A stretch of 24,873 bases of DNA from a virus. The notes under the pieces are model-generated. The model was given only the letters and a program-made list of their open reading frames with translations. It was not told the DNA's origin and did not search any database. This document shows positions 1 to 24,873 of the stretch, one piece after another. The stretch is from UHGV virus genome UHGV-0240820; one strand, written 5' to 3'. Positions within the stretch are counted from its first letter, which is position 1; the number at the start of each line of letters is the position of its first letter. The position numbers were made by a program, and so were the translations under genes.

Positions 1-1
1 A

Positions 2-157
2 CCAAGCATCCCCAACACTCAGGTCGGCGTATATGGCGACTGGTTTAATGATGGCAAGCCCACTTGGGATGACGGTGGTGGCGAAGACCTGTATCTCAAG
101 GAGGTAACCCACTGGATGCCGCTGCCAGAACCGCCGCAGGAGGTTAACCGTGGCTAA
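2..157 (+). CDS. hypothetical protein, 3' end only (5' part lies upstream of the window)
   Basis: Frame 2 is open for 51 codons from the window edge to TAA at 155-157; the end overlaps the GTG start of the next gene by 8 nt, suggesting coupling. No recognisable motif. Confidence 0.3.
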   Translation, partial: PSIPNTQVGVYGDWFNDGKPTWDDGGGEDLYLKEVTHWMPLPEPPQEVNRG

Positions 158-431
158 CCTGCAACTTGCCGTTAAAGGTGAATACTTCGATGCCATGATT
201 CGCGGAGAGAAAACGGAAGAGTATCGCCTGTGTAATGACTACTGGAATAAGCGAATTATGTTCCGCGAGTATGACCGCCTGATTATCACAAAGGGATATC
301 CGAAGCGCGACGATTCCAGCCGCAGAATTGACGTCCCGTATGACGGATATGAAATCAAGACAATCACACATCCGCACTTCGGCGATAAGCCGGCAAAGGT
401 GTTCGCGATAAAGGTGAATATTGATGGCTAA
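150..431 (+). CDS. ASCH-domain-like small protein (93 aa)
   Basis: GTG start at 150 preceded by AGGAGG (138-143). Contains a G-x-K-x-x-E-x-R motif (RGEKTEEYR) characteristic of ASCH/PUA-like domains. Domain call is from memory of the motif. Confidence 0.5.
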   Translation: MANLQLAVKGEYFDAMIRGEKTEEYRLCNDYWNKRIMFREYDRLIITKGYPKRDDSSRRIDVPYDGYEIKTITHPHFGDKPAKVFAIKVNIDG

Positions 432-726
432 ATCAGCAGCAGAGCGCAAAGCCGCTCAGAGAGCCAGACAAGCTGCATCTGGTGTGCGTAAGCTGGAAAT
501 TGTGCTTGATGCTCAGGAAATTGAAATGCTGGAGCGTAACTGTGCCACGCGTCGCCCCGGGCGTGCGCCTTACGAATTTGGTGAGTATATAGCGTTACTG
601 ATCCGCCAGGATGATGCACGCGTGCACGGGCGTATAAAATCGATCAGCAGAAACGTTGCGGTAAGTGCGGCGAGAGAGTTCCCGTTAATTCATGCCCGTG
701 TAATGGTGACTCGGAATGCTGGGTGA
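424..726 (+). CDS. hypothetical small protein; 3' part probably frameshifted (see findings)
   Basis: ATG at 424 with AAGGTGA (411-417) at 6 nt spacing. N-terminal 70 aa look protein-like; the C-terminal 30 aa in this frame do not, while the -1 frame encodes a Cys-rich ribbon-like tail ending at TGA 759-761. Confidence 0.4.
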   Translation: MAKSAAERKAAQRARQAASGVRKLEIVLDAQEIEMLERNCATRRPGRAPYEFGEYIALLIRQDDARVHGRIKSISRNVAVSAAREFPLIHARVMVTRNAG

Positions 727-756
727 CTAAAGGCTGGCATGAAACGAAATTAATAG

Positions 757-770
757 CGTGACATGTCACG
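757..770. repeat. 14-bp perfect palindrome CGTGACATGTCACG
   Basis: Read directly from sequence; the 12-bp core GTGACATGTCAC recurs at 3023-3034. Confidence 0.6.
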
Positions 771-810
771 AGTAGATTATGCATGATGAATTTGATGGGT
801 TTTGAATACT

Positions 811-837
811 GCCGCCAACTATGGCGGCTTTATTTTG
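811..837 (+). terminator. intrinsic terminator-like hairpin upstream of the terminase genes
   Basis: GCCGCCA (811-817), loop ACTA, TGGCGGC (822-828), followed by TTTATTTTG. Confidence 0.55.
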
Positions 838-842
838 CATGG

Positions 843-862
843 TACTATTACCACAACGGTAA
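843..862 (+). promoter_or_regulatory. -10-like TACTAT abutting dyad TTACCACAACGGTAA (848-862); candidate late promoter/operator
   Basis: Same hexamer-plus-dyad arrangement as at 21184-21203 on the minus strand. Lies 18 bp upstream of the terminase small subunit start. No good -35 element. Confidence 0.4.
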
Positions 863-879
863 CTATTACCACGGTGGTT

Positions 880-1476
880 ATGATGCCTGCTGAACCTAAA
901 ACCTATAAACGCAAATCAACGCAATTTAAGCCACTAACAGCAATGCAGGAGGCTTATTGCCAGTCATACATCAAAACGCCTGAAAACCAGACTCAGGCAG
1001 CGATTAACGCAGGATTCTCCCCAAATACAGCGGCAGTTAAAGCCAGTCTCATGATGCGCGATGAACGCATTCAAAAACGGATTGCCGAGCTGATGGAAGA
1101 GCGCAACAAACGAATGCGCGTCAGTGCTGATTACGTTCTCATGCGCCTGGTGGAGATCGACCAGATGGACGTGATCGACATCCTCAACGACGATGGGAGC
1201 CTTAAGCCAATCCGCGAGTGGCCGAAAATCTGGCGCACTACGCTTAGTGGCTTTGATCTGTCATCGACCATCATGAACATGAACGAGGATTCGATAGAGA
1301 CAATCCTCAAAAAAATTAAATGGCCTGACAAGGTGAAGAACCTCGAACTGATTGGTAAGCACGTCGACGTCAACGCATTCAAAGAACGCCTGGATGTTAA
1401 TGTGAATGTGACAATTGCTGATCGCATAGCGGCAGCCAGGAAGAGACTGAAAGAACGTCAGGATGGCAATCAGTGA
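880..1476 (+). CDS. terminase small subunit
   Basis: Position immediately upstream of, and overlapping (GTGA), the large subunit. Sequence resembles small-terminase families (from memory). Start placed at ATG 880 (or 883, GGTGG at 873-877); the ORF-track start at 802 is rejected because it spans the terminator and the direct repeat. Confidence 0.7.
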   Translation: MMPAEPKTYKRKSTQFKPLTAMQEAYCQSYIKTPENQTQAAINAGFSPNTAAVKASLMMRDERIQKRIAELMEERNKRMRVSADYVLMRLVEIDQMDVIDILNDDGSLKPIREWPKIWRTTLSGFDLSSTIMNMNEDSIETILKKIKWPDKVKNLELIGKHVDVNAFKERLDVNVNVTIADRIAAARKRLKERQDGNQ

Positions 1477-2948
1477 CAGATACAGCGTTATCTCCTGAAG
1501 AGCAGTTAATCGAGGATATTGCAGGGTTCACTCACGATCCGCTTGGCTATGCCCTCTATGCGTTCCCATGGGGGGAAGAGGGGACTGAACTGGCACATGC
1601 CACCGGCCCACGTCAGTGGCAGGCTGATGCGTTCCGAGAGATACGTGATCACCTGCAGAATCCAGAGACGCGCTATCAGCCGCTTATGCTGGCACGCGCT
1701 TCTGGTCACGGTATTGGTAAATCCGCATTCATCTCAATGCTGATCAACTGGGGCATGTCCACTTGCGAGGATTGTAAGGTCGTGGTGACCGCCAACACCG
1801 ACAACCAGCTACGAACGAAGACCTGGCCGGAAATTATCAAGTGGTCGAACCTTGCTATCACGAAAGACTGGTTTACCTGTACCGCTACCGCGATGTACAG
1901 CAATGACCTAGGGCACGACAAGCGGTGGCGGGCTGACGCAATACCCTGGTCTGAGCACAACACCGAGGCATTCGCCGGACTACACAACGAGCGCAAACGC
2001 ATCATCGTGGTGTTTGATGAAGCGTCGAACATTGCGGATCTGGTGTGGGAAGTTGCCGAGGGTGCGCTTACGGACGAAGACACTGAGATTATTTGGGTGG
2101 CGTTCGGAAACCCTACACGTAACACCGGGCGTTTTCGCGAATGTTTCCGCAAATATAAACACCGCTGGAAAACTGCGCAGATTGACAGCCGGACGGTGGA
2201 AGGCACCAACAAACAGCAGTTGCAGAAATGGGTTGATGACTACGGGGAAGATAGCGACTTCGTTAAAATCCGTGTGCGTGGCATATTCCCTGATGCATCT
2301 GAATTGCAGTTTATCCCTACCGGTCTTACTGACGAGGCAATGAAACGGGTGGTAACCGCTGCGCAGGTTGCACATGCTCCGGTGATAATCGGTGTTGACC
2401 CGGCATATTCAGGCGTTGATGACGCGGTGATATACCTGCGGCAGGGGCTACACAGTAAGGTGCTGTGGACTGGCAACAAGACTACCGACGATCTGATTAT
2501 GGCGAAGCGTATCGCTGACTTTGAAGACCAGTATCAGGCTGACGCGGTGTTCATCGACTTCGGTTACGGAACCGGTTTGAAGTCAATCGGTGACGGCTGG
2601 GGTCGTACATGGCAACTTGTTCCGTTCGGTGGCGCGTCTACTGACCCGCAGATGCTCAACAAGCGTGGGGAGATGTTCAACTCATGCAAGACATGGCTGA
2701 GGCTCGGCGGCATGCTGGATGACCAGGAAACAGCGGACGACCTGTCGACGGCAGAGTACAAAGTTCGCGTGGACGGTAAAATCGTTATCGAACCGAAGGA
2801 AGATATCAAGGAGCGGCTTGGGCGTTCTCCTGGTAAAGGCGATGCGCTACTGCTGACGTTTGCGTTCCCTGTGTCGAAGCGTCTGCGAATTCCCGGGCAG
2901 CAGAACCAGCAAGGCAAGGCCATCACAGATTACGATCCATATGCTTAA
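1473..2948 (+). CDS. terminase large subunit (ATPase + nuclease)
   Basis: 491 aa. Walker A-like GHGIGKS, Walker B-like VVFDEAS, and an RNaseH-like nuclease region (IGVDPAYSG...DDAV). GTG start overlaps the upstream stop. Confidence 0.9.
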   Translation: MTDTALSPEEQLIEDIAGFTHDPLGYALYAFPWGEEGTELAHATGPRQWQADAFREIRDHLQNPETRYQPLMLARASGHGIGKSAFISMLINWGMSTCEDCKVVVTANTDNQLRTKTWPEIIKWSNLAITKDWFTCTATAMYSNDLGHDKRWRADAIPWSEHNTEAFAGLHNERKRIIVVFDEASNIADLVWEVAEGALTDEDTEIIWVAFGNPTRNTGRFRECFRKYKHRWKTAQIDSRTVEGTNKQQLQKWVDDYGEDSDFVKIRVRGIFPDASELQFIPTGLTDEAMKRVVTAAQVAHAPVIIGVDPAYSGVDDAVIYLRQGLHSKVLWTGNKTTDDLIMAKRIADFEDQYQADAVFIDFGYGTGLKSIGDGWGRTWQLVPFGGASTDPQMLNKRGEMFNSCKTWLRLGGMLDDQETADDLSTAEYKVRVDGKIVIEPKEDIKERLGRSPGKGDALLLTFAFPVSKRLRIPGQQNQQGKAITDYDPYA

Positions 2949-2998
2949 TCCGCTGGTGGGGATAATGTCGTTGATATCCTCTGATGAGGATAAAACAA

Positions 2999-3025
2999 AG
3001 CCAGCTCATCGGCTGGCTGTTTGTG
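2999..3025 (+). terminator. weak terminator-like hairpin after the terminase large subunit
   Basis: AGCCAGC (2999-3005), loop TCATCG, GCTGGCT (3012-3018), then GTTTGTG. The T tract is poor. Confidence 0.35.
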
Positions 3026-3034
3026 ACATGTCAC
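3023..3034. repeat. palindrome GTGACATGTCAC (second copy)
   Basis: Exact 12-bp match to the core of the 757-770 palindrome. Confidence 0.6.
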
Positions 3035-3038
3035 GGCG

Positions 3039-3461
3039 TTAGAAGGTTATTTTATCGAATGCGGCGTTGATTGCCTTGGCGTCCTGCTCAGCACCAACCA
3101 CATCAAGTAAAGATCTTTTACTAAGCACTTCAGCCAGGCATTGTAACTTCATGTTGTATAAGTTTTCGCGCATGTAATCATCATCACTTTTTTCTTTGGC
3201 GTATACAGCGCGAGAAATATCAAACACATTGCCTTTTTCCATTTCAGTTTTCTGCGCTGAAATCCAGTCATGGCAAGTAACTCCTATTCCATGGTCATCG
3301 CTAAGCGTTAACCCGGCAAGTCGCTCACCTGGAATTGCTTCACAAAGCATTTCATTTCCTGCAAAAACACCATAAAAAATTGAATCATCACCCTGAACAA
3401 TGCGTACATATTTGCACGGCCATTCATTTAGATATTTAGCTAGCATGTCGGCTGTTTTCAT
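3039..3461 (-). CDS. hypothetical protein (140 aa), reverse-oriented moron
   Basis: Clean ORF with AAGGTGA 4 nt upstream of the ATG on the minus strand. Convergent with the terminase genes. No recognisable motif. Confidence 0.55.
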   Translation of the reverse strand: MKTADMLAKYLNEWPCKYVRIVQGDDSIFYGVFAGNEMLCEAIPGERLAGLTLSDDHGIGVTCHDWISAQKTEMEKGNVFDISRAVYAKEKSDDDYMRENLYNMKLQCLAEVLSKRSLLDVVGAEQDAKAINAAFDKITF

Positions 3462-3471
3462 GATCTCACCT

Positions 3472-3496
3472 TAAAAAAATGCCCGGCGAACCGGGC
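3472..3496 (-). terminator. intrinsic terminator (minus strand)
   Basis: On the minus strand: GCCCGG, loop TTCG, CCGGGC, followed by a T7 run (plus-strand A-run 3473-3479). Confidence 0.7.
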
Positions 3497-3659
3497 GAAC
3501 TGGAAGCAATGAGTTATGCCTTCCGTGGCTGTACTGGTTTACAGCATGAAGCCATCGCAATGGCGCCCTGCTGTAAAAAGGGCGGTGATAGTCCTTCAAG
3601 GGAAACCATCACCGCCAAGCCCCTGGAACTTCTGGCATCACGGTCCTTAGGCGTGATTC

Positions 3660-3736
3660 TGGCGTGGCATGCAGGATTCGAACCTGCGACCAACCGCTTA
3701 GAAGGCGGTTGCTCTGTCCAACTGAGCTAATGCCAC
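3660..3736 (-). tRNA. tRNA-Arg (anticodon UCU)
   Basis: Minus-strand 77-nt cloverleaf: acceptor GTGGCAT/ATGCCAC, D stem GCTC/GAGC, anticodon stem ACCGC/GCGGT with loop CTTCTAA, T arm GCAGG-TTCGAAT-CCTGC, discriminator G, encoded CCA. Differs from host argU at several positions (from memory), so it is phage-encoded. Confidence 0.85.
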
Positions 3737-4058
3737 AACGCTGAGAGCACTTAGCCTGTTAAGGCGCCACACTTTGTCGCGGCTCCATAAATGCTCTCAT
3801 CGTTGTACCCTCGTCTCTTCCGAGGCGTCACACCGAATCGCCGGGATGGTGAATCCCCGTGCGCGGAATAAAACCGCTCGACTTGCACATTCCGGCTACC
3901 TGGTTCGTTTGCCACAGCCAGGGAGGGTGCCCCTTAAACGCATCCAGACCGCTATCGGCGCATGTGCCATACGCCGTACTGCTCAAAATAAAAGCTCACT
4001 CCACCTGTTCAATTTAACGACAAGCCAGTCAGGTTAGTAACCGGAATGAACTCTTTGG

Positions 4059-4073
4059 TTACCTGAAAGGTAA
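4059..4073. promoter_or_regulatory. dyad TTACCTGAAAGGTAA (operator-like)
   Basis: One of six TTACC-N5-GGTAA sites; intergenic. Confidence 0.45.
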
Positions 4074-4163
4074 TAATTCGCGCATTAAATGTCAACTGTC
4101 TACGATAAATAAATCATATGTGGTTAAATTGGTAATAATTTAATTGCGTACGGAGTCATTGAT

Positions 4164-4370
4164 ATGTGCATGGGTAGCTCACCATCAGTGCCTGCAACAC
4201 CAGAAGTTCAGGCAGCACCACAGGAGCAGGATGCCGCCGTTGTTGATGCCCGCGACGAAGAAACTCGTCGCCGTCGCGCTGCTGCTGGTCGTAGTTCTAC
4301 GCTGCTTACCGGTTCTCAGGGCGACACATCAACTGCTAATACCAGCGGTAAAACGCTGCTTGGTCAGTAA
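4164..4370 (+). CDS. hypothetical small protein (68 aa)
   Basis: ATG preceded by CGGAGTCATTGA, a 12-nt string identical to the portal translation-initiation region at 4372-4383. Low-complexity Ala/Arg-rich product, so coding status is uncertain. Confidence 0.35.
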   Translation: MCMGSSPSVPATPEVQAAPQEQDAAVVDARDEETRRRRAAAGRSSTLLTGSQGDTSTANTSGKTLLGQ

Positions 4371-4384
4371 CCGGAGTCATTGAA

Positions 4385-6064
4385 ATGGCGGAAACAACTA
4401 AAGAGCGATTGAACAAACAGTTCGCACAACTTGAAAGCGAGCGTCAGTCGTTCGAGCCGCACTGGCGCGAGTTGAGTGATTACATCAACCCGCGTGGTTC
4501 CCGCTTTCTGACTTCTGAGGTTAACCGTAACGATCGACGCAATACACGCATTATTGATTCGACCGGGACTATGGCGGCGCGCACTCTCGCCAGCGGCATG
4601 ATGTCAGGCATCACAAGCCCCGCGCGTCCGTGGTTTCGCCTGGCTACGCCAGATCCTGAAATGATGGATTATGGCCCTGTTAAGTTGTGGCTTGAGGCGG
4701 TGCAGAACCGCATGAACGATATGTTCAATAAGTCGAATCTCTATCAGTCGCTGCCGCAGTTATACGGAAGCCTCGGCACATACAGCACTGGTGCAATGGC
4801 AGTGCTGGAGGATGACGAGGACATCATTCGCACAATGCCATTCCCGATAGGCAGTTACTACCTGGCTAACTCACCTCGTGGCAGTGTGGACACCTGTTTT
4901 CGCAAGTTCTCTATGACTGTTCGTCAGCTTGTTCAGGAGTTCGGGCTAAATAACGTCAGCGAATCCGTAAAAAGCATGTGGGAAAGCGGAACCTACGAGA
5001 AGTGGATTGAAGTGATGCATTCGGTTTACCCGAACATTGACCGCGATACATCGAAGCTGGATAGCAAGAACAAGCCATTCAAATCGGTTTATTACGAGGT
5101 TGGTGGCGATAACGACAAGTTGTTGCGTGAGTCCGGATTCGATGAGTTTCCAATTATGGCTCCGCGCTGGGAAGTTAACGGCGAAGATGTTTATGGATCA
5201 TCATGCCCGGGTATGCTGGCGCTTGGACCTGTTAAGGCATTGCAGCTTCTCCAGAAGCGCAAGTCGCAGTTGATTGATAAAGCCACCAATCCGCCGATGG
5301 TTGCTCCGACTTCCCTCAAGAATCAGCGCGCCTCCCTTCTTCCTGGCGACATCACGTATATCGATCAGATTACTGGTCAGGATGGTTTCAGGCCTGCTTA
5401 TCTGGTTAACCCCAGTACAGCAGATTTGGTGGCAGACATTCAGGACACTCGTCAAATCATTAACAGCGCCTACTTTGTCGATCTGTTCATGATGTTGCAG
5501 AACATCAATACCCGCTCGATGCCTGTTGAAGCGGTGATCGAAATGAAAGAAGAAAAACTTCTGATGTTGGGGCCGGTTCTGGAGCGTCTGAACGACGAAT
5601 GTCTTAATCCTCTCATTGACCGCTCTTTCTCGATGATGGTGCGTAAAAACATGCTGCCGCCACCGCCTGACGCGATGGAAGGCATGCCCCTGAAGGTCGA
5701 ATACATTTCCGTCATGGCTCAGGCGCAGAAGTCTATCGGCCTGTCCAGTCTGGCGTCCACGGTTAACTTCATTGGTCAACTTGCGCAAGCGAAACCAGAA
5801 GCTCTCGACAAACTCAACGTTGATCAGGCGATCGATGCATTCGCTGATATGTCCGGAGTGTCTCCAACCGTCATTGTTCCGCAGGAACAGGTTGAGCAGG
5901 CTCGCCAGCAACGGGCACAGCAACAACAGCAGCAACAAATGATGGCGATGGGGATGGCGGCGGCACAGGGTGCCAAGACGCTAAGCGAAGCTAAAACTTC
6001 GGATCCGAGTGTTTTGTCAGCTATGGCGAATGCAGTTAGTGGTCAGGGTGGGCAATCACAATGA
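4385..6064 (+). CDS. portal protein (podovirus type)
   Basis: 559 aa, located after the terminase genes. Gln/Met/Ala-rich C-terminal tail (QQRAQQQQQQQMMAMGMAAAQGA) resembles the T7 gp8 C-terminus as I recall it. Confidence 0.85.
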   Translation: MAETTKERLNKQFAQLESERQSFEPHWRELSDYINPRGSRFLTSEVNRNDRRNTRIIDSTGTMAARTLASGMMSGITSPARPWFRLATPDPEMMDYGPVKLWLEAVQNRMNDMFNKSNLYQSLPQLYGSLGTYSTGAMAVLEDDEDIIRTMPFPIGSYYLANSPRGSVDTCFRKFSMTVRQLVQEFGLNNVSESVKSMWESGTYEKWIEVMHSVYPNIDRDTSKLDSKNKPFKSVYYEVGGDNDKLLRESGFDEFPIMAPRWEVNGEDVYGSSCPGMLALGPVKALQLLQKRKSQLIDKATNPPMVAPTSLKNQRASLLPGDITYIDQITGQDGFRPAYLVNPSTADLVADIQDTRQIINSAYFVDLFMMLQNINTRSMPVEAVIEMKEEKLLMLGPVLERLNDECLNPLIDRSFSMMVRKNMLPPPPDAMEGMPLKVEYISVMAQAQKSIGLSSLASTVNFIGQLAQAKPEALDKLNVDQAIDAFADMSGVSPTVIVPQEQVEQARQQRAQQQQQQQMMAMGMAAAQGAKTLSEAKTSDPSVLSAMANAVSGQGGQSQ

Positions 6065-6357
6065 CAGATTACGAAGACGATCAACTGAAAGAAGAAAACG
6101 CCCGTAAGCAACGTGACATGGCACAGCGTGAAATTGATGACATTTGCTTTGTCATGAGCAGTGAACAGGGGCGTCGCGTTGTCTGGTCGGTGCTGGAGAA
6201 AGGCCGTGTGTTTTCCGCTATCTCACCGATGGACGCTATGGCAATGGCATTTAATGAGGGGCAACGCAATCTGGCGCTGGAACTGTTTCAGCGCGTTATG
6301 GCGCATTGCCCTGAACAGTATTTGAAGATGGCCAAAGAGGCCAGTGAACAGGAGTGA
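6061..6357 (+). CDS. hypothetical protein (98 aa) between portal and scaffold
   Basis: ATGA overlap with the portal stop; acidic, helical-looking. Confidence 0.55.
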   Translation: MTDYEDDQLKEENARKQRDMAQREIDDICFVMSSEQGRRVVWSVLEKGRVFSAISPMDAMAMAFNEGQRNLALELFQRVMAHCPEQYLKMAKEASEQE

Positions 6358-6359
6358 TC

Positions 6360-7055
6360 ATGAATTTATTTGAGCGTTTGCTGTATCGCCGTCTTTGCAA
6401 TGAGCAACCAGTCGATGGTGGAGCAGCTCCGGCTGCGTCAGAACCGTCAGCGCCTACAGGTGATAACCCTGCTCCAGTTGGTGATCCATCACAACAGGAA
6501 GGTGATAAGCCACAACCTGTTGCTGATGTCGATAAACCTGATGATGAAAAAAAATCTGAAAACGATAAGCAGGGTGAAAAAAAGGACGGCGATAAACCAG
6601 AGGGTGCGCCTGAAAAGTACGAGTTTCAGGCTGCCGAAGGCGTAGAGCTGGATACAGAAGCGTTGAAGGAATTCGAGCCGGTGGCGCGAGAACTAAACCT
6701 GACCAACGAGCAAGCGCAAAAGCTGGTTGATGCTTATCCGAAGATTCTGGCAGGTGTTCAGCAGCGCCAGGCAGAAGCCTGGCAGAAAACAACCGAGCAG
6801 TGGGCAGCGGATGTAAAAGCCGACAAAGAAATCGGTGGCGACAAGTTGATTTCTAACCTTAGCGCCGCACAGCGTGCGCTTGACCAGTTCGGGACACCTG
6901 AACTCAAAGAATATCTGAACACCACCGGGCTGGGTAATCACCCTGATCTGGTCAAAACGTTCGTGAAAATCGGAAAGGCGATGTCTGAAGATGGCATGGT
7001 CACCGGTGGTAATGAAGGCCAGCGTAGTGCGGCCGAAGTGCTCTATGGCAAATAA
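6360..7055 (+). CDS. scaffolding protein
   Basis: Highly acidic, Pro/Asp/Glu/Lys-rich N-terminal half and helical C-terminal half, immediately upstream of the capsid gene. Start placed at ATG 6360 (GGAG 6351-6354), not the GTG at 6354. Confidence 0.65.
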   Translation: MNLFERLLYRRLCNEQPVDGGAAPAASEPSAPTGDNPAPVGDPSQQEGDKPQPVADVDKPDDEKKSENDKQGEKKDGDKPEGAPEKYEFQAAEGVELDTEALKEFEPVARELNLTNEQAQKLVDAYPKILAGVQQRQAEAWQKTTEQWAADVKADKEIGGDKLISNLSAAQRALDQFGTPELKEYLNTTGLGNHPDLVKTFVKIGKAMSEDGMVTGGNEGQRSAAEVLYGK

Positions 7056-7069
7056 GAGAGGAAATGACA

Positions 7070-8056
7070 ATGGCTGTTAAAGGCTTAACTGCGCTAACGC
7101 TGGCTGACTGGGGTAAGCGCGTCGATCCAAACGGGAAAGTCGATAAGATTATCGAGCTTCTCGGTCAAACTAACCCGATCCTTCAGGATATGCCTTTTGT
7201 CGAAGGGAACCTTCCTACCGGACACCGAACCACCATTCGTTCTGGTTTACCTTCAGCTACCTGGCGTTTGCTGAACTATGGCGTACAGCCAAGCAAATCA
7301 ACCACAGTGCAGGTAACCGATTCCGTTGGCATGCTGGAAACCTATGCGGAAGTCGATAAGTCACTGGCTGATCTGAACGGCAATACCGCCGAATTCCGCC
7401 TGTCTGAAGACCGCGCATTTATTGAAGCGATGAATCAGCAGATGGCGCAGACGCTGTTTTATGGTGATTCCAGCGTTAACCCTCAGCAGTTTATGGGACT
7501 GTCCTCCCGCTATTCCAGCCTGTCTGCGGGTAATGCTCAGAACATCATTGATGCTGGTGGCACGGGTACAGATAACACCTCAATCTGGTTAGTGGTGTGG
7601 GGCGAAAACACCGTGCATGGCATCTTCCCGAAAGGGAAGAAGGCTGGCATCCAGATGGAAGATAAAGGCCAGGTGACACTGGAAGATGCTAATGGCGGCA
7701 AGTACGAAGGTTATCGCACCCATTACAAATGGGACAACGGACTTGCTCTGCGTGACTGGCGTTATGTTGTTCGCATTGCAAACATCGATGTCAGCAATCT
7801 TTCAGAACCATCCTCTGCCGCAAATATTGCCAAGTTGATGGTTAAGGCACTGCATCGCATTCCAAACCGTGGCATGGGCCGCCCGGTGTTCTACATGAAC
7901 CGCACTGTAGGCCAGGCTCTTGATCTGCAATCTCTGGAGAAAACATCTCTGGCTATCAGCGTAAAAGAGACTGAAGGCGAGTGGTGGACTTCATTCCGTG
8001 GTGTACCAATCCGTGAAACTGATGCGCTTCTGGAAACAGAAGCCCGCGTGGTGTAA
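7070..8056 (+). CDS. major capsid protein
   Basis: ~328 aa, after the scaffold gene and before a hairpin. Start placed at ATG 7070 (GAGG 7058-7061 at 8 nt spacing); alternative ATG at 7064. Confidence 0.75.
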   Translation: MAVKGLTALTLADWGKRVDPNGKVDKIIELLGQTNPILQDMPFVEGNLPTGHRTTIRSGLPSATWRLLNYGVQPSKSTTVQVTDSVGMLETYAEVDKSLADLNGNTAEFRLSEDRAFIEAMNQQMAQTLFYGDSSVNPQQFMGLSSRYSSLSAGNAQNIIDAGGTGTDNTSIWLVVWGENTVHGIFPKGKKAGIQMEDKGQVTLEDANGGKYEGYRTHYKWDNGLALRDWRYVVRIANIDVSNLSEPSSAANIAKLMVKALHRIPNRGMGRPVFYMNRTVGQALDLQSLEKTSLAISVKETEGEWWTSFRGVPIRETDALLETEARVV

Positions 8057-8107
8057 CGCCTGTTATTAACCTGTGGGTCGTAACAGACCCACTAATGGAG
8101 AAAGAAG

Positions 8108-8545
8108 ATGATCACCGACAAACTGTTGATGTTCTCCGAAGCTCAGGCGGTTACGAATACCGCGGCTTCTACTGACGTAATCGACCTCGGTCCAATTGAC
8201 GGAAAACGTCGTGATATCGGCGTGGGTTACCCGCTTGAGTTTTGGGCGCTGGTTAACGCAGCCGCCGCGGCAAGCGGTGATGCAACTGTAAACATCCAGT
8301 TGCAGACGAGTGAGAATAACAGCTCATGGACCACTATTTATGATAGTGGCGCACTGGCAAAGACCGCCCTGACAGCAGGTAAACGAGTTGTTTCTGCAAA
8401 GGTGCCTGCCGGTGTTCAGCGATATCTGCGTGTTAACTACTCCGTCGCAACTGGCCCACTAACGGCTGGCAAATTCACTGCGGGTATCAGTCTGGATGTT
8501 GATGCCAATACGCCGTACCCGATCCGCTCAAAAGTAACTGGTTAA
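8108..8545 (+). CDS. hypothetical virion protein (145 aa), possibly a capsid accessory/decoration protein
   Basis: GGAG at 8097-8100. Gly/Ala/Thr/Val-rich, beta-rich composition. Function is by position only. Confidence 0.5.
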   Translation: MITDKLLMFSEAQAVTNTAASTDVIDLGPIDGKRRDIGVGYPLEFWALVNAAAAASGDATVNIQLQTSENNSSWTTIYDSGALAKTALTAGKRVVSAKVPAGVQRYLRVNYSVATGPLTAGKFTAGISLDVDANTPYPIRSKVTG

Positions 8546-8555
8546 GGTGATATCG

Positions 8556-8891
8556 ATGTCAGGTGAGAAACCAAGATACCGCGTTCTGCGCCTCTCTCAT
8601 ATCCATAACACTCTGTGGCCGGAGGGGGCAGAAATCGAATACGAAGGTGAGCCTGGTAGCGCACTGGAACCTGTTAACGATGCAGCCAGACAGGCAAAAG
8701 CAAAAGTTGCAGGAAAGGTGTCAATGGCAGCAACCAGCACCAAAATCATCAACGATATGTCAGATGATGGTGAACTGGATAAGCTCCGTGAAGAGTACGA
8801 ATTGCTCTTTAACGAGAAGCCACACCATAACGCCAAAGCCGAAACGCTACGCGAGAAGATCGCAGATAAGCGTAAAGAACTGGGCGTGTAA
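8556..8891 (+). CDS. hypothetical protein (111 aa)
   Basis: ATG 8556 preceded by AAGGTGA (8544-8550); the ORF track's upstream GTG at 8547 would sit inside that RBS. Followed by a strong terminator. Confidence 0.5.
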   Translation: MSGEKPRYRVLRLSHIHNTLWPEGAEIEYEGEPGSALEPVNDAARQAKAKVAGKVSMAATSTKIINDMSDDGELDKLREEYELLFNEKPHHNAKAETLREKIADKRKELGV

Positions 8892-8908
8892 GCCTCGCGA
8901 ATCAGACA

Positions 8909-8931
8909 AGGGGCTTCGGCCCCTTTATTGC
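8909..8931 (+). terminator. intrinsic terminator after the capsid gene block
   Basis: AAGGGGC (8909-8915), loop TTCG, GCCCCTT (8920-8926), followed by TTTATTG. Confidence 0.7.
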
Positions 8932-8947
8932 AGGAGTATAGAAACTT

Positions 8948-9553
8948 ATGGCCTCTGTAGTAGAGATCTGCAATCGTGCGCTGTCCAATATTGGCAACAG
9001 CCGCAGTATTAACAGCCTGACGGAAGCCAGCAAGGAAGCGGGGGAATGTTCGCTGCACTTTGAGGCCTGCCGTGATGCTGTGCTTTCTGATTTTGACTGG
9101 AACTTTGCTACCAAACGCGTGGCGCTTGCAGATACGAACAATCCACCGCCTGACTGGGAATATGCGTACCAGTACCCGTCCGATTGTCTGCGCATTACTG
9201 AAATTATGCTTCCTGGTGTACGCAATCCAACAGCAGCAATGCGCGTTCAGTACGAAGTTGGTGCAGACACCAACGGAACAGGAAAGTTGATCTACACAGA
9301 CCAGCCGCAGGCATGGCTCAAGTATGTATCTCGCGTTACAGATGTGAACATGTTTGATGCCATTTTTATGGAGGCGTTGGCCTGGCGTCTTGCGGCAGCT
9401 ATTAACATGGCGCTGACTGGGAATGCAGACCTCGGTACGTTTGCCCTCAATATGTACAATCGCGTGATTCTTAGTGCTGGCTCGCATAGCCAGAATGAAT
9501 CACAGGAACCACTGCCACCGGTTGACGAGTTTACCATTGCGAGGTTGTCCTGA
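8948..9553 (+). CDS. tail tubular protein A-like (adaptor/gatekeeper, T7 gp11-like)
   Basis: 201 aa (T7 gp11 is ~196 aa). N-terminal pattern N-x-x-L-S-x-I-G...W-x-F resembles gp11 as recalled. AGGAG RBS. Sits directly before the 823-aa gene. Confidence 0.6.
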   Translation: MASVVEICNRALSNIGNSRSINSLTEASKEAGECSLHFEACRDAVLSDFDWNFATKRVALADTNNPPPDWEYAYQYPSDCLRITEIMLPGVRNPTAAMRVQYEVGADTNGTGKLIYTDQPQAWLKYVSRVTDVNMFDAIFMEALAWRLAAAINMALTGNADLGTFALNMYNRVILSAGSHSQNESQEPLPPVDEFTIARLS

Positions 9554-12024
9554 TGGCTATCAGTTGGATCCAGCCCAGCTTTGCCGGTGGTGAGATTGGA
9601 CCGTCGTTGTACGGTCGTATTGACATGGCGAAGTACCAGGTGGCATTGCGCAAGTGCGATAACTTTATCGTGCGGCAGTATGGCGGAGTTGAGAATCGAC
9701 CTGGTACGCGTTTTGTCGGTGCCGCCAAATATCCAAATCGGAAATGCCGCCTGATCCCGTTCCAGTTCTCGACGGTTCAGACTTATGCTCTGGAGTTCGG
9801 ACACCAGTACATGCGCGTTATCAAAGATGGTGCGTTGGTGCTGAACAGCAGCAATGTTATTTATGAAATTTCCACGCCATATACTGAAGCCGATCTGTTC
9901 CGAATTAAATTCACGCAAAGCGCAGACGTGCTTACGCTTGTTCATCCGGCATACCCGCCGAAAGAGTTGCGTCGCTATGCGCATGACAACTGGCAACTGG
10001 TTGATGTGGTAACGAAGAACGGACCATTTGAAGATATCAATATTGACGAGTCAGTGACGGTTTATGCCAGCGCCAGCACCGGGACAATTACGTTAACGGC
10101 AAGCGCCTCTATTTTTGGCGCGGAGCAGGTAGGCAAATTGTTCTATCTGGAACAGCCTGCAGTGGATTCTGTGCCGGTATGGGAAACCAGTAAGAGTACG
10201 TCAATTGGCGATATTCGCCGTGCAGACAGTAACTACTATCGCGCCGTTACAGTAGGCAAAACAGGCACTTTGCGCCCTTCGCATACAGAAGGCACATCAT
10301 GGGATGGCTGGGGCGGATCCGGTGATGATGATACCGGCATTGAGTGGGAGTATCTGCACAGTGGTTTTGGCATTGCCCGTATCTCTGCTGCAAATGGAAC
10401 TACTGCAACTGCCGAGGTGATTTCCTATATCCCTTCGCAGGTAGTTGGCGAGGATAATGCCAGCTATAAATGGGCTAAATATGCCTGGAACAGTGTTAAT
10501 GGTTATCCTGGCACTGTTGTTTATTATCAACAACGTCTTTACTTCGCCGCATCGACTGCGTTCCCTCAGACTATCTGGGCCAGCCGTACCGGGGATTATA
10601 AGGATTTTGGCAAAAGCAATCCTACGCAGGATGACGACAGAATTATCTACACCTATGCCGGGCGTCAGGTTAATGAGATCCGCCACCTGATTGATGTTGG
10701 TTCTCTGGTGGCGCTGACTTCCGGAGGTGAGTACGTCATCACCGGCGACCAGAACAAAGTGTTAACCCCATCATCATTTGCATTCAGCTCTCAGGGATCA
10801 AATGGCTCAAGCAACGTCCCGCCAATTGCCGTGGCGAATATTGCTCTGTTCGTCCAGGAGAAAGGCAGTGTTGTCCGTGATCTGGCCTACTCATTCGATG
10901 TTGACGGCTATCAGGGGAACGACCTGACCATCCTTGCCAATCATCTTTTTCAGAAGCACAGCATTGTTGACTGGTGCTTCTCGATAGTCCCTTACTCCAG
11001 CGCCTTCTGCATTCGTGATGACGGTAAATTACTGGTGATGACCTATTTGCGTGATCAGCAGGTTTTTGCATGGGCACCACAATCCAGTACCGGAAAATAT
11101 GAAAGCACATGCAGTATCAGCGAAGGCAATGAAGATGCGGTGTATTTCGTCGTTAACCGAACCGTTAACGGGCAAACAGTGAGATACATCGAGCGACTGT
11201 CCAGCCGTTTATTTACCAGCGATGAAGATGCTTTCTTTGTTGATTCTGGCCTTAGCTATGATGGAAGAAATACGTCTGACAGAACGATGACCATCACTGG
11301 TGGTTCTGGCGAATGGGATCACCGCGCGGAATATACAATCAGTGTTTCTGGTGGTGCGTACTTCACCAGTAGTGATGTCGGCGCGCAACTACAGTTCCCT
11401 TATACCGGAACTGATCCTGATACTGGCGATGAGGTGTCAAAAGAATTACGTTGCGACATTATTTCTGTAACCAGCAATACCGCTGTAGTGGTTCGTGCTA
11501 ACAGGAACGTCCCGCCATCCATCAGGAATGTGGCCACCACGAACTGGCAGATGGCGCGCCGGACATTTGGAGGCCTGTCTCATCTTGAAGGCCAGACCGT
11601 AAACATTCTCTCTGATGCGAACGTGGAACCACAGAAAGTGGTTTCCGGAGGTGCCGTCACGCTGGAATCTCCGGGGGCTGTAGTGCACATCGGCCTGCCA
11701 ATAACTGCTGAATTCGAAACACTGGATATCAACATTAACGGACAGGAAACGCTGCTGGACAAAAAACAGGTGATCCCGTCCGTTACTCTGGTTGTGAATG
11801 CCAGTCGCGGCATCTGGGCGACTACGCCCGGCGGTAAATGGTACGAATATCCACAGCGTGAATTCGAGTTCTACGATGATCCTGTTGATGATGCTACCGG
11901 AAAAGTAGAAGTGAAACTGGACAGTAACTGGGGCAAAAACGGACGTGTAAAAATCCGTCAGCTTGATCCGTTGCCGCTGTCTGTTCTTGCCGTTATTCCT
12001 CGCCTTACTGTTGGTGGGTTCTGA
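9553..12024 (+). CDS. tail tubular protein B-like (nozzle, T7 gp12-like)
   Basis: 823 aa (T7 gp12 is ~794 aa); ATG overlaps the upstream stop (TGATG). Called from size, order and beta-rich composition. Confidence 0.6.
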   Translation: MAISWIQPSFAGGEIGPSLYGRIDMAKYQVALRKCDNFIVRQYGGVENRPGTRFVGAAKYPNRKCRLIPFQFSTVQTYALEFGHQYMRVIKDGALVLNSSNVIYEISTPYTEADLFRIKFTQSADVLTLVHPAYPPKELRRYAHDNWQLVDVVTKNGPFEDINIDESVTVYASASTGTITLTASASIFGAEQVGKLFYLEQPAVDSVPVWETSKSTSIGDIRRADSNYYRAVTVGKTGTLRPSHTEGTSWDGWGGSGDDDTGIEWEYLHSGFGIARISAANGTTATAEVISYIPSQVVGEDNASYKWAKYAWNSVNGYPGTVVYYQQRLYFAASTAFPQTIWASRTGDYKDFGKSNPTQDDDRIIYTYAGRQVNEIRHLIDVGSLVALTSGGEYVITGDQNKVLTPSSFAFSSQGSNGSSNVPPIAVANIALFVQEKGSVVRDLAYSFDVDGYQGNDLTILANHLFQKHSIVDWCFSIVPYSSAFCIRDDGKLLVMTYLRDQQVFAWAPQSSTGKYESTCSISEGNEDAVYFVVNRTVNGQTVRYIERLSSRLFTSDEDAFFVDSGLSYDGRNTSDRTMTITGGSGEWDHRAEYTISVSGGAYFTSSDVGAQLQFPYTGTDPDTGDEVSKELRCDIISVTSNTAVVVRANRNVPPSIRNVATTNWQMARRTFGGLSHLEGQTVNILSDANVEPQKVVSGGAVTLESPGAVVHIGLPITAEFETLDININGQETLLDKKQVIPSVTLVVNASRGIWATTPGGKWYEYPQREFEFYDDPVDDATGKVEVKLDSNWGKNGRVKIRQLDPLPLSVLAVIPRLTVGGF

Positions 12025-12488
12025 TGATCGATGTTCAAATTATTCCCGCAACCGAAGAGCATCTTCAGATGATTTTGCCGGATGTTCGTCAGGCTGATAT
12101 TGACGAACTGTATGCGGTATCACTGATGACTACCGAAGATGCGCTGCGTGTTGGTCTGCGTACTGCGACTATGGCCTGGTCAGGATTTGCGAACGGAGAA
12201 CTGGTAACCATGTTTGGCGTATCTCCGGCGTCAATGATCGGTGGCAATGGTACGCCCTGGCTGGTCGGAACCAGCCGCATCGAAAAATATCAGAAGACAT
12301 TTCTTCGCCACTGCCGCCCTGTATTGCAGCAGATGCTGGCAGTTTATCCGCGCCTGGAAAACTATGTCGACGAGCGAAACCATGTTGCCAAAGCATGGCT
12401 GCACTGGCTTGGATTCAGGCTTGAAGAAGCCGCTCCTTATGGTGCTCTTGGTCTTAATTTCCACAGATTTCACATGGAGAGAAAATAA
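12024..12488 (+). CDS. internal virion protein candidate (gp13 position)
   Basis: 154 aa, translationally coupled (TGATG); position matches T7 gene 13. No motif recognised. Confidence 0.45.
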   Translation: MIDVQIIPATEEHLQMILPDVRQADIDELYAVSLMTTEDALRVGLRTATMAWSGFANGELVTMFGVSPASMIGGNGTPWLVGTSRIEKYQKTFLRHCRPVLQQMLAVYPRLENYVDERNHVAKAWLHWLGFRLEEAAPYGALGLNFHRFHMERK

Positions 12489-13054
12489 TGTGTAACCCAG
12501 CCATCGCTTTGGTTGCCGTCACAGTGGCATCCACAGCCGCGTCAATGTACAGCCAGAGCAAGCAGGCAAAATACCAGTCAGCCATAGCTGATCGGAATGC
12601 TGAAATTGCTGAAGCTCAGGCACAGGATTCAATCAATCGTGGGAATATTGAAGCGGATCAGCGTCGTCGTGAAATGCGTCAACGCTCAGGCACTGCGGCG
12701 GCCACTATGGGGGCTACCGGTGCGGAATTAAGTAGCGGAACAGCTCTTGACGTTTTTGCGGATAATGCTCAGTTCGGCACTCTTGATGCGTTAACGACAG
12801 TGAATAATGCTCAGCGTGAGGCATATGGGTATCAGGTTCAGGGAATGAATGCTCAGGCACAGGGGGCTGCTGCTCAGTCGGCTGCTAAATCATCGATGAC
12901 CAGCACTTTGTTAACGGCACCACTAAAAGCATACGGTGCATATAAGTTGGGTAGCGGAAGTATCAATCCGATTAGTAAGCAAGGAAACACGCCAATGTTA
13001 TCTAACTCAGGTTTTATGAATTCTGACTCCCGATTCAAAATAGGAGGTTATTGA
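12488..13054 (+). CDS. internal virion protein B-like (T7 gp14-like)
   Basis: 188 aa; N-terminus MCNPAIALVAVTVASTAAS resembles T7 gp14 (MCWAAAIPIAISGAQA, from memory); Ala/Gln-rich. Confidence 0.6.
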   Translation: MCNPAIALVAVTVASTAASMYSQSKQAKYQSAIADRNAEIAEAQAQDSINRGNIEADQRRREMRQRSGTAAATMGATGAELSSGTALDVFADNAQFGTLDALTTVNNAQREAYGYQVQGMNAQAQGAAAQSAAKSSMTSTLLTAPLKAYGAYKLGSGSINPISKQGNTPMLSNSGFMNSDSRFKIGGY

Positions 13055-15801
13055 TGCCTGTTGTTCCTACTACATCCGGACGCCAGGTGCAAAGTCGTGG
13101 TGTGCAAACCGGTGGTTTTCAGACCTTCGATGTTCCTCAAGCAGGTCAGGTGCTGGCGAATGTCGCAGATCAGTATGCGGTGGCATATGGTGAAGCCAGG
13201 CAGAAAGCGAATGTTGCTATGGCCCAGGAGGCGTTACTGCAATTTAACCAATTTGCAGATGACCAGATTAACAACCCTGAAAATGGGCTGATTTCTAAAC
13301 AGGGTAAAAACGCTCTTGGTCAGAGTGACGCTGTTATGAAAAATATGCAGGAAAGGGCTCAGGCATTATTAGGCTCAATTCCTGAAAGTGAGGAAAGGAA
13401 TAAATTATCCTTTCAACTCCAGCAGTCTATGCAGTCTTATTACAATCAGGCACGTCGATATGAAGTTGGGCAGTTTCAGCAATTCCAAGATCAAACGTAT
13501 TTGTCAGGAAATGCATTGGCTGTCACTCAGTCTGCGGGGCTATATAGCGATAACCAAGCATTTGTCGATTTAGCCAAGCAGCGATTTGAATCTATTGATC
13601 AATACGCTGATGCGCATGGGCTTCCTGATGGGTGGCGTGTTCAGCAGAAAACTCAGCTCAAGGAACAAATGGGGCAGCAAGCATGGATAGGAAATATCGC
13701 TCAAAAATACAACGAGTTTCTTCAGGTTAATGGAGAGCCAGGGGATCTTGATGGTGTGAGTCGTGCAATATCACATGGTAATTCATTGGATGCTCGTGGT
13801 TTACGTAATAATAACCCTGGTAATATTGAAGCGAGCAAATCTAACCCGTGGGAAGGTCAGATCGGTAGCGATGGACGTTTTGCAACGTTTGCTACCCCTG
13901 AGCATGGAATCCGCGCGTTGGGTAAAAATATGTTGTCTTACCAGCGTCAAGGCTATGACACCGTTAGCGAGATTGTTAATCGCTATGCTCCGGCTAGTGA
14001 TGGTAATAATACTGATGCTTATATTAGGGCATTGTGTGGTGAGCTTGGTGTTGGGGAGAATGATCAGCTTGATATCTCTAACCCAAAGACACTAGCTGCT
14101 TTATGTGCTGGGATTATTAAACACGAAAATGGCAGTATGCCTTATAGCACCGAACAGCTTGAAACTGGTATCTCGGCAGCCCTTGGTCTAACTAACCTTG
14201 ATTCACCTAAGCGTTATACGGGCAATGCGGCATTTGATGCTATGAGCCCTCAAATGCAAATACAGGCATTGAGGCAGGCTAATGAGCTGAGAAATCAGTA
14301 CCGCCAGCAGTATGCGGACCAGCTTAGCACCGTAGTTAAAGATGCATATTCAGCCCTTGATGAAGGATTGAAACCTGAGCAGTTACCTTCTGAGGACGAT
14401 TTTATCCGGGCCAATGGTCCGCGCATTGGCGCTATGAAGTGGAAGGATATGCAGGCGCAGATACAATATGGAGGTGTCATTGGTGCCGCTAAAGACCTCA
14501 CTCCAGAAGGACGACAAGACATTCTTGAACGTTTACGTCCACAGGATCCAAACGCTCCTGGATTTGCAGCTAACCAGCAACGCTGGGAGAAAATGCAGGC
14601 CAAATTTAAAGAGATGGATAGGGAGTGGGAGATTCAGCAGGGAAGAAACAGGTTCGTGTCTTCAATGCAAAATAACTTCCCGCTGGACCCGAACGACAAA
14701 AACAATCAGGCAGCGGTAGACCGTTATTTCGCGCAGGATATCGCGCCTTCGTTTTCCATATCTGATCCGCAGAGCATCAATACACTGGTCACCGTCACAA
14801 CTAAAAGCGGCATGATACCAACTCAGGTTAAAACAATGCTTAACAGTGGAGCAACATCAAGAGATCCTGCGCTGGTTGTCCCGATGGCAAAATTCTACGG
14901 TCAGTTATTCGATAATAATCCGGCGGCAGCGGCAACACTTGATAAAAGTACGATGGCATTTTACGGCAAGGTTTACGATTATTCCCGCGCTGGCGTGCCG
15001 GAGGATAAGGCTGTTGATATGGCTTACAGCCAGGTGTTCCAACAGGATGACCGAATGAAACAGATGCTTTCCACTGCCATGCGAGACAAAAAATATGTCG
15101 CGGCGAGGGCAACTGCTGCACAAAATAACGCCAGCAGTCTGACTTCCTTTGGTTCGTGGTCTCCGGATATTACCGATCCAGGAAAATCAAATGCGGCCTA
15201 TCAGCGAGATTACCAGACAATTTACGATGCTAACTTTGTACAGACAGGTGGCGATGCAGAACAGGCTGAGAAAATGACCAATGCCATGATCAGAACCACC
15301 TGGGGAGTTTCTACGGTTAATGGCAAAGCAGAGGTTATGAAGTATGCACCTGAGGCATTGTACGGAGTAAATAATGGTGCTGGTAACTGGATACAGGGGC
15401 AGTGGGAGCAGGAAAAACGCGAGCTTAAATCAAAATCCTTTGGCGGTCCTCGCAGTGATACGGACTTAATACTTGTTTCTGATGGCCTTACGGCAAGGGA
15501 TAGGAGTTATGCTGTTATGGTTTTACAGCCTGACGCAAACGGAGCGATAGAACCGAGAAATTATATTGGAGAAAATGGTCTCCCTGTTCGTTTCAAGCCG
15601 GATCAGCTGACATCTCCAATGTACAGGCAAACCATTCAGTTCCAGCAACAGCGTGTTGATGAGGCTAGAGTGCGGAGAGAAGGCAATCCGCTGCCGCAGT
15701 TCAGCAATAAAGATGGATATACTCCTCCAGATCTGACCAAACCATTCGGTTATGGTTCAGCCAATTACCTTCCGAGCAATATATACGCAGGGGGCAAATA
15801 A
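13054..15801 (+). CDS. internal virion (core/ejection) protein C-like (gp15 position)
   Basis: 915 aa; ATG 13054 preceded by AGGAGG (13042-13047); coupled to neighbours on both sides. Confidence 0.55.
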   Translation: MPVVPTTSGRQVQSRGVQTGGFQTFDVPQAGQVLANVADQYAVAYGEARQKANVAMAQEALLQFNQFADDQINNPENGLISKQGKNALGQSDAVMKNMQERAQALLGSIPESEERNKLSFQLQQSMQSYYNQARRYEVGQFQQFQDQTYLSGNALAVTQSAGLYSDNQAFVDLAKQRFESIDQYADAHGLPDGWRVQQKTQLKEQMGQQAWIGNIAQKYNEFLQVNGEPGDLDGVSRAISHGNSLDARGLRNNNPGNIEASKSNPWEGQIGSDGRFATFATPEHGIRALGKNMLSYQRQGYDTVSEIVNRYAPASDGNNTDAYIRALCGELGVGENDQLDISNPKTLAALCAGIIKHENGSMPYSTEQLETGISAALGLTNLDSPKRYTGNAAFDAMSPQMQIQALRQANELRNQYRQQYADQLSTVVKDAYSALDEGLKPEQLPSEDDFIRANGPRIGAMKWKDMQAQIQYGGVIGAAKDLTPEGRQDILERLRPQDPNAPGFAANQQRWEKMQAKFKEMDREWEIQQGRNRFVSSMQNNFPLDPNDKNNQAAVDRYFAQDIAPSFSISDPQSINTLVTVTTKSGMIPTQVKTMLNSGATSRDPALVVPMAKFYGQLFDNNPAAAATLDKSTMAFYGKVYDYSRAGVPEDKAVDMAYSQVFQQDDRMKQMLSTAMRDKKYVAARATAAQNNASSLTSFGSWSPDITDPGKSNAAYQRDYQTIYDANFVQTGGDAEQAEKMTNAMIRTTWGVSTVNGKAEVMKYAPEALYGVNNGAGNWIQGQWEQEKRELKSKSFGGPRSDTDLILVSDGLTARDRSYAVMVLQPDANGAIEPRNYIGENGLPVRFKPDQLTSPMYRQTIQFQQQRVDEARVRREGNPLPQFSNKDGYTPPDLTKPFGYGSANYLPSNIYAGGK

Positions 15802-18800
15802 TGCCGATATATGAACAGGATCCTAAAGAGTTGCTTGGCGAGGATATTCAGCAAATAGCAGCACCTGATGACAGTAATTTCTATATGGAAACACCTTCTT
15901 TGCTTTCTGCTGTGAACCCATTTACCAGTGATCAACGCGTTCAAAGGTCTAGACAAGCAGCATTTCGTATAGATAACACGCTGGGTAGCTTTATTGCCAG
16001 TGCTCCTTTCAGTCAGTTTGACAGGGTTGAAGGATATAACCCATTTGATAACGATGCAGCAGATATTAAAGGCTATGAAGATTTTGCAGATTCGTTTATC
16101 AACTCCGGTTCGCCTGAAGAAACAATGGCAATTAAACATCGAATCGATCAGCAGAGAGCTGACATGGAATACAATTCAGGCTTGGGATTTGCTGGTACAG
16201 TCTCTTCTGTAGCAATGAGATTAGCAGATCCATTCAATGCGATTTCTATGTTTATTCCGTTCGGCGCTGTCGTTCGTGGCGGTCGTATTGCAGAAACAGC
16301 CGGGCGTTTTGCCCTGGCGAATGCTGCTGGCAGTGTTGCTTCAGAGGCCGCATTACAGGCCACTCAGGAAGCTCGCTCAGCGATGGAGAGCGTATCGAAC
16401 GTTGTTGTTGATGCTCTCGTTGGTGGGATCCTTGGTGCTGGTGCACAGCTACTTGCTGGACCTGGCGCGCGCGAGGCAGTGGTTAACTCAGTAGGTAATC
16501 ATTTGCGAGGTATGGATTCTCCTCAAAGCATTGGTGCAGCTCAGGTTTTCAATACCACACTCGATCAGGAACAGCTCGCTGGACTTGGACTTGCTAACAA
16601 AACGTTGAGTGTCACTCCTGCTGGCCGCTTGGCGCAATCACCATCTCTTGTCTCCCGTCAGATTAACCAGCAGCTTGCCGAAAATAACTATTTCTTCGCC
16701 AAAAATGATGAGGGGTTGGCTACGTTTACGGCAGTCGAGACTAAGATTAAGCAATACGACGCCATGCTTTATAAGCAGATGGAAGCCACTCGTGATGCTT
16801 ACCAGCAGTACAGCAAATCTGTTAGCGCCCGCGGCGTGAAGAGGATGAACTTTATTGATTTCAATGAAGCTGTTGGCATGGCTATGCGCCGTGGTGATCA
16901 GAGTGATATTCCTGAGGTTTCACAAGCAGCCGCCAGAATCCGCCCCATTTTCGAGACCACAAAAGCCCGTATGCAGGAACTGGGGATCCTTCCTAAGGAT
17001 ATCGATGTCGTGACGGCGAAAAGTTATCTTCCCCGCATTTATAAGTTCGATAAGATACTTTCCGACCGCACTGAATTCAGAGGGCGAATTGCCAACTGGA
17101 TACAAGGGATTAGTGCCAAAGGTGCTGACAAAGCAGGTCAGCGAATTGAAAGGATAAATTCATTGCTAAAAACTGCAGAGGAATCGGCACCGCGCGCTGA
17201 TGCTCTCGCTAGTGAAATCGCTGAAGCGGAGAAATGGTCTGGTAAAAAAATTCTACTCATGGAAGAACTGGATAAACGAAATAAGCTTATATCTCAGGAG
17301 ACTGACACACAGGCGCGTCTTACAAGAATAGAAAAAGAGTTGGCCGAGACTTCATCAGAAAAACTTCAGGCAAGAATGATGAAAGAAAGCTCTGACCTTA
17401 AAACACGCCTTGATGATATAGCGCAGGCAAAGAGTGAGCTTCCTGTCTATCAGCGCCATATGGAGTTGTTGGATAATCCACGGAAATATCGTTCTGAGCT
17501 TCGCCGACTGCAAAAACGGGCAAATTCAACCACAAGGCTGAATGCAAGCCGCGAACGAGCACTGAAGCAGATGGAGCCTCTATCCCGAGAGGAAGCAGAG
17601 GACGCTGCTGACGAGATCGTGAATAAAATAATAGGCGCACCTTCCGGGCTTGTACCAGCCGATATTATCCCAGAGAGACTCGTTGGTCGGGCTGGTTTCA
17701 CTAAAAGCAGAACGCTGCTTATTCCTGATGAGCGTATAGAAGATTTTCTTGAATCAGATGTTAACTACATCATGGAAAGTTATCTCCGGCAGGTGGCACC
17801 AGAAATTGAGCTGACTGCGCAGTTTGGCCGTAAAGATATGGGGGAGCAAATCCGTCAGGTTAGTGAGGAATATACCCGGCTAATAAAAGAGGCTAAAACA
17901 CCTAAACGACGTGCAGTTCTTGAGAAGCAACGGGCGGCTGATATTAGGGATATTACGGCTATGCGTGATCGACTGCTTGGTACTTACGGTGCACCTCAAG
18001 ATCCACGCAGTTTCTTTGTTCGTGCCGGGCGAGTTGCTAGGAATATTAACTTCCTCCGTTTGCTTGGTGGAATGACCGTCTCCGCTGCAACTGATCTGAT
18101 GCGACCGATGATGCAGCATGGCCTGAGAAAATCTCTCGGACCAATGGTAAGCATGCTTAAAAATATGGACTCAGTGAAGATTGCAACCAGGGATTTGCGA
18201 GAAATGGCCGTTGGGCTTGATTATGTCCTGTCTACGCGTACAAAGGCTATAGCGGATCTTACTGACCCATATAGCCGGAGAAGCGCCGCTGAGCGAGGCC
18301 TGAACTGGATGACGCAGAAATTCGGTAACTGGACGCTGATGAATCAGTGGAACAGCGCACTTAAATCATGGTCTGGGATGATAGTGCAGTCGAGGATACT
18401 TGACGCGGCTCGCCAAGTTTCTGCTGGTGGCACGCTCTCCAAAAGTGAAATGCGGAAGATGGCACAGGTCGGCATCAATGAAGATGTTCTGCGCCGAATC
18501 GGGGAGCAATTCGGGAAGCACGGAGAGGATATGGACGGGCTGTTAACCGGGCATAGTCATCTGTGGGATGACCGTTTCGCTAGAGAGATTTTCCAGTCTG
18601 CAGTGCTGAAAGATGTAGACTCAGTGATTGTAACGCCTGGCGTAGGTGATACACCGCTGTTTTTTAGTAAAGAAGGCTGGAAGATGATCACGCAGTTCAA
18701 AACGTTTATCTTCGCACAGCATAACAGGGTGCTGGTATCTGGTATCCAGCAGGGCGATGCTGCATTCTATCTTGGTGCGCTTGGCACGATTGCGCTTGGC

Positions 18801-19190
18801 TCAATGGTCTATATGATGAAACAGAAGTTAAGCGGTCGCGATATTGACTACAGCTGGAATAACCTTGTGAAAGAGGGGATCGACCGGGGCGGAATGCTTG
18901 GCTGGCTCTCTGAGCCGCTGAATACCGTTGAGAACATAAGCGGTGGTAGGTTTGGTCTTGGCGCGATGTTTGGTGCGCCTCCGGTATCAAGGTTTCAGAG
19001 TCGTAATGCTATTGGTGCTTTACTTGGTCCTACCTTTGATCTTGGCGGTGATGCCGCGACGGTTGCGAATGGTGTACTTAACGGAGAATTTGACAGCCAG
19101 CAAACCCACGCGGTCCGTAAAATGCTACCTTTTCAGAACCTGTGGGCGATATCACCATTACTAAATAAAGTTGAAGAGCAGATGAAATAG
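15801..19190 (+). CDS. internal virion (core/ejection) protein D-like (gp16 position)
   Basis: 1129 aa, coupled (TAATG). Gly/Ala-rich segment near residues 120-200 resembles a T7 gp16 segment as recalled; no N-terminal transglycosylase motif seen. Confidence 0.55.
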   Translation: MPIYEQDPKELLGEDIQQIAAPDDSNFYMETPSLLSAVNPFTSDQRVQRSRQAAFRIDNTLGSFIASAPFSQFDRVEGYNPFDNDAADIKGYEDFADSFINSGSPEETMAIKHRIDQQRADMEYNSGLGFAGTVSSVAMRLADPFNAISMFIPFGAVVRGGRIAETAGRFALANAAGSVASEAALQATQEARSAMESVSNVVVDALVGGILGAGAQLLAGPGAREAVVNSVGNHLRGMDSPQSIGAAQVFNTTLDQEQLAGLGLANKTLSVTPAGRLAQSPSLVSRQINQQLAENNYFFAKNDEGLATFTAVETKIKQYDAMLYKQMEATRDAYQQYSKSVSARGVKRMNFIDFNEAVGMAMRRGDQSDIPEVSQAAARIRPIFETTKARMQELGILPKDIDVVTAKSYLPRIYKFDKILSDRTEFRGRIANWIQGISAKGADKAGQRIERINSLLKTAEESAPRADALASEIAEAEKWSGKKILLMEELDKRNKLISQETDTQARLTRIEKELAETSSEKLQARMMKESSDLKTRLDDIAQAKSELPVYQRHMELLDNPRKYRSELRRLQKRANSTTRLNASRERALKQMEPLSREEAEDAADEIVNKIIGAPSGLVPADIIPERLVGRAGFTKSRTLLIPDERIEDFLESDVNYIMESYLRQVAPEIELTAQFGRKDMGEQIRQVSEEYTRLIKEAKTPKRRAVLEKQRAADIRDITAMRDRLLGTYGAPQDPRSFFVRAGRVARNINFLRLLGGMTVSAATDLMRPMMQHGLRKSLGPMVSMLKNMDSVKIATRDLREMAVGLDYVLSTRTKAIADLTDPYSRRSAAERGLNWMTQKFGNWTLMNQWNSALKSWSGMIVQSRILDAARQVSAGGTLSKSEMRKMAQVGINEDVLRRIGEQFGKHGEDMDGLLTGHSHLWDDRFAREIFQSAVLKDVDSVIVTPGVGDTPLFFSKEGWKMITQFKTFIFAQHNRVLVSGIQQGDAAFYLGALGTIALGSMVYMMKQKLSGRDIDYSWNNLVKEGIDRGGMLGWLSEPLNTVENISGGRFGLGAMFGAPPVSRFQSRNAIGALLGPTFDLGGDAATVANGVLNGEFDSQQTHAVRKMLPFQNLWAISPLLNKVEEQMK

Positions 19191-19191
19191 G

Positions 19192-20043
19192 ATGAAAAAA
19201 ATAAATTTGTTTTTTGGCATAGTGCTTTCAATAGTCTCTGTAAATCCTACAGCTGCCAGTTCATTGCAATGCAATAAGGATAACTTTGATGCATGCAAAA
19301 CGTGTGAACAATTATCAAAGGCTATCGACTTAAAAGAACCTAATCGTGGCGATTACTATAGAGGGGCTTTATGGAATGGGCTTTACGCCTCTTATGTAAT
19401 TAATTGCCCTGTGGTTGCTGAGAAGTTACTGAGCCATGGTGCTATACCATCATATGGCGGATATATGGGGTCTATGGGGGCGGTTCTGACAGGAAAATGG
19501 CCTCATAACAATGAATCAATAAATCTTTCATGGGCAGATTTGCTTATAAAACATGGATTTGATGTTAATAGGCATACGGGGAATTATAAATCAGCTACTG
19601 AAGTATGGGCTATAGATAAAAAACAGATTGAATATAAGTCAGTTTTTGACAAGTTAATTCAATCCAGCGAAGTAAAACCACTCGATCCTTCAAGAAATTT
19701 AGAATGGTGTGCGTCTGAAGGGTATCGCTCAGTTGTCGTTTATTCCCTTAACTCATGTATAGAAAATGCTATAAAACGTTTGGATGATGGTGTTTCTTCA
19801 GCGTCTGATATTTCATCAGCAGCCGTAAATTCCTGTACTAGCGATGTAGAAAATTTCAATAAGCATTTGGCATGCAAAGCAGCTGTTAAAGAAAACTCTG
19901 ATAAAGAGAGAAGCGACGTTTACCAGTTATTAACCAGTGATAGTCAAATGAATAAAAATGTTATTGATATGCTGAAGGAAAGAAATATTGAAACGGTTCT
20001 TGAATTTAGAGCTGAAAATCGATCAGCGAAAACTGCACAGTGA
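19192..20043 (+). CDS. secreted protein of unknown function (283 aa, AT-rich moron)
   Basis: N-terminal signal peptide (MKKINLFFGIVLSIVSVNPTAAS), about 10 Cys, AT-rich codon usage unlike the structural genes. Start is 1 nt after the gp16-like stop. Confidence 0.6.
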   Translation: MKKINLFFGIVLSIVSVNPTAASSLQCNKDNFDACKTCEQLSKAIDLKEPNRGDYYRGALWNGLYASYVINCPVVAEKLLSHGAIPSYGGYMGSMGAVLTGKWPHNNESINLSWADLLIKHGFDVNRHTGNYKSATEVWAIDKKQIEYKSVFDKLIQSSEVKPLDPSRNLEWCASEGYRSVVVYSLNSCIENAIKRLDDGVSSASDISSAAVNSCTSDVENFNKHLACKAAVKENSDKERSDVYQLLTSDSQMNKNVIDMLKERNIETVLEFRAENRSAKTAQ

Positions 20044-20049
20044 TCAAAC

Positions 20050-20074
20050 AGGCCGCTTTCGCGGCCTTGTTTTT
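20050..20074 (+). terminator. intrinsic terminator
   Basis: AGGCCGC, loop TTTC, GCGGCCT, followed by TGTTTTT. Confidence 0.75.
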
Positions 20075-20234
20075 AACGAATGCCACCGCCGCCCGGGCGG
20101 GAATCCGCAGAACGCCCACCGCAGCGGGAGCCGTCAGCAGCAGTGTCGCTGTCGTGCTGACAACGACCGGCAAAGGCCTGAGTTGAAGCTACCAGAGACA
20201 ACAAAACGAACAGTGCAGCAAATGCTTTTTTCAT
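20073..20234 (-). CDS. small exported peptide candidate (53 aa)
   Basis: Internal Met of ORF 20073-20306 starts a classic signal peptide (MKKAFAALFVLLSLVASTQAFAG) followed by a 30-aa Gly/Arg/Asp-rich tail with 2 Cys. GC-rich, in contrast to its flanks. Confidence 0.35.
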   Translation of the reverse strand: MKKAFAALFVLLSLVASTQAFAGRCQHDSDTAADGSRCGGRSADSRPGGGGIR

Positions 20235-20315
20235 TGTGAAATTTCCATCTATAAGCCACCTCAATGTGGCGTCAATGAGTGTAGCACTGACTTTTGTTTC
20301 GTCCATAAAAAACTA

Positions 20316-20828
20316 CTATGCAGGCTTTTTGGATTTGTACGAATAATCCCACGGATAAACATTTCTACTAAGTGGAGCTGTATTCGTTCGTTCATGAAAT
20401 AATTTTGTGAAATTCAATACGGAATCCATCCAAACTTTTGCGTTAGCTTTGGTGTGTGCGGGCGGGTCCCAATAAGCTAGTAAGGCTGCATCTCTTATTT
20501 CATTGACTGCATATATGAGATATGCGTTACTGGTTGGTTTTGGCCTGTAATTTCCTTGTTCATCAATCAATCCATATGACCACTCATCCCAACACTGTTC
20601 AGTACATGAGTATGAATATGATGCATATTCACCAATATTGACATGAACCTTTCTGAGATGGAAGCCTAATACTTCGTCTGGTCTTTCAAAAAGAGTATCT
20701 TTTCCCAGATCAGGATGATGACCATGACGCCAGTGTTGTTTAAAAGCATCTTTTAGCGAAATCAGAAAGTCATCAGTTTTAAACTCACCAGTAGGTATAA
20801 CCTTCCCGCTATACTCACTCAAAAACAT
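20316..20828 (-). CDS. hypothetical protein (170 aa); candidate toxin/effector of a two-gene module
   Basis: Strong RBS (AGAGGA at 5 nt spacing). His cluster (HWRHGHH) and a Cys/Trp-rich segment (YSCTEQCWDEW). Start overlaps the upstream gene's 3' end by 14 nt. AT-rich. Confidence 0.55.
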   Translation of the reverse strand: MFLSEYSGKVIPTGEFKTDDFLISLKDAFKQHWRHGHHPDLGKDTLFERPDEVLGFHLRKVHVNIGEYASYSYSCTEQCWDEWSYGLIDEQGNYRPKPTSNAYLIYAVNEIRDAALLAYWDPPAHTKANAKVWMDSVLNFTKLFHERTNTAPLSRNVYPWDYSYKSKKPA

Positions 20829-21141
20829 CGAATTCCTCTTCCTTCATATGCGTTTCTAATGAGTTAAGCTGGCGGAAAGATATCTCTTTTGATTCTGCAG
20901 ATGAGAGCTTTTTTATCCGCTTGATATTCTTTGTGATAGGAATAGACATTGTATGCACATCAGCGGATGCTCTTGGCTTTGTGCTGATAAAAATATGGCG
21001 CAATGCCGCATTTTCACTATTGAACGAGCCAATAGCTGATTTACGTGCTACAACCTTACCAGTAAAAATACGACTCTTGCTACGCTTTGCATGAGTTCCG
21101 CTTCTTACCGGACCTCTCATCACGAATCCAAGTTTTGTCAT
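20815..21141 (-). CDS. hypothetical basic protein (108 aa); candidate partner (antitoxin/regulator?)
   Basis: GGAG RBS. Arg/Lys-rich N-terminal half and acidic C-terminus (HMKEEEFDVFE). First gene of the overlapping pair. Confidence 0.5.
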   Translation of the reverse strand: MTKLGFVMRGPVRSGTHAKRSKSRIFTGKVVARKSAIGSFNSENAALRHIFISTKPRASADVHTMSIPITKNIKRIKKLSSAESKEISFRQLNSLETHMKEEEFDVFE

Positions 21142-21183
21142 CTTTAATCTCCGGTAAGTTACAGGTATAAAATAAAAACAGGT

Positions 21184-21226
21184 TTACCTTTAAGGTAATA
21201 GTACGCTATTCACCCCCGGTCTGCAA
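21184..21226 (-). promoter_or_regulatory. candidate sigma70 promoter with overlapping operator dyad
   Basis: Minus strand: -35 TTGCAG (21221-21226), 17-bp spacer, -10 TACTAT (21198-21203), overlapping dyad TTACCTTTAAGGTAA (21184-21198) by 1 bp. Confidence 0.45.
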
Positions 21227-21270
21227 TCTGTACAGAATTATTTAAAGGCACATCCCTGTGCCGCCGCCCG

Positions 21271-21927
21271 TCAGAAGAACCCTGCTTTGTCGTTGATGTA
21301 CTCCGCGTGCGTCTGGATATCACGCAGGCATTTGCTCACACCGACGATGTAGCAGAACATGGTGGTCAGTTCCGCCGCCGCGCCCGATACGTCGTGCCCG
21401 TCTTCCTGTAACTGGTTCAGCAGATTCATCAGCAGTGAGTTCTCCGTCAGGCCGAGAACACCAGACGGAGAATGAATCAGGCTGCGGTAGCCGGGCTTCA
21501 GCGGGGCACTGTATTCTTTTTTGTCTTCCAGCTTGATCGCCTCCATAATGGCGGGCATGAAGCCTGACAAGACCTTCTCCACTTTTGTTTCTTGTTGTCT
21601 TAAACGTTTCTCGCATTCAATGAAGTAGCGTCGCACCTGGCGACCTTTTTCGTTACGCTCGACCATCGCCAGCTCTTTGGCTGTATCAAGGGTGAGGTGG
21701 TACTCTTTGCGGTTGTGGCCGCCTCTACCAGATGTTTGCTTTCCCAAATTGGAAAGCAAAATATAGTCTTGATTTTCAATGAATTCGTATTCTGATATGC
21801 GATTTGTAATCCATGCTGCAAACACCTTTTTAACACCTAAAAAAGCGTGCAGATCGCGGGCATTACAAAGTAGGGCTGTTTCGTTAGATATAGTGCCGTT
21901 GAATACGGGGATGAGTTGAGCGTTCAT
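21271..21927 (-). CDS. phage antirepressor (AntA/Bro-N-type N-terminal domain plus C-terminal domain)
   Basis: N-terminal sequence ([12 protein letters not shown]...[32 protein letters not shown]) matches the conserved AntA-type antirepressor domain as I recall it. GGAG RBS. C-terminal 80 aa are paralogous to ORF 23077-23334. Confidence 0.75.
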
Positions 21928-22085
21928 GATGGCGTCTCCACTTAGCGAATTACATCACCACCGCTGAGACCAATCAGATGGTGGTGAACTGAACGGAGTT
22001 GGTCTTACCGGCCTAAGTGGTACCGGCGTCCTTTCGGACCCCCATTCAGCCCACCATAATTCTGGCATGACTGTGCTATACGCAT

Positions 22086-22108
22086 AAAAAAACCACGTCT
22101 GGCGTGGT
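22086..22108 (-). terminator. intrinsic terminator-like element (minus strand)
   Basis: On the minus strand: stem ACCACG/CGTGGT (22092-22097 / 22103-22108) followed by a T7 run (plus-strand A-run 22086-22092). Confidence 0.5.
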
Positions 22109-22200
22109 ATGCGCCACTTAGTAATCCGGGAGACCAATCCCGGCACTGGATTTTGCCAGTGCCCGATTACTATGGCACAAGAGGAGTGCGATGTAAATTT
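22086..22200 (-). ncRNA. structured non-coding leader or sRNA candidate
   Basis: No ATG on the minus strand across 22086-22200. Hairpins at 22126-22143 (6 bp) and 22142-22163 (8 bp) share two nucleotides. Ends in a terminator-like hairpin. Confidence 0.3.
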
Positions 22201-22213
22201 ACCGCAAAGGTAA
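22199..22213. promoter_or_regulatory. dyad TTACCGCAAAGGTAA (operator-like)
   Basis: On the minus strand a -10-like TATCAT overlaps the dyad by 1 bp, with TTGATT 17 bp upstream as a candidate -35. Confidence 0.45.
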
Positions 22214-22291
22214 TGATAAGCGCGAATAAATATCAAAATCAACCGTATTTGGTTGATGGAGTTTAATGCTTGATCACCTGAAAGCAAGATA

Positions 22292-22306
22292 TTACCTTTA
22301 AGGTAA
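22292..22306. promoter_or_regulatory. dyad TTACCTTTAAGGTAA (operator-like)
   Basis: Identical to the 21184 site; 21 bp upstream of the ATG of the 242-aa gene; preceded on the plus strand by AGATAT. Confidence 0.45.
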
Positions 22307-22326
22307 TGTTATTGTGAGGAAAAGCA

Positions 22327-23055
22327 ATGGAAGTTTTCTGGATAGTTGTTGGTGTGGTTGCGGTGATTATTTACGTTATCAACCAGAACAAGACTAAGAT
22401 CTCTGATCGTACGGTCGTTAATCATAACAAAACGATAAAGACCGAAGATGGGGAGATAACGATTAATCGTACACAGGTGATAGAACACACCTCTACTCAG
22501 TTTCAAAAAACTGGAGGTAATGCGCCTAATATTTCCGCACCTCCTGCTTATGATAGTGCGGTAATCCAGACATATTATAAACAGCAGGAGTTAGCAAAAG
22601 AGAGGCAACTGATTCAGCCAAAGCCATTTACAGCAGAGCTTCCACATGGAGTGTCAACGCGTCCGGCATATCATGGAAGATTCCCTGGTGATGACACATC
22701 GTCTCAGTCACCTAAAAAAGCACCTCAGGCAGTATCAGAGCCAGCAAGAATACCTTCTGTATCGCCGTCAAAAGAAGAATCAGCTAACGAAGTTTCAAGT
22801 GCCCGCAAGCAGTGTTTGCGATGCAGAATAACCCTTCCATATGAAAAATTCAGGAAATCGTCAAAAAATCCAGATGGATTGACTAAGTGGTGTGCAAGGT
22901 GTCTCGATGGCCCAAAGAATACACGCCATATGAAGTGGTGCCCAATTTGTAATGTCCGCAGAAAACGAACCAGTTTTTACCCTAATAATCAAAATGCGGA
23001 TGGCTTAATGGCATGGTGCAAAACGTGCTGGGACGAGCACAAAGCGAAACGATAG
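22327..23055 (+). CDS. membrane-anchored protein with C-terminal tandem zinc-ribbon-like repeats (242 aa)
   Basis: N-terminal TM helix (FWIVVGVVAVIIYVI), Pro/Ser/Gln-rich linker, then two repeats of C-x2-C ... DGL ... WC-x2-C. GAGGA RBS. AT-rich. Followed by a terminator. Confidence 0.6.
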   Translation: MEVFWIVVGVVAVIIYVINQNKTKISDRTVVNHNKTIKTEDGEITINRTQVIEHTSTQFQKTGGNAPNISAPPAYDSAVIQTYYKQQELAKERQLIQPKPFTAELPHGVSTRPAYHGRFPGDDTSSQSPKKAPQAVSEPARIPSVSPSKEESANEVSSARKQCLRCRITLPYEKFRKSSKNPDGLTKWCARCLDGPKNTRHMKWCPICNVRRKRTSFYPNNQNADGLMAWCKTCWDEHKAKR

Positions 23056-23079
23056 GCCGCTCTTGCGGCCTTTTCTTTA
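23054..23079 (+). terminator. intrinsic terminator
   Basis: AGGCCGC, loop TCTT, GCGGCCT, followed by TTTCTTTAT; nearly identical to the terminator at 20050-20074. Confidence 0.7.
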
Positions 23080-23334
23080 TCTGGTTTGCTTTCGTAATTG
23101 TTCGGCACAATAGTCGAGATGTGTTTGCAGATCCTGCATAGACATCTGTGAGCTGGTGACGTAGTTAATCAGTGCAGTCAGTTCGGCAAGTGGGCCATCG
23201 ACATTAAATCCATCCTTATCGAGATCCCGGAGTAATTTCATCAAGTGCGATCCCTCCACCAGTGACCTGACGCCTCCCGGCGTGTGAATCCTTTCGGTAA
23301 ATCCGTCTTCCAGTGGATAGTGATACTGCTGCAT
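23077..23334 (-). CDS. stand-alone antirepressor C-terminal-domain paralog (85 aa)
   Basis: About 50% identical by eye to the C-terminal 80 aa of the antirepressor at 21271-21927. Start placed at the internal ATG 23334 (GGAGAAG RBS); the longer ORF to 23457 lacks an RBS and spans the operator dyad. Confidence 0.5.
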   Translation of the reverse strand: MQQYHYPLEDGFTERIHTPGGVRSLVEGSHLMKLLRDLDKDGFNVDGPLAELTALINYVTSSQMSMQDLQTHLDYCAEQLRKQTR

Positions 23335-23410
23335 CTTATCTTCTCCATGCAATAACTGTATGTTTATACAGTAACAAATAATTTGTTTGCTATCCAGCAC
23401 GTTTTGCAAA

Positions 23411-23425
23411 TTACCCGAAAGGTAA
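23411..23425. promoter_or_regulatory. dyad TTACCCGAAAGGTAA (operator-like)
   Basis: Lies between the divergent antirepressor-paralog and tail-spike starts. Confidence 0.45.
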
Positions 23426-23529
23426 TATCTATTGGTATTTATAGTCTTTTTATCCATATATGGTTTTTCAGGTAATAGAATAACCAGATATGCGGCGCAA
23501 CGGGTGCTGCGACTATCTGGAGATTTAAC

Positions 23530-24786
23530 ATGACGGTCTCAACCGAAGTTGACCACAACGAATACACCGGTAACGGCGTTACGACATCGTTTCCGTATAC
23601 TTTTCGAATTTTCAGAAAATCAGACCTGGTTGTTCAGGTGTCTGATCTGAACGGAAACGTAACAGAATTGGTCCTGGATACCGGTTATACGGTAACTGGG
23701 GCGGGCACTTATAGTGGCGGTTCTGTGGTTCTTCCGTCTCCGCTTGCTACTGGATGGCGAATTACGATAGATCGTGTGCTTGATGTAGTGCAGGACACAG
23801 ACCTTCGCAATCAGGGAAAATTTTTCCCCGAAGTGCATGAAGATGCCTTTGACTACCTGACGATGCTGATCCAGCAATGTTTTGGGTGGTTCAGACGTGC
23901 ATTGATGAAACCATCTTTGCTTGCAAAATATTACGATGCAAAGCAAAACAAAATTTCTAACCTTGCAGATCCATCATTTGAGCAGGACGCTGTAAATAAT
24001 CGCTCAATGCGTAATTATGTCGATGCTGCAATCGCCGGAGTTGTTGGTGGTTTTGGTTGGTTTATTCAGTATGGTTCTGGGGCTGTGTACCGAACGTTCC
24101 AGGATAAAATGCGTGATGCTATTAGCCCCAAAGATTTTGGAGCTGTTGGTGATGGTATAAATGACGATTCCACTGCAATAAGCGCGTGCCTTGAAGCCTC
24201 ATCTCCAGGTTATAAAATTGACGGATTAGGGCTTACTTTTAAAGTATCAACTCTTCCGGATGTCAGTCGATTTAAAAATGCTCGTTTTTTATTTGAGAGA
24301 ATACCGGGCCAGCCTCTTTTTTATGCTTCTGAAGATTTTATCCAGGGAGAGTTATTTAAAATTACAGATACACCGTGGTACAACGCCTGGACGCAGGATA
24401 AAACGTTTGTATATGACAATGTCATCTATGCGCCTTTTATGGCTGGAGACCGCCATGGTGTAAATAACCTCCATGTTGCATGGGTTCGCTCAGGAGATGA
24501 CGGGAAGACCTGGACAACGCCGGAATGGCTTACAGATTTACATGAAAACTATCCCACAGTTAACTATCACTGCATGAGTATGGGGGTTGTCAGAAATCGC
24601 CTTTTTGCTGTAATTGAGACGCGGACCGTGAGAGGAAATAAACTGCAGGTTGCAGAGTTGTGGGATCGCCCAATGAGTCGCAGCCTTCGCGTTTATGGTG
24701 GTATAACGAAAGCAGCAAATCAGCAAGTCGCTTATATTCGCATTACTGATCACGGATTGAACCGCCCCGGGAATCCTGGAGACTAA
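23530..24786 (+). CDS. tail spike/fiber protein, 3'-disrupted by IS insertion
   Basis: GGAG RBS. N-terminal ~140 aa resemble the T7 gp17 particle-binding domain (from memory). DFGAVGDGINDD motif and an Asp-box SGDDGKTW (24491-24514). From ~24758 the reading frame runs into IS terminal sequence; the last ~9 codons and the stop are IS-derived. Confidence 0.7.
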   Translation: MTVSTEVDHNEYTGNGVTTSFPYTFRIFRKSDLVVQVSDLNGNVTELVLDTGYTVTGAGTYSGGSVVLPSPLATGWRITIDRVLDVVQDTDLRNQGKFFPEVHEDAFDYLTMLIQQCFGWFRRALMKPSLLAKYYDAKQNKISNLADPSFEQDAVNNRSMRNYVDAAIAGVVGGFGWFIQYGSGAVYRTFQDKMRDAISPKDFGAVGDGINDDSTAISACLEASSPGYKIDGLGLTFKVSTLPDVSRFKNARFLFERIPGQPLFYASEDFIQGELFKITDTPWYNAWTQDKTFVYDNVIYAPFMAGDRHGVNNLHVAWVRSGDDGKTWTTPEWLTDLHENYPTVNYHCMSMGVVRNRLFAVIETRTVRGNKLQVAELWDRPMSRSLRVYGGITKAANQQVAYIRITDHGLNRPGNPGD

Positions 24787-24873
24787 ACTTCCTGAGAAAG
24801 AGGTAAACAGGATGACTAAAAATACTCGTTTTTCCCCTGAAGTCCGTCAACGGGCAGTCCGTATGGTTCTGGA
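24758..24873 (+). mobile_element. IS3-family insertion sequence, left end (IS629-like), continues beyond the window
   Basis: Terminal sequence TGAACCGCCCCGGGAATCCTGGAGACTAAACTTCC followed by an OrfA start; identified from memory, not by search. Confidence 0.65.
24812..24873 (+). CDS. IS3-family transposase OrfA, N-terminal fragment (truncated by window)
   Basis: MTKNTRFSPEVRQRAVRMVL matches the N-terminus of IS629/IS1203-type OrfA as I recall it. AAGAGG RBS upstream. Confidence 0.7.
   Translation, partial: MTKNTRFSPEVRQRAVRMVL

Follow-up and report, generated by a model that had tools for sequence, protein, structure and literature searches.

The window, a stretch of 24,873 nucleotides, very probably holds the late genes, which encode the virion, of a temperate epsilon15/phiV10-like podovirus (genus Uetakevirus) that is integrated in E. 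coli. Its DNA is 97-98% identical to the Uetakevirus phages EC.W1-9, TL-2011b and phiV10, and 77% identical to Salmonella phage epsilon15. At least 111 complete E. coli genomes carry a prophage with 80% or more of the window. The window does not include an integrase, a repressor or att sites, and information on them comes from near-identical prophages only. An earlier note had proposed a T7-type virion gene order in a temperate, accessory-gene-rich context and had suggested whole-prophage annotation as a check. The near-identical whole prophage of strain N10 combines an integrase and an HTH repressor with replication genes and a lysis cassette, and relatives are experimentally temperate (PMC9782041), which supports the temperate context. 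The observation was correct but ordinary: particle genes in T7 order together with a variable accessory slot ahead of the tailspike are an already known kind of arrangement among the epsilon15-like phages, and the interpretation is not new.

Pfam and PHROG scans revealed the following order on the plus strand: TerS, TerL, portal, Bbp19, scaffold-like protein, capsid, cement, adaptor, nozzle, four internal proteins, an island and the tailspike. The packaging and particle genes, with the insertions among them, are:

802..1476, plus: terminase small subunit (TerS; PF03592, E=1e-29; phrog_51)
1473..2948, plus: terminase large subunit (TerL; phrog_2, E=8e-53)
3039..3736, minus: small accessory insert that separates TerL from the portal operon, with a 140-aa ORF (phrog_4846) and tRNA-Arg(TCT)
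4164..4370, plus: small epsilon15 gp3-like protein (phrog_831; phiV10p06)
4385..6064, plus: portal, T7 gp8 family (PF12236, E=3e-187)
6061..6357, plus: Bbp19-like small protein (PF25181, E=7e-17)
6354..7055, plus: 233-aa protein in the scaffold position (phrog_458, 'protease')
7064..8056, plus: major capsid protein, epsilon15 gp7 family (PF20911, E=3e-149)
8108..8545, plus: capsid cement protein, Bbp16 type (PF21190, E=4e-47)
8547..8891, plus: epsilon15 gp9-like protein (phrog_590)
8948..9553, plus: tail adaptor, 201 aa, T7 gp11 ('tail tubular protein A') fold (8ck1_E, Foldseek)
9553..12024, plus: tail nozzle, 823 aa, T7 gp12 ('tail tubular protein B') fold (8ck1_A, Foldseek)
12024..12488, plus: internal virion protein, 154 aa, T7 gp13 family (phrog_308, E=9e-63)
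12488..13054, plus: internal core/ejection protein, 188 aa, T7 gp14 family (PF24072; phrog_418)
13051..15801, plus: 916-aa ejection protein in the gp15 slot, with a lytic transglycosylase domain (phrog_1044)
15801..19190, plus: 1129-aa ejection protein, T7 gp16 family (phrog_342, E=1e-232, profile positions 192-1227)
23530..24756, plus: tailspike (PF12218, PF12217; PHROGs 1640, 8460, 2710, 27277)
24757..24873, plus: left end of an IS3-family element (99% identity with the first part of the IS3-family element in the N10 annotation)

The true start of TerS is probably ATG 883, not the TTG at 802 given in the ORF list. The TerL counterpart bears a terminase annotation in phiV10, N10 and epsilon15, and the tRNA-Arg(TCT) occupies 3660-3736 on the minus strand. 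The 233-aa protein has an acidic, proline-rich N-terminus and a C-terminal half of ordinary composition. Databases name it a protease, but searches of Pfam, NCBIfam and PDB sequences turned up no protease family; a scaffold role is plausible, not proven.

According to the earlier note, the virion gene order mirrors that of T7. This holds for the order. Profile or fold comparisons show homology to T7 at seven positions (gp8, gp11, gp12, gp13, gp14, gp16 and the gp17 N-terminus); at the scaffold, capsid and gp15 positions, the sequence and PHROG tests gave no link to the T7 counterparts. The homology is visible only in profile and fold comparisons; pairwise BLASTP and phmmer searches against T7 proteins returned nothing significant. 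The portal matches the same two PHROGs as T7 gp8 (phrog_332 and phrog_449). Against PDB sequences, the adaptor matched 8ck1_E (E=2e-26) and the nozzle 8ck1_A, 'Tail Nozzle' (E=8.5e-217). The proposed tubular proteins A and B were confirmed by AF2 models: that of the adaptor (pLDDT 87) matched T7 gp11 (7box_M, E=6e-7) and KP32 tail tubular protein A (5mu4) in Foldseek searches, and that of the nozzle (pLDDT 87.5) matched T7 gp12 (7ey9_s, E=5e-25; 7boy_s, E=4e-22).

The predicted block of gp13-16-like proteins stands for three of its members. T7 gp13 also belongs to phrog_308 (E=1e-42), the gp14-family protein scored 31.6 bits with PF24072 (cut-off 27), and T7 gp16 falls in phrog_342 too. The protein in the gp15 slot, however, is not detectably related to T7 gp15. 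Its transglycosylase domain spans residues ~248-400 and matches the PDB sequences 9vvp_L and 7q47_A (annotated endolysin), and its resemblance to epsilon15 gp15 (44%) is limited to the first ~500 residues. The 1129-aa protein lacks the N-terminal transglycosylase part that T7 gp16 has. BLASTP of this protein against epsilon15 and phiV10 proteins gave no match, and the ejection proteins of these phages belong to phrog_1145 and phrog_684. In two respects the window departs from the type phages: in place of epsilon15 gp16/gp17 it has an ejection protein of the T7 gp16 family, and it lacks the gp10 capsid staple gene, which comes next after gp9 in epsilon15 and phiV10.

Unlike in T7, the terminase genes come ahead of the portal (TerS 802/883-1476, TerL 1473-2948, portal from 4385), as the earlier note had stated. 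It was also right about phage RNA polymerase promoters: the T7, T3 and SP6 consensus sequences are absent from the window at up to 5 mismatches. Since neither a T7-class promoter nor, in the N10 prophage annotation, an RNA polymerase gene was found, transcription would be carried out by the host RNA polymerase.

The operator elements claimed before proved real. The 15-bp palindrome TTACC-N5-GGTAA has seven matches in the window, six of them exact, versus 0.46 expected. ATTACC-N5-GGTAAT is the repressor site annotated in the epsilon15 RefSeq record at equivalent positions, and the same palindrome flanks the N10 repressor gene. Judged from these motifs, the prophage repressor would bind the following sites:

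846..881, plus: two adjacent predicted operators directly upstream of the likely TerS start (ATTACC-N5-GGTAA, the second with one mismatch)
4059..4073, plus: predicted operator that precedes both the gp3-like gene and the portal operon
21184..21198, plus: predicted operator ahead of the toxin operon
22199..22306, plus: divergent control region with two predicted operators (22199-22213 and 22292-22306)
23411..23425, plus: predicted operator in the gap that separates the gp19-like gene from the tailspike

The TerS operators are preceded by a terminator-like hairpin (811-838), and their equivalent in epsilon15 is the site at 12-27, annotated 'repressor, lysogeny'. Likewise, the operators at 4059 and 23411 are the equivalents of epsilon15 sites 2931-2947 and 19895-19911. 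The operator at 22199-22213 abuts or overlaps the -10 element of the predicted ant-operon promoter (-35 TTGATT, -10 TATCAT).

The tailspike is separated from the last ejection gene by an island (19192-23529) with these features:

19192..20043, plus: first island gene, 283 aa, signal-peptide-like N-terminus, GC 0.385 (in 14 of 72 relatives)
20073..21141, minus: cargo comprising an ORF with a hydrophobic stretch, a YafO-like toxin (PF13957, E=9.5e-4) and an upstream ORF
21271..21927, minus: antirepressor with AntA/AntB N-terminal domain (PF08346, E=4e-26; phrog_377)
21938..22175, minus: ant-operon leader with a1/b1 target hairpins, C4 antisense RNA and a2/b2 targets (Rfam)
22327..23055, plus: 242-aa protein with hydrophobic N-terminus and C-terminal Cys-rich zinc-finger-like region (phrog_6762; in 27 of 72 relatives)
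23077..23334, minus: epsilon15 gp19-like gene, 85 aa (phrog_450 over residues 42-126; compare epsilon15p19 and phiV10p24)

The minus-strand cargo consists of a small ORF (20073-20306), the toxin gene (20316-20828) and an overlapping 108-aa ORF (20815-21141). The PF13957 match falls below the Pfam cut-off, and in RefSeq the copy in N10 is named as a YafO family toxin. Terminator-like hairpins follow the first island gene (20050-20067) and mark the end of the 242-aa gene (23054-23071). The gp19-like gene probably starts at Met42 of the listed ORF. None of ten tested island cargo proteins matched defence models.

The AntA gene bears out the predicted antirepressor. In its leader, the C4 antisense RNA (21977-22061; RF01695, 61.2 bits, cut-off 45) and an isrK match over the a1/b1 hairpins (22086-22162, minus strand; RF01394, 67.7 bits, cut-off 50) both exceed the Rfam gathering cut-offs; RF03163 scored 39.9 bits, below its own cut-off. 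The a/b target motifs are present twice in the leader and have their complements inside C4, and the b2 target adjoins or covers the probable ant ribosome-binding site. Such a P1-type C4 RNA would pair beside or over this site and thereby block ant translation. In the relative ZX5, overexpressed repressor blocks lytic growth and the island antirepressor promotes it (PMC9782041).

The suggestion that the gp16/gp17 junction is an insertion hotspot was well founded. Among 72 relatives, the islands range from 645 to 5634 bp and hold 45 ORF families in 65 arrangements; the families come from a simple ORF caller, so that some are spurious and two overlie the C4/isrK RNA region. The YafO-like toxin pair occurs in 9 of the 72, and the gp19-like gene is the sole island gene kept in all of them. 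At the same junction, epsilon15 carries gp18 and gp19 and nothing else.

The tailspike consists of a T7 gp17-like tail-attachment domain (residues ~1-166), whose four PHROGs are shared with the T7 gp17 N-terminus, followed by a K1-type endosialidase. The gp17-like spike of the earlier note is thus correct for the N-terminus, but the ORF is cut short at residue ~409 (versus 1039 aa for the intact version in N10) because an IS3-family element, inside which the window ends, inserted at ~24757. Because the tailspike gene is interrupted, the phage copy in the window is probably defective.

A K1 endosialidase behind an antirepressor island would also fit a P22-like prophage (Lederbergvirus, for example CUS-3-like). 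In P22, the space that separates ejection gene 16 from tailspike gene 9 is exactly where sieA, mnt, arc, sar and ant lie, and the island parallels the 'ant moron' published for P22-like phages, the K1 prophage CUS-3 among them (PMC2629481). However, mnt, arc and sar are absent from the window, the portal is of the T7 gp8 family (PF12236), the capsid protein is of the epsilon15 gp7 family, and the adaptor and nozzle have T7 gp11/gp12 folds, while P22 gp10 was a weak partial match (8eap_D, TM 0.30). With the DNA identity of 97-98% being to Uetakevirus phages, we regard a P22-like origin as extremely unlikely. A Stx-type (933W-like) short-tailed lambdoid prophage has a negligible probability. Many Stx-converting phage records do match the window, with an antirepressor segment 74-94% identical, but matches of the island alone are confined to 21607-21931, the antirepressor N-terminal domain. 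Among the matches listed, all that cover much of the virion module are epsilon15-like phages, and neither portal-to-nozzle synteny nor protein similarity with 933W virion genes was seen. The Stx-type comparison suggested earlier therefore leads nowhere, since this domain is all that Stx phages have in common with the window.

Seven T7-family virion proteins in T7 order could also point to a degraded fragment of a lytic T7-like (Autographiviridae) genome. The lack of T7-class promoters, the N10 annotation without an RNA polymerase gene, the position of the terminase genes, the near-identical integrated prophage with integrase and repressor and the temperate relatives (PMC9782041) leave this reading hardly any likelihood. 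For the island itself, an origin as a separate mobile element (a satellite or PICI embedded in the late gene cluster) instead of phage morons is very unlikely. Its GC content is lower (0.385-0.45), it has terminator-like hairpins of its own and most of it is oppositely oriented. Satellites are reportedly able to integrate inside prophage late genes. Yet Pfam and PHROG scans revealed no integrase, replication or packaging genes in the island, flanking direct repeats were looked for and not found, and its intergenic control regions bear the phage's own repressor operator. Moreover, relatives keep the gp19-like gene and the ant module while their cargo genes are swapped singly.

For the epsilon15-like prophage favoured here, the particle would be a T7-supergroup module in T7 order, with an HK97-type capsid protein and a cement protein, and the tailspike would dock via its gp17-like N-terminal domain and carry the K1 endosialidase. 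The stretch between ejection genes and tailspike is very probably a moron slot; one boundary is where the late operon runs into a terminator, and the other is the tailspike's own operator-bearing control region. Apart from the antirepressor, its cargo would be interchangeable, here a putative secreted protein, a YafO-like toxin pair and a zinc-finger-like membrane protein. Operators of the prophage repressor would be set before TerS, the portal operon, each island promoter and the tailspike gene.

In megablast searches of phage records, the window matched the epsilon15-like phages EC.W1-9, TL-2011b, phiv142-3 and phiV10 with 97-98% identity over 50-82% of its length. Enterobacter phage Tyrion matched less closely (~81% DNA identity), as did Salmonella phage epsilon15 (77%); Uetakevirus is the genus given in the records examined, those of phiV10, epsilon15 and Tyrion. 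Among complete E. coli genomes, 111 contain 80% or more of the window in one place, the K1 strains IHE3034 and APEC O18 among them. Since a near-identical prophage in E. coli strain N10 displays the whole element, we could place the window in a temperate podovirus prophage, of which it forms the late half. The N10 prophage encodes a tyrosine integrase, Bet/exonuclease, an HTH (cI-like) repressor with a divergent small gene, and replication proteins. Besides TerS/TerL and the virion proteins, it also encodes holins, a GH19 endolysin, a spanin and an endosialidase tailspike of 1039 aa. Annotation of a whole prophage, which the earlier note had proposed as a check of the temperate context, thus revealed both integrase and repressor, whose genes fall outside the window. 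The N10 prophage adjoins yfgI, which fits integration at the 3' end of guaA, where attB is reported to lie for ZX5, phiV10 and epsilon15 (PMC9782041).

We derived the gene order from the ORF list together with Pfam and PHROG scans. The result agrees with the virion gene order that the earlier note had likened to T7, including the placement of the terminase genes (802-2948) before the portal gene (4385-6064).

Gene order of the window
802-2948, + strand: TerS (PF03592) and TerL, upstream of the portal gene
within 3039-4144, - strand: insert with a 140-aa ORF (phrog_4846) and tRNA-Arg(TCT), between TerL and the portal operon
+ strand: gp3-like gene, then portal (4385-6064), Bbp19-like gene, 233-aa protein (6354-7055) and capsid (PF20911)
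+ strand, after the capsid gene: Bbp16-type cement, gp9-like gene, 201-aa and 823-aa tail proteins
12024-19190: internal proteins of 154, 188, 916 and 1129 aa
19192-23529, mostly - strand: 4.3-kb island
from 23530: tailspike gene

The order from TerS to the tailspike gene is the same in phiV10, TL-2011b, EC.W1-9 and epsilon15. The capsid protein is of the epsilon15 gp7 type (PF20911, E=3e-149). Portal, scaffold-position protein, capsid, cement, gp9-like protein, adaptor, nozzle and gp13-like protein are 96-100% identical to their phiV10 counterparts. The minus-strand insert at 3039-4144 is a second small accessory insert, in which a repressor operator at 4059 follows the 140-aa ORF and the tRNA gene. 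At this place between TerL and portal, phiV10 carries other small genes and no annotated tRNA.

Pairwise BLASTP and phmmer comparisons with T7 gp7-gp19 gave no significant match to window proteins. The T7 relationship is therefore not demonstrable by pairwise search, and profiles and folds were needed. The portal belongs to the T7 gp8 family (PF12236, E=3e-187), and phrog_332 and phrog_449 were matched by both portals. The AF2 model of the 201-aa adaptor (pLDDT 87) matched T7 gp11 in Foldseek (7box_M, E=6e-7, TM 0.57-0.60) as well as the KP32 tail tubular protein A. For the 823-aa nozzle, the homologues listed were relatives of at least 81% identity only, and a search of representatives supplied the diversity for the AF2 model (pLDDT 87.5), which matched T7 gp12 (7ey9_s, E=5e-25; 7boy_s, E=4e-22; TM ~0.52). 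Among the internal proteins, the 154-aa protein shares phrog_308 with T7 gp13, the 188-aa protein belongs to the gp14 family (PF24072, 31.6 bits, cut-off 27), and the 1129-aa protein shares phrog_342 with T7 gp16. Residues ~1-166 of the tailspike have PHROGs 1640, 8460, 2710 and 27277 in common with the N-terminal tail-attachment domain of T7 gp17. In the tests run, no link was found between the gp15-slot protein (phrog_1044) and T7 gp15 (phrog_1339), or between the scaffold-position and capsid proteins and T7 gp9 and gp10. An NCBIfam scan of ten virion proteins gave no useful match. The relationship to T7 is already on record: in the RefSeq entry of epsilon15, gp11 is noted as matching the tail tubular protein A of T7 by HHpred.

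The window thus keeps the T7 order of portal, scaffold position, capsid, adaptor, nozzle, internal proteins and fibre or spike, with homologues by profile or fold of gp8, gp11, gp12, gp13, gp14, gp16 and the gp17 N-terminus. However, T7 has its terminase genes last, downstream of the fibre gene, whereas here they come first, and the window adds Bbp19, cement and gp9-like genes. T7 gp16 bears a transglycosylase at its own N-terminus. In contrast, the 1129-aa protein lacks this part, because it spans profile positions 192-1227 only, and the transglycosylase domain lies at residues 248-400 of the 916-aa protein, one gene upstream of the gp16 homologue. Instead of a fibre the window encodes a tailspike with an enzyme domain, and, unlike T7, the phage is temperate. 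The earlier note had seen no promoters for a phage RNA polymerase; our scan for the T7, T3 and SP6 consensus likewise found none in the window with up to 5 mismatches, and the N10 prophage annotation contains no RNA polymerase gene.

The closest solved structures for adaptor and nozzle are the tails of Carin-1 (PDB 8CK1) and LME-1 (PDB 9EFK). The adaptor fold matched Carin-1 with E=1e-16 and LME-1 with E=2e-9, the nozzle fold with E=5e-86 and E=8e-42, respectively, and nozzle identity to Carin-1 is 44%. When family profiles of both proteins were run against PDB sequences, they reached Carin-1, LME-1 and one other nozzle; T7 gp11 and gp12 were not reached. Carin-1 and LME-1 are other phages of other hosts, and the comparison covers adaptor and nozzle only. 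A literature search found no paper for 8CK1.

While identity to phiV10 is 96-100% through the gp13-like protein, it falls to 57% for the gp14-like protein and to 44% for the 916-aa protein, there over the first 500 residues only. The 1129-aa protein had no BLASTP match among epsilon15 or phiV10 proteins. In these two phages the ejection trio belongs to phrog_992, 1145 and 684, not to phrog_342; from 12488 onward the cassette of the window diverges from theirs, and the 916-aa and 1129-aa proteins replace the trio. Over 12488-19190 the GC content is down to ~0.46-0.47. Both the drop in identity after the gp13-like protein and the presence of phrog_342 in place of the epsilon15/phiV10 PHROGs show that the window lineage carries an alternative, more T7-like ejection cassette (12488-19190). 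The 1129-aa type of last ejection protein occurred in 17 of 70 relatives; at least four length classes of this protein are found among relatives (824, 850, 1004-1007 and 1129 aa). RefSeq calls the 1129-aa protein 'DUF919 family protein', a name derived from 46 residues that match a baculovirus family (23.4 bits); given how short this match is, the label appears spurious.

A second difference concerns the gp10 capsid staple. Searches by tblastn with phiV10p13 and epsilon15 gp10 found nothing in the window, where ~327 bp of the staple gene are missing between 8937 and 8948 and the Bbp16-type cement gene is kept. The near-identical N10 prophage is likewise without the staple gene, so its absence looks like a lineage variant, and a sub-lineage of epsilon15-like phages may do without gp10.

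The tailspike of the window is, in contrast to those of epsilon15 and phiV10, a K1 endosialidase, and its gene is interrupted. At about residue 409 it is cut by the left end of an IS3-family element (24757-24873), inside which the window ends. In N10 the same IS type sits in the gene for the 916-aa ejection protein instead, and the tailspike is intact (1039 aa). The prophage copy represented by the window is probably unable to make infectious particles.

The 233-aa protein had been labelled a scaffold. Its position and composition agree with this: the N-terminal third is acidic and proline-rich, followed by ordinary composition. On the other side, PHROGs and RefSeq label it a protease. However, no protease family was matched in Pfam, NCBIfam or PDB sequences, and we regard the scaffold reading as at least as good as the database label.

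The earlier note had also reported operator elements. We found seven matches to the palindrome TTACC-N5-GGTAA in the window, six of them exact, where 0.46 were expected.

Matches to the operator palindrome
846-881: terminator-like hairpin, then tandem operators (sites 848 and 866), then the likely TerS start (883)
4059: operator before the portal operon
21184, 22199, 22292 and 23411: operators in intergenic regions of the island, the last before the tailspike gene

The sites annotated 'repressor, lysogeny' in the RefSeq record of epsilon15 have exactly the sequence ATTACC-N5-GGTAAT and lie in equivalent places, before TerS, before gp3/portal and before the tailspike gene. The operators are thus genuine, and for the type phage they were known before. 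In N10 the repressor gene has the palindrome on both sides, and in the relative ZX5 overexpression of the repressor blocked lytic growth (PMC9782041). We infer that the repressor binds at these palindromes. The TerS ORF is listed, and also annotated in relatives, from TTG 802. This start would put the tandem operators and the terminator-like hairpin inside the gene, and the layout of epsilon15 suggests ATG 883 as the true start.

Within the island, the antirepressor that the earlier note had reported is encoded by an AntA gene (ant, 21271-21927, - strand) directly downstream of an isrK/C4 leader. Rfam models identified both isrK (67.7 bits, cut-off 50) and the C4 antisense RNA (RF01695, 61.2 bits; gathering score 45) on the minus strand, immediately upstream of ant. 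The C4 a1/b1 target model (RF03163) scored 39.9 bits, under its cut-off of 46.7. The operator at 22199-22213 abuts or overlaps the predicted promoter of the ant operon (-35 TTGATT, -10 TATCAT). Two short motifs are each present twice on the ant transcript: ATTGGTCTC at 22138-22130 and 21974-21966, and CTAAGTGG at 22121-22114 and 21945-21938. The first pair is located inside the isrK hairpins and the second in the stretch from C4 to the start codon of ant; the complements of both motifs lie in C4 (22005-21999 and 22020-22013). The last copy of CTAAGTGG ends 10 nt before the ant ATG (21927), beside or across the probable ribosome-binding site. C4 and ant are ~50 nt apart, with no icd- or orf45-like ORF found between them. 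A listed 110-aa ORF (21955-22287, - strand) overlies the isrK and C4 genes, has no family match and is almost certainly not a gene.

We take the layout of this leader to be that of immI in P1/P7, minus the small icd ORF. As in P1/P7 immI, a leader-encoded RNA precedes ant, the a/b targets are duplicated, their complements lie in C4 and the second b target is at the probable ribosome-binding site; there, however, ant is translationally coupled to an icd ORF, which is absent here. A leader-encoded RNA before an antirepressor gene is also found in the isrK-orf45-anrP arrangement of Gifsy-1, where isrK lies upstream of the antirepressor gene (PMC4825925). In contrast to both systems, the antirepressor of the window is of the AntA type and resides in a podovirus late-gene cluster. 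In ZX5, overexpression of the island antirepressor promoted lytic growth (PMC9782041).

To compare islands, we took 80 IMG/VR loci, selected for 89% or more identity to the window in the tailspike N-terminus, and measured each island from the last large ejection gene to the tailspike start. The 72 islands compared (69 of the 80 loci plus the window, phiV10 and N10) ranged from 645 to 5634 bp (median ~3.9 kb) and contained 45 ORF families in 65 arrangements. The only universal gene was the gp19-like gene beside the tailspike gene (72/72), which epsilon15 and phiV10 share with the window. C4 RNA was present in 61, isrK in 65 and the ant C-terminal domain in 66 islands. Other window genes were rarer: its AntA N-terminal domain occurred in 11, the YafO-like pair in 9 and the 283-aa secreted protein in 14 of the 72. 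At the same junction epsilon15 has only gp18 and gp19, and Tyrion three genes; the island of the window (4.3 kb) is longer than those of epsilon15 (0.7 kb) and phiV10 (1.7 kb). The ORF caller was crude, and a few families are artefacts over RNA genes (two of them over isrK/C4), but the hotspot conclusion is robust to this. An insertion hotspot at the gp16/gp17-type junction, offered in the earlier note as a possibility, is thus borne out by the arrangements found, and it has a published precedent in P22-like podoviruses.

The cargo of relatives includes DUF4760, DUF2335 and Arc-like proteins. Four relatives (L016, L045, L064 and L076) encode a 153-aa Arc-like ribbon-helix-helix protein (PF03869, E=1e-14); its gene is in the same slot, before the tailspike gene (10001), and adjoins a 203-aa ORF that contains a hydrophobic stretch. 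This Arc-like gene is reminiscent of the Arc/Mnt control of P22 immI. PADLOC models matched none of ten proteins searched (four from the island and six cargo families of relatives).

Terminator-like hairpins at 20050-20067 (after the 283-aa gene) and 23054-23071, together with the tailspike's own operator-bearing upstream region, suggest that the junction between ejection and tailspike genes is a transcription-unit boundary. Such a junction between transcription units could serve as an insertion slot, next to a tailspike that would itself be an exchangeable module. Recombination could be guided by conserved flanks, namely the tailspike N-terminal domain, the gp19-like gene and the ant C-terminal domain.

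The same junction is variable in P22-like phages, where Villafane et al. named the region 'ant moron' and raised the question of whether the morphogenetic cluster tolerates insertions anywhere else (PMC2629481). P22 carries sieA, mnt, arc, sar and ant here, between gene 16 and tailspike gene 9, the very place of the window's island. Both regions combine an antirepressor under antisense-RNA and repressor control with exclusion or other cargo, and both vary widely between relatives. By the definition of an ant moron the island is one: its variable genes have no morphogenetic role, separate the last ejection gene from the tailspike gene and often include an antirepressor. However, P22 employs Mnt, Arc and sar for control, whereas the window has P1-type C4/isrK RNA and the main repressor's operator; Pfam, PHROG and Rfam searches found neither Mnt or Arc repressors nor sar RNA in the window. 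The virion module of P22 is of another type, and in the window the ant operon opposes the late operon.

Although an ant moron could point to a P22-like prophage, the portal, adaptor and nozzle are of T7 type and the DNA identity is to Uetakevirus phages, which excludes this reading. We also exclude a Stx-type prophage, since the Stx matches found for the island cover the antirepressor N-terminal domain only. The T7-like gene order might suggest a degraded remnant of a lytic T7-like phage, but the temperate context excludes this. Finally, the cargo between virion genes could be an embedded satellite, which is unlikely: the island lacks an integrase and is not flanked by repeats, and the phage's own operators are used in it. 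We therefore retain the reading of a Uetakevirus prophage with a variable cargo slot.

Thus, the observation of a T7-type gene order in a temperate, accessory-gene-rich context is confirmed and its interpretation supported, and the prophage kind is already known and common in E. coli. The finding changes little here beyond the correct identification of a common E. coli prophage family. Two details go further. One sub-lineage may have swapped the genus-typical gp16 and gp17 for a T7 gp16-family protein and lost gp10, and the ant moron of the genus may be wired to the main repressor by operators at every island promoter and gated by C4/isrK. That both hold, and are possibly undescribed, we consider conceivable but somewhat doubtful. 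The alternative cassette and the missing staple show the modularity of the interior of the T7-type particle, and the operator and C4/isrK wiring provides a testable model for the restraint of antirepressor-driven induction in Uetakevirus. The slot before the tailspike gene is an easily located, rich source of uncharacterised prophage cargo, with candidates for superinfection exclusion or defence screens. If the second detail is true, an immI-like switch would have arisen a second time, independently, at the same ejection-tailspike junction as in P22, and the dozens of uncharacterised cargo genes in the slot may have a part in exclusion or defence.

What the first reader, a model, noticed from the sequence alone, without database searches (positions are those of the whole stretch)
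424..761. Apparent -1 frameshift joining a small ORF to a Cys-rich ribbon-like tail
The frame opened at ATG 424 looks protein-like for about 70 codons and then degenerates. The -1 frame from about 639 encodes IDQQKRCGKCGERVPVNSCPCNGDSECWVTKGWHETKLIA, ending at TGA 759-761. The switch coincides with the A4 run at 636-639 (ATA AAA TCG). This could be a sequencing indel, an inactivating mutation, or slippage on A-AAA.
Basis: seen in the sequence. Interest (0 to 1): 0.5.

Follow-up and report, generated by a model that had tools for sequence, protein, structure and literature searches.

The report
One-base deletion in phage regulator gene
The apparent frameshift is a real, inherited one-base deletion that cuts the zinc-binding tail off a small, conserved phage DNA-binding protein; it is an ordinary mutation already flagged as "frameshifted" in public genomes, not programmed ribosomal slippage.

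Summary
It lies in the next A run. The window has AAA at 651-653, where intact relatives (phiV10, PAS61, TL-2011b and over 100 other contigs) have AAAA.

With the fourth A, the gene is one 339-nt, 112-aa ORF. This is the epsilon15 gp49 / phiV10 gp55 / N15 gp46 family (PHROG 536, E 4e-54, full length). A confident AlphaFold model shows an N-terminal ribbon-helix-helix fold followed by a Cys-rich zinc module.

The window encodes residues 1-76, then 24 out-of-frame residues, then a stop at 724-726.

The deletion is not a one-off read error. The exact 100-aa product is on 125 contigs from independent samples. The same deletion on a second allele background is on at least 1000 contigs and in 25 complete E. 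coli genomes. RefSeq marks one of these "frameshifted". It is also in the plaque-forming phage EC.W1-9.

Flanking SNPs indicate the deletion arose twice.

I found no slippery heptamer and no stimulatory RNA structure. Homologs do not share a two-frame layout.

Verdict: an ordinary, tolerated frameshift allele of low interest. One side observation is a conserved palindrome, GTGACATGTCAC, at the gene's stop codon.

The parts
424..726 (+). Present-day ORF of 100 aa. Codons 1-76 (424-651) are native protein. Codons 77-100 (652-723) are out-of-frame filler (NVAVSAAREFPLIHARVMVTRNAG). The stop is TGA 724-726.
   Evidence: The exact product, P0001, is on 125 contigs.
651..653 (+). A3 run, the site of the 1-nt deletion. 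Intact relatives have AAAA here (AGA AAA CGT = R76 K77 R78).
   Evidence: DNA alignments. All 100 intact (339-nt) alleles fetched by then carry the extra base; all nine 338-nt loci fetched by then (L004, L128-L135) lack it, as do the four EC.W1-9-type loci fetched later (L143-L146).
651..761 (+). Ancestral C-terminal tail, now in the -1 frame: K77 R78 C79-G-K-C82 ... C91-P-C93 ... C99 ... LIA, then TGA 759-761. It encodes the Cys-rich zinc module and has no start codon of its own.
   Evidence: C79, C82 invariant, C99 nearly so, across the family.
636..639 (+). It is an unchanged ATA-AAA (Ile-Lys) codon pair present in both intact and frameshifted alleles. It is not the break point.
490..648 (+). 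Ribbon-helix-helix core of the protein (about residues 23-75: strand, helix 30-42, long helix 52-75). It is retained intact in the truncated product.
758..769 (.). Perfect 12-bp palindrome GTGACATGTCAC overlapping the ancestral stop codon. Other copies lie at 3023-3034 and, with 1 mismatch, at 6113-6124.
   Evidence: Conserved after the homologous gene in epsilon15, ZF40 and EC.W1-9. Marks a mosaic junction.
811..836 (+). Intrinsic terminator (GC-rich hairpin plus T tract) between this gene and the small terminase gene.
   Evidence: Annotated as a terminator in the epsilon15 and phiV10 records.
150..431 (+). Upstream ASCH-domain gene. Its stop, TAA 429-431, overlaps the start of the target gene by 8 nt.
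883..1476 (+). Small terminase subunit (Terminase_2), the first gene of the packaging and structural block.
   Evidence: E 7e-30.

Best explanation
A single A was lost from a four-A run (now AAA at 651-653) inside a conserved 112-aa gene of epsilon15/phiV10-like (Uetakevirus) phages.

The intact protein has two parts. The N-terminal part is a ribbon-helix-helix DNA-binding domain (residues about 23-75). The C-terminal part is a four-cysteine zinc module (C79, C82, a Cys at 91-93, and C99).

The deletion shifts the frame right after the long helix. The window therefore encodes the ribbon-helix-helix part, then 24 meaningless residues, and stops 35 nt before the ancestral stop codon. The zinc module is no longer translated.

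Shown here:
- The deletion is a heritable allele, not an error of this one assembly.
- It has arisen at the same run on two allele backgrounds.
- One carrier is a phage that forms plaques normally.

Inferred: the zinc module, and probably the whole gene, is dispensable for lytic growth. It would then be an accessory regulator in the early 'nin/exo-xis-like' gene block. The frameshift would be a tolerated loss or change of function produced by ordinary replication slippage in a short homopolymer. No recoding is involved.
For: - Relatives carry one more A and one 339-nt ORF.
- All 100 intact alleles fetched by then have the extra base; all 9 alleles of 338 nt fetched by then lack it, as do the four EC.W1-9-type loci fetched later (L143-L146).
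- The repaired protein matches PHROG 536 end to end (E 4e-54).
- Distant homologs keep the CxxC...C...C tail in frame.
- The exact 100-aa product is on 125 contigs in 265 blocks of the collection, from unrelated gut metagenomes and an NCBI isolate.
- These contigs differ by up to about 0.7% in the terminase genes and carry different upstream genes.
- The same deletion on the EC.W1-9 background: product on at least 1000 contigs; 25 RefSeq complete-genome records match the 81-nt A3 segment at 99% or more (the 12 listed are at 100%); one is annotated 'frameshifted' pseudogene by PGAP.
- EC.W1-9 was sequenced on Illumina MiSeq, gives clear plaques, and the paper gives burst sizes of about 85-110 for its two phages (bioRxiv 10.1101/2024.06.28.601134).
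- Each A3 haplotype has an A4 twin at the flanking SNPs 621, 626, 655 and 683, which implies two origins.
Against: - The deletion removes the most conserved motif of the family, yet it persists at appreciable frequency, about 5% of the complete E. coli genomes that carry the gene. A plain null allele of a useful gene would be expected to be rarer.
- The -1 tail is still an open frame with only conservative changes (Q98E, V112A; R78L in EC.W1-9). The alleles are too young for that to discriminate between models.
- No read-level data were available for this particular window.
- The function of the protein has never been tested, as far as the searched literature shows.
Confidence: 0.86

Rival explanations
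1. Sequencing or assembly error: a homopolymer miscall dropped one A in this record only.
For: The change is a 1-nt length difference in a homopolymer, the commonest kind of assembly error. Window-type A3 was found in only 1 IMG/VR contig, against at least 120 with A4. It was found in none of the RefSeq complete genomes.
Against: - The exact product is on 125 contigs from many studies and sequencing centres.
- Contig L132 is identical to the window over 3.7 kb; others share the allele but differ elsewhere.
- A run of 3-4 A is too short for systematic Illumina error.
- The same deletion occurs in 25 finished genomes and in a MiSeq-sequenced phage.
Confidence: 0.02
2. Recoding. Ribosomes slip -1 at A_AAA_U (636-640), or near 650-654, and restore a 112-aa protein with the zinc tail, so the A3 allele remains functional. 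This could be programmed or merely leaky.
For: - tRNA-Lys can re-pair on A_AAA, and a slip anywhere between 615 and about 656 would give a full-length, same-size product.
- The tail frame is still open.
- A3 phages are viable.
Against: - There is no X XXY YYZ heptamer.
- No Shine-Dalgarno-like stimulator lies at the right distance (sequence).
- The downstream RNA folds no better than shuffles (z = -0.19).
- The A_AAA_U site is equally present in all intact alleles, where slipping would be harmful.
- The two-frame state is derived, rare and young.
Confidence: 0.04
3. Selected truncation or contingency switch. Loss of the zinc module is advantageous in some hosts, or yields a useful ribbon-helix-helix-only regulator. 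The A run would then act as a recurrent switch between the two forms.
For: - The same deletion is found on two backgrounds.
- One form is very common and is carried by a fit phage.
- The break falls exactly at the domain boundary and leaves the ribbon-helix-helix fold whole.
- Other frameshifted versions near residues 77-82 exist in the family.
Against: - An A4 run mutates far too slowly for classical phase variation.
- High counts can be explained by clonal spread of host lineages such as the ST648 strain.
- Recurrent loss at the only slippery spot of a dispensable gene is what neutrality predicts.
- Frameshifted variants elsewhere in the gene are scattered.
Confidence: 0.08

Closest known systems
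phiV10 gp55 (YP_512310.1), epsilon15 gp49 (NP_848257.1), N15 gp46 (NP_046942.1); PHROG 536 'transcriptional regulator'
   Same: The gene is the same. It is 98% identical to phiV10 gp55 once the missing A is restored. It occupies the same position, as the last early-region gene before a terminator and the small terminase gene. The palindrome at the stop codon is the same in epsilon15 and continues across the start of the phiV10 record.
   Different: The window's copy lacks one A, so it ends at 100 aa without the Cys-rich module.
EC.W1-9 WYA78226.1 (100 aa) and RefSeq pseudogene FH07_RS17500 ('frameshifted') in E. coli strain ST648
   Same: Identical A4-to-A3 deletion at the same run. The out-of-frame tail is the same apart from one residue, and the stop is the same.
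   Different: The 5' half of the gene differs (about 75% identity), and CTT rather than CGT follows the run. Flanking SNPs indicate a separate origin.
Programmed -1 ribosomal frameshifts (dnaX, phage tail chaperone G/GT, IS element transposases)
   Same: Two overlapping frames whose fusion gives a sensible protein, with a lysine-codon A run nearby.
   Different: There is no heptamer and no stimulator. Homologs do not conserve the overlap; they are single-frame.
Ribbon-helix-helix (CopG/Arc/MetJ) DNA-binding proteins
   Different: No Pfam ribbon-helix-helix model reaches its threshold. This family also carries an extra C-terminal zinc module.
DksA/TraR C4 zinc-finger proteins (F-plasmid TraR, E. 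coli YbiI)
   Same: A long helix is followed by C-x2-C-G-x2-(I/L)-P ... G ... C. The three best PDB profile hits are TraR (two entries) and YbiI (E about 0.06). hhalign probability against TraR is 75%.
   Different: The scores are below significance. The last CxxC pair is replaced by a single Cys, with another Cys in the loop. An N-terminal ribbon-helix-helix domain is present that TraR lacks. RNA polymerase binding is untested.

Membership tests
epsilon15 gp49 / N15 gp46 family (PHROG 536) | Full-length similarity to the family profile | tested here: met
tblastn finds it in 153 phage records.
epsilon15 gp49 / N15 gp46 family (PHROG 536) | A single uninterrupted ORF of about 105-135 aa ending in the CxxC...C...C module | tested here: not met
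   The window's ORF stops at 100 aa, and the Cys module lies in the -1 frame. It is a frameshifted member.
epsilon15 gp49 / N15 gp46 family (PHROG 536) | Position immediately upstream of a terminator and the small terminase gene (in Uetakevirus-like phages) | tested here: met
Programmed -1 ribosomal frameshift | Slippery heptamer X XXY YYZ at the frame junction | tested here: not met
   Frame-1 codons across 615-656 are GAT GCA CGC GTG CAC GGG CGT ATA AAA TCG ATC AGC AGA AAC. Only a tetramer, A_AAA, is present, and it lies 12-15 nt before the true junction.
Programmed -1 ribosomal frameshift | Stimulatory RNA structure downstream of the slip site | tested here: not met
   The fold of 630-730 has MFE -26 kcal/mol against a shuffle mean of -25.4, z = -0.19.
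Programmed -1 ribosomal frameshift | The two-frame arrangement is conserved among homologs | tested here: not met
   Homologs from E. coli to Vibrio are single-frame. A3 is a derived minority allele.
Programmed -1 ribosomal frameshift | The trans-frame protein is actually produced | not testable with these tools
   Needs proteomics or a reporter assay.
Sequencing or assembly artefact | The indel is confined to one record and absent from independent data | tested here: not met
   The exact product is on 125 contigs and several haplotypes. The same deletion is in finished genomes and in an isolated phage.
Ribbon-helix-helix DNA-binding proteins | A beta-strand/helix/helix fold that matches solved ribbon-helix-helix structures | tested here: met
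Ribbon-helix-helix DNA-binding proteins | A sequence match to a curated ribbon-helix-helix model above threshold | tested here: not met
   Only sub-threshold hits in 1-2 of 56 members.
Ribbon-helix-helix DNA-binding proteins | Dimeric binding to an inverted-repeat operator | not testable with these tools
   A candidate site, GTGACATGTCAC, is conserved next to the gene. Binding is untested.
DksA/TraR C4 zinc finger | C-x2-C-x17-C-x2-C motif after a long helix, with a significant profile match | tested here: inconclusive
   C79-x2-C82-x16-C99, but with no fourth Cys at +3; a Cys at 91-93 may substitute. PDB profile E about 0.06. hhalign probability 75%.

The most novel reading that the evidence does not exclude
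The short A run at 651-653 is a recurrent switch point. It converts a two-domain phage regulator (ribbon-helix-helix plus TraR-like zinc finger) into a ribbon-helix-helix-only form that is kept by selection, or that is partly rescued by low-level -1 slippage at A_AAA_U. The conserved palindrome GTGACATGTCAC at the gene's stop, repeated inside the packaging and head operon, would be this protein's operator. The two alleles would then set different levels of late or packaging gene expression, or of host modulation.
Probability: 0.07. Interest if true: 0.5.

Novelty: already known. Interest (0 to 1): 0.17.

Why it matters
For annotation, 424-761 should be treated as one frameshifted gene and not as a recoding site. 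The 100-aa 'hypothetical protein' entries in public databases are the same lesion.

Biologically, the allele is a natural knock-out of the zinc module of an uncharacterised but widespread phage protein family. One carrier, EC.W1-9, grows well, so the module is dispensable for lytic growth. This argues against the protein being the essential late-gene activator that its position suggests.

The conserved palindrome beside the gene offers a concrete handle for testing what the protein binds.

Tried and rejected
- **Slip at 636-639.** Rejected by alignment; the missing base is at 651-653.
- **Programmed frameshift.** Heptamer and RNA-structure tests were negative.
- **First AlphaFold run.** With 32 close homologs it gave pLDDT 56 and was unusable. 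A 56-sequence diverse alignment gave pLDDT 89.
- **Foldseek searches.** Against the PDB there was nothing significant. Against BFVD the only hit was a 46-aa fragment of the same family, mis-named 'ubiquitin-binding zinc finger'. The afdb50 library was unavailable.
- **Profile libraries.** Pfam and NCBIfam gave no hit above threshold.
- **My own misreading, corrected.** I first took the repaired window protein to be the common allele. In fact the common one (over 1000 contigs) is the phiV10 type (Q98, V112). The repaired window sequence (E98, A112) is on a single contig.
- **An overstatement, corrected.** I first concluded that 0 of 497 complete genomes carry the deletion. That holds only for the window-type background; 25 carry it on the EC.W1-9 background.
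- **Exact-pattern scans for window-type A3.** Genome contigs gave 0. Metagenome contigs gave 1, probably the IMG/VR contig again (identical length, 20,429 bp).
- **Selection test.** A dN/dS-type test on the dead tail is not feasible, because the A3 alleles are nearly invariant.
- **Literature.** Searches for a tested function of gp49 or gp46, and for the phiV10/epsilon15 genome ends, found nothing relevant.

Full report
**Context.** The window is the right-hand early region plus the packaging, head and tail genes of an epsilon15/phiV10-like (Uetakevirus) E. coli phage or prophage.
- The best full-length relatives are EC.W1-9, TL-2011b, phiv142-3 and phiV10, at about 97-98% identity.
- Gene order at the left end is: ASCH-domain gene 150-431, the gene in question from ATG 424, a terminator at 811-836, small terminase 883-1476 (Pfam Terminase_2, E 7e-30), and large terminase 1473-2948.

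**The observation.**
- Frame 1 from ATG 424 gives 100 codons and stops at TGA 724-726.
- The two-frame picture is therefore real.

**Where the break is.**
- In PAS61, TL-2011b and phiV10 the same stretch is one annotated 339-nt ORF of 112 aa.
- The DNA alignment shows a single gap. The window has CAGCAG-AAACG where the others have CAGCAGAAAACG.
- The missing base therefore belongs to the run at 651-653, which is AGA AAC here and AGA AAA CGT (R76 K77 R78) in relatives.
- The ancestral junction is ...GRIKSISRKRCGKCG..., not ...KIDQQKRCG....

**Is the Cys frame conserved?** Yes, strongly.
- The repaired protein matches PHROG 536 ('transcriptional regulator') over its whole length, E 4e-54.
- tblastn finds the family in 153 phage records. 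These include epsilon15 gp49, SPN1S, Pectobacterium ZF40 gp22, Yersinia Peduoviridae, phiKO2, N15 gp46, and Vibrio and Aeromonas phages, with alignments running through the tail.
- In an 8-sequence alignment and in a 56-sequence alignment of 50%-identity cluster representatives, C79 and C82 are invariant. P87, G95 and C99 are nearly so, and a further Cys always lies at about 91-93.
It is not met.

**Error or real allele?**
- The exact 100-aa product (P0001) is in the 15-billion-protein collection on 125 contigs, in 265 blocks. Sources include NCBI isolate protein GDA28394.1 and gut metagenomes from unrelated studies.
- Of the loci fetched, L132 equals the window over 3.7 kb.
- The other loci share the identical 338-nt gene but differ by 16-24 substitutions, and by an indel, in the terminase region. 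They also carry different upstream genes.
- This rules out a one-off miscall.
- In IMG/VR the window-type A3 string occurs once, against at least 120 (capped) for A4.
- No RefSeq complete E. coli genome has the window-type A3.

**The same deletion on a second background.**
- The closest complete phage, EC.W1-9, annotates a 303-nt, 100-aa CDS here. It has the same missing A. Its 5' half is about 75% identical to the window's, and CTT instead of CGT follows the run.
- That product (P0294) is on at least 1000 contigs.
- 25 RefSeq complete-genome records match the 81-nt A3 segment at 99% or more; the 12 listed are at 100%. This compares with about 497 genomes carrying the gene.
- PGAP labels the copy in strain ST648 'hypothetical protein; frameshifted'.
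- In IMG/VR this background shows 3 A3 contigs against 25 A4 contigs.
- EC.W1-9 was sequenced on Illumina MiSeq and gives clear 1-2 mm plaques. The paper gives a 15-min latent period and burst sizes of about 85-110 for its two phages (bioRxiv 10.1101/2024.06.28.601134).
- A phage with this lesion therefore grows well.

**One origin or two?** The haplotype table for window 600-761 across 145 loci shows:
- The EC.W1-9-type A3 allele is identical at every variable site to a common A4 haplotype (T621, G626, T655, C683; 21 loci).
- The window-type A3 allele (C621, A626, G655, C683) is closest to a different A4 haplotype, from strain OkiPb01676. It differs from that haplotype only at G714 and C757.
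- The distinguishing SNPs lie 25 nt upstream and 2 nt downstream of the run. Two independent deletions are more parsimonious than a conversion tract shorter than 29 nt.
- G714 and C757 are rare or absent among intact alleles (2 of 100 and 0 of 100). In the old frame they are non-synonymous (Q98E, V112A). This fits relaxed constraint, but the sample is too small to prove it.
- The repaired window protein itself occurs on only one contig.
- Variants within the A3 clusters are almost all singletons, so the alleles are young.

**Recoding.**
- A -1 slip anywhere between 615 and about 656 would restore a 112-aa protein.
- However, the frame-1 codons there contain no X XXY YYZ heptamer. The only re-pairing opportunity is tRNA-Lys on A_AAA (636-639), and all intact alleles share it.
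- RNA 630-730 folds no better than shuffled sequence (z = -0.19).
- The A runs are far too short for transcriptional slippage (established knowledge).
- The two-frame state is derived and in the minority. I put programmed or useful slippage at about 4%.

**What the protein is.**
- Pfam and NCBIfam give nothing above threshold.
- An AlphaFold model from a diverse 56-sequence alignment is confident, with pLDDT 89.1 and pTM 0.67. It has helices at 5-19, 30-42, 52-75 and 100-107.
- A few family members give weak RHH_1, RHH_5 or RepB-RCR_reg Pfam hits.
- For the helix plus Cys module, the three best PDB profile hits are TraR (two entries) and YbiI, all DksA/TraR-type zinc fingers, at E about 0.06. 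hhalign against the TraR segment gives 75% probability. This is a lead, not a demonstration.
- The working model is a ribbon-helix-helix DNA-binding domain fused to a four-Cys zinc module. No experimental work on it turned up.
- The frameshift falls at the end of the long helix. The truncated product keeps the whole ribbon-helix-helix domain and loses the zinc module.

**Consequence.**
- EC.W1-9 is fit, so the zinc module is dispensable for lytic growth.
- This argues against the protein being an essential late-gene activator or antiterminator, despite its suggestive position just before a promoter-like site, a terminator and the terminase genes.
- The simplest reading is an accessory gene, like its neighbours (ASCH, DUF551, Ea22-like). 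It is occasionally hit at its one slippery spot, and the lesion is then carried along by successful host or phage lineages.
- Other frameshifted or truncated versions scattered through the family fit that picture.

**Side observation.**
- The ancestral stop codon sits inside a perfect palindrome, GTGACATGTCAC (758-769).
- The same 12-mer recurs at 3023-3034, and with one mismatch at 6113-6124. All three copies lie between genes. The expected count is 0.07 per window, and 0 of 100 shuffles reached 3.
- The palindrome also follows the homologous gene in epsilon15, ZF40, EC.W1-9 and OkiPb01676. It is intact in 137 of 140 loci.
- Two alternative downstream sequences begin right after it.
- The phiV10 record starts inside it.
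- It may be the protein's operator, a packaging-related site or a recombination boundary. This is unresolved.

**Verdict.** The lesion is already annotated as a frameshift in RefSeq. Interest is low.

Noticed in passing
window 758-769, 3023-3034, 6113-6124; L136:1779, L137:1785, L143:934, L142:3148: The perfect palindrome GTGACATGTCAC overlaps the ancestral stop codon. It recurs in two other intergenic spots, after terL and after the portal gene (the latter with 1 mismatch); 0.07 copies are expected by chance. It is conserved directly after the homologous gene in epsilon15 and Pectobacterium ZF40. Two alternative downstream sequences start right after it, and the phiV10 GenBank record begins inside it. 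It could be an operator of the ribbon-helix-helix protein, a cos/pac-related site, or a mosaic junction.
   Followed up: partly
L143:600-902 (EC.W1-9); L172:1013-1350 (E. coli strain ST648): The same one-base deletion exists on a second allele background. It is found in a plaque-forming phage and in 25 complete E. coli genomes. Flanking SNPs indicate an independent origin.
   Followed up: yes
window 2949-4384: The slot between large terminase and portal is variable. It holds a minus-strand ORF 3039-3461 (140 aa, no Pfam hit) and a tRNA-Arg(TCT) at 3660-3736 (-). Relatives carry ORFs of different size here (110, 127, 140 or 201 aa).
   Followed up: partly
window 23530-24786: The ORF carries the endosialidase N-terminal extension, beta-propeller and beta-barrel domains (E 1e-70). 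This is a K1-capsule (polysialic acid) tailspike on a Uetakevirus-like backbone. Only the start of each catalytic domain profile is matched.
   Followed up: no
window 20316-20828 (-), 21271-21927 (-): An AntA/AntB-type antirepressor (E 4e-26) lies next to an ORF with a weak, sub-threshold YafO-toxin similarity (E 1e-3).
   Followed up: no
L142:3169-3381 (E. coli OkiPb01676) versus window 771-800: About a third of related loci (43 of 137) share an alternative sequence starting immediately after the palindrome; in OkiPb01676 it carries an extra small ORF (213 nt) between this gene and the small terminase gene. The window has the short version.
   Followed up: partly
BFVD entry A0A8S5P4C6; proteins P0184, P0156, P0182: Fragments consisting only of the Cys-rich tail are deposited as separate small proteins. 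One is named 'ubiquitin-binding zinc finger protein'. They are probably truncated or broken copies of the same gene.
   Followed up: partly

What the first reader, a model, noticed from the sequence alone, without database searches (positions are those of the whole stretch)
757..3035. Palindrome GTGACATGTCAC bracketing the terminase gene pair
A 14-bp perfect palindrome sits at 757-770 and its 12-bp core recurs at 3023-3034, just before and just after the terminase genes. It could be a regulatory protein site or a packaging-related signal.
Basis: seen in the sequence. Interest (0 to 1): 0.45.

Follow-up and report, generated by a model that had tools for sequence, protein, structure and literature searches.

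The report
Conserved phage operator-like palindrome, matS half-sites
The two palindromes are real copies of a 12-bp element (GTGAC-NN-GTCAC) that travels with a small uncharacterised phage gene across many unrelated phages, so it is most likely that protein's DNA-binding site and not a packaging signal; its half-sites match the bacterial chromosome-organising site matS.

Summary
CGTGACATGTCACG lies at 757-770 and GTGACATGTCAC at 3023-3034, and none of 100 shuffles gave two copies.

The window is an epsilon15/phiV10-like podophage. The element is conserved and not local. In 75 of 80 relatives chosen by protein homology, the exact 12-mer overlaps the TGA stop of a 112-aa gene (PHROG 536, no known family), and most carry the second copy after terL. 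Distant homologues of that gene have GTGAC-NN-GTCAC at or within 10 nt of their stop codons: ZF40, Pantoea AH07, a P2-like Yersinia phage, N15/phiKO2 and Chlobot. The central dinucleotide is uniform within a genome and differs between lineages (AT, CT, GC, TG). epsilon15, ZF40 and N15 have three exact copies each. Spacing is strictly 2 bp: 134 copies against none with 1, 3 or 4 bp in 1.4 Mb.

In the epsilon15 group and in a GC-type phage-plasmid group, extra copies sit 0-10 nt upstream of intrinsic terminators, and mosaic joints fall at their edges.

The protein model (pLDDT 80) resembles ribbon-helix-helix proteins, including MatP, but only weakly. matS is GTGACRNYGTCAC.

Best reading: an operator for this protein, placed at transcription-unit boundaries. 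A packaging role is not supported. In this window the regulator gene is frameshifted.

The parts
757..770 (.). Palindrome copy 1, CGTGACATGTCACG (12-bp core 758-769). It contains the TGA (759-761) that is the stop codon of the intact regulator gene in relatives.
   Evidence: In 75 of 80 homology-selected relatives the exact core starts 1 nt before the stop codon. It is conserved in epsilon15 despite diverged flanks.
3023..3034 (.). Palindrome copy 2, GTGACATGTCAC. It lies between the convergent 3' ends of terL and the minus-strand ORF 3039-3461, 4 nt from that ORF's stop and 4 nt from the terminator hairpin.
   Evidence: Present at the homologous place in epsilon15 (2142-2153), in phiV10 and in about 55 of 80 relatives, 2216-2450 nt after copy 1.
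424..761 (+). Gene of the putative binding protein (PHROG 536; 112 aa when intact). In this window it carries a -1 frameshift at the A-run 651-653 (A3 instead of A4), so frame 1 ends at 726 and the Cys-rich C-terminal part is out of frame.
811..836 (+). Intrinsic terminator-like hairpin GCCGCCA-ACTA-TGGCGGC plus TTTATTTT, 41 nt downstream of copy 1.
   Evidence: epsilon15 has an annotated terminator at the same place, 23 nt after its copy.
2999..3026 (-). Hairpin AGCCAGC-CGATGA-GCTGGCT (2999-3018) adjoining copy 2. The good T-run (TTGTTTTATC) is on the minus strand, so the order on that strand is ORF stop, palindrome, hairpin, T-run. A weaker T-run (TGTTTGTG) on the plus strand makes it possibly bidirectional.
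883..2948 (+). terS (883-1476; an alternative ATG at 880) and terL (1473-2948), the gene pair bracketed by the two copies.
   Evidence: Pfam Terminase_2, E 1e-29. PHROG 2 terminase large subunit. Annotations of relatives.
3039..3461 (-). Accessory ORF (PHROG 4846, unknown function) ending next to copy 2. This slot holds different genes in relatives, and the mosaic joint lies 4-5 nt from the palindrome.
20040..20075 (+). Site of a lost third copy. The terminator AGGCCGC-TTTC-GCGGCCT plus TGTTTTTA (20050-20075) is identical to the one that directly follows a third palindrome in phiV10 and many relatives. Here it is preceded by GTGATCAAAC (a possible remnant), and the TGA at 20041-20043 is the stop of a different upstream gene (19192-20043).

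Best explanation
The two palindromes are copies of a conserved cis-element, an inverted repeat of GTGAC half-sites separated by exactly 2 bp. It is the cognate DNA-binding site of the small protein encoded immediately upstream of copy 1 (PHROG 536: an N-terminal basic helix, a probable ribbon-helix-helix core and a four-cysteine C-terminal module). A dimer would sit on each palindrome. In the epsilon15/phiV10 group the sites are placed at the 3' boundaries of transcription units, just upstream of intrinsic terminators. Copy 1 lies at the end of the early-right operon, over the regulator's own stop codon and ahead of the terminator and the repressor-controlled terS promoter. Copy 2 lies at the end of the minus-strand accessory gene that converges on terL. 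A third copy in relatives lies at the end of the late operon. The bound protein is therefore inferred to control what happens to RNA polymerase at these boundaries, either as a roadblock or insulator or by modulating the adjacent terminator. For copy 1 it may also autoregulate, because a polymerase stalled before the site would produce a regulator mRNA without its stop codon. What is shown: the conservation, the link between gene and site, the strict spacing, the multiple copies per genome, the adjacency to terminators and the coincidence with mosaic joints. What is inferred: that this protein binds the site, and what binding does. In this particular window the regulator gene is frameshifted, so the sites may be orphaned unless the frameshift is a sequencing error.
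For: 1. Excess over chance: 2 copies against 0.02 expected in the window; 3 exact copies in each of epsilon15, ZF40 and N15.
2. Link between gene and site in sets not selected by the motif: 75 of 80 close relatives have the exact 12-mer starting 1 nt before the stop. All 6 distant phage records have it within 10 nt of the stop: ZF40 65% identity, AH07 56%, YenM 41%, N15 and phiKO2 34%, Chlobot. Vibrio K303 (29%) has one 226 nt away, about 0.001 expected. Over all loci held, 197 of 216 regulator genes have it near the stop, and 183 at offset -1.
3. The central dinucleotide is the same in all copies within a genome but differs between lineages: AT, CT, GC, TG.
4. Spacing control: 134 N2 copies against 0 for N1, N3 and N4 in 1.41 Mb.
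5. Flanks diverge immediately outside the palindrome, and different modules abut it: a terminator plus terS, a 190-bp small ORF, or LexA-box promoters.
6. Terminator adjacency in two independent lineages: AT type and GC type, after a Rha-family gene.
7. The extra N15-type sites are conserved in diverged N15-like contigs.
Against: - There is no direct evidence of binding.
- The 'transcriptional regulator' label comes from PHROG and GenBank annotation of unknown basis.
- Sites at 3' ends of genes are unusual for an operator. No consistent promoter lies next to the copies (and manual inspection).
- In ZF40 and N15 the extra copies lie inside coding regions or near a promoter region, not at terminators, so the terminator link is not universal.
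- N15 and ZF40 have their own Q-like antiterminators.
- The window keeps one terminator without its palindrome, so the palindrome is not needed for that terminator to be retained.
- The Aeromonas homologue lacks the motif.
- Many loci used were selected by the motif, so that count is biased.
Confidence: 0.55

Rival explanations
1. The palindromes are bound by the host protein MatP (or they interfere with it). They would be matS-like sites through which the phage or prophage DNA engages the host Ter-macrodomain, MukBEF and divisome machinery.
For: The half-sites are identical to matS, GTGACRNYGTCAC (PMC6907758; PMC3603311). From memory, the hosts of phages carrying the element (enterobacteria, Vibrio) are the groups that have MatP. 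Copies are dispersed and few per genome, like matS.
Against: matS is 13 bp with a 3-bp centre. Here the centre is strictly 2 bp: 134 against 0 in 1.41 Mb, with no N3 copy in any genome examined. One base pair less rotates and shifts the half-sites for a rigid dimer. The centre is specific to each lineage and co-inherited with a phage gene, which a single host protein does not explain. Prophages avoid true matS.
Confidence: 0.1
2. The element acts in RNA. It would be a short hairpin (GUGA-CAUG-UCAC) at mRNA 3' ends, just 5' of terminator hairpins, serving as a processing, stability or local antitermination signal, possibly bound by the protein's arginine-rich N-terminus.
For: It is always in transcribed 3' regions, overlaps stop codons, and lies 0-41 nt 5' of terminators. 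The protein's N-terminus is basic and helical.
Against: The hairpin is weak and not unusual: -4.9 kcal/mol, z -1.6. No alternative pairing with the terminators was predicted. The stem bases are invariant across lineages with no compensatory changes, and only the centre varies. That is the pattern of a double-stranded DNA half-site, not of an RNA stem. Copies also occur within coding regions in ZF40 and N15.
Confidence: 0.08
3. The element is a recombination 'linker': a short conserved sequence at module boundaries that is kept, or keeps arising, because mosaic joints form there, with no dedicated binding protein.
For: Mosaic joints fall at the edges of all three sites: the 190-bp insertion right of copy 1, swapped genes right of copy 2, and unrelated genes left of copy 3 that share its TGA.
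Against: Twelve base pairs is very short for homology-driven exchange. A linker does not explain the strict dyad symmetry, the fixed spacing, the lineage-specific centre, or the conserved copies inside N15 repA and ZF40 genes. Joints next to conserved functional sites are expected anyway.
Confidence: 0.07
4. The palindromes are packaging (pac) or terminase-recognition signals flanking the terminase operon.
For: They bracket terS and terL here and in most close relatives.
Against: The element follows the regulator gene, not the terminase. It is present in cos phages with unrelated terminases (N15, P2-like YenM), lies 9 kb from the terminase in ZF40, and has a third copy 17 kb away in epsilon15 and phiV10. 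The phiV10 record start within the palindrome is an annotation choice.
Confidence: 0.03
5. GTGACA serves as a -35 hexamer, so the palindrome is part of a promoter (for example a late promoter with a nearby terminator, lambda PR'-like).
For: GTGACA-18-CATGAT at 758-787 scores 9 of 12. epsilon15 has GTGACA-17-TAAATT by manual reading.
Against: The number of promoter-like matches is not above the shuffles. No -10 element lies at a constant distance at copies 2 and 3 or in other lineages. The downstream sequence is not conserved.
Confidence: 0.04

Closest known systems
MatP / matS (E. coli Ter macrodomain organiser; matS = GTGACRNYGTCAC)
   Different: The centre is 2 bp, not 3, and never 3. There is no detectable sequence similarity to MatP (hhalign E 0.31) and no Pfam MatP hit. 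The protein is 112 aa, lacks MatP's N-terminal four-helix bundle and C-terminal coiled coil, and has a Cys4 module instead. It is phage-encoded, and the sites sit at gene ends and terminators.
Ribbon-helix-helix regulators with palindromic operators (Arc, Mnt, CopG, ParD, MazE and TacA antitoxins, NikR)
   Different: Those operators overlap promoters upstream of the regulated or own gene. Here the site overlaps the regulator's own stop codon and the other copies are at 3' ends next to terminators. There is an extra Cys4 domain. Family membership is not supported by sequence.
LacI and the O3 operator at the 3' end of lacI (roadblock giving non-stop lacI mRNA and tmRNA tagging; from memory, Abo et al. 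2000)
   Same: The operator lies at the very 3' end of the regulator's own gene, so a bound protein could stop RNA polymerase before the stop codon is transcribed.
   Different: This is purely an analogy and nothing was tested. The protein family is different, and here the stop codon lies inside the operator itself.
Lambda Q / qut / tR' (regulator gene followed by its site and a terminator ahead of the late genes)
   Same: The gene order is regulator, cognate site, terminator, packaging genes.
   Different: There is no similarity to Q proteins and no conserved promoter or pause element. N15 and ZF40 carry the element together with their own Q-like genes. Extra copies follow genes and do not lie at promoters.

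Membership tests
MatP/matS system | 13-bp site GTGACRNYGTCAC (3-bp centre) | tested here: not met
   All copies have a 2-bp centre. In 1.41 Mb of relatives there are 134 N2 and 0 N3 copies. There is no N3 copy in the window, epsilon15, N15, ZF40 or YenM. The half-sites themselves are identical.
MatP/matS system | Protein homologous to MatP (Pfam MatP / MatP_C; four-helix bundle + RHH + coiled coil, about 150 aa) | tested here: not met
   No Pfam hit. hhalign of A2 against MatP (sequence verified as 4d8j_B) gives E 0.31. The protein is 112 aa with a different N-terminus and C-terminus.
MatP/matS system | RHH core that contacts the palindrome as a dimer | tested here: inconclusive
Ribbon-helix-helix (CopG/Arc/MetJ) transcription factors | Beta-alpha-alpha fold forming an intertwined dimer | tested here: inconclusive
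Ribbon-helix-helix (CopG/Arc/MetJ) transcription factors | Binding to a short repeated or palindromic operator | not testable with these tools
   Only the genetic linkage of gene and palindrome was shown.
Phage pac site / terminase recognition signal | Association with the terminase genes and with the terminase type | tested here: not met
   The element is found with lambda-like cos terminase (N15) and P2-type terminase (YenM), 9 kb from the terminase in ZF40, and in extra copies far from the terminase.
Phage pac site / terminase recognition signal | Coincidence with the ends of packaged DNA | not testable with these tools
   No virion end data were available. The phiV10 record start is an annotation choice.
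Q-type antitermination module | Q-family protein plus a promoter-proximal binding and pause site | tested here: not met
   No Q-family hit. There is no conserved promoter next to the copies. The element coexists with Q-like genes in N15 and ZF40.

The most novel reading that the evidence does not exclude
The phage encodes a miniature MatP-like system. A small RHH protein would recognise matS-type half-sites at 12-bp instead of 13-bp spacing and bridge or insulate two or three dispersed sites on the phage or plasmid-prophage genome. It would thereby organise phage DNA into loops, for example looping out the terminase operon, or interface with the host MatP, MukBEF and divisome machinery, while staying invisible to host MatP, whose true site prophages avoid.
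Probability: 0.12. Interest if true: 0.85.

Novelty: new variant of a known kind. Interest (0 to 1): 0.6.

Why it matters
If the inference holds, this defines the cognate site of a widespread but uncharacterised phage protein family. The large protein database holds 661 clusters for it, all labelled 'hypothetical'. It occurs in 152 phage records spanning podoviruses, P2-like and ZF40-like myoviruses, N15-like plasmid prophages and Vibrio phages.

The placement of the site is unusual: over the regulator's own stop codon and directly ahead of intrinsic terminators. That points to control at the ends of transcription units and not at promoters, which is directly testable with reporter and Term-seq experiments.

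The identity of the half-sites with matS, in phages of MatP-containing hosts whose prophages otherwise avoid matS (PMC3603311), raises a concrete question. Do phages use, mimic or evade the host's chromosome-organising system?

The element is also a practical marker of mosaic boundaries in epsilon15-like prophages of E. coli O157 and Salmonella.

Tried and rejected
- **Physical DNA end.** The phiV10 record starts inside the palindrome, but the record simply begins after the last gene's stop codon.
- **Alternative terminase cassettes between the two palindromes.** The 2264 and 2450 nt spacings differ only by a 190-bp small ORF inserted right after copy 1. The terminases are 97.6% identical.
- **RNA structure or terminator/antiterminator switching.** The hairpin is weak and no alternative pairing was predicted.
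- **Promoter with GTGACA as the -35.** It is not above chance and not conserved.
- **Known host factors by recall.** CRP and FNR have the wrong spacing, and LacI/GalR-type operators have the same length but a different centre. These were rejected by inspection only.
- **Protein family assignment.** Pfam, NCBIfam, PDB sequence and profile searches all failed. hhalign against CopG (sequence recalled from memory) and against MatP was not significant.
- **First AF2 model.** With 23 sequences it reached pLDDT 63 and was unusable; its Foldseek hits were meaningless.
- **Literature.** No paper in the library contains the 12-mer. The epsilon15 genome paper and the SPC32H paper are not held, so I cannot exclude that the palindrome is mentioned there. 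The detailed epsilon15 GenBank annotation does not list it.
- **Host-genome count of the 12-mer.** Not possible, because no host sequence was available.
Full report
**Observation.**
The window has CGTGACATGTCACG at 757-770 and GTGACATGTCAC at 3023-3034. These are the only two exact copies in 24,873 bp. The expectation is 0.02, and none of 100 dinucleotide-preserving shuffles gave two. A single 1-mismatch copy at 6113-6124 lies inside an ORF. The copies bracket terS (883-1476) and terL (1473-2948).

**What the window is.**
The region is 95-98% identical to phiV10-like Escherichia podophages (Uetakevirus) and about 80% identical to Salmonella phage epsilon15. The gene upstream of copy 1 (ATG at 424) is the homologue of phiV10 p55, TL-2011b gp20 and epsilon15 gp49. 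This is a 112-aa protein in PHROG 536, labelled 'transcriptional regulator'.

In relatives its TGA stop is the TGA inside the palindrome (G-TGA-CATGTCAC). In the window the gene has an A3 run at 651-653 where 74 of 80 relatives have A4. The frame therefore shifts and the Cys-rich C-terminus is lost. This is either a real inactivating mutation or a sequencing error.

The phiV10 GenBank record starts in the middle of the palindrome, but only because the record was opened right after p55's stop codon. It is not a physical DNA end.

**Conservation in the epsilon15 group.**
epsilon15 keeps the exact 12-mer at both homologous places although the flanks have diverged: 39612-39623 over the gp49 stop, and 2142-2153 after terL. 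It has a third copy, TTGTGACATGTCACAA, over the gp18 stop and directly abutting an annotated terminator. phiV10 also has the third copy, at 19493 against the terminator at 19505-19522.

I fetched 80 viral contigs by homology to the regulator, not by the motif. In 75 of them the exact 12-mer starts 1 nt before the stop codon. The other five carry a 1-mismatch version. About 55 have the second copy 2216-2450 nt downstream, after terL.

**Anatomy around the copies.**
- *Copy 1.* It is followed 41 nt later by a hairpin with a T-run (811-836). Then come repeats at 841-872, which correspond to the 'repressor' binding site annotated upstream of terS in epsilon15.
- *Copy 2.* It adjoins the hairpin at 2999-3018, whose good T-run is on the minus strand. 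On that strand the order is ORF 3039-3461 stop, palindrome, hairpin, T-run.
- *General pattern.* In about 45 of 119 distinct contexts of the 12-mer in viral contigs, a GC-rich hairpin with a T-run follows within 0-5 nt or 21-41 nt.
- *Shared stop codon.* Several unrelated genes use the palindrome's TGA as their stop and are followed by a terminator: the regulator, epsilon15 gp18, a 98-aa membrane protein and a 138-aa protein.

**Mosaic joints coincide with the palindrome edges.**
A 190-bp small ORF is inserted immediately to the right of copy 1 in about a third of relatives, while the terminases stay 97.6% identical. The minus-strand gene to the right of copy 2 differs between the window, phiV10 and other relatives, and the joint lies 4-5 nt from the palindrome.

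In the window itself the third site is lost. The terminator at 20050-20075 is retained, but a different upstream gene (19192-20043) now abuts it, leaving GTGATCAAAC where the palindrome would be.

**The element travels with the regulator gene far beyond this phage group.**
tblastn finds the protein in 152 phage records. The sequence at the 3' end of the distant homologues is:

| Phage | Identity to regulator | Sequence at the gene's 3' end |
|---|---|---|
| ZF40 | 65% | TAA-TTGTGACATGTCACAG |
| Pantoea AH07 | 56% | CGTGACCTGTCACG |
| Yersinia P2-like vB_YenM_56.17 | 41% | TTGTGACGCGTCACAA |
| N15 and phiKO2 | 34% | GCGTGACTGGTCACGG |
| Chlobot | 88% | GTGACATGTCAC, 6 nt after the stop |

Vibrio phage K303 (29%) has CGTGACACGTCAC 226 nt downstream, where about 0.001 is expected in that stretch. 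An Aeromonas homologue has none.

The general motif is therefore GTGAC-NN-GTCAC. Whole genomes give three exact copies in each of N15 (all TG/CA centre), ZF40 (all AT) and epsilon15 (all AT), and one in YenM. The centre is uniform within a genome and differs between lineages.

Scanning the viral collection with the TG and GC variants gave two further results. The two extra N15 sites, inside repA and upstream of the anti-immunity operon, are conserved at the same places in diverged N15-like contigs. A GC-type group of ParA-carrying contigs has a second GC palindrome 5-8 nt after a Rha-family gene and about 10 nt ahead of a terminator, while the regulator with its own GC palindrome lies elsewhere on the same contigs.

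Over all loci held, 197 of 216 regulator genes have the motif near the stop, 183 of them at offset -1. This count is biased, because many of those loci were selected by the motif.

A spacing control is clean. In 1.41 Mb of homology-selected loci there are 134 GTGAC-N2-GTCAC copies and none with N1, N3 or N4.

**The protein.**
There is no Pfam, NCBIfam or PDB sequence match, whether from single sequences or from a profile. All 661 clusters in the large protein database are 'hypothetical'.

The alignment shows a basic N-terminal segment, a conserved core and four invariant or near-invariant cysteines. A first AF2 model was poor, with pLDDT 63. With three subfamilies in the alignment the model reached pLDDT 80.2 and pTM 0.58. 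It has a helix at 5-18, an extended segment at 19-29, helices at 30-42 and 52-75, a Cys-rich stretch and a C-terminal helix.

**The MatP/matS resemblance.**

Bobay et al. found no matS in any of 500 Escherichia and Salmonella prophages and argued that it is counter-selected. The phage protein shows no sequence similarity to MatP: hhalign gives E 0.31 against a MatP sequence that I verified as 4d8j_B. It also lacks MatP's four-helix bundle and coiled coil.

So this is not a member of the MatP family, and the site is not matS. The parallel is still the closest known one: an RHH-type dimer on GTGAC inverted repeats, with few dispersed copies per replicon.

**Mechanism.**
Several features are best explained by a dimeric DNA-binding protein whose gene and site are inherited together:
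- strict dyad symmetry and fixed spacing;
- invariant half-sites with a lineage-specific centre;
- several copies per genome;
- tight linkage to one small gene across otherwise unrelated phages.

I put about 0.55 on the PHROG 536 protein being that factor. What binding achieves is inferred from position alone. In two lineages the sites lie at the ends of transcription units, just 5' of intrinsic terminators. Copy 1 overlaps the regulator's own stop codon. That suggests control of RNA polymerase at unit boundaries, by roadblock, by insulation or by modulating the terminator.

For copy 1 it also suggests autoregulation in the manner recalled for LacI and O3. A polymerase stalled before the site would make an mRNA that lacks its stop codon.

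In relatives where a LexA-box promoter follows the regulator gene, the palindrome ends 6-7 nt upstream of the -35. Classical promoter-proximal action is therefore possible in other contexts.

**Rivals.**
- *Host MatP binding.* Disfavoured by the spacing and by the lineage-specific centres.
- *An RNA element.* Disfavoured by the weak hairpin (-4.9 kcal/mol, z -1.6) and by invariant stems without compensatory changes.
- *A pure recombination linker.* It does not explain the symmetry, the spacing or the intragenic conserved copies.
- *A pac signal.* Disfavoured because the element follows the regulator and not the terminase.
- *A promoter.* It is not supported.

**Novelty and limits.**
I found no description of the element. 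No paper in the library holds the 12-mer, and the richly annotated epsilon15 record does not list it. However, the epsilon15, phiV10 and SPC32H primary papers were not readable here.

Protein binding, the protein's fold and any functional effect remain untested. The host-genome background frequency could not be computed. The 14-mer also occurs in unrelated coding contexts in other phages, so the sequence by itself is not diagnostic.

Noticed in passing
window 645-655 (A-run 651-653), gene 424-761: The PHROG 536 regulator gene is frameshifted (A3 instead of A4). 74 of 80 close relatives have A4. The ORF therefore ends at 726, and the Cys-rich C-terminal third is out of frame. This is either a real inactivation or a sequencing error.
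   Followed up: yes
window 841-872: Direct repeats GGTACTATTACCAC and GGTAACTATTACCAC contain the inverted repeat TTACCacaacGGTAA (848-862), just upstream of terS. The homologous place in epsilon15 is annotated as a prophage-repressor binding site (record positions 12-27). terS therefore appears to have its own repressor-controlled promoter.
   Followed up: partly
window 20040-20075: The terminator AGGCCGC-TTTC-GCGGCCT plus T-run is identical to the one that follows the third palindrome in phiV10 and many relatives. Here the palindrome is replaced by GTGATCAAAC, and a different 283-aa gene (19192-20043) ends on the retained TGA. The mosaic joint is exactly at the element.
   Followed up: partly
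window 6113-6124: A 1-mismatch copy, GTGACATGGCAC, lies inside ORF 6061-6357. It is also present in phiV10 at the homologous coding position (record 5306). It is probably a coding coincidence.
   Followed up: partly
L006 6271, L007 1238, L122 5796; L127 about 2960-2985: In several relatives the regulator gene and its palindrome are followed by a LexA-box promoter (TTGACT/TTGACG, 17 nt, TACTGT, overlapping CTGT-N8-ACAG). The palindrome ends 6-7 nt upstream of the -35 in L006 and L007. The Yersinia phage has a LexA box about 170 nt downstream. This suggests a link to SOS-controlled (antirepressor?) genes.
   Followed up: no
L133 10348-10540 (relative of window 771/785): About a third of close relatives carry a 190-bp insertion immediately after palindrome 1. 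It encodes a small ORF beginning MPKIRYDLEDMRDNSANFPKEV, of unknown function.
   Followed up: partly
L289 10560-10710: An unrelated 80-kb viral contig has six GTGAC-NN-GTCAC palindromes (centres CT, CA, AT, CA, CA, CA) within about 150 bp. Other contigs (L275, L309, L263, L071, L109, L342, L414, L445) have runs of GTCACG/GTGACG units. These may be operator or centromere-like arrays for related or other proteins.
   Followed up: no
L129 (N15) 28550-28561 and 33237-33248: The two extra copies of N15's variant lie upstream of the anti-immunity (immA) operon and inside repA. Both are conserved in diverged N15-like contigs. N15 gene 46 has no described function that I could find.
   Followed up: partly
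window 21271-21927 (-) and 20316-20828 (-): The minus-strand ORFs downstream of the late operon include an AntA/AntB-family antirepressor (Pfam E 4e-26) and a weak YafO-toxin-like match (E 9.5e-4, below Pfam's cut-off).
   Followed up: no

What the first reader, a model, noticed from the sequence alone, without database searches (positions are those of the whole stretch)
811..885. Terminator, promoter-like hexamer, dyad and direct repeat stacked before the small terminase gene
Within 70 bp there is an intrinsic terminator (811-837), TACTAT (843-848), the dyad (848-862) and a direct repeat of ACTATTACCAC (844-854 and 862-872). This suggests termination of upstream transcription plus a regulated restart for the packaging/late operon.
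Basis: seen in the sequence. Interest (0 to 1): 0.45.

Follow-up and report, generated by a model that had tools for sequence, protein, structure and literature searches.

The report
Repressor-controlled promoter before terminase gene
The stacked signals in front of the prophage's DNA-packaging genes are a transcription stop followed by a restart promoter overlapped by two copies of the 17-base site annotated as the prophage repressor's binding site, an ordinary arrangement already annotated in the related Salmonella phage epsilon15.

Summary
All four observations are in the sequence at the stated coordinates. The window is a phiV10/epsilon15-like (Uetakevirus) prophage of E. coli.

The dyad and the direct repeat are one thing, not two. 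They are two tandem copies of a 17-bp palindrome, ATTACC-N5-GGTAAT: O1 at 847-863 and O2 at 865-881. This motif has 8 hits in the window against 0.73 expected. In relatives it lies on both sides of the rep gene and in front of most transcription units. The epsilon15 GenBank record annotates it as a repressor-binding site, including the copy before terS, and annotates the terminator too.

TACTAT sits in an extended -10 context (TGgTACTAT). TG-n-TA-n-TAT is invariant in 11 aligned lineages, and the hexamer's last two bases are the first two of O1. The consensus-like PL promoter has the same geometry.

The terminator is strong (z = -5.0). Three lineages lack it, but all keep the promoter-operator module.

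Best reading: the terminator ends the early-right operon, and a Rep-repressed sigma-70 promoter restarts transcription of terS-terL.

No experiment was available, and the primary papers could not be read.

A conserved palindrome, GTGACATGTCAC, lies next to three terminators and remains unexplained.

The parts
424..760 (+). Last gene of the early-right operon. It is the homolog of epsilon15 gp49 / phiV10 gp55, labelled 'transcriptional regulator' (phrog_536), and is 112 aa in relatives. In the window it is frameshifted by a 1-bp deletion in an A-run at about 651.
   Evidence: Alignment with ExPEC XM and TL-2011b. A-run length is 4 in 54 loci and 3 only in L020 and the window. PHROG hit.
811..837 (+). 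Intrinsic (Rho-independent) terminator: stem 811-817/822-828, loop 818-821, U-tract 829-837.
   Evidence: z = -5.0. Conserved in E. coli, Salmonella, Enterobacter (Tyrion), Citrobacter, Scandinavium and Klebsiella relatives. Annotated as a rho-independent terminator in epsilon15 and phiV10.
840..848 (+). Extended -10 promoter element TGgTACTAT (TG 840-841, hexamer 843-848). There is no recognisable -35.
   Evidence: TG, TA and TAT are invariant in 11 lineages, while the 'n' and hexamer position 3 vary (G/T/A and C/G/T). The same hexamer-operator overlap occurs at PL of phiV10 and epsilon15 (TTGACA-17-AATTAT/GATTAT) and at three other promoter-like sites.
855..856 (+). Predicted transcription start, 7-8 nt after the -10. 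Inferred, not mapped.
   Evidence: Inference from standard sigma-70 promoter geometry. No data.
847..863 (+). Operator O1, ATTACCACAACGGTAAC (11 of 12 match to ATTACC-N5-GGTAAT). It spans about -8 to +9 of the predicted promoter.
   Evidence: PWM score 18.0 bits, above the maximum of 50 shuffles, 16.5. Its ortholog in epsilon15 is annotated 'protein_bind: repressor' at 12-27. Half-sites are conserved and the spacer varies across lineages.
865..881 (+). Weaker operator O2, ATTACCACGGTGGTTAT. It is 18 bp from O1 and overlaps the ribosome-binding site and the upstream ATG.
   Evidence: PWM 10.6 bits, seventh best site in the window. A second site 18-20 bp downstream of O1 is present in 9 of the 11 lineages aligned and in L103, and is degenerate or absent in the Klebsiella phage and the Serratia prophage.
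873..877 (+). Shine-Dalgarno GGTGG for terS.
   Evidence: Read from the sequence. GTGGT is conserved in 10 of the 11 aligned lineages; the Klebsiella phage reads GTGTT. Tyrion annotates an RBS at the equivalent place.
883..1476 (+). terS (small terminase, Pfam Terminase_2). The real start is ATG 883 (an in-frame ATG at 880 is also possible), not the TTG 802 called by PGAP.
   Evidence: Pfam E = 7.5e-30. ATGCC is invariant in 11 lineages. In-frame stops lie 1-13 codons upstream in L014, L018, the Klebsiella phage, BUCT554 and L016.
4058..4074 (.). Another copy of the same operator, between the leftward tRNA-Arg unit and the gp3-portal operon. It overlaps the leftward promoter-like site TAGACA-18-AATTAT.
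   Evidence: Ortholog annotated 'repressor' in epsilon15 at 2931-2947.
21183..21199 (.). Operator copy upstream of the leftward Bro-N/Ant-type gene at 20815-21141.
22198..22214 (.). Operator copy overlapping the leftward promoter-like site TTGATT-18-TATCAT.
22291..22307 (.). Perfect operator copy, just upstream of ORF 22327-23055.
23410..23426 (.). Perfect operator copy in the intergenic region between ant and the tailspike gene.
   Evidence: Ortholog annotated 'repressor' in epsilon15 at 19895-19911.

Best explanation
Region 811-885 is the boundary between the early-right operon and the packaging operon of a phiV10/epsilon15-like prophage.

1. An intrinsic terminator (811-837) stops transcripts arriving from the early-right operon.
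2. Three bases later comes a sigma-70 promoter of the extended -10 type, TGgTACTAT (840-848), with no -35. It would restart transcription near 855 and give a leader of about 28 nt with SD GGTGG before terS ATG 883.
3. Two tandem 17-bp palindromic operators lie over it. O1 (847-863) covers the end of the -10 and the start site. The weaker O2 (865-881) covers the leader.
4. The operators are copies of the motif (A/T)TTACC-N5-GGTAA(T/A), which is scattered over the promoter regions of these phages and clusters on both sides of rep.
5. The most likely binder is the CI-like repressor Rep, the SPC32H Rep family, which is tetrameric. In a lysogen a Rep tetramer on O1 and O2 would occlude the promoter.
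6. When the LexA-controlled antirepressor Ant strips Rep, the promoter would fire together with the other Rep-controlled units.

Shown here: the sequence features, their enrichment, their conservation, and the recurring hexamer-operator geometry.

Inferred: promoter activity, the start site, Rep as the binder, and the induction sequence.
For: - Identity of the element. terS region is 98% identical to E. coli O157 typing phages, TL-2011b and phiV10, and 79-86% identical to Salmonella epsilon15 and SPN1S. It is present in 651 of 5426 complete E. coli genomes.
- Terminator. Annotated in epsilon15 and phiV10.
- Motif enrichment: 8 hits against 0.73 expected. The best seven lie between confidently assigned genes. 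Two overlap the mechanical ORFs 21955-2287 and 23077-23457, of which the first has no PHROG hit and the second is homologous only over residues 42-126.
- Motif distribution in epsilon15, SPC32H, phiV10, TL-2011b, Tyrion, BUCT554, a Klebsiella phage and two more distant prophages (Serratia L101, L103). It occurs 2-3 times downstream of rep at PL and 1-3 times between rep and the cro-like gene. It also occurs before terS, gp3-portal, ant/tailspike, the lysis genes and int.
- The epsilon15 RefSeq record annotates seven of these sites as 'protein_bind: repressor, lysogeny', including 12-27 just before terS.
- Phylogenetic footprint: half-sites are invariant and spacers free. TG-n-TA-n-TAT is invariant with change only at the degenerate positions.
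- Recurrent geometry: the -10 hexamer ends in the AT of ATTACC at PL (perfect TTGACA, 17-bp spacer), at the DUF1064/ruvC promoter, and at two leftward promoter-like sites in the window.
- Operators come in pairs 17-20 bp or 62 bp apart. This fits a Rep tetramer that binds palindromic sites (PMC9638917) through a looping-type tetramerisation domain (PMC9986798).
- The phiV10-type Rep aligns over its full length with the SPC32H Rep structure 5D50 (E = 1.9e-41). Residues N36, R40 and W41, in the segment I take to be the HTH recognition helix (my assignment by eye), are invariant across Reps down to 42% identity. That matches the invariant half-site.
- The motif does not travel with gp49. The lambda-like phage Chlobot has an intact gp49 homolog and no motif hit in 46.5 kb.
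Against: - There is no experimental datum: no mapped 5' or 3' end, no binding assay.
- The primary papers (Kropinski 2007; Kim and Ryu 2013; Kim 2016) are not in the library. I could not check whether Rep binding to this motif was demonstrated or only predicted.
- The rep gene lies outside the window. The closest relative with upstream context, L020, shows neither rep nor further motif copies in its 8 kb upstream. L022 carries a different CI/Cro/CII module there.
- No heteroimmune lineage with an altered half-site was found, so operator-repressor covariation could not be tested.
- O2 scores only 10.6 bits, close to the best score of a shuffled window (mean 9.3).
- The promoter has no -35, so it might need an activator.
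Confidence: 0.7

Rival explanations
1. Activator-dependent late promoter. The direct repeats would be binding sites for a phage activator, for instance the small ribbon-helix-helix-like, Cys4 protein gp49 encoded just upstream. It would recruit RNA polymerase to a promoter that lacks a -35.
For: The promoter has no -35. gp49 is conserved as the gene just upstream of terS or of an inserted moron in all lineages, and is labelled 'transcriptional regulator' (phrog_536). Its predicted secondary structure (strand, then two helices, then a Cys4 motif) is compatible with a DNA-binding protein.
Against: The repeat as such is not conserved; only the palindromic half-sites are. The same palindrome flanks rep at PL and PR, which fits a repressor. 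Chlobot has an intact gp49 homolog but no copy of the motif. The gp49 model has low confidence (pLDDT 61). gp49 is frameshifted in this window.
Confidence: 0.1
2. Packaging signal. The repeats would be a pacL-like recognition site for the small terminase, as in SPP1, where TerS of the same Pfam family binds repeated boxes that overlap its own promoter.
For: TerS is a Terminase_2 protein. Tyrion is circularly permuted and terminally redundant, hence headful packaging from a pac site that has not been located (PMC5754475). Several GenBank records begin within 762-837.
Against: The motif is not unique. Each genome holds more than 10 copies, including both sides of rep. The record start points differ from record to record (762, 782, 801, 808, 837). 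In phiV10 the start follows the stop codon of the last gene, so these are conventions and not physical ends.
Confidence: 0.06
3. RNA-level control. In read-through transcripts, 841-887 folds into a long hairpin that pairs the SD and both AUGs. Transcripts started at about 855 lack the 5' arm and can be translated. Only promoter-initiated mRNA would then make TerS. This could coexist with the best explanation.
For: The hairpin folds at -16.9 kcal/mol, z = -2.7, and pairs 874-878 and 880-882.
Against: The pairing follows automatically from two tandem palindromes, so it is not independent evidence. The z-score is modest. The pairs cannot be told apart from DNA-level constraint. The Serratia prophage has a single operator and so lacks the long hairpin.
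Confidence: 0.1
4. The region is coding. terS would start at TTG 802, as PGAP and the phiV10 record annotate, and the features would be accidents inside an N-terminal extension.
For: The frame is open from 802 in E. coli, epsilon15 and Tyrion.
Against: In-frame stops lie 1, 7, 9 and 13 codons upstream of the conserved ATG in L014, L018, the Klebsiella phage, BUCT554 and L016. The Pfam domain starts after residue 19 counted from ATG 880. The substitution pattern follows half-sites, not codons.
Confidence: 0.03

Closest known systems
Epsilon15 features in RefSeq NC_004775.2: 'protein_bind repressor' 12-27 and 'rho-independent terminator' 39646-39672
   Same: Orthologous position and sequence: terminator, then TGTTACTATTACCAAAACGGTAAT, then terS. 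Six further annotated copies have the same 17-bp motif.
   Different: The E. coli version has one mismatch in O1 (GGTAAC). The second site O2 and the extended -10 are not annotated in epsilon15. As far as I could verify, the epsilon15 annotation is a prediction.
Rep/Ant lysogeny switch of Salmonella phage SPC32H (PDB 5D50, 5D4Z)
   Same: Same phage genus. SPC32H carries the same motif before terS, at PL, at PR and between ant and tsp. Its Rep is a tetramer that binds palindromic sites and is homologous to the phiV10-type Rep.
   Different: The window holds neither rep nor the PL/PR region. Binding at the terS site has not, to my knowledge, been tested.
Lambda CI with tandem operators OR1-3 and OL1-3
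   Same: 17-bp palindromic operators in tandem overlap -10 elements, with cooperative and looping oligomers.
   Different: In lambda the operators are confined to the immunity region, and late genes are controlled by Q antitermination. Here copies stand before the packaging, head, tailspike, lysis and int units.
Dispersed repressor sites: P1 C1 operators and mycobacteriophage L5 gp71 stoperators (recalled from memory)
   Same: One prophage repressor with many sites spread over the genome, including late regions.
   Different: Those sites are asymmetric, and L5 stoperators depend on orientation. The present motif is a symmetric palindrome, usually placed on promoter -10 regions.
SPP1 pacL, the TerS-binding boxes that overlap the gene 1 promoter (recalled from memory)
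   Same: Repeated boxes just upstream of a Terminase_2-family terS gene in a headful-packaging phage.
   Different: The present boxes are copies of a motif found throughout the genome. No terminase binding or cleavage site is known here.

Membership tests
Intrinsic (Rho-independent) terminator | G+C-rich hairpin immediately followed by a U-tract, on the strand of the upstream gene | tested here: met
   7-bp stem with 6 G-C pairs, 4-nt loop, tail TTTATTTTG. -16.2 kcal/mol, z = -5.0.
Intrinsic (Rho-independent) terminator | Located at the 3' end of a transcription unit and conserved there | tested here: met
   It lies 50 nt after the stop of the (intact) gp49 gene. It is present in 8 of the 11 aligned lineages.
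Intrinsic (Rho-independent) terminator | Transcript 3' ends at the U-tract | not testable with these tools
   Needs Term-seq or in vitro transcription.
Sigma-70 extended -10 promoter | TG at -15/-14, one base, then a -10 hexamer with A at position 2 and T at position 6 | tested here: met
   T840 G841 g TACTAT 843-848. TG, TA and TAT are invariant in 11 lineages, with variation only at 'n' and hexamer position 3.
Sigma-70 extended -10 promoter | Placed upstream of a gene at leader distance, with a ribosome-binding site | tested here: met
   The -10 ends 34 nt before ATG 883; SD GGTGG at 873-877.
Sigma-70 extended -10 promoter | Mapped transcription start and promoter activity | not testable with these tools
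   No transcript data are available.
Operator of the Uetakevirus Rep repressor (SPC32H Rep family) | Match to the 17-bp palindrome ATTACC-N5-GGTAAT | tested here: met
   O1 and O2 each match 11 of 12 specified bases. PWM scores are 18.0 and 10.6 bits.
Operator of the Uetakevirus Rep repressor (SPC32H Rep family) | The same motif flanks the rep gene at PL and PR/PRM in the same kind of phage | tested here: met
   phiV10, epsilon15, SPC32H, TL-2011b, Tyrion, BUCT554, L021, L101 and L103.
Operator of the Uetakevirus Rep repressor (SPC32H Rep family) | A cognate rep gene in the same prophage | tested here: inconclusive
   The window starts downstream of the immunity region. Among close relatives, L021 has a phiV10-type Rep. 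L020 shows none in 8 kb upstream, and L022 has a different CI-like module.
Operator of the Uetakevirus Rep repressor (SPC32H Rep family) | Physical binding by Rep and repression of the overlapped promoter | not testable with these tools
   Support is only the GenBank label 'repressor' and a secondary description of Rep binding palindromic sites. The primary papers are not held.
pac site / TerS recognition site | Unique or nearly unique in the genome and coincident with packaging-series ends | tested here: not met
   The motif has 7-8 copies in the window and more than 10 per genome. Record starts in this region are conventions. Physical ends could not be tested.
Lambda Q-type late antitermination module | Promoter followed downstream by the terminator it reads through, plus a Q-family protein | tested here: not met
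   The terminator lies upstream of the promoter. gp49 has no Pfam or PDB sequence match.

The most novel reading that the evidence does not exclude
In this phage group there may be no dedicated late activator. One tetrameric repressor, through about a dozen palindromic operators placed on the -10 regions of nearly every transcription unit (packaging, head, tailspike, lysis, int, antirepressors, early left and early right), would hold the whole genome silent. Intrinsic terminators would insulate the units from each other.

In addition, a second conserved palindrome, GTGACATGTCAC, precedes three of those terminators and travels with the gp49 gene. It could be the site where gp49 modulates termination, including at the terminator of this finding.
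Probability: 0.3. Interest if true: 0.5.

Novelty: already known. Interest (0 to 1): 0.2.

Why it matters
For annotation, three things follow.
- terS should start at ATG 883, not at TTG 802, where PGAP places it in ExPEC XM and where the phiV10 record places it.
- The 761-882 interval is a regulatory spacer.
- The 'direct repeat' should be read as two repressor operators.

For biology, it adds a documented case of a prophage repressor whose operators sit directly on a packaging-operon promoter. The case is replicated across at least eleven enterobacterial lineages. This helps explain how these common E. coli and Salmonella prophages, present in about 12% of complete E. coli genomes, keep their late genes silent.

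It does not open a new question. The orthologous site is already labelled in the epsilon15 record.

Tried and rejected
- Rfam on 600-1100. The only hit was a sub-threshold rseX match (26.8 bits against a gathering score of 50, E = 0.33), centred on the terminator. Rejected as chance.
- The consensus promoter scan found nothing at the site because it requires a -35. The extended -10 was recognised by eye and by conservation.
- Primary literature (Kropinski 2007; Kim and Ryu 2013; Kim 2016) is not held under DOI, PMID or PMC id. Text searches for the motif or for epsilon15 operators gave nothing useful. The ZX5 paper has no operator or packaging detail.
- Heteroimmunity and covariation test. I looked for a lineage in which the Rep recognition helix and the operator half-site changed together. 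Every Rep down to 42% identity keeps N36, R40 and W41, and every genome keeps TTACC/GGTAA, including the Serratia prophage. The result is consistent but not discriminating.
- gp49 structure. The AlphaFold model has pLDDT 61, too poor for a fold search, so none was run. There is no Pfam or PDB sequence match.
- Physical-end idea. Records begin at 762-837, but at five different points. Tyrion is circularly permuted.
- Genome-collection scan with TerS. It returned only 6 loci. The viral scan returned 80 loci that are nearly identical in TerS, useful for micro-variation but not for deep divergence.

Full report
**What the window is.** The 400-1500 segment is 97-98% identical to E. coli O157 typing phages 9 and 10, TL-2011b, ZX5 and phiV10. 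It is 79-86% identical to Salmonella phages epsilon15, SPN1S and SPC32H and to Enterobacter phage Tyrion. It occurs in 651 of 5426 complete E. coli genomes. The window is therefore a Uetakevirus-type (epsilon15/phiV10-like) prophage. Gene order around the finding is: ASCH-domain gene (150-431), the gp49 homolog (424-760 when intact), terS (Pfam Terminase_2, E = 7.5e-30) and terL.

**The observation.** All four elements are present at the stated coordinates. The terminator has a 7-bp stem with 6 G-C pairs, a 4-nt loop and the tail TTTATTTTG. RNA 800-840 folds at -16.2 kcal/mol with z = -5.0. ACTATTACCAC occurs exactly twice in the window, 18 bp apart.

**What the dyad and the repeat really are.** The dyad extends to ATTACC-ACAAC-GGTAAC (847-863). 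A second copy, ATTACC-ACGGT-GGTTAT, follows at 865-881. Both match ATTACC-N5-GGTAAT at 11 of 12 specified bases. With up to two mismatches the window holds 8 matches against 0.73 expected, and no shuffle out of 100 reaches 8. The other good copies are at 4058, 21183, 22198, 22291 and 23410. They lie between the confidently assigned genes. Two of them fall inside long mechanical ORFs that are probably not real over that stretch. I built a position matrix from 44 sites in five reference genomes, leaving out the terS sites. It scores O1 at 18.0 bits, above the best score of any of 50 shuffled windows (16.5). It scores O2 at 10.6 bits, the seventh best site in the window. The 11-bp direct repeat is thus a by-product of two palindromes in tandem. 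In Salmonella relatives the repeat decays to about 8 of 11 matches, while the half-sites stay.

**Who binds it.** The epsilon15 RefSeq record annotates seven copies of this 17-mer as 'protein_bind: repressor, lysogeny'. One is at 12-27, immediately before terS. The record also annotates the hairpin at 39646-39672 as a rho-independent terminator.

My own scans cover epsilon15, SPC32H, phiV10, TL-2011b, Tyrion, BUCT554, a Klebsiella phage and two more distant prophages from Serratia and an unnamed host. The motif occurs 2-3 times just downstream of rep (PL) and 1-3 times between rep and the cro-like gene (PR/PRM). It also occurs before terS, gp3-portal, ant/tailspike, the lysis cassette, int and a mid-early operon. 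Sites come in pairs 17-20 bp or 62 bp apart.

- The SPC32H repressor is described as a tetramer that binds palindromic sites, with each DNA-binding pair drawn from different dimers (PMC9638917).
- Its C-terminal domain is a looping-type tetramerisation domain (PMC9986798).
- The phiV10-type Rep aligns end to end with that structure (5D50, E = 1.9e-41).
- Across Reps down to 42% identity, residues N36, R40 and W41 are invariant. I place them in the presumed HTH recognition helix by eye. This matches the invariant TTACC half-site.

The alternative candidate, gp49, is uncoupled from the motif. The lambda-like phage Chlobot carries an intact 112-aa gp49 homolog and has no match to the motif in 46.5 kb. 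I conclude that Rep is the most likely binder. I could not read the primary papers to see whether this has been shown by experiment.

**The promoter.** TACTAT is preceded by TG at the extended -10 position (TGgTACTAT, 840-848). In an alignment of 11 lineages, TG, TA, TATTACC, GTAA (859-862; G858 is A in L016), the ATT that opens O2 and ATGCC are invariant. TTAC is kept in 10 of the 11. The base between TG and the hexamer varies (G/T/A), and so does hexamer position 3 (C/G/T). That is the pattern expected of a selected extended -10 element.

The hexamer's last two bases are the first two of O1. The same overlap occurs at several other sites:
- PL of phiV10 (TTGACA-17-AATTAT|TACC) and of epsilon15 (TTGACA-17-GATTAT|TACC);
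- the DUF1064/ruvC promoter (TTGATT- or TTGAAA-17-TTTAAT or TTAAAT|TACC);
- two leftward promoter-like sites in the window (4102-4073 and 22242-22213).

With a start near 855, O1 spans about -8 to +9 and O2 about +11 to +27.

**Coding or not.** PGAP starts terS at TTG 802 in ExPEC XM, and the phiV10 record does the same. That start would put all the features inside a gene. In five lineages there are in-frame stops 1 to 13 codons upstream of the conserved ATG. The only invariant start is the ATG aligned with 883. The interval is non-coding.

**The terminator is separable.** BUCT554, L014 (Pseudocitrobacter) and L016 (Erwinia dacicola) lack the hairpin. There a moron preceded by a perfect LexA box (CTGT-N8-ACAG) ends about 25 nt before the TG, yet the promoter-operator module is intact. 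The slot between gp49 and the terminator is an insertion hot spot. Many E. coli relatives hold a 70-aa ORF there. The window retains only its last codons, at 785-807.

**Rivals.**
- A pac site is unlikely, because the motif is dispersed and the record starts within 762-837 are conventions. Tyrion is circularly permuted.
- The long RNA hairpin 841-887 (-16.9 kcal/mol, z = -2.7) would hide the SD and AUG only in read-through transcripts. It follows automatically from tandem palindromes.
- Rfam gives nothing above threshold.

**Limits.** Everything here is computational. The window does not contain rep. The nearest relatives with more upstream sequence show either no rep within reach (L020) or a different CI/Cro/CII module (L022). 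It is therefore not certain that this particular prophage still has the cognate repressor. No lineage with a changed half-site was found, so covariation could not be tested.

**Verdict.** The region is a terminator followed by a repressor-controlled restart promoter for the packaging operon. This is an ordinary arrangement, and its ortholog is already annotated in epsilon15. Interest is low.

The more intriguing item is adjacent to the finding. A perfect palindrome, GTGACATGTCAC, precedes this terminator and two others in every genome examined, and it travels with gp49 even into a lambda-like phage. It remains unexplained.

Noticed in passing
window 758-769 and 3023-3034; also L007 2142-2153, 19517-19528, 39612-39623; L008 2262-2273, 19493-19504; L100 17494-17505: The perfect 12-bp palindrome GTGACATGTCAC occurs at three conserved places in Uetakevirus genomes. 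Each copy lies 0-41 nt upstream, in the direction of transcription, of an intrinsic terminator: at the end of gp49, at the end of the leftward unit next to terL, and at the end of the long structural operon. It also follows the gp49 homolog in the lambda-like phage Chlobot, where it is non-coding and no terminator is evident in the ~55 nt shown. It occurs twice in variant form in a Serratia prophage. It is not the Rep operator. It could be a gp49 binding site or a module-boundary sequence.
   Followed up: partly
window 424-760 (deletion at about 651): The gp49 homolog is 112 aa in relatives, with a basic N-terminus, a ribbon-helix-helix-like core and a C-terminal Cys4 motif. In the window it is frameshifted by loss of one A from an A4 run, which cuts off the Cys4 domain. 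Only 1 of 55 related viral loci (L020, 99% identical) shares this. It is either a real pseudogene allele or a homopolymer error.
   Followed up: partly
window 785-807: This is a remnant (…DEFDGF*) of the 3' end of a 70-aa ORF that sits between gp49 and the terminator in many E. coli relatives. In other genera the same slot holds a moron gene (called UmuD-like on my reading, not tested) behind a perfect LexA box and a TTGACT-17-TATACT promoter.
   Followed up: partly
window 802-1476: PGAP (ExPEC XM) and the phiV10 record start terS at the TTG equivalent to 802, running through the terminator and operators. Comparative evidence puts the start at ATG 883.
   Followed up: yes
window 3660-3736 (-) and 3039-3461 (-): A tRNA-Arg (anticodon TCT) and a phrog_4846 gene are transcribed leftward between terL and the portal operon. 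Its counterparts at the same position are annotated Gp49 / Sf6 gene 66 family in ExPEC XM, phiV10 and BUCT554. They appear to be driven by the promoter-like site 4102-4073, which overlaps the operator copy at 4058-4074.
   Followed up: partly
window 23530-24786: The tailspike ORF is only 418 aa and matches just the N-terminal two thirds or less of tailspike profiles. It may be truncated or mosaic.
   Followed up: no
L022 1108-2668: One relative that is 99% identical from the gp49 homolog through the late region carries a different immunity module about 8 kb upstream of terS. It has an S24-type CI-like repressor with divergent Cro- and CII-like genes, and no Rep-type operators in the 10 kb upstream. 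It nevertheless keeps O1 and O2 before terS unchanged.
   Followed up: partly

Follow-up and report, generated by a model that had tools for sequence, protein, structure and literature searches.

Intergenic TTACC-N5-GGTAA dyads of an ε15-like Escherichia coli prophage as predicted operators of its lysogeny repressor

What is the role of a short perfect dyad that recurs in front of several transcription units of the same viral DNA? The window analysed here (the whole stretch, 24,873 nucleotides) had been proposed to carry six copies of TTACC-N5-GGTAA, all intergenic and promoter-proximal, serving as the shared operator of several units. We indeed found six exact copies, at 848-862, 4059-4073, 21184-21198, 22199-22213, 22292-22306 and 23411-23425, against a chance expectation of 0.03, and none of 100 shuffles of the window gave six. 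The listing was exact but one site short: a seventh copy with one mismatch (TTACCACGGTGGTTA, 866-880) lies 18 bp past the first dyad. Using a gene model built from the open reading frame list and the annotations of relatives, intergenic DNA amounts to 1784 of the 24,873 bases (7.2%), and all seven dyads fall within it, as the original prediction had it for its sites (the chance of six out of six is 1.4e-7). The motif is not equally frequent inside genes, since the coding DNA of the window holds zero exact or one-mismatch copies. From 26 distinct sites in four genomes, we derived a 17-bp palindrome, A-TTACC-nnWnn-GGTAA-T, in which the spacer is A/T-rich. No consistent orientation of the dyads was seen. 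Pairs are repeatedly spaced by 62, 93 or 125 bp, that is, near whole helical turns, which fits a repressor with two DNA-binding units that might occupy them cooperatively. A LexA (SOS) box was also considered as the identity of the dyads and rejected, given that they do not fit the CTGT-N8-ACAG consensus.

The window covers one half of an ε15-like E. coli prophage (Uetakevirus), from terminase to tailspike, and among complete E. coli genomes none matches it exactly. We compared it with six complete relatives from E. coli, Salmonella, Enterobacter and Klebsiella hosts (ε15, phiV10, the N10 prophage, SPC32H, Tyrion and a Klebsiella Uetakevirus). Far from being absent in related prophages, the sites turned up in each relative that we examined, with dyads at matching positions before the same operons as in the window and with differing spacers. 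All exact sites of ε15 (11), phiV10 (8), SPC32H (10) and the Klebsiella phage (9) are intergenic too, a count that assumes a shorter terS start for phiV10 site 87, which lies inside terS in its record. In the ε15 RefSeq record (NC_004775), features labelled ‘protein_bind / repressor / lysogeny’ stand at 12-27, 2931-2947, 19895-19911, 32479-94, 32554-70, 32616-32 and 35906-22. Each of them coincides with a TTACC-N5-GGTAA match, and the first three are the positional orthologs of window sites 848, 4059 and 23411. We take this annotation to go back to Kropinski et al. 2007; it may itself rest on bioinformatic prediction. The regulatory element is thus not new: the dyads are real and non-random, and by their sequence they are the predicted Rep operators of ε15/phiV10/SPC32H-like phages. 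The finding is correct but ordinary, because the dyads are already-annotated prophage repressor sites.

We consider it very probable that the dyads are operators of the prophage's own lysogeny repressor, Rep. As had been noted, the window contains no repressor gene; in the nearest complete prophage, rep lies about 5-5.6 kb left of where the window begins. Contigs bearing the terL of the window stop short of the immunity region, and to judge from the relatives its Rep would be of the phiV10 type, around 42% identical to that of ε15/SPC32H. In all six complete relatives, two to three dyads lie directly on each side of rep in an OL/OR-like arrangement. In the nearest complete relative, Rep is a match to the structure of SPC32H Rep (PDB 5D50_A, E=4e-42). 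Rep types are 42-78% identical, with an invariant NLVNRW (residues 36-41, in the N-terminal helix-turn-helix) as the predicted recognition helix, which fits the invariant half-site. A scan of IMG/VR with the motif only, using two dyads 62 bp apart as the query, retrieved at least 120 loci; a Rep homolog is encoded in 90 of the 120 listed, where the median gap between the rep reading frame and the nearest dyad is 60 bp and the largest 101. The idea of one operator shared by several transcription units therefore gains support from the ε15 annotation, from the dyads bracketing rep in relatives and from these 90 loci.

The left end of the window carries two sites in front of terS.

840-848, plus strand: extended -10 TGgTACTAT, overlapping dyad 848 by 1 nt
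848-862, no strand assigned: dyad TTACCACAACGGTAA, predicted Rep operator in front of terS (start codon ATG 883)
866-880, no strand assigned: degenerate dyad TTACCACGGTGGTTA with one mismatch, predicted operator, ending 2 bp before the terS ATG

Dyad 848 and its TGnTACTAT are conserved in all seven phages compared, and the tandem terS dyads are also found in phiV10, N10, EC.W1-9, Tyrion and ε15. In the RefSeq records of phiV10 and N10, terS starts at a TTG (window 802), placing both sites inside the coding sequence, while the records of ε15, SPC32H, Tyrion and EC.W1-9, as well as metagenome gene calls, start it at ATG 883 (197 aa). We treat 848 and 866 as intergenic because the records favour ATG 883 and because a terminator (811-828) would lie inside the longer reading frame.

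The next site separates the tRNA-Arg unit, which runs leftward, from the gp3/portal late operon, which runs rightward.

4059-4073, no strand assigned: predicted Rep operator dyad TTACCTGAAAGGTAA
4115-4137, plus strand: ‘late box’ CATATGTGGTTAAATTGGTAATA, conserved; start-to-start distance from dyad 4059, 56 bp

On the minus strand, an arm of the dyad provides the -10 of a TTGACA-17-TACCTT sequence, and TGTCAA, the reverse complement of TTGACA, is invariant in seven phages. Overlap with this leftward promoter, aimed at the tRNA, is the most plausible reading of the site, in line with its earlier assignment to the tRNA unit. At its end, the late box has a Rep half-site, GGTAAT, and TAATAA, which resembles a -10; we predict this box to be a conserved late-promoter box of the portal/capsid operon.

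At the right end, the dyad lies in a divergent control region between an antirepressor gene and the tailspike gene.

23077-23334, minus strand: small antirepressor Ant, 85 aa (E=4e-47 to PDB 5D50 chain E)
23356-23371, minus strand: LexA box CTGT-N8-ACAG, overlapping the predicted ant promoter
23368-23373 and 23391-23396, minus strand: predicted ant promoter, -10 TACTGT and -35 TGGATA with a 17-bp spacer
23411-23425, no strand assigned: predicted Rep operator dyad TTACCCGAAAGGTAA
23455-23477, plus strand: ‘late box’ CATATATGGTTTTTCAGGTAATA preceding the tailspike gene, conserved; start-to-start distance from dyad 23411, 44 bp

Dyad 23411 is conserved in seven phages, as is the arrangement of the LexA box with TGGATA-17-TACTGT, and the 44 bp to the late box are fixed. 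Measured from the site, the LexA-controlled ant start is about 55-60 bp downstream in one direction and the predicted tailspike start about 65-70 bp downstream in the other; no recognisable core promoter overlaps the dyad. The gene at 23077-23334 had been called an antirepressor paralog, a label that has to be given up: its match, chain E of 5D50, is the ‘Anti-repressor protein’ of SPC32H, which makes it the primary SPC32H-type antirepressor and, by homology, the protein predicted to inactivate Rep. Kim and Ryu are said to have placed the ant gene of SPC32H under LexA control in 2013.

The three remaining sites belong to accessory cassettes, one of which encodes a second antirepressor.

20316-21141, minus strand: two-gene cassette (108-aa protein and YafO-like toxin)
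21184-21198, no strand assigned: dyad TTACCTTTAAGGTAA, predicted Rep operator in front of the leftward two-gene cassette
21271-21927, minus strand: second antirepressor, with an AntA N-terminal domain (Pfam AntA, E=4e-26)
21977-22061, minus strand: C4 antisense RNA in the leader of the AntA gene (Rfam 61.2 bits, gathering score 45)
22086-22162, minus strand: isrK-like RNA in the same leader (Rfam 67.7 bits, gathering score 50)
22199-22213, no strand assigned: dyad TTACCGCAAAGGTAA, predicted Rep operator covering the presumed start of the leftward isrK/C4-AntA unit
22292-22306, no strand assigned: dyad TTACCTTTAAGGTAA, predicted Rep operator 21 bp ahead of the zinc-ribbon gene
22327-23055: zinc-ribbon gene

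The C-terminal domain of the second antirepressor is paralogous to Ant (42% identity over 74 aa), and families PHROG 450/15539 are common to both proteins. Minus-strand promoter sequences run into two of the dyads, TTGCAG-17-TACTAT at 21184 and TTGATT-18-TATCAT at 22199, each with its -10 overlapping the dyad by 1 nt; the 1-bp overlap described earlier for 848 (TACTAT, plus strand) and these two sites is correct. On the plus strand at 22292, the -10 of TTGATC-17-TACCTT lies within the left arm. Dyads 22199 and 22292 are 93 bp (about nine helical turns) apart. The cassettes of all three sites are missing from ε15, but the sites have orthologs in N10, EC.W1-9, phiV10 and Tyrion; site 21184 is present in the N10 prophage (L005, 37020), and dyad 22199 is conserved in five Uetakeviruses, its overlapping -10 (TATCAT/TATTAT) being kept in four of the five phages. 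No dyad was found upstream of the isrK/C4 RNA cassette in APSE-7 or in Yersinia phage vB_YpM_41, and the occurrence of the isrK/C4/ant cassette without it in unrelated phages argues that the dyad belongs to the regulatory system of the resident phage and not to the cassette. These positions would place the YafO-like pair, the isrK/C4-AntA unit and the zinc-ribbon gene under Rep.

Altogether, plausible σ70 promoters, several of them conserved, overlap five of the window sites; the earlier reading needs correcting at 23411, which lies between the LexA-controlled ant promoter and the tailspike promoter and is overlapped by no convincing core promoter. We propose that Rep, which would be a two-domain helix-turn-helix protein of the ε15 gp38 / phiV10 p40 / SPC32H Rep family, binds the palindrome ATTACC-N5-GGTAAT in the lysogen at the early promoters flanking rep, outside the window, and also at a dedicated operator before almost every other transcription unit. 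Those controlled would include terS-terL (848, 866), the tRNA/portal-operon control region (4059), the divergent ant/tailspike region (23411) and the accessory YafO-like cassette (21184), isrK/C4-AntA unit (22199) and zinc-ribbon gene (22292). Since the operator overlaps the -10 or the start site of a σ70-type promoter at five sites, bound Rep would occlude RNA polymerase there. SPC32H-type Rep is not known to be cleaved by RecA. Induction would proceed by antirepression: the SOS response would take LexA off the box in the ant promoter (23356-23371), and Ant would disassemble the Rep tetramer, emptying all operators together. The second antirepressor (AntA with its Ant-like domain), itself presumably repressed by Rep, would then reinforce the switch. 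For SPC32H Rep, a tetrameric ‘trans’ model was put forward (Kim et al. 2016 PNAS, in the summary given by PMC9638917). A simple occluding operator cannot hold for every site, given that relatives carry a one-mismatch site about 40 bp in front of oac, a lysogenic-conversion gene that lysogens express. Likewise, no recognisable core promoter overlaps the pre-lysis sites of the relatives.

One could argue that a different conserved phage regulator, not Rep, does most of the binding at the dyads. A Cro-like gene (the ε15 gp39 homolog, divergent from rep) adjoins the OR cluster in every relative, and a gp49-like protein is encoded immediately before the terS dyads.

421-726: ‘transcriptional regulator’ just upstream of terS, homolog of ε15 gp49, PHROG 536

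In lambdoid phages, Cro and CI share operators, and a Cro-like protein could bind the same sites here. Sequence evidence cannot separate co-conserved proteins, and covariation between protein and site offers no test because Rep and the operator are both invariant across the genus. Nevertheless, we regard a regulator other than Rep as very unlikely: a search by motif only led to loci with Rep homologs within about 100 bp in 90 of the 120 listed, the ε15 record credits the sites to the repressor, and tripartite clusters on either side of rep are the classic repressor arrangement. Moreover, sharing between Rep and Cro would supplement the assignment of the dyads to Rep, not supplant it.

A different objection concerns the late operons, where the dyad might be a positive-control or architectural site: a protein bound there would influence, from a distance, the late box lying 44-56 bp downstream, either by aiding an activator or by looping to the GGTAAT half-site inside the late promoter. 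In all genomes examined, dyad and late box keep a constant start-to-start distance (56 bp for the portal, 44 bp for the tailspike and 47 bp for lysis), with the sequence in between diverging without indels. The pre-portal dyad also lies 62 bp, centre to centre, from a pseudo-dyad in the late box (TGGTT-N5-GGTAA), which equals the spacing of true operator pairs, and 23411 is free of an overlapping core promoter. Yet the dyad clearly overlaps the -10 at terS, at the AntA leader, at 21184 and at PR-like promoters, which speaks for a basic role in repression; divergent leftward promoters could account for the constant spacing instead, and no activator was identified. Taken together, this makes action at a distance very unlikely. 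As for RNA or DNA hairpins (terminators or processing sites), or chance or duplicated sequence with no regulatory role, a hairpin of 5-9 bp is possible at each site and these intergenic regions also carry RNase III sites and terminators in the annotation of the ε15 record. These hairpins are weak, however (-2.6 to -6.9 kcal/mol), and lack a U-tract, and the arms are invariant over the 26 distinct sites, showing no compensatory changes, while the loop varies, which is the signature of sequence-specific protein recognition. The sites are not simple duplications, because their flanks differ, and chance is at odds with the expected number of copies, so that arm invariance and statistics effectively refute this explanation.

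Reading the dyads as Rep operators, the closest known counterpart is the SPC32H Rep/Ant switch (presumably as described by Kim & Ryu 2013 and Kim et al. 2016; PDB 5D50, 5D4Z) together with the ε15 sites. The motif, ATTACC-N5-GGTAAT, is identical to that of the window and stands in the same places, ahead of terS, the gp3/portal operon and the tailspike gene, and the repressor and the small LexA-controlled antirepressor come from the same families; the window differs by three extra operators (21184, 22199 and 22292) on accessory cassettes that ε15 and SPC32H lack. Dispersed operators are also known for the C1 repressor of phage P1, including Op51 before the immI operon (c4 antisense RNA, icd and ant). 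As in P1, one repressor would directly act on many scattered units, not just on the early switch, and a C4-antisense-RNA/antirepressor cassette (here with an Rfam C4 match) would be among the units predicted to be controlled; in the window, the C4 and isrK RNAs lie directly upstream of the AntA gene (21977-22162, minus strand). Where the window has a perfect dyad, P1 has asymmetric 17-mers with no sequence relationship to it; nor is C1 related to Rep, and the predicted induction through a LexA-controlled antirepressor sets the window apart. The OL/OR regions of lambdoid phages (λ, 434 and P22) are alike in their helix-turn-helix repressor, in the multiple dyads on both sides of its gene and in the divergent promoters that these overlap. 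However, lambdoid repressors act at early promoters only, late genes staying silent through lack of Q, whereas in the window predicted operators are also found at late and accessory units. Finally, mycobacteriophage L5 has gp71 ‘stoperators’, many copies of a repressor site in short intergenic gaps genome-wide; these are asymmetric and orientation-dependent and block elongation, in contrast to the sites of the window, which are symmetric and mostly overlap promoters.

A pattern search of the window returned six perfect copies of the dyad TTACC-N5-GGTAA versus 0.03 expected by chance, at exactly the coordinates of the original prediction, and none of 100 dinucleotide-preserving shuffles gave six. 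With a mismatch-tolerant search we found an extra copy, TTACCACGGTGGTTA, at 866-880, 18 bp past the first site. Under a gene model combining the ORF list, a tRNA scan and the annotation of close relatives, intergenic DNA makes up 1784 of the 24,873 bases (7.2%). All seven dyads are inside it, provided, for sites 848 and 866 (sites are named by their first base), that the ATG at 883 is the terS start; the motif is thus not equally frequent in coding DNA, and six of six dyads would be intergenic by chance with P = 1.4e-7. Over 26 distinct sites, the consensus is A-TTACC-nnWnn-GGTAA-T. Outside the dyads, GGTAAT half-sites occur only twice in the intergenic DNA of the window, both times within the late boxes that precede late operons. 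The promoter anatomy around the sites is as follows:

848 and 866: terminator at 811-828, then an extended -10 element, TGgTACTAT, its final T shared with the dyad as the opening base.
4059, minus strand: perfect TTGACA exactly 17 bp from TACCTT, which is made by the dyad arm.
21184, minus strand: TTGCAG-17-TACTAT, the -10 sharing one base with the dyad; a 108-aa gene and a YafO-like toxin gene follow.
22199, minus strand: TTGATT-18-TATCAT, with a one-base overlap of -10 and dyad.
22292, plus strand: TTGATC-17-TACCTT, with the architecture seen at 4059; zinc-ribbon gene 21 bp downstream.
23411: between the ant promoter (minus strand) and the tailspike late-promoter box, both conserved.

As had been proposed, a -10-like hexamer shares exactly one base with the dyad at 848, 21184 and 22199. 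For the dyad at 23411, a simple search for -35/-10 pairs on both strands found no convincing overlapping core promoter. The TGnTACTAT before terS is kept in seven of seven phages, and dyads 848 and 866 would span roughly -7 to +26, stopping just short of the terS ATG. This start, giving a 197-aa product, is used by the ε15, SPC32H, Tyrion and EC.W1-9 records and by independent metagenome gene calls. The RefSeq records of phiV10 and of the N10 prophage begin terS at an upstream TTG (window 802-882; 41-715 in the phiV10 locus L003 and 15319-15993 in the N10 locus L005), an ORF that takes in both dyads and the terminator hairpin at 811-828. Because it contains this hairpin, the longer ORF is probably wrong, and the ATG at 883 is the more likely start. 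A perfect 14-bp palindrome (757-770, CGTGACATGTCACG) is also present shortly ahead of the terminator, where the gp49-like 'transcriptional regulator' gene ends; its core GACATGTCACGA is kept in the alignment with ε15 and Tyrion.

The window covers the half of an ε15-like podophage (genus Uetakevirus) that runs from terS to the tailspike gene. Escherichia phages EC.W1-9, TL-2011b, phiv142-3 and phiV10 match most of it at 97-98% identity, and identity to Enterobacter phage Tyrion and Salmonella phage ε15 is about 77-81%. Of the complete prophages that we found, the nearest is integrated at the guaA 3' end of E. coli strain N10; we found no complete E. coli genome covering at least 80% of the window's right end. 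The window's own repressor gene (rep) was not recovered, as contigs with its exact terL end 1-4.8 kb upstream of terL.

Seven 'protein_bind' features labeled 'repressor / lysogeny' are present in the ε15 RefSeq record (12-27, 2931-2947, 19895-19911, 32479-32494, 32554-32570, 32616-32632 and 35906-35922), and all seven match TTACC-N5-GGTAA. In alignments, the first three, found ahead of terS, ahead of gp3/portal and in the interval from gp19 to the tailspike gene, are positional orthologs of window sites 848, 4059 and 23411. Judged by sequence, then, the dyad is the known operator of the Uetakevirus prophage repressor Rep, already annotated in ε15, and the original idea of a shared operator was essentially right. 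A full-text literature search for the motif string gave no match; for vB_EcoP_ZX5, effects of repressor and antirepressor overexpression have been reported, with no operator defined (PMC9782041).

We scanned ε15, phiV10, the N10 prophage, SPC32H, Tyrion and a Klebsiella Uetakevirus for the dyad, and all six have it, with 13-18 sites per genome at no more than one mismatch versus 0.5-0.8 expected. In each of them, 2-3 sites lie directly on either side of rep, in an arrangement resembling OL and OR, while the remaining ones precede the same operons (terS, gp3/portal, tailspike, lysis and int) or form a pair in the replication region. The A-rich plus-strand spacers prompted us to consider stoperator-like directional sites. 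We dropped this idea for want of a consistent rule, since the spacer of the phiV10 site in the leader of the second antirepressor gene (AntA) is reversed relative to the same gene and the OL sites are T-rich.

Homology to the solved SPC32H repressor (5D50_A, E=4e-42) was found for the 194-aa, phiV10-type Rep of the N10 prophage (L005 8927-9511, minus strand), and among phage records this family is restricted to Uetakevirus, besides one weak partial match in a Pseudomonas phage. Four Rep types are 43-78% identical, with NLVNRW in the N-terminal helix-turn-helix invariant; recognition helix and operator are both invariant across the genus, and the invariant NLVNRW matches the invariant half-site. 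As a separate check free of protein information, we searched IMG/VR for pairs of dyads spaced 62 bp apart and obtained at least 120 loci, mostly in contigs of about 40 kb. A Rep homolog is encoded in 90 of them, where the rep ORF and its nearest dyad are separated by a median of 60 bp (maximum 101 bp). Loci L023, L034, L064 and L116 have dense clusters of 4-6 dyads, 18-45 bp apart, and no Rep homolog in the fetched stretch; they may be truncated or have a different operator architecture.

One could argue that a Cro-like or gp49-like protein shares or owns the dyads, and sequence data cannot separate proteins that are conserved together. Against this, the dyads cluster around rep, the ε15 annotation assigns them to the repressor and they co-occur with Rep in viral loci, and for these reasons Rep is favoured. 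The possibility that the dyads act as RNA hairpins is excluded: their predicted stability is weak (-2.6 to -6.9 kcal/mol), and the 5-bp spacers vary between phages while the arms are invariant, with no compensatory changes. The number of perfect dyads, never reached in the shuffles, likewise excludes chance sequence.

The TTGACA at 4059 is invariant in seven phages within variable surrounding bases, and this leftward promoter is directed at a tRNA-Arg gene (3660-3736). An 83-aa ORF (3479-3730, plus strand), a hypothetical protein in the phiV10 and EC.W1-9 annotation, overlaps this tRNA-Arg(TCT) (minus strand) and is probably not a real gene. Behind the dyad at 21184 lies a two-gene cassette (20316-21141, minus strand) encoding a 108-aa protein (PHROG 5933) that overlaps a YafO-toxin-like protein, the latter match being weak (Pfam E=9.5e-4, below the gathering score). 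The N10 prophage has a second such pair where the window has the zinc-ribbon gene. At 22199, four of five phages keep the -10 together with the dyad. A transcript from this promoter would pass isrK (67.7 bits) and C4 antisense RNA (61.2 bits), both Rfam-significant at 21977-22162 (minus strand) in the approximately 270-nt AntA leader, and then the AntA-family antirepressor gene. The leader also has a terminator-like hairpin at 22092-22108.

The dyad belongs to the Rep/Ant/LexA switch known from SPC32H. The SPC32H Rep is reportedly not cleaved by RecA; its antirepressor gene, ant, is said to be repressed by LexA, and tetrameric Ant reportedly takes the Rep tetramer apart. In the window, the 85-aa product of 23077-23334 is an antirepressor of this type (5D50_E, E=4e-47), and a perfect LexA box, CTGT-N8-ACAG, at 23356-23371 overlaps the conserved ant promoter TGGATA-17-TACTGT (minus strand), with the -10 within the box. 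The C-terminal domain of AntA (218 aa; 21271-21927) shares 42% identity over 74 aa with the small Ant, and the AntA promoter carries the candidate operator 22199. Because of this resemblance, the prophage likely encodes two proteins aimed at Rep, one controlled by LexA and the other by Rep and C4. In the proposed circuit, SOS would inactivate LexA and allow Ant production, and Ant would free all operators of Rep. Early, late and accessory units would then be derepressed. Among them is the second antirepressor, whose production would reinforce the switch; given its predicted control by Rep, induction may thus be self-reinforcing.

Dyads before the gp3/portal and tailspike operons and, in relatives, before the lysis operon are followed by a late box, CATATnTGGTT-N5-GGTAATA, found in seven of seven genomes and located in the window at 4115-4137 and 23455-23477 (0.03 expected); a pre-lysis example is at 24829-24851 of L006, a relative. 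The late box ends in the Rep half-site GGTAAT plus a -10-like TAATAA or TAGAAT, and is probably a late promoter or activator site; a σ54-type reading (TGG...N...GG) was discarded for lack of a fitting -12 element. Counted from the first base of the dyad to that of the late box, the distance is fixed at 56 bp for gp3/portal and 44 bp for the tailspike in the seven genomes, and at 47 bp for the lysis cassette of four relatives; it stays constant even where the intervening sequence has diverged. An approximately 60-bp block upstream of gp3 (4098-4163, CTACGATAAATAAATCATATGTGGTTAAATTGGTAATAATTTAATTGCGTACGGAG) is near-invariant across E. coli, Salmonella and Enterobacter phages that differ by about 20% in coding regions, and is therefore more conserved than the genes.

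Adjacent sites are 62 bp apart in the OL pairs and the replication-region pair of most genomes compared, and spacings of 93 bp (22199/22292 in the window) and 125 bp also recur. These distances correspond to about 5.9, 8.9 and 11.9 helical turns, and would fit cooperative binding of one tetramer to two operators. PMC9638917 describes each DNA-binding domain pair of the SPC32H Rep tetramer as drawn from different dimers. It is conceivable, albeit doubtful, that operators at late operons do not simply occlude: a Rep tetramer, with its two DNA-binding units, would bridge the full dyad and the promoter-embedded half-site and silence late promoters directly by short-range looping, each 62-, 93- or 125-bp pair being held by one tetramer. 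Looping and the unlikely alternative of the dyad as a positive-control or architectural site acting on the late box both rest on that box. Were looping true, a geometry not described for this repressor family would let one repressor directly lock every prophage transcription unit, acquired accessory cassettes among them. The fixed operator-late box spacing is a small lead on late-gene control in the genus.

The main value of these results is in annotation, as the dyads mark the window as part of an ε15/phiV10-type prophage run by an SPC32H-style Rep/Ant switch. The units predicted to be silent in the lysogen are the terminase, the tRNA/portal control region, the YafO-like toxin pair, the second antirepressor and the zinc-ribbon gene. 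The element is already known, and the window-specific additions are minor: three further operator copies on accessory cassettes, a second antirepressor predicted to be under Rep control, and confirmation of the arrangement in an E. coli prophage with a tailspike similar to those annotated as endosialidases in relatives. The tailspike gene (23530-24873) matches 'endosialidase catalytic beta-propeller domain-containing' proteins of E. coli from CSF and O2:K1 APEC, which suggests a K1-capsule-specific ε15-like prophage. A modest step beyond existing annotation is that every accessory cassette inserted between tail genes and ant has a predicted operator of the resident repressor and would accordingly hold lytic-phase rather than lysogenic-conversion genes; the predicted Rep control of the second antirepressor is another such step.

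The isrK/C4/ant cassette is also found in the unrelated phages APSE-7 and Yersinia vB_YpM_41, where homology begins at the isrK RNA and the dyad is absent. By this comparison, the operator appears to belong to the regulatory system of the resident phage, grafted onto a mobile cassette. The immI cassette of P1 bears a C1 operator; the isrK/C4/AntA cassette of the window is immI-like and would resemble it further in carrying the operator of its resident repressor.

What the first reader, a model, noticed from the sequence alone, without database searches (positions are those of the whole stretch)
3039..3461. Reverse-oriented gene inside the packaging/head module
A 140-aa ORF with a strong RBS is convergent with the terminase large subunit and sits next to the tRNA. 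Genes in this orientation within a late operon are typically morons that may be expressed from the prophage.
Basis: inference. Interest (0 to 1): 0.45.

Follow-up and report, generated by a model that had tools for sequence, protein, structure and literature searches.

The report
Uncharacterised gene in phage counter-defence slot
The reverse-oriented 140-codon gene is real and conserved, and it sits in a swappable slot of phiV10/epsilon15-like prophages that usually holds known anti-immunity "sponge" genes, so it is a candidate new phage counter-defence protein rather than a typical prophage-expressed moron.

Summary
The ORF at 3039-3461 (-), 140 aa, is a real gene. It has a Shine-Dalgarno sequence, is under purifying selection (dN/dS about 0.2), and gives a confident two-domain predicted fold. 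It belongs to phrog_4846 (unknown function). It has no Pfam, NCBIfam, PADLOC or PDB relative.

It occupies a hypervariable slot between terL and portal of Uetakevirus (phiV10/epsilon15-like) prophages, where cargo is swapped exactly from start to stop codon. I sampled 111 related viral contigs anchored on the junction motif. The first gene in the slot is Acb4 (PF13876, anti-CBASS sponge) in 56%, this family in 27%, and Tad2-like (PF11195) in about 3%. I therefore read it as an uncharacterised counter-defence candidate. This rests on position only; no function was tested.

The gene has no promoter of its own. A covarying UUCG hairpin plus U7 terminator abuts its SD. Transcription must come from a conserved promoter about 600 nt upstream, through tRNA-Arg and a structured leader of about 200 nt. 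The -10 of that promoter lies in a palindrome (TTACC-N5-GGTAA) found 7 times in the window and 14 times in phiV10, including the repressor/cro intergenic region. This suggests, but does not prove, that the unit is silent in the lysogen.

The parts
3039..3461 (-). CDS of the 140-aa protein (phrog_4846). N-domain is residues 1-75 (helix, three strands, helix). Residues 76-92 are a disordered linker. Residues 93-137 are a C-terminal helical hairpin, the conserved core of the family.
3465..3472 (-). Shine-Dalgarno AAGGTGAG, 3 nt before the ATG. Conserved in front of every cargo type.
3473..3496 (-). Intrinsic terminator GCCCGG-UUCG-CCGGGC-A-U7 directly abutting the SD. The stem covaries across relatives: GCCCAC/GTGGGC, GCCCTC/GAGGGC, GCCCGC/GCGGGC.
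3497..3659 (-). Structured, conserved leader or tRNA trailer. It has three main hairpins, including a 14-bp stem at 3581-3616 followed by a U-run, plus a short 3-bp one. No Rfam match.
3660..3736 (-). tRNA-Arg (anticodon UCU), same strand and same presumed transcription unit. Present only in the E. coli-type loci.
4067..4095 (-). Candidate sigma-70 promoter TTGACA-17 nt-TACCTT. The hexamers are conserved across genera and the spacer varies in sequence.
4059..4073 (.). Palindrome TTACCTGAAAGGTAA overlapping the -10 and start site. It is one of 7 copies in the window and is a candidate operator.
2999..3018 (.). Hairpin terminator shared by the convergent terL and ORF140. The better U-run is on the minus strand.

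Best explanation
ORF140 is a real accessory cargo gene of a Uetakevirus prophage. It sits in a dedicated, hypervariable expression slot between terL and the portal operon. The slot supplies a fixed promoter with an operator-like palindrome, then (in E. coli phages) tRNA-Arg, then a structured leader of about 200 nt ending in a strong terminator, then the SD and ATG. A fixed terminator lies after the stop codon. Only the coding sequence is exchanged between phages. The slot most often carries the immune-signal sponges Acb4 and, rarely, Tad2. I therefore infer that ORF140 is a soluble cytoplasmic counter-defence protein: either a binder or sponge of a host immune signal, or an inhibitor of a defence protein. 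Its 45-aa helical hairpin would be the conserved functional core and its N-domain an exchangeable accessory module. I also infer that it is made during infection or induction, by read-through or antitermination of the upstream terminators, and not from the repressed prophage. Shown: gene reality, slot variability, the identity of slot-mates, the absence of an own promoter, the terminator, leader and palindrome. Inferred: the function, the expression timing and the read-through mechanism.
For: Real gene: SD, 111 homologues, dN/dS 0.16-0.26, pLDDT 83. Slot: phiV10 has a PF13876 protein here, TL-2011b has a phrog_3163 protein, PAS61 has the same 140-aa gene, and one E. coli strain has ORF140 plus PF13876 in tandem. 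Homology with phiV10 breaks exactly at 3041 and 3461, the stop and start codons. In 111 contigs anchored on the junction motif, the first cargo gene is PF13876 in 62, this family in 30, and PF11195 Tad2-like in 3 (E 3e-24), with six other small families. PF13876 is the Acb4 family of anti-CBASS sponges and PF11195 is Tad2 (papers 10.1101/2024.12.30.630793 and 10.1101/2025.07.12.664507). One natural in-frame fusion joins the ORF140 N-domain to a whole Tad2-like domain (L059). Fusion to Tad2 or Acb4 is the criterion that uncovered Sequestin. The C-module exists alone as a 61-aa protein in the same slot, sometimes followed by Acb4. Divergent members (38-40% identity) still sit in the same slot behind the same junction. 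The protein has no signal peptide or TM segment and is acidic, like its slot-mates. Expression: a single promoter-like site lies upstream and is conserved across genera. The terminator hairpin covaries. The palindrome occurs 7 times in the window against 0.46 expected, and 14 times in phiV10 against 0.61 expected, including the repressor/cro region and the antirepressor promoter.
Confidence: 0.45

Rival explanations
1. Classical lysogenic-conversion moron. ORF140 is expressed from the resident prophage and benefits the lysogen, for example by superinfection exclusion or defence against other phages.
For: Reverse orientation inside the late region, atypical G+C, patchy distribution and its own downstream terminator. 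It is carried in 134 of 5426 complete E. coli genomes, including ST131. Prophage tRNA units can be constitutively transcribed (general knowledge, not tested here).
Against: No promoter of its own, and a covarying terminator directly before the SD. The upstream promoter carries the palindrome shared with the immunity and antirepressor promoters. There is no PADLOC hit. The slot-mates are phage counter-defence sponges, not host-benefit genes.
Confidence: 0.2
2. Phage-internal accessory factor. ORF140 modulates the phage's own packaging or head assembly, or its gene regulation, for example by binding terminase, portal or a regulator. This would explain why the family is locked to this position in one phage lineage.
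For: The family is found only in this slot of Uetakevirus-like genomes, even at 38-40% identity. It lies next to terL and portal.
Against: It is absent from most relatives and replaced by unrelated proteins such as Acb4 and Tad2, so it is dispensable for assembly. It is on the opposite strand to the morphogenetic operon. It is acidic and shows no DNA-binding signature.
Confidence: 0.12
3. The real product of the locus is the RNA: tRNA-Arg plus a structured RNA of about 200 nt ending at the UUCG terminator. ORFs downstream of the terminator would be poorly expressed passengers.
For: The leader is conserved at 67-85% across genera. On the structure, 97.6% of cells are paired and 16 cells carry compensatory changes, with 0 of 500 shuffles reaching this. 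The fold z-score is -3.0. Two terminator-like hairpins precede the ORF.
Against: The ORF is under clear purifying selection. The SD is invariant in front of every cargo. Experimentally validated counter-defence families occupy the same position, so cargo here must be translated.
Confidence: 0.1
4. Spurious ORF or decaying pseudogene.
For: Some relatives carry truncated or frameshifted copies (for example L027 at 80 aa and L032 at 127 aa).
Against: dN/dS of 0.16-0.26 at dS up to about 2, an intact 139-144-aa frame in dozens of distinct alleles, a confident fold and a PHROG family match at E 8e-87.
Confidence: 0.02

Closest known systems
Acb4 (PF13876, Phage_gp49_66) anti-CBASS sponge
   Same: It occupies exactly the same slot, behind the same terminator-SD junction, in 56% of sampled relatives, and sometimes sits in tandem after an ORF140-family gene. 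Both are small, acidic and cytoplasmic. Acb4's published topology (N-terminal helices, three antiparallel strands, two C-terminal helices) superficially resembles the predicted order of elements in ORF140.
   Different: No sequence relationship: no Pfam hit and hhalign probability 0.06%. No PDB fold match was reported. In ORF140 the strands and the C-terminal hairpin are separated by a disordered linker and occur as separable modules.
Tad2 (PF11195) anti-Thoeris sponge
   Same: It is an alternative cargo of the same slot. One natural protein fuses the ORF140 N-domain in frame to a Tad2-like domain.
   Different: ORF140 has no PF11195 match. The fusion is rare, seen in 1 of 5426 E. coli genomes.
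Sequestin (PF21825; T4 Y16O) anti-Thoeris sponge
   Same: Sequestin proteins are short (60-80 aa), all-helical and mostly stand-alone, sometimes fused to other modules, and associated with Tad2 and Acb4. This matches the 61-aa helical-hairpin core of the ORF140 family.
   Different: No PF21825 hit for 15 C-module sequences, even at E<=10. The family is absent from that paper's supplementary tables. Dimer formation and ligand pockets were not testable here.
Classical morons of lambdoid phages (own promoter + gene + terminator inserted between essential genes)
   Same: An extra gene between conserved late genes, with atypical G+C, patchy distribution and a downstream terminator.
   Different: No own promoter. 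The gene is plugged into a shared, conserved promoter-leader-terminator-SD socket and is exchanged codon-precisely.
phrog_4846 (PHROGs v4, unknown function)
   Same: Full-length match, E 7.7e-87, residues 1-140 against profile 1-140.
   Different: Nothing differs. This is its family, and it carries no functional annotation.

Membership tests
phrog_4846 | Significant full-length match to the PHROG profile | tested here: met
   E 7.7e-87, residues 1-140 against profile 1-140 of 140
Moron (Hendrix/Juhala sense) | Gene present in some closely related phages and absent or replaced in others | tested here: met
Moron (Hendrix/Juhala sense) | Nucleotide composition differs from neighbouring genes | tested here: met
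   40-44% G+C against 52-55% in the flanks
Moron (Hendrix/Juhala sense) | Own promoter directly upstream (autonomous transcription unit) | tested here: not met
   No promoter-like site lies between 3462 and 4066. An intrinsic terminator ends 8 nt before the ATG region.
Moron (Hendrix/Juhala sense) | Own terminator downstream | tested here: met
   Hairpin at 2999-3018 with a U-run on the minus strand
Moron (Hendrix/Juhala sense) | Expressed from the repressed prophage | not testable with these tools
   No expression data. The operator-like palindrome over the -10 argues against it.
Acb4 (PF13876) | Match to the Pfam PF13876 profile or homology to family members | tested here: not met
   No Pfam hit at E<=1. 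hhalign of A3 against A6 gives probability 0.06%.
Acb4 (PF13876) | Tetrameric pinwheel that binds cyclic di- or trinucleotides | not testable with these tools
   No multimer or ligand modelling was available. No PDB fold hit above generic helical matches.
Tad2 (PF11195) | Match to the Pfam PF11195 profile | tested here: not met
   No hit for ORF140. As a positive control, the slot's 98-aa cargo hits PF11195 at E 3.2e-24.
Sequestin (PF21825) | Match to the Pfam PF21825 profile | tested here: not met
   15 C-module sequences scanned at E<=10 gave no PF21825 hit
Sequestin (PF21825) | Short all-helical protein forming an antiparallel homodimer with two ligand pockets | tested here: inconclusive
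   A 61-aa stand-alone helical hairpin exists. Dimer and pockets could not be modelled.
Viral immune-signal sponges in general (traits listed in 10.1101/2025.07.12.664507) | Co-localisation or fusion with known sponge genes | tested here: met
   Same slot as Acb4 and Tad2, tandem with Acb4 (L003, L006), and fusion with Tad2 (L059)
Viral immune-signal sponges in general (traits listed in 10.1101/2025.07.12.664507) | Homo-oligomer with (often positively charged) pockets at protomer interfaces | not testable with these tools
   Monomer model only. Net charge is -7.3 overall, but slot Acb4 and Tad2 are also acidic.
Known anti-phage defence proteins (PADLOC-DB) | Match to any PADLOC model | tested here: not met
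   0 families at E<=1

The most novel reading that the evidence does not exclude
phrog_4846 proteins are a new, lineage-restricted family of counter-defence proteins, either an immune-signal sponge or a defence-protein inhibitor. A 45-aa helical-hairpin core carries the activity and exchangeable N-domains tune or extend it. They are delivered from a previously undescribed 'expression socket': an operator-controlled promoter, tRNA, a structured leader, a terminator abutting the SD, and cargo ORFs swapped codon-precisely. Cargo output would be gated by terminator read-through or antitermination.
Probability: 0.3. Interest if true: 0.7.

Novelty: new member of a known kind. Interest (0 to 1): 0.5.

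Why it matters
If ORF140 is a counter-defence protein, it adds a family with no detectable relative among known sponges or inhibitors. The family is carried by prophages in about 2.5% of complete E. coli genomes, including ST131. It has a natural minimal 61-aa form that would be easy to test. The slot itself would be a ready-made discovery site. Every ORF found between the invariant terminator-SD junction and the terL terminator of Uetakevirus genomes is a candidate anti-defence gene, and at least seven further unannotated families sit there. The conserved leader, terminators and genome-wide palindrome also offer a way into the essentially unstudied transcriptional programme of epsilon15/phiV10-like phages.

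Tried and rejected
- **Sequence homology:** Pfam, NCBIfam, PADLOC and PDB sequences gave nothing for the single sequence or the profile. A profile search of 1.84 billion representatives found only 29 relatives, all of the same family.
- **First structure model:** built from 31 sequences, it was poor at pLDDT 64. Adding divergent members raised it to 83.
- **Distant Acb4 idea:** the order of secondary-structure elements is similar, but hhalign rejected the relationship.
- **C-module as Sequestin (PF21825):** rejected at the sequence level.
- **Own promoter between terminator and SD, or inside the leader:** none found (plus inspection).
- **tRNA-Arg and ORF as a functional pair:** rejected, because the gene occurs without the tRNA in Citrobacter, Salmonella, Enterobacter and Klebsiella loci, and the tRNA occurs with other cargo.
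- **Rfam:** no family match for the leader.
- **Literature:** no paper mentions phrog_4846. The protein is absent from the supplements of two accessory-gene/sponge screens. The epsilon15 genome paper, which might describe the palindrome, is not held.
- **Genome-contig scan:** added only two Citrobacter loci.

Full report
**1.

The ORF runs 3039..3461 on the minus strand, starts with ATG and encodes 140 aa. On the minus strand the sequence reads GCCCGGTTCGCCGGGC-A-TTTTTTT-AAGGTGAG-ATC-ATG. So a good Shine-Dalgarno (3472-3465) sits 3 nt before the start codon.

terL (1473-2948, +) converges on the ORF. The two genes share a hairpin at 2999-3018. tRNA-Arg(UCU) is at 3660-3736 on the same strand.

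ORF length by itself means little, because antisense ORFs of up to 168 aa occur by chance inside terL. The evidence that this one is a gene is as follows:
- It fills a non-coding gap.
- It has 111 homologues at 38-99% identity in Escherichia, Salmonella, Citrobacter, Klebsiella, Enterobacter and Hafnia.
- Nei-Gojobori dN/dS against 27 distinct orthologous alleles is 0.16-0.26, at dS up to about 2.
- AlphaFold2 with a 38-sequence alignment gives mean pLDDT 83.

**2. Genomic setting**

The window is a Uetakevirus (phiV10/epsilon15-like) prophage of E. coli. The stretch between terL and the small ORF plus portal is a cargo slot:
- Phage PAS61 carries the same 140-aa gene.
- phiV10 carries a 123-aa PF13876 protein.
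- TL-2011b carries a 115-aa phrog_3163 protein.
- E. coli strain UID2309220026 carries ORF140 followed by a PF13876 gene.

Homology between the window and phiV10 stops at 3041 and resumes at 3461. Exactly the coding sequence, from stop to start codon, is replaced.

Among 5426 complete E. coli genomes, 902 have the flanks and 134 have a DNA-level homologue of the ORF.

**3. What else sits in the slot**

I anchored on the invariant junction GGGCATTTTTTTAAGGTGA in IMG/VR. I translated the ORF that follows the junction. Of 111 complete first-cargo ORFs:
- 62 are PF13876.
- 30 belong to the ORF140 family.
- 3 are a 98-aa protein that hits PF11195 'Tad2-like' at E 3.2e-24.
- The rest fall into six small unannotated families.

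A wider tally of whole slots (200-1300 bp) shows the same picture and adds further families and tandem arrangements.

PF13876 is the Acb4 family. Its founding member, from phage SPO1, is a tetrameric sponge for CBASS cyclic nucleotides (paper 10.1101/2024.12.30.630793). PF11195 is the Tad2 anti-Thoeris sponge. Both identifications are also used in paper 10.1101/2025.07.12.664507. The slot is therefore, in most relatives, a counter-defence locus.

**4. The protein**

The model has three parts:
- An N-domain, residues 1-75: helix 3-10, strands 18-23, 29-33 and 36-42, helix 63-75.
- A low-confidence linker, residues 76-92.
- A C-terminal helical hairpin: helices 93-114 and 121-137.

The hairpin is the conserved core. 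Its motif is ENLYxxKLQCL...D...AxAINAAFDKITF, and K105, L109, F135 and D136 are kept even in the most divergent members.

The family is modular:
- The core alone exists as a 61-aa protein in the same slot (E. coli MB31 and LP5-1, Enterobacter phage BUCT554, where Acb4 follows it).
- Enterobacter phage Tyrion gp53 and others join a different N-domain to the same core.
- Variants of 192-204 aa add a C-terminal phrog_16206 module.
- One contig (L059), matching one E. coli genome (PF9285), encodes the ORF140 N-domain (residues 1-72) fused in frame to a complete Tad2-like domain.

The protein is acidic (pI 4.8) and has no hydrophobic segment. The slot's Acb4-like and Tad2-like proteins are acidic too.

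**5. What it is not**

- No Pfam, NCBIfam, PADLOC or PDB-sequence match.
- PHROGs places it in phrog_4846, function unknown.
- A profile search of 1.84 billion representative proteins finds only 29 relatives. Members as low as 38-40% identity still lie in the same terL/portal slot, behind the same junction.
- Profile-profile comparison with the slot's Acb4 proteins is negative, at probability 0.06%.
- The C-module does not hit Sequestin (PF21825), even at E<=10.

So it is not a member of Acb4, Tad2 or Sequestin. The counter-defence reading rests on three things: position, tandem arrangement and fusion with known sponges, and a general likeness to small modular sponge proteins.

**6. How it could be expressed**

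Nothing resembling a promoter lies between the ORF and 4066.

A canonical intrinsic terminator (6-bp G+C stem, UUCG loop, U7; 3496-3473) abuts the SD. This hairpin-U7-AAGGTGA-ATG junction is present in front of every cargo type in about 190 loci. Four compensatory stem variants occur: GCCCGG/CCGGGC, GCCCAC/GTGGGC, GCCCTC/GAGGGC and GCCCGC/GCGGGC.

Upstream lies a conserved leader of about 200 nt:
- Identity is 67-85% across genera.
- It is predicted to form three main hairpins plus a short 3-bp one. One is a 14-bp stem followed by a U-run, and that U-run is itself predicted to pair in the next hairpin.
- 97.6% of cells are paired, and 16 cells carry compensatory changes, with 0 of 500 shuffles reaching this.
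- It has no Rfam match.

In the E. coli-type loci, tRNA-Arg precedes the leader. Other genera lack the tRNA but keep the leader.

The only promoter-like element is TTGACA-17-TACCTT at 4095-4067 (-). Its hexamers are conserved across genera and its spacer sequence varies. ORF140 must therefore be transcribed as the distal part of this unit, by read-through or antitermination of one or two terminators. That step is inferred.

**7. When it could be expressed**

The -10 of that promoter lies inside the palindrome TTACCTGAAAGGTAA (4059-4073). TTACC-N5-GGTAA, allowing one mismatch, occurs as follows:
- **In the window:** 7 times, against 0.46 expected, with 0 of 100 shuffles reaching 7. Sites lie before terS, before an AntA-type antirepressor gene and before neighbouring accessory genes.
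- **In phiV10:** 14 times, against 0.61 expected. Sites include two between the repressor gene p40 and the cro-like p41, two on the other side of the repressor gene, one at the antirepressor promoter and one before int.

The palindrome's position relative to the -35 differs between promoters. That fits a protein-binding operator better than a core promoter element.

If it is the immunity repressor's operator, the slot promoter is off in the lysogen and comes on at infection or induction. That would suit counter-defence cargo and contradicts 'expressed from the prophage'. This is inference for three reasons. The binding protein is not identified. A one-mismatch copy lies near oac. The epsilon15 genome paper that may discuss such repeats could not be read.

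**8. Verdict**

The moron label is half right: this is an accessory, exchangeable gene of foreign composition, but it is not an autonomous unit and is probably not prophage-expressed.

The best-supported reading is an uncharacterised, lineage-restricted counter-defence candidate in an Acb4/Tad2 slot, with confidence about 0.45 for the whole statement. Within that, I put gene reality and slot nature above 0.9, function at about 0.4-0.5, and expression timing at about 0.5.

It is a new member of a known kind: phage anti-defence or accessory cargo in a hotspot. It is moderately interesting and directly testable.

Noticed in passing
window 3462-3659 (-): Conserved, structured RNA of about 200 nt between tRNA-Arg and the cargo ORF, with no Rfam match. 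It has three main hairpins plus a short 3-bp one, 97.6% of cells paired and 16 compensatory cells (0 of 500 shuffles), and fold z = -3.0. The U-run after the 14-bp hairpin (3581-3616) is predicted to pair into the next hairpin, so alternative terminator and antiterminator folds are conceivable. It could be an sRNA, a tRNA trailer or a cis-acting antitermination or attenuation leader.
   Followed up: partly
window 848-862, 866-880, 4059-4073, 21184-21198, 22199-22213, 22292-22306, 23411-23425; L210 (phiV10), 14 sites: Palindrome TTACC-N5-GGTAA is strongly over-represented: 7 against 0.46 expected in the window, and 14 against 0.61 in phiV10. It sits at nearly every intergenic promoter region, including the repressor/cro region of phiV10. 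It is probably the operator of a global phage regulator. The binding protein was not identified.
   Followed up: partly
window 3041/3461 versus L002 (phiV10) 2280/2654: Cargo exchange is codon-precise. Homology with phiV10 ends at the stop codon and resumes at the first base of the start codon. The conserved terminator-SD and the downstream terminator act as the fixed arms of the cassette.
   Followed up: yes
L059:3001-3507 (same as E. coli PF9285, NZ_CP038791.1 1508891-1509397): Natural in-frame fusion of the ORF140 N-domain (residues 1-72) to a complete Tad2-like (PF11195/DUF2829) domain. It is found in 1 of 5426 E. coli genomes. It may be a recombination accident or a working two-module counter-defence protein.
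   Followed up: partly
loci L091-L209 (slot cargos); examples L100, L095, L102, L159, L164, L173, L061:566: At least seven further unannotated small protein families occupy the same slot. They include a 143-147-aa protein with CxxC motifs, an 86-89-aa protein, a 138-aa membrane-anchored protein, proteins of 110, 97 and 140 aa, and a 246-aa coiled-coil protein. All are candidates for counter-defence or conflict functions.
   Followed up: partly
window 21928-22326 (-), upstream of antA (21271-21927): The AntA-type antirepressor gene has the same design as the slot: a palindrome-bearing promoter (22199-22213), a leader of about 270 nt containing a terminator-like hairpin plus U-run (about 22089-22110, minus strand), then the gene. 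This suggests a common read-through or antitermination logic in this phage.
   Followed up: no
window 3479-3730 (+): An 83-aa plus-strand ORF overlapping the tRNA and leader in antisense corresponds to the annotated PhiV10p04 'hypothetical protein'. It is most likely a spurious annotation over RNA-coding sequence.
   Followed up: no
window 802-900 (+): The mechanical terS ORF (TTG at 802) is probably too long. A terminator-like hairpin (GCCGCCAACTATGGCGGC + TTTATTTT, about 808-835) and two palindrome copies precede ATGATG at 880, the likelier terS start. So terS, like the cargo slot, sits just downstream of a terminator.
   Followed up: no
window 23530-24786 (+): The tailspike carries endosialidase domains (PF12217, PF12218, PF12195; E down to 1e-70). 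This Uetakevirus prophage therefore probably targets K1-capsulated E. coli, unlike phiV10, which is O157-specific.
   Followed up: no
loci L009, L031, L054-L058, L060-L090, upstream of the leader: Non-E. coli relatives lack the tRNA-Arg gene (ARAGORN). Some still keep T-arm-like remnants (GCAGGTTCGAATCCTGCATGCC) or a CCGG..CCGGCCACCACA hairpin at the same place. This suggests tRNA loss or replacement with the downstream leader retained.
   Followed up: no
window 20316-20828 (-): A 170-aa ORF gives a weak, sub-threshold hit to the YafO toxin family (PF13957; E 9.5e-4, 19.7 bits against a cutoff of 25). It lies next to a 108-aa ORF whose promoter carries the palindrome, so the pair may be a toxin-antitoxin-like accessory module.
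   Followed up: no

Follow-up and report, generated by a model that had tools for sequence, protein, structure and literature searches.

The window analysed here is a 24,873-nt stretch of the virus genome UHGV-0240820, from an epsilon15/phiV10-like phage. Between terL (1473–2948) and the gp3/portal genes (4164–4370 and 4385–6064), its minus strand carries in succession a promoter with an overlapping operator, an 82-nt leader, a large structured RNA, a tRNA-Arg(UCU), two sRNA-like modules (S1 and S2) and a Shine-Dalgarno sequence with an open reading frame. Phage phiV10, which is 98% identical, has the tRNA in the same place between terL and gp3/portal. The tRNA (3660–3736, minus strand) was recovered by ARAGORN, with the anticodon TCT at position 35, and by the Rfam tRNA model RF00005 (73.3 bits, gathering score 29), and its CCA end is encoded. 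A sequence-only reading of this DNA had placed it between the terminase and portal genes, where it indeed lies, and had proposed that it is embedded in a long structured non-coding unit of the minus strand, possibly with additional RNA elements in its flanks. Our analysis bears this out: covariation-backed structure is found on both sides of the tRNA, as a conserved pseudoknotted RNA upstream and a tandem of two sRNA-like modules downstream. We consider it about 90% probable that positions 4095 to 3473 of the minus strand form a single non-coding unit, and that this unit includes a new RNA family. Judged from its sequence elements, it would be a repressor-controlled early-lytic transcription unit whose products are RNA only.

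A sigma-70-type promoter can be read on the minus strand at 4067–4095, with a -35 box TTGACA (4095–4090), a 17-nt spacer and a -10 box TACCTT (4072–4067). A consensus promoter scan picked a neighbouring register and not TTGACA/TACCTT itself. The module CGTAG-N4-TTGAC(A/C)-N17-TACCTT is present in 36 of 118 unique upstream regions, and among relatives its spacer is constant in length and variable in sequence. The dyad at 4059–4073, pointed out beforehand, proved to be TTACC-N5-GGTAA, a repressor operator that overlaps the -10 box and the start site of this conserved promoter. Six exact copies and one with a single mismatch occur in the window (at 848, 866, 4059, 21184, 22199, 22292 and 23411) against 0.46 expected, and none of 100 shuffles reached seven. 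The other copies flank a gene for an AntA antirepressor. At the corresponding position, the GenBank record of epsilon15 has annotations for 'repressor' and for IHF binding. In 62 of about 130 unique loci, the element is closely preceded by CI-like repressor genes of the same strand, and in P1 the structured RNA sits inside the C1-controlled ban operon.

The 82-nt leader (3977–4058) is variable, and since the distance from the operator to the first helix ranges from 5 to 124 nt among relatives, it lies outside the conserved fold. Its last 29 nt (4005–3977) resemble, by eye, the 3' strands of helices H8 and H7 of the structured RNA, which suggests that the leader tail may be the remnant of a tandem copy. 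One other locus (L023) holds two full copies of the structured RNA.

The stretch between operator and tRNA (3737–4058) had been described as about 320 nt of GC-rich sequence with no credible reading frame. It measures 322 nt with 54% G+C, compared with 48% for the whole window, and contains short ORFs only; homologues differ by 1-nt indels within the conserved core, so no reading frame is preserved. Most of it belongs to a conserved structured RNA of about 243 nt (3734–3976, minus strand) with eight helices and a pseudoknot. H1 (3976–3968/3964–3956) is followed by H2 (3951–3945/3902–3893), which encloses the variable H3 (3944–3903), and by the invariant joiner GAAUGUGCAA (3892–3883). H4 (3882–3880/3842–3840) contains a variable hairpin (3879–3858) and H5 (3857–3854/3846–3843), and the pseudoknot pairs CACC (3851–3848) with GGUG (3834–3831). 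H6 (3825–3821/3813–3809) leads to H7 (3807–3801/3740–3734) and, within it, H8 (3798–3788/3753–3743), which surrounds a variable insert (3787–3754). Invariant unpaired nucleotides are abundant around the pseudoknot, while the peripheral hairpins vary.

The decisive evidence that this structure exceeds chance, as read from the alignments, is covariation among homologues. RNAalifold on 27 diverse members gave 46 pairs, 19 of them compensatory. Over 112 distinct sequences, 97.9% of alignment cells can pair and 29 of 50 pairs show compensatory double changes; slid partners pair in 31–44% of cells, and none of 500 shuffles reached the observed values. One pair of the pseudoknot is C-G in 56 sequences, A-U in 23 and unpaired in none. 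A lack of covariation in homologues had been named beforehand as the outcome that would refute the structure, and we found the opposite both here and downstream of the tRNA. Frequent G-U pairs in the helices assign the RNA to the minus strand. Folding energy is a weaker signal, with a modest margin over shuffles for the single-sequence fold of the element (z = -2.1) and z = -6.2 for the whole 604 nt. Searches with Rfam 15 (4227 models) returned no match over the element, either in the window (E up to 10) or in the loci of ten other members (E up to 1). The conserved joiners were examined for complementarity or motifs and gave nothing convincing; a pairing of GGUGUGAC with the 1400 region of 16S rRNA was dropped, because those bases form the pseudoknot. 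We conclude that the large fold defines a new family of RNAs found in temperate phages of enterobacteria.

The covariance model built for this family (R1) scores 211 bits in the window and finds full-length matches in about 147 loci, and the element is present in 1840 of 5426 complete E. coli genomes (about a third); the copy in E. coli MCJCHV-1 is 100% identical. It is found in P1/P7, in Stx2 phages, in epsilon15/phiV10-like phages and in lambdoid phages that have no annotated N gene, a group to which some Stx2 phages belong; in none of them is it annotated. A full element also occurs on a 1.7-kb metagenomic contig assigned to Bacillota, probably by mis-binning, and an apparent member in an Oscillospiraceae MAG was rejected as a chance 19-mer match with no model hit. 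A full-text literature search with invariant 13–15-mers of the element returned no paper. The svsR RNA, considered as a candidate prior description, is different, being a 77-nt stretch inside cI (PMC12803456); the Pas sRNAs (bioRxiv 10.64898/2026.05.13.724894) are different RNAs, as is HnrS, which lies in late genes (PMC13502914). The Rfam families Esr41, AgvB, AsxR and STnc100 gave no match in our searches.

Apart from the locus with two copies, each phage has one element, which invariably precedes early ORFs and shares their direction. The neighbourhood is assembled in several ways. In some lambdoid phages the order is element, S1 and genes; in epsilon15-like phages it is element, tRNA, S1 and S2; and in BUCT709-type loci only an sRNA module and a strong terminator follow. 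The ban operon of P1 contains a dicF-like sRNA with a strong terminator, two tRNAs, tciABC, tRNA-Ile, the element and ban; about 60 nt separate the element core from the ribosome-binding site of ban that follows it, an arrangement that looks like a 5' UTR. Because the module order differs between phages, we regard the modules as separate RNA genes. The genes downstream share no function (ban, yfdP-like genes and several PHROGs of unknown function). In epsilon15 itself most of the element has been deleted, by recombination between repeats within it, and the terminator and ORF were retained, which argues that the element is accessory and not essential.

A same-strand tRNA adjoins the element in 48 of 153 loci; it is Arg-UCU where it follows the element and Ile2-CAU where it precedes it. 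In the window the first two tRNA bases are the last two of the 3' strand of H7, and relatives without the tRNA read GUUGUGGUGAAUCACG across the junction, which shows that the tRNA was inserted exactly between H7 and S1. With the 5' end of the tRNA placed right against the final helix of the preceding RNA, RNase P cleavage would provide a processing signal.

Downstream of the tRNA, S1 (3575–3657) consists of a 5' hairpin (3657–3637), a variable single-stranded 'seed' (3636–3617) and a terminator hairpin (3616–3581) followed by CUUUUU. The 9-bp hairpin noticed earlier on this side of the tRNA, GGCGGTGAT/ATCACCGCC, turned out to be the base of this 14-pair hairpin, with CTTTTT behind it. S1 is conserved in 21 unique relatives and its terminator stem covaries; the hairpin base UUGGCGGU...ACCGCCCUUUUUA matches DicF of K-12. 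In 25 unique relatives, GCUGUGUGUAGU occupies the seed slot, and RprA has this very sequence in its 3' part; the seed of the window is a different one. The window S1 has no Rfam hit to DicF (RF00039) or RprA (RF00034), and the S1 of relatives stays below threshold for both (DicF 27.7 bits against a gathering score of 48, RprA 50.2 against 70).

S2 (3473–3574) comprises a hairpin (3573–3542), a stem-loop (3524–3502), the seed CAUUGCUUCCAGU (3511–3499) and a terminator (3496–3481) with its A-U7 tail reaching 3473. This terminator, GCCCGG-TTCG-CCGGGC plus A-T7, is the strong terminator that had been noticed earlier beyond the 9-bp hairpin. Its stem covaries (GCCCGG/CCGGGC, GCCCAC/GUGGGC, GCCCGC/GCGGGC), UUGCUUCCAGUU is invariant in 13 diverse relatives, and across the S1-S2 tandem 6 of 42 pairs are compensatory with the unpaired seed invariant. 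The 13-nt block of S2 is identical to K-12 RyhB and placed in the same way ahead of the terminator, and it recurs downstream of the element, at variable distances, in 25 unique loci. By sequence identity, then, S2 carries the core seed of RyhB, the sRNA that regulates iron in the host. It is not a member of the RyhB family (RF00057), for the window scores 18.1 bits (E 2.6) and the S2 of one relative (L081) 27.4 against a gathering score of 55. S1 and S2 would thus be partial seed mimics, not orthologues of RyhB or RprA.

Right after the U-tract of S2 comes the Shine-Dalgarno sequence AAGGUGA of a 140-aa ORF (3461–3039, minus strand), which belongs to PHROG 4846, of unknown function (E 8e-87), and has no Pfam hit. 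Many relatives retain the junction of terminator, AAGGUGA and start codon in front of a different ORF. As there is no promoter-like site between the tRNA and the ORF, we predict that it is expressed only by read-through. Between the converging terL and 140-aa ORF lies a terminator-like hairpin (2999–3018), whose equivalent in phiV10 is annotated as a rho-independent terminator.

The preceding description leads us to a tentative mechanism, held at slightly less than even odds, in which the large 5' RNA is a free-standing, stable early RNA that is excised beside tRNAs and acts in trans. Mechanistically, once the repressor leaves the operator at 4059–4073, sigma-70 RNA polymerase would start near 4060 and produce a primary transcript of about 590 nt. 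RNase P would cut at the tRNA 5' end (3737/3736), releasing the leader and the fold of about 243 nt as the 5' RNA, and tRNA-Arg(UCU) would mature from the same transcript, the adjacent tRNAs serving as excision signals. S1 and S2 would behave as Hfq-dependent sRNAs ending at their own terminators, S1 as a DicF-type scaffold with an exchangeable seed and S2 pairing with host mRNAs through the RyhB core seed, and a minority of polymerases would read through into the 140-aa ORF. Through its invariant unpaired joiners and pseudoknot, the 5' RNA would engage a conserved partner in the early phase of the lytic cycle, whether a host protein, a host RNA machine or the RNA itself through self-assembly. 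Support for a free-standing RNA comes from the repressor-controlled early context found throughout, with H1 as little as 5 nt from the operator, and from the shuffled module order, the tRNAs on either side and the RNA-only loci of BUCT709 type. Counting against it are the same-direction position upstream of early ORFs, the nutL/putL position in lambdoid phages without annotated N, the terminators between element and promoter-less ORFs in several contexts, the 5' UTR-like placement in P1, the z of -2.1 for the element and the sub-threshold RyhB, DicF and RprA scores. The facts of position and terminators fit a cis-acting role at least as naturally as a free-standing one.

Such a role, in which the 5' RNA would be a leader that modifies RNA polymerase in cis by processive antitermination or anti-Rho action, is the strongest alternative, and we regard it as rather unlikely. 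As an antiterminator it would work like HK022 put or Bacillus EAR, belonging to neither, and would carry early transcription across the sRNA terminators and the long untranslated leader as far as the early genes. EAR offers a precedent, as a pseudoknotted antiterminator located within an operon. The element directly follows the early-left promoter, at the place of nutL/putL, in lambdoid phages without annotated N, and no N family occurs among the 25 most frequent of the 60 PHROG families hit by 55 representative downstream ORFs, a weak negative. According to a 2025 paper, phages with this type of early-left operon and no N gene may use RNA-mediated antitermination (PMC12315714), and mEp460 and mEp390, both carriers of the element, come from a phage collection that has been described as Nus-dependent (PMC11893012). 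Also in favour, terminators stand ahead of promoter-less ORFs, the terminator-SD-ATG junction is conserved, the downstream genes are heterogeneous, as a general transcription device would lead one to expect, and H1 has ACGGCG...CAUGCGUCG in common with putL stem I. Against this, the chance expectation for the 9-nt identity with put is, by our own estimate, about 0.07, and model R1, run with filters off on the whole HK022 genome and the HK639 early region, scored below 9 bits at best. There is also a single copy per phage, and R1 with filters off found no second, divergent copy near the rightward promoter or in the rightward operon of mEp460. No strong intrinsic terminator was seen in the early-left operon of mEp460, and in the ban operon of P1 the sole strong terminator precedes the element, with none after it. 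Where canonical Hfq-type terminators with U-tails follow, they imply that termination there matters, and epsilon15 has lost the element while keeping terminator and ORF. The region was also compared with a lambda-type nut site, made up of a single-stranded boxA, a boxB hairpin and an N-like protein encoded nearby. A boxA-like UGCUCUY occurs within the 3' strand of H8, but there it is part of the helix, and in several members covariation has changed it from the boxA sequence. In some lambdoid members the element is followed, at a distance of about 10 nt, by a hairpin whose GGCUGA loop is conserved.

It is less probable still that the 5' RNA is a self-processing ribozyme, setting the 5' end or stability of the downstream RNAs, or a ligand-sensing, riboswitch-like leader that gates early expression by a host signal. 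Invariant unpaired nucleotides around a pseudoknot, framed by variable hairpins, are typical of active sites and ligand pockets, and the element stands at the 5' end of the transcript or, in P1, right after a tRNA and before the ribosome-binding site. However, no known ribozyme or riboswitch family matched in the Rfam searches, and with at least 190 nt the element is larger than the known small self-cleaving classes. For a riboswitch, moreover, one would look for a conserved adjacent expression platform, whereas here there is none and a tRNA or sRNA module can be inserted directly after the element; the downstream genes are also functionally unrelated to each other. Lastly, a coding function of plus-strand ORFs, or a DNA-level recombination or binding site with incidental RNA structure, is highly improbable: depositors placed hypothetical proteins on the other strand (PhiV10p04, mEp460 gp37 and ORFs in PhiR63_1 and BUCT709) and the epsilon15 deletion arose between repeats within the element, but the conserved core is broken by 1-nt indels, the variable hairpins change length freely, and the helix substitutions are compensatory and include G-U pairs possible on the minus strand only. 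With its short ORFs, 3737–4058 was accordingly rejected as protein-coding; the GenBank CDSs run antisense to the RNA, PhiV10p04 to the tRNA itself, and several of these 'hypothetical proteins' are probably spurious.

Taken globally, we see an even chance that the 243-nt RNA founds a new class of complex-fold phage RNA with an activity of its own, and that the unit is a modular array of non-coding RNA cassettes by which temperate phages of enterobacteria, including P1 and Stx phages, reprogramme the host early in lytic growth with seeds copied from RyhB and RprA. That activity might be processive antitermination of a kind that needs no factor and is unrelated to put and EAR, or the RNA might, as a free molecule, capture or disable a conserved host machine; enzymes of RNA processing, the translation machinery and defence nucleases are candidates for the latter. 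In either case, a large covariation-supported fold has been overlooked in P1, Stx2-converting phages and the epsilon15/phiV10 group, which rank among the most thoroughly studied bacterial viruses, and in 1840 of 5426 complete E. coli genomes. The element lies where one would expect to find the means by which lambdoid phages with no N gene cross their long untranslated leaders and terminators.

Among known systems, the put sites of HK022 and HK639 come close, as structured phage RNAs just after a repressor-controlled early promoter in lambdoid phages without N, with many conserved unpaired bases and with the 9-nt strand CAUGCGUCG of putL stem I that also occurs in H1. But put is about 70 nt long (126 nt in HK639), has two stem-loops and occurs in both early operons, whereas the element has a core of at least 190 nt with eight helices and a pseudoknot, occurs once per phage, and is found also in non-lambdoid phages and in mid-operon in P1 ban. 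Membership in the HK022 put family was rejected on this difference in architecture and because the covariance model finds nothing in HK022 or HK639.

GOLLD and ROOL, too, are non-coding RNAs with complex folds and without a known function that occur in phages and prophages, and they often adjoin tRNA genes. They differ in size (about 600–800 nt) and in their carriers (Firmicutes and environmental phages), and have no sequence or model similarity to the element, which is enterobacterial and lies inside repressor-controlled early operons. Both are listed among RNAs that form RNA-only assemblies (bioRxiv 10.1101/2024.12.08.627333). If the element is free-standing, it would join a small set of large bacterial and phage RNAs of unknown function, in a genetically tractable host.

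In the T4 tRNA cluster, tRNAs and the stable RNAs 'species 1 and 2' are co-transcribed and separated by RNase P and other host RNases; T4, however, is virulent and its RNAs are different, while the unit described here is repressor-controlled in temperate phages. Early operons of immunity regions in which processed small RNAs come before the protein genes are also known from prophage Qin (dicBF) and from P1 (the 'dicF-like region' of the ban operon). S1 and DicF have homologous terminator hairpins, and in P1 one C1-controlled operon combines a dicF-like sRNA, three tRNAs and the element. On the other hand, the DicF seed is absent from S1, whose seeds are RprA-like in relatives and unique in the window, and Qin has no counterpart of the large RNA. 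RyhB and RprA, finally, are matched in their seeds: the 13-nt block CAUUGCUUCCAGU of S2 and the 15–19-nt block (AAUU)GCUGUGUGUAGUCUU in the S1 of relatives have the orientation seen in the host genes and, as there, each immediately precedes a rho-independent terminator, but the remainder is unrelated (Rfam scores of 18–27 against 55 and of 50 against 70). The modules suggest that phages copy the seeds of host sRNAs (RyhB of the iron response, RprA of the RpoS/envelope network) onto portable DicF-type scaffolds, and such seed mimicry, if true, would be a direct route to rewiring host regulation upon induction.

The genome is that of an epsilon15/phiV10-like podophage of the genus Uetakevirus, with 98% identity to phages PAS61 and phiV10 over 3000-4400; the stretch 3737-3990 recurs with 100% identity on the E. 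coli MCJCHV-1 chromosome. The genes terS (802-1476), terL (1473-2948), gp3 (4164-4370) and the portal gene (4385-6064) lie on the plus strand, and all meaningful features of the terL-gp3 interval lie on the minus strand. The plus-strand ORFs 3479-3730 and 3774-4037 have counterparts in phiV10, mEp460, PhiR63_1 and BUCT709 listed in GenBank as 'hypothetical proteins'; such CDSs (e.g. PhiV10p04, mEp460 gp37) lie on the strand opposite the tRNA, sRNA modules or structured RNA, and are probably not genes. Elsewhere, the endosialidase N-terminal and beta-propeller domains in ORF 23530-24786 (Pfam E 1e-70) indicate that the phiV10-like prophage probably targets the K1 polysialic-acid capsule.

The sequence-only reading had reported a dyad at 4059-4073, which proved exact, preceding a GC-rich stretch, here measured as 322 nt (3737-4058; 54% G+C vs 48% in the window). 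The dyad overlaps a minus-strand promoter sequence, TTGACA-17 nt-TACCTT. Of 118 unique regions upstream of related loci, 36 contain this promoter/operator module; its spacer is constant in length and variable in sequence, and the module stops 5-124 nt short of the first conserved helix. Repressor and IHF binding are annotated at the matching place in the GenBank record of epsilon15. The dyad is a repressor operator placed on this promoter. Because it overlaps a promoter module conserved in relatives, we infer that the unit is transcribed, most likely as an early transcript repressed in the lysogen. The motif TTACC-N5-GGTAA would be expected 0.46 times in the window but has seven copies when one mismatch is allowed, and six of these are perfect. 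The further copies comprise two adjoining sites inside terS (848-880; 848 exact, 866 with one mismatch) and four (21184-21198, 22199-22213, 22292-22306, 23411-23425) that flank an AntA-type antirepressor gene (21271-21927) in the region near 21-23.5 kb. This scatter suggests a dispersed, P1-C1-like repressor regulon; no repressor gene was identified among the window ORFs checked.

That the flanks of the tRNA might carry additional RNA elements was borne out on both sides. Upstream, sensitive BLAST matched 3733-3977 to unrelated phages (80% identity in the lambdoid PhiR63_1, 75% in phage BUCT709), with invariant blocks between variable hairpins whose changes compensate. An invariant 19-mer, GGTAGCCGGAATGTGCAAG, occurs in at least 120 viral contigs and in 24 GTDB species genomes, nearly all Enterobacteriaceae. 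By BLAST the element is present in 83 phage records, including P1, P7, D6, SJ46, cdtI, mEp460, mEp390 and Stx2a/Stx2c/Stx2k phages. Of 5426 complete E. coli genomes, 1840 carry it, and 554 of the places lie on P1-like plasmids; none of the sampled E. coli genome matches carries an annotated RNA feature over it.

RNAalifold predicted 46 pairs from 27 diverse members, 19 with compensatory changes, and a covariance model built from this alignment returned full-length matches of 113-241 bits at about 147 loci (calibration was shortened, so E-values are rough; the bit scores are large). For the structured RNA at 3976-3734 (minus strand; helices H1-H8 plus a pseudoknot), 97.9% of cells across 112 distinct sequences hold a standard pair, against 86.9% in shuffled and 31-44% in slid controls. 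Both sides are altered in 29 of 50 pairs, and none of 500 shuffles attains any observed measure. The alignment used for these counts was fitted to the covariance model; the slid controls and an independent MAFFT/RNAalifold result agree. In the pseudoknot, the H5 loop (C/A)ACC pairs with a downstream GGU(G/U), switching perfectly between C-G (56) and A-U (23). Abundant G-U pairs (U-G in 84 sequences at one position and in 85 at another, for example) are possible only on the minus strand, which is therefore the RNA sense. The fold is complex, with some 60 invariant unpaired bases.

The Rfam scan proposed earlier found no Rfam 15 family for this RNA. Full-text search found no paper with its invariant strings; subscription journals fall mostly outside that search, and an earlier description is possible. 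As the 5' RNA passed none of the membership tests run, we rate it a new RNA family inside a known kind of arrangement. One viral contig (L023) carries two full copies of the structured RNA about 800 nt apart (4734-4969 and 3938-4164, minus strand), and the leader of epsilon15-like members (4005-3977 in the window) looks as if it were left over from the 3' end of another copy, since lost, that lay upstream. The covariance model also matches the H6-H8 hairpin part on its own, weakly (24-27 bits) in P1-like loci (noted alongside: L151 1964-2061 and 1707-1800) and more strongly (48.8 bits) at L071:2535-2624 and L061:89-205. The variable H8 insert of Stx2a_WGPS2 (L153, ~3190-3290) and of locus L100 (~3700-3760) contains tRNA-like T-arm and acceptor fragments, GGUUCAAUUCC and AGGUUCGAUUCCUUUCCCGCACCCA, on which ARAGORN calls no tRNA.

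The predicted tRNA-Arg(TCT) at 3660-3736 (minus strand) was recovered as the sole ARAGORN tRNA of the window (Rfam, 73.3 bits). Its 5' end shares two bases with the end of helix H7; comparison with tRNA-free relatives, in which H7 runs directly into the next module, shows a precise insertion. A same-strand tRNA abuts the element in 48 of 153 loci, either Arg-UCU, 3' of it, or Ile2-CAU, 5' of it.

Downstream, 21 unique relatives, some of them lacking the tRNA, keep 3660-3473, which folds into two sRNA-like modules (consensus of 42 pairs, 6 compensatory, with strictly conserved unpaired segments). The first, S1 (3657-3575), opens with an invariant 5' hairpin and closes with a terminator hairpin, a variable single-stranded slot lying between them; the 9-bp pairing noticed before, GGCGGTGAT/ATCACCGCC, is the base of this 14-pair hairpin (3616-3581), followed by CTTTTT. 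The hairpin base and tail match K-12 DicF. The slot reads GCUGUGUGUAGU(CUU) in 25 unique relatives, a perfect match to 3' sequence of RprA, whereas the slot of the window differs; the Rfam RprA model gives 50.2 bits in relatives, under its threshold of 70. The second module, S2 (3574-3473), places an invariant UUGCUUCCAGUU immediately before the expected strong terminator, a canonical intrinsic one (3496-3473, GCCCGG-TTCG-CCGGGC plus A-T7). Its 13-mer CAUUGCUUCCAGU is identical to the K-12 RyhB core and turns up again, at varying distances downstream of the element, in 25 unique loci. Rfam thresholds rule out membership of S1 and S2 in the RyhB, RprA or DicF families; from their architecture, we infer that they act as Hfq-type sRNAs. 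After the U-tract come AAGGUGA and a start codon, a junction kept although the ORF behind it differs between relatives, and no promoter-like site was found ahead of the ORF. In BUCT709 (vB_SmeS_BUCT709, L005; listed host Stenotrophomonas), an enterobacterial-type RNA accompanies a module that shares 19 identical nt with E. coli RprA: either the module has spread over a long distance or enterobacteria are among the natural hosts of the phage.

The setting of the element differs between phages. In lambdoid phages, a CI-like repressor gene on the same strand ends 100-190 nt upstream in 62 of ~130 unique loci, and in PhiR63_1 the terminator of this gene and apparent operators fill the interval; the element is therefore the first item on the early-left transcript, with yfdP/yfdQ-type genes next. 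In the lambdoid phage mEp460 (L152), 706-894 on the minus strand matches Rfam C4 antisense RNA (83.6 bits) and isrK (67 bits) beside the antirepressor gene, an RNA immunity module of the P1 immI type. In P1 the element, without H7/H8, is part of the ban operon under C1 control; tRNA-Ile2 ends 15 nt upstream of it, and the ban ribosome-binding site follows ~60 nt downstream. The annotated P1 'dicF-like region' (L151 769-870) ends in a strong, RprA-terminator-like terminator (835-854) and looks like an S1-type module heading this operon. In epsilon15/phiV10-like phages the element has its own operator-controlled promoter. Of the element, epsilon15 itself (L002 2182-2302, minus strand) keeps no more than H1, half of H2 and the first part of H3. 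These are joined to the S1 terminator loop, apparently through a deletion between two UUCCCUUGAUGCU copies; as this phage is viable, the element is dispensable in the laboratory. A CCCUUGA loop motif is common to H3 and the S1 hairpin in many members, and the epsilon15 record annotates an RNase III site near the fusion on the opposite strand.

Taken globally, we favour a free-standing RNA, at a probability of roughly 45%. Module order is shuffled between phage types, P1 having its 'dicF-like region' and strong terminator first and the element last; in some phages the transcript consists of RNAs only, with a strong terminator at its end; and flanking tRNAs would offer ready-made RNase P/3'-processing punctuation. 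Together with the complex fold and the dispensability in epsilon15, these features argue for this reading. A cis-acting antiterminator is a weaker candidate, and on balance doubtful. The element occupies the nutL/putL position in lambdoid phages without an annotated N gene, early-left operons of exactly the kind for which Casjens and colleagues suggested RNA-mediated antitermination (PMC12315714); two carriers, mEp460 and mEp390, belong to a collection whose phages are described as Nus-dependent (PMC11893012), and terminators separate the element from promoter-less ORFs. Among the 25 most frequent of the 60 PHROG families hit by 55 representative downstream ORFs there is no N family, which is weak evidence of its absence. 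However, the covariance model does not match put, each phage has one copy, no strong terminator follows the element in mEp460 or P1, and the downstream Hfq-type terminators need to work. Both readings rank above a ribozyme or riboswitch, which is improbable, and a coding or DNA-only role, which is very improbable.

Known parallels to the unit, in which one phage transcript likewise supplies small RNAs and tRNAs, are the dicBF operon, the P1 ban operon and the T4 tRNA cluster. The 5' RNA is alike in position to put and EAR, and, as a large phage RNA beside tRNAs, to GOLLD and ROOL.

Follow-up and report, generated by a model that had tools for sequence, protein, structure and literature searches.

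The window, a stretch of 24,873 nucleotides that was analysed as a whole, is a temperate podovirus prophage of Escherichia coli that resembles epsilon15, phiV10 and TL-2011b and has T7-type ejection proteins. Directly downstream of its last ejection gene, it carries a gene for a two-domain protein that we conclude is very probably a secreted, non-structural accessory protein acting in the cell envelope. Judging from sequence and gene neighbourhood, we further propose, as a serious though tentative possibility, that this protein is a periplasmic inhibitor of the Enc34-type hydrolase domain that is injected as part of the gp15-like ejection protein.

The prophage and the secreted two-domain protein

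The window matched a prophage in E. coli IHE3034 (O18:K1), many other strains, and the sewage phage EC.W1-9, which its preprint groups with phiV10 and TL-2011b, i.e. with the Uetakevirus (epsilon15-like) phages. The head genes encode a portal, a protease, a capsid protein, a Bbp16-type cement protein, and a capsid staple protein, and the prophage also encodes an 823-aa tail protein and an endosialidase tailspike. The initial annotation had taken the phage to be T7-like; it is instead a temperate epsilon15-like podovirus, with an antirepressor gene and a gene for a YafO-family toxin in the region separating the ejection genes from the tailspike gene. In complete prophages, the lysis cassette (holins, a GH19 endolysin, and an Rz-like protein) was located downstream of the tailspike gene. 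The gene for the two-domain protein was found in 106 of 5426 complete E. coli genomes (~2%), always on the chromosome, and the strains carrying it include K1, ExPEC and APEC strains. Phage EC.W1-9, which has been proposed for therapy, carries the gene together with an annotated integrase. The features of the window are listed in Table 1.

Table 1 Positions of the ejection genes, the gene for the secreted two-domain protein and neighbouring features in the window.
Feature	Position	Strand	Remarks
T7 gp14-family core protein	12488..13054	+	
gp15-like ejection (internal virion) protein	13051..15801	+	916 aa; would supply the target domain
Enc34-type (PHA02564) peptidoglycan hydrolase domain in the gp15-like protein	13786..14190	+	residues ~246-380
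gp16-like large internal virion protein	15801..19190	+	1129 aa; stop 1 nt before the start of the secreted-protein gene
Secreted two-domain protein (CDS)	19192..20043	+	283 aa; ATG start; stop codon included
Sec-type signal peptide	19192..19260	+	~residues 1-23; cut predicted after TAA or AAS; read from sequence
N domain	19261..19671	+	~residues 24-160; ankyrin-like repeats; 4 invariant Cys
C domain	19672..20040	+	~residues 161-283; helical bundle; 4 invariant Cys; basic tail
Intrinsic terminator	20050..20077	.	hairpin and T-run; between convergent genes
Small membrane-anchored protein gene	20073..20306	-	convergent with the secreted-protein gene; PGAP calls a 53-aa version

The gene corresponds to phrog_6118 and, in RefSeq genomes, to WP_001555613.1 / WP_000723561.1. 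The initial annotation had described a 283-aa reading frame with a cleavable signal peptide, and both the frame and the Sec-type N-terminus were confirmed. The N-terminus, MKKINLFFGIVLSIVSVNPTAAS followed by S, contains the n-, h- and c-regions of a Sec signal peptide, namely MKK, INLFFGIVLSIVSV, and NPTAAS followed by S. It thus has the positive n-region, the h-region of 10–15 hydrophobic residues, and the small residues at −3 and −1 by which Sec export was assessed, and it is of the type cleaved by signal peptidase I. This N-terminal segment is the only hydrophobic segment of the protein, and a simple heuristic found a signal-like N-terminus in all 14 family members despite their diverging sequences. 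A lipoprotein was rejected, since the lipobox [LVI][ASTVI][GAS]C is absent at the end of the signal peptide; the residues preceding the first cysteine (C27) are SLQ in E. coli, LAK in Morganella, and AGQ in Serratia. The protein is Cys-rich as initially described, with eight cysteines (C27, 35, 38, 72, 173, 189, 215, and 228) rather than about ten, and all eight are invariant across 14 homologues, down to 39% identity.

A profile search against 1.84 billion representative proteins split the product into two modules, each of which was also found alone, in secreted proteins with signal peptides. The N domain contains the motifs GDYYRGAxWNGLY and KWPHNN, and its profile matched true ankyrin proteins, with E-values of 3e-4 to 4e-3 against ankyrin proteins in the PDB. 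Neither the full protein nor the stand-alone homologues had a Pfam Ank-clan match at E ≤ 0.01, and the AlphaFold model of the N domain was of moderate confidence (pLDDT 50–80), with weak structural matches to ankyrin proteins. Compared to the canonical Ank clan, the N domain has only ~2–3 degenerate repeats, and it has four conserved cysteines and the family-specific WNGLY and KWPHNN motifs. These sequence features point to a highly diverged, ankyrin-derived fold that would be stapled by disulfides.

The C domain has the motif LDDGxSxASDI between two of its conserved cysteines, and AlphaFold modelled it as a helical bundle with pLDDT >90. No relatives of this domain were found in the PDB (profile search), Pfam, NCBIfam or PADLOC. 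For the full protein and the stand-alone homologues, Pfam, NCBIfam and PADLOC likewise contained no family, and the only match in PHROGs was phrog_6118, to which no function is assigned there. A full-length profile returned only weak coiled-coil and DARPin matches among solved structures. No earlier description of either domain turned up in the literature, which was searched with the RefSeq accession and for inhibitors of virion hydrolases encoded by prophages.

Expression signals and the variable slot downstream of gp16

As the initial annotation had stated, the gene lies in late-operon orientation on the same strand as the core-protein genes, starts 1 nt past the gp16-like stop codon (TAG at 19188–19190, then ATG at 19192), and runs into a strong terminator. 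The terminator, AGGCCGC-TTTC-GCGGCCT followed by a T-run, begins 6 nt past the end of the gene and has a free energy of −16.8 kcal/mol (z = −3.98 relative to shuffled sequences). The convergent gene for a small membrane-anchored protein on its other side is widespread cargo, which was found separately in ~400 E. coli genomes.

No sigma-70-like promoter with at least 9 of 12 matching positions was found within 500 nt upstream of the gene, and the best candidates in a relaxed scan had at most 8 of 12. A good Shine-Dalgarno sequence at normal spacing was not found before the gene either, which makes translational coupling to the gp16-like gene plausible in this window. The coupling that had been proposed initially is plausible for the E. 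coli/Klebsiella lineage but does not extend to the whole family. In Morganella, the gap between gp16 and the gene is 31 nt and contains a GAGG ribosome-binding site. In the prophage of locus L050, the gap is ~176 nt and contains a hairpin and the remnant of another gp16 3' end, which together mark an old recombination joint.

The gene has a GC content of 0.369 (GC3 0.282), compared to 0.483 for both the gp16-like gene and the whole window. Its AT-richness had been noted initially and taken as a sign of foreign origin. The composition stands, but the low GC content does not mark a recent import, because in all lineages examined the slot genes had a GC content 9–17 points below that of gp16. Full-length homologues were found in Klebsiella, Serratia, Morganella, and Providencia, and wherever the context could be recovered (loci L007–L009, L042–L050, and L074), they were located directly 3' of the gp16-like gene. 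The distant homologues in the same slot of Morganella/Providencia-type prophages were 39–41% identical to the protein of the window, with gp16 being 52–56% and gp15 44% identical. A recent foreign insertion was therefore rejected, as synteny was kept between homologues that are only ~40% identical, and we conclude that the gene has long resided in a slot whose content varies.

Other occupants of the slot were diverse. In TL-2011b, the slot holds an oppositely oriented gene whose product is anchored in the membrane; two further E. coli elements have small polytopic membrane proteins there, and locus L020 has two secreted proteins. Comparison with related prophages that lack the gene had been suggested as a check, and a Klebsiella phage whose gp16 is 92% identical was found to encode an unrelated 204-aa protein in the slot. 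Since such a close relative swaps in an unrelated gene, a non-structural role for the product is supported.

The C domain was also found without the N domain. In loci L020 and L021, a C-domain-only gene occupies the same slot after the gp16-like gene. In three other loci (L051–L053, the last being from a BPP-1-like phage that has a diversity-generating retroelement), the C-domain gene is convergent with the 3' end of the gene for a giant phrog_9880 protein and precedes the tail fibre gene, so that it is antisense to the late operon and beside the last giant internal-virion gene. In locus L017, the C-domain gene directly follows a CI-like repressor gene on the same strand, which suggests expression from the prophage. 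The gene arrangements in the C-domain-only loci imply independent transcription, which probably takes place from the prophage, and they argue against a structural role. BLASTP found no similarity between the core proteins of the window and the giant protein beside the C-domain genes, and the link of the C domain to internal virion proteins is therefore one of gene position.

These data bear on whether the product could be part of the virion, as an additional ejection protein, or function in lysis. Its gene immediately follows the core-protein genes and has their orientation, which would suit such a role, but virion assembly in the cytoplasm does not fit the cleavable Sec signal and the four disulfide pairs that are conserved. 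Both the replacement of the gene in the Klebsiella phage and the antisense orientation of its relatives also count against such a role. A core protein of the T7 gp14/15/16 type was rejected, as the product matched phrog_6118 only and the slot genes of relatives are unrelated. A lysis gene was rejected as well, given that the lysis cassette is elsewhere and that searches of family libraries found no resemblance to holin, endolysin or spanin families; homology to a lysis protein had been named initially as an observation that would speak against a periplasmic accessory protein. Overall, we consider a virion or lysis function highly improbable.

Association of the N domain with Enc34-type hydrolases

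The hydrolase domain of the gp15-like protein matched the Enc34 endolysin (PDB 7q47, E = 4.5e-16) and 9vvp_L (E = 3e-36), and contains the invariant Glu in a KHENG motif. Muralytic activity of the Enc34-type family has been demonstrated experimentally (PMC8943055), and the N-terminal part of the type VI effector Tae5, whose gene is accompanied by genes for signal-peptide immunity proteins, is reported to match the Enc34 endolysin (PMC13340143). We searched for this domain in every fetched locus, among which 12 loci with stand-alone N-domain genes had usable flanks. An Enc34-type hydrolase gene was found near the N-domain gene in seven of these 12 loci, but the independent adjacency events are fewer than the loci because the adjacent pairs of L011, L012, L013, L073, and L106 all represent one conserved two-gene module. 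The two genes were adjacent or within ~0.5 kb of each other in six of the positive loci, and 3.4 kb apart in L010. The remaining five loci had no hydrolase neighbour, and the two of them with the longest flanks (L015 and L016) contain frameshifted copies.

The arrangement of the paired genes varied. In L012, a gene for a 219-aa hydrolase–DUF3892 protein runs into the start of the N-domain gene (ATGA), forming an overlapping operon. The two genes are co-directional in L073, convergent with overlapping 3' ends in L011 and L013, and ~0.5 kb apart in L106. In L107/L108, the N-domain gene is followed by an overlapping gene for a 178-aa stand-alone Enc34-type hydrolase. In L010, the N-domain gene closes the tail gene cluster of a long-tailed phage, whose tape-measure protein carries a hydrolase domain that is 40% identical to that of the gp15-like protein. 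There were thus four partner architectures (hydrolase–DUF3892, stand-alone hydrolase, tape-measure fusion, and gp15-like ejection protein), and the Enc34-type domain was the only domain common to all four. The hydrolase partners have no signal peptide and the N-domain partners have one. The pairs in L011, L012, L013, L073, L106, and L107/L108, all with stand-alone N-domain homologues, therefore have the layout of an effector active in the periplasm with its periplasmic immunity protein.

In the window, the hydrolase domain lies 5 kb upstream of the gene in the same operon. For every full-length homologue examined, which covered E. coli, Klebsiella-type, L074, and Morganella/Providencia-type loci, the gp15-like protein of the prophage carries an Enc34-type domain. 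TL-2011b, from which the gene is absent, has an SLT domain at the hydrolase position of its gp15-like protein. The association has an exception in a Klebsiella phage, which has the same hydrolase domain and lacks the gene. In E. coli, the hydrolase segment of gp15 was found in 119 genomes and the gene in 106, leaving ~13 genomes without a match to the gene. The hydrolase segment of EC.W1-9 is identical to that of the window.

Orphan immunity genes are common on mobile elements, and the stand-alone pairs of hydrolase and N domain resemble effector–immunity modules outside phages. The protein might accordingly defend the lysogen against bacteria rather than phages, as an orphan immunity protein against Enc34-type toxins of competitors (e.g. 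type VI effectors), with lysogenic conversion serving interbacterial competition. A candidate toxin of this kind is the type VI effector Tae5, with its reported match to the Enc34 endolysin and its co-encoded immunity proteins (PMC13340143). However, the full-length genes always lie beside the phage's own hydrolase-bearing ejection genes, and this synteny is kept across genera, so that a role against bacterial attack seems rather unlikely to us.

The protein could also be a general envelope, fitness or virulence factor unrelated to hydrolases, such as a periplasmic protein with a binding or scaffolding role, or one that inhibits host lysozyme. Such a factor would leave the hydrolase link unexplained, and the gene follows the phage structural module and not the host pathotype: its presence in ExPEC, APEC and K1 strains, which could be read in favour of such a factor, is matched by its presence in Klebsiella, Serratia, Morganella, and Providencia prophages and in the sewage phage EC.W1-9. 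The lack of any family annotation and the diversity of partners bound by ankyrin folds are compatible with a factor of this type, for which we see only a slim chance.

Superinfection exclusion as a candidate function

In the mechanism that we propose for a hydrolase inhibitor, the product would be exported by the Sec pathway to the periplasm, where four disulfides would stabilise it. Its ankyrin-like N domain would bind and inhibit the Enc34-type domain of an incoming gp15-like ejection protein, and the incoming related phage would then fail to open the cell wall and to assemble its DNA-delivery channel. Superinfection exclusion would result, and the cell might also be protected from lysis from without. 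As a second podophage-linked module, the C domain may have the large gp16-like internal virion protein as its target. We infer both the exclusion phenotype and the timing of expression. Among the roles suggested by the initial annotation, exclusion is favoured by the genomic context, while nothing was found that points to virulence.

The timing of expression counts against this mechanism, as the gene seems to be co-transcribed with the late genes, and such timing fits classical prophage exclusion poorly. The evidence on expression in the lysogen comprises the window, which has no sigma-70-like promoter for the gene, and the C-domain relatives, which follow a CI-like repressor or are antisense to late genes. 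Late expression would suit a role in the lytic cycle, in which the product neutralises a periplasmic hydrolase, either that of sibling virions that adsorb late (lysis from without) or, in some lineages, an Enc34-type endolysin, and thereby protects the cell or times its lysis. This role is consistent with the late-operon orientation, the 1-nt gap and the lack of an own promoter found in the window, and the endolysin of the Morganella prophages is itself of the Enc34 type. In the prophage type studied here, however, the endolysin is GH19 in IHE3034 and not Enc34-type, a hairpin separates gp16 from the gene in L050, and the orientation and neighbours of the C-domain relatives do not fit late expression. 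We therefore regard a lytic-cycle role as doubtful.

The proposed inhibition of an injected hydrolase has parallels in known systems. Phage T4 Spackle inhibits the gp5 tail lysozyme, resulting in exclusion (PMC7677548). Like the product described here, Spackle (gp61.3) is phage-encoded, has a signal peptide, and is a small helical periplasmic protein, and the two would share the logic of neutralising the cell-wall hydrolase of a superinfecting virion. In phage P22, sieA sits between gene 16 (the last ejection gene) and gene 9 (the tailspike gene), and its product targets ejection proteins (PMC10883804). Both genes thus occupy the same slot in a temperate podovirus, flanked by the last ejection gene and the tailspike gene, and both are dispensable, present in part of their lineage only, and divided into divergent sequence types. 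However, SieA is a polytopic inner-membrane protein, whereas our protein is soluble and periplasmic, and the two are not homologous. The ejection proteins also differ, being of the T7/epsilon15 type in the phage studied here and P22 gp7/20/16 in the case of SieA. Membership in the SieA family was rejected, as the protein has neither the FxRYPxEAxxFNK motif nor the polytopic topology by which the family has been described (PMC10883804).

Periplasmic ankyrin proteins are known to inhibit envelope-attacking enzymes, as shown for the self-protection and immunity proteins Bd3460 of Bdellovibrio (PMC4686830) and Tli of Enterobacter (PMC11470151). By analogy, the N-domain proteins may likewise use a periplasmic ankyrin-type fold against an envelope-degrading enzyme encoded beside them. 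The targets are different, i.e. a DD-endopeptidase for Bd3460 and a phospholipase for Tli, compared to an Enc34-type glycosidase here. Stand-alone N-domain homologues were found in Bdellovibrionota genomes. A broader conjecture, to which we give only a modest chance of being correct, is that the N domain represents an unrecognised, disulfide-stapled, ankyrin-derived immunity family for Enc34-type hydrolases that is used by bacteria, including Bdellovibrionota-like lineages. Temperate podoviruses would have captured this domain and fused it to the podophage-specific C domain, yielding a two-part exclusion protein directed both at the hydrolase of the gp15-like protein and at the internal protein of the gp16-like or giant type.

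In the inhibitor model, the kind of function (exclusion and inhibition of a wall hydrolase) is known, and the protein family, the target enzyme family and the temperate-podovirus setting would be new. If the model is true, temperate short-tailed phages would possess a Spackle-like exclusion aimed at the T7-type ejection machinery, and environmental bacteria would possess a new hydrolase/immunity module. Enc34-type lysins, which are under study as antibacterial enzymes (PMC8943055), would also gain their first family of inhibitors. For phage therapy, strains carrying the gene could resist phages that depend on an Enc34-type hydrolase.

Putative hydrolase partners of the secreted protein

We compared loci carrying homologues of the secreted protein or its stand-alone domains. 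Genes for Enc34-type hydrolases and secreted ankyrin-like proteins formed conserved pairs in Bdellovibrionota and in other proteobacterial metagenome genomes. The hydrolase members of these pairs occurred with or without DUF3892 and lacked a signal peptide, and in L106, a stand-alone N-domain locus, a DUF4258 gene sat between the two genes. These pairs may represent an undescribed effector-immunity family.

The C-domain-only locus L053 (1-5870) was a BPP-1-like phage contig with a diversity-generating retroelement (Mtd, bAvd, and reverse transcriptase), in which the C-domain-only secreted-protein gene was flanked by the gene for a giant internal protein and by tail fibre genes. The Morganella-type prophage L007 encoded a 158-aa endolysin of the Enc34 type (12247-12723), which was 43% identical to the hydrolase domain of the gp15-like ejection protein. 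In the Morganella lineage, the secreted protein could meet the phage's own Enc34-type endolysin too.

Coordinates of genes and gene pairs in the window and in homologue-bearing loci.
Feature	Location	Strand	Remarks
tRNA-Arg gene, anticodon TCT	window 3660-3736	-	inside prophage, terminase and portal genes on either side
YafO-family toxin gene	window 20316-20828	-
108-aa gene, phrog_5933	window 20815-21141	-	upstream of YafO-family toxin gene
242-aa protein gene, phrog_6762	window 22327-23055	+
Endosialidase tailspike gene, shortened	window 23530-24873		frame stop at 24786
Enc34-type hydrolase gene	L053 450-1124
Hydrolase/ankyrin-like pair	L011 7917-9258
Hydrolase/ankyrin-like pair	L012 7342-8477
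Hydrolase/ankyrin-like pair	L013 4283-5498
Hydrolase/ankyrin-like pair	L073 159-1310
Hydrolase/ankyrin-like pair	L106 457-2175
Hydrolase/ankyrin-like pair	L107 2003-3054

Recombination joint and cargo genes

At positions 5360-5540 of L050, another homologue-bearing locus, the gp16 stop was followed by a hairpin and then by ~70 nt with similarity to the 3' terminus of another gp16 allele, for which L007 7900-7969 served as the comparison sequence. This stretch is a fossil recombination joint, indicating that the secreted-protein gene travelled with a gp16 tail fragment.

The terminator stem AGGCCGC-N4-GCGGCCT was found twice in the window (no match in shuffled sequence), closing two cargo genes, the secreted-protein ORF at 20050-20067 and the phrog_6762 gene at 23054-23071. 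The C-terminal zinc-ribbon region of the phrog_6762 protein matched endonuclease VII, HNH, and Lar-like restriction-alleviation families, and the gene may be anti-restriction or nuclease cargo. The small membrane-protein gene at 20073-20306 (minus strand) and its adjoining terminator recurred with 95-99% identity in ~400 further E. coli genomes that lacked the remainder of this region (matching part, query positions 2349-2613). Such a distribution points to a cargo cassette of high mobility that different prophages share.

The YafO-family toxin gene overlapped the end of the phrog_5933 gene by 14 nt, and the two genes, which lie in the antirepressor region, probably constitute a toxin-antitoxin system. 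A second YafO-family copy was present nearby in E. coli IHE3034 and in IMT16316. The tRNA-Arg gene overlapped a mechanically listed ORF (3479-3730).

The GenBank record of the matching sewage phage EC.W1-9 (L001, PP445227.1) had integrase, repressor, and RecT genes annotated at 29430-30680. The preprint proposing this phage for therapy stated that it was without integrase genes (10.1101/2024.06.28.601134).

Tailspike end of the window

The tailspike frame ran for 418 aa to its stop, compared to 1039 aa in the matching prophage of IHE3034. Homology of the window to the IHE3034 and EC.W1-9 prophages stopped at 24758, past which an ORF opened with the sequence MTKNTRFSPEVRQRAVRMVLE. This ORF resembles an IS3-family transposase OrfA. 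If it is an IS3-family OrfA, a working tailspike would be impossible for this prophage copy.
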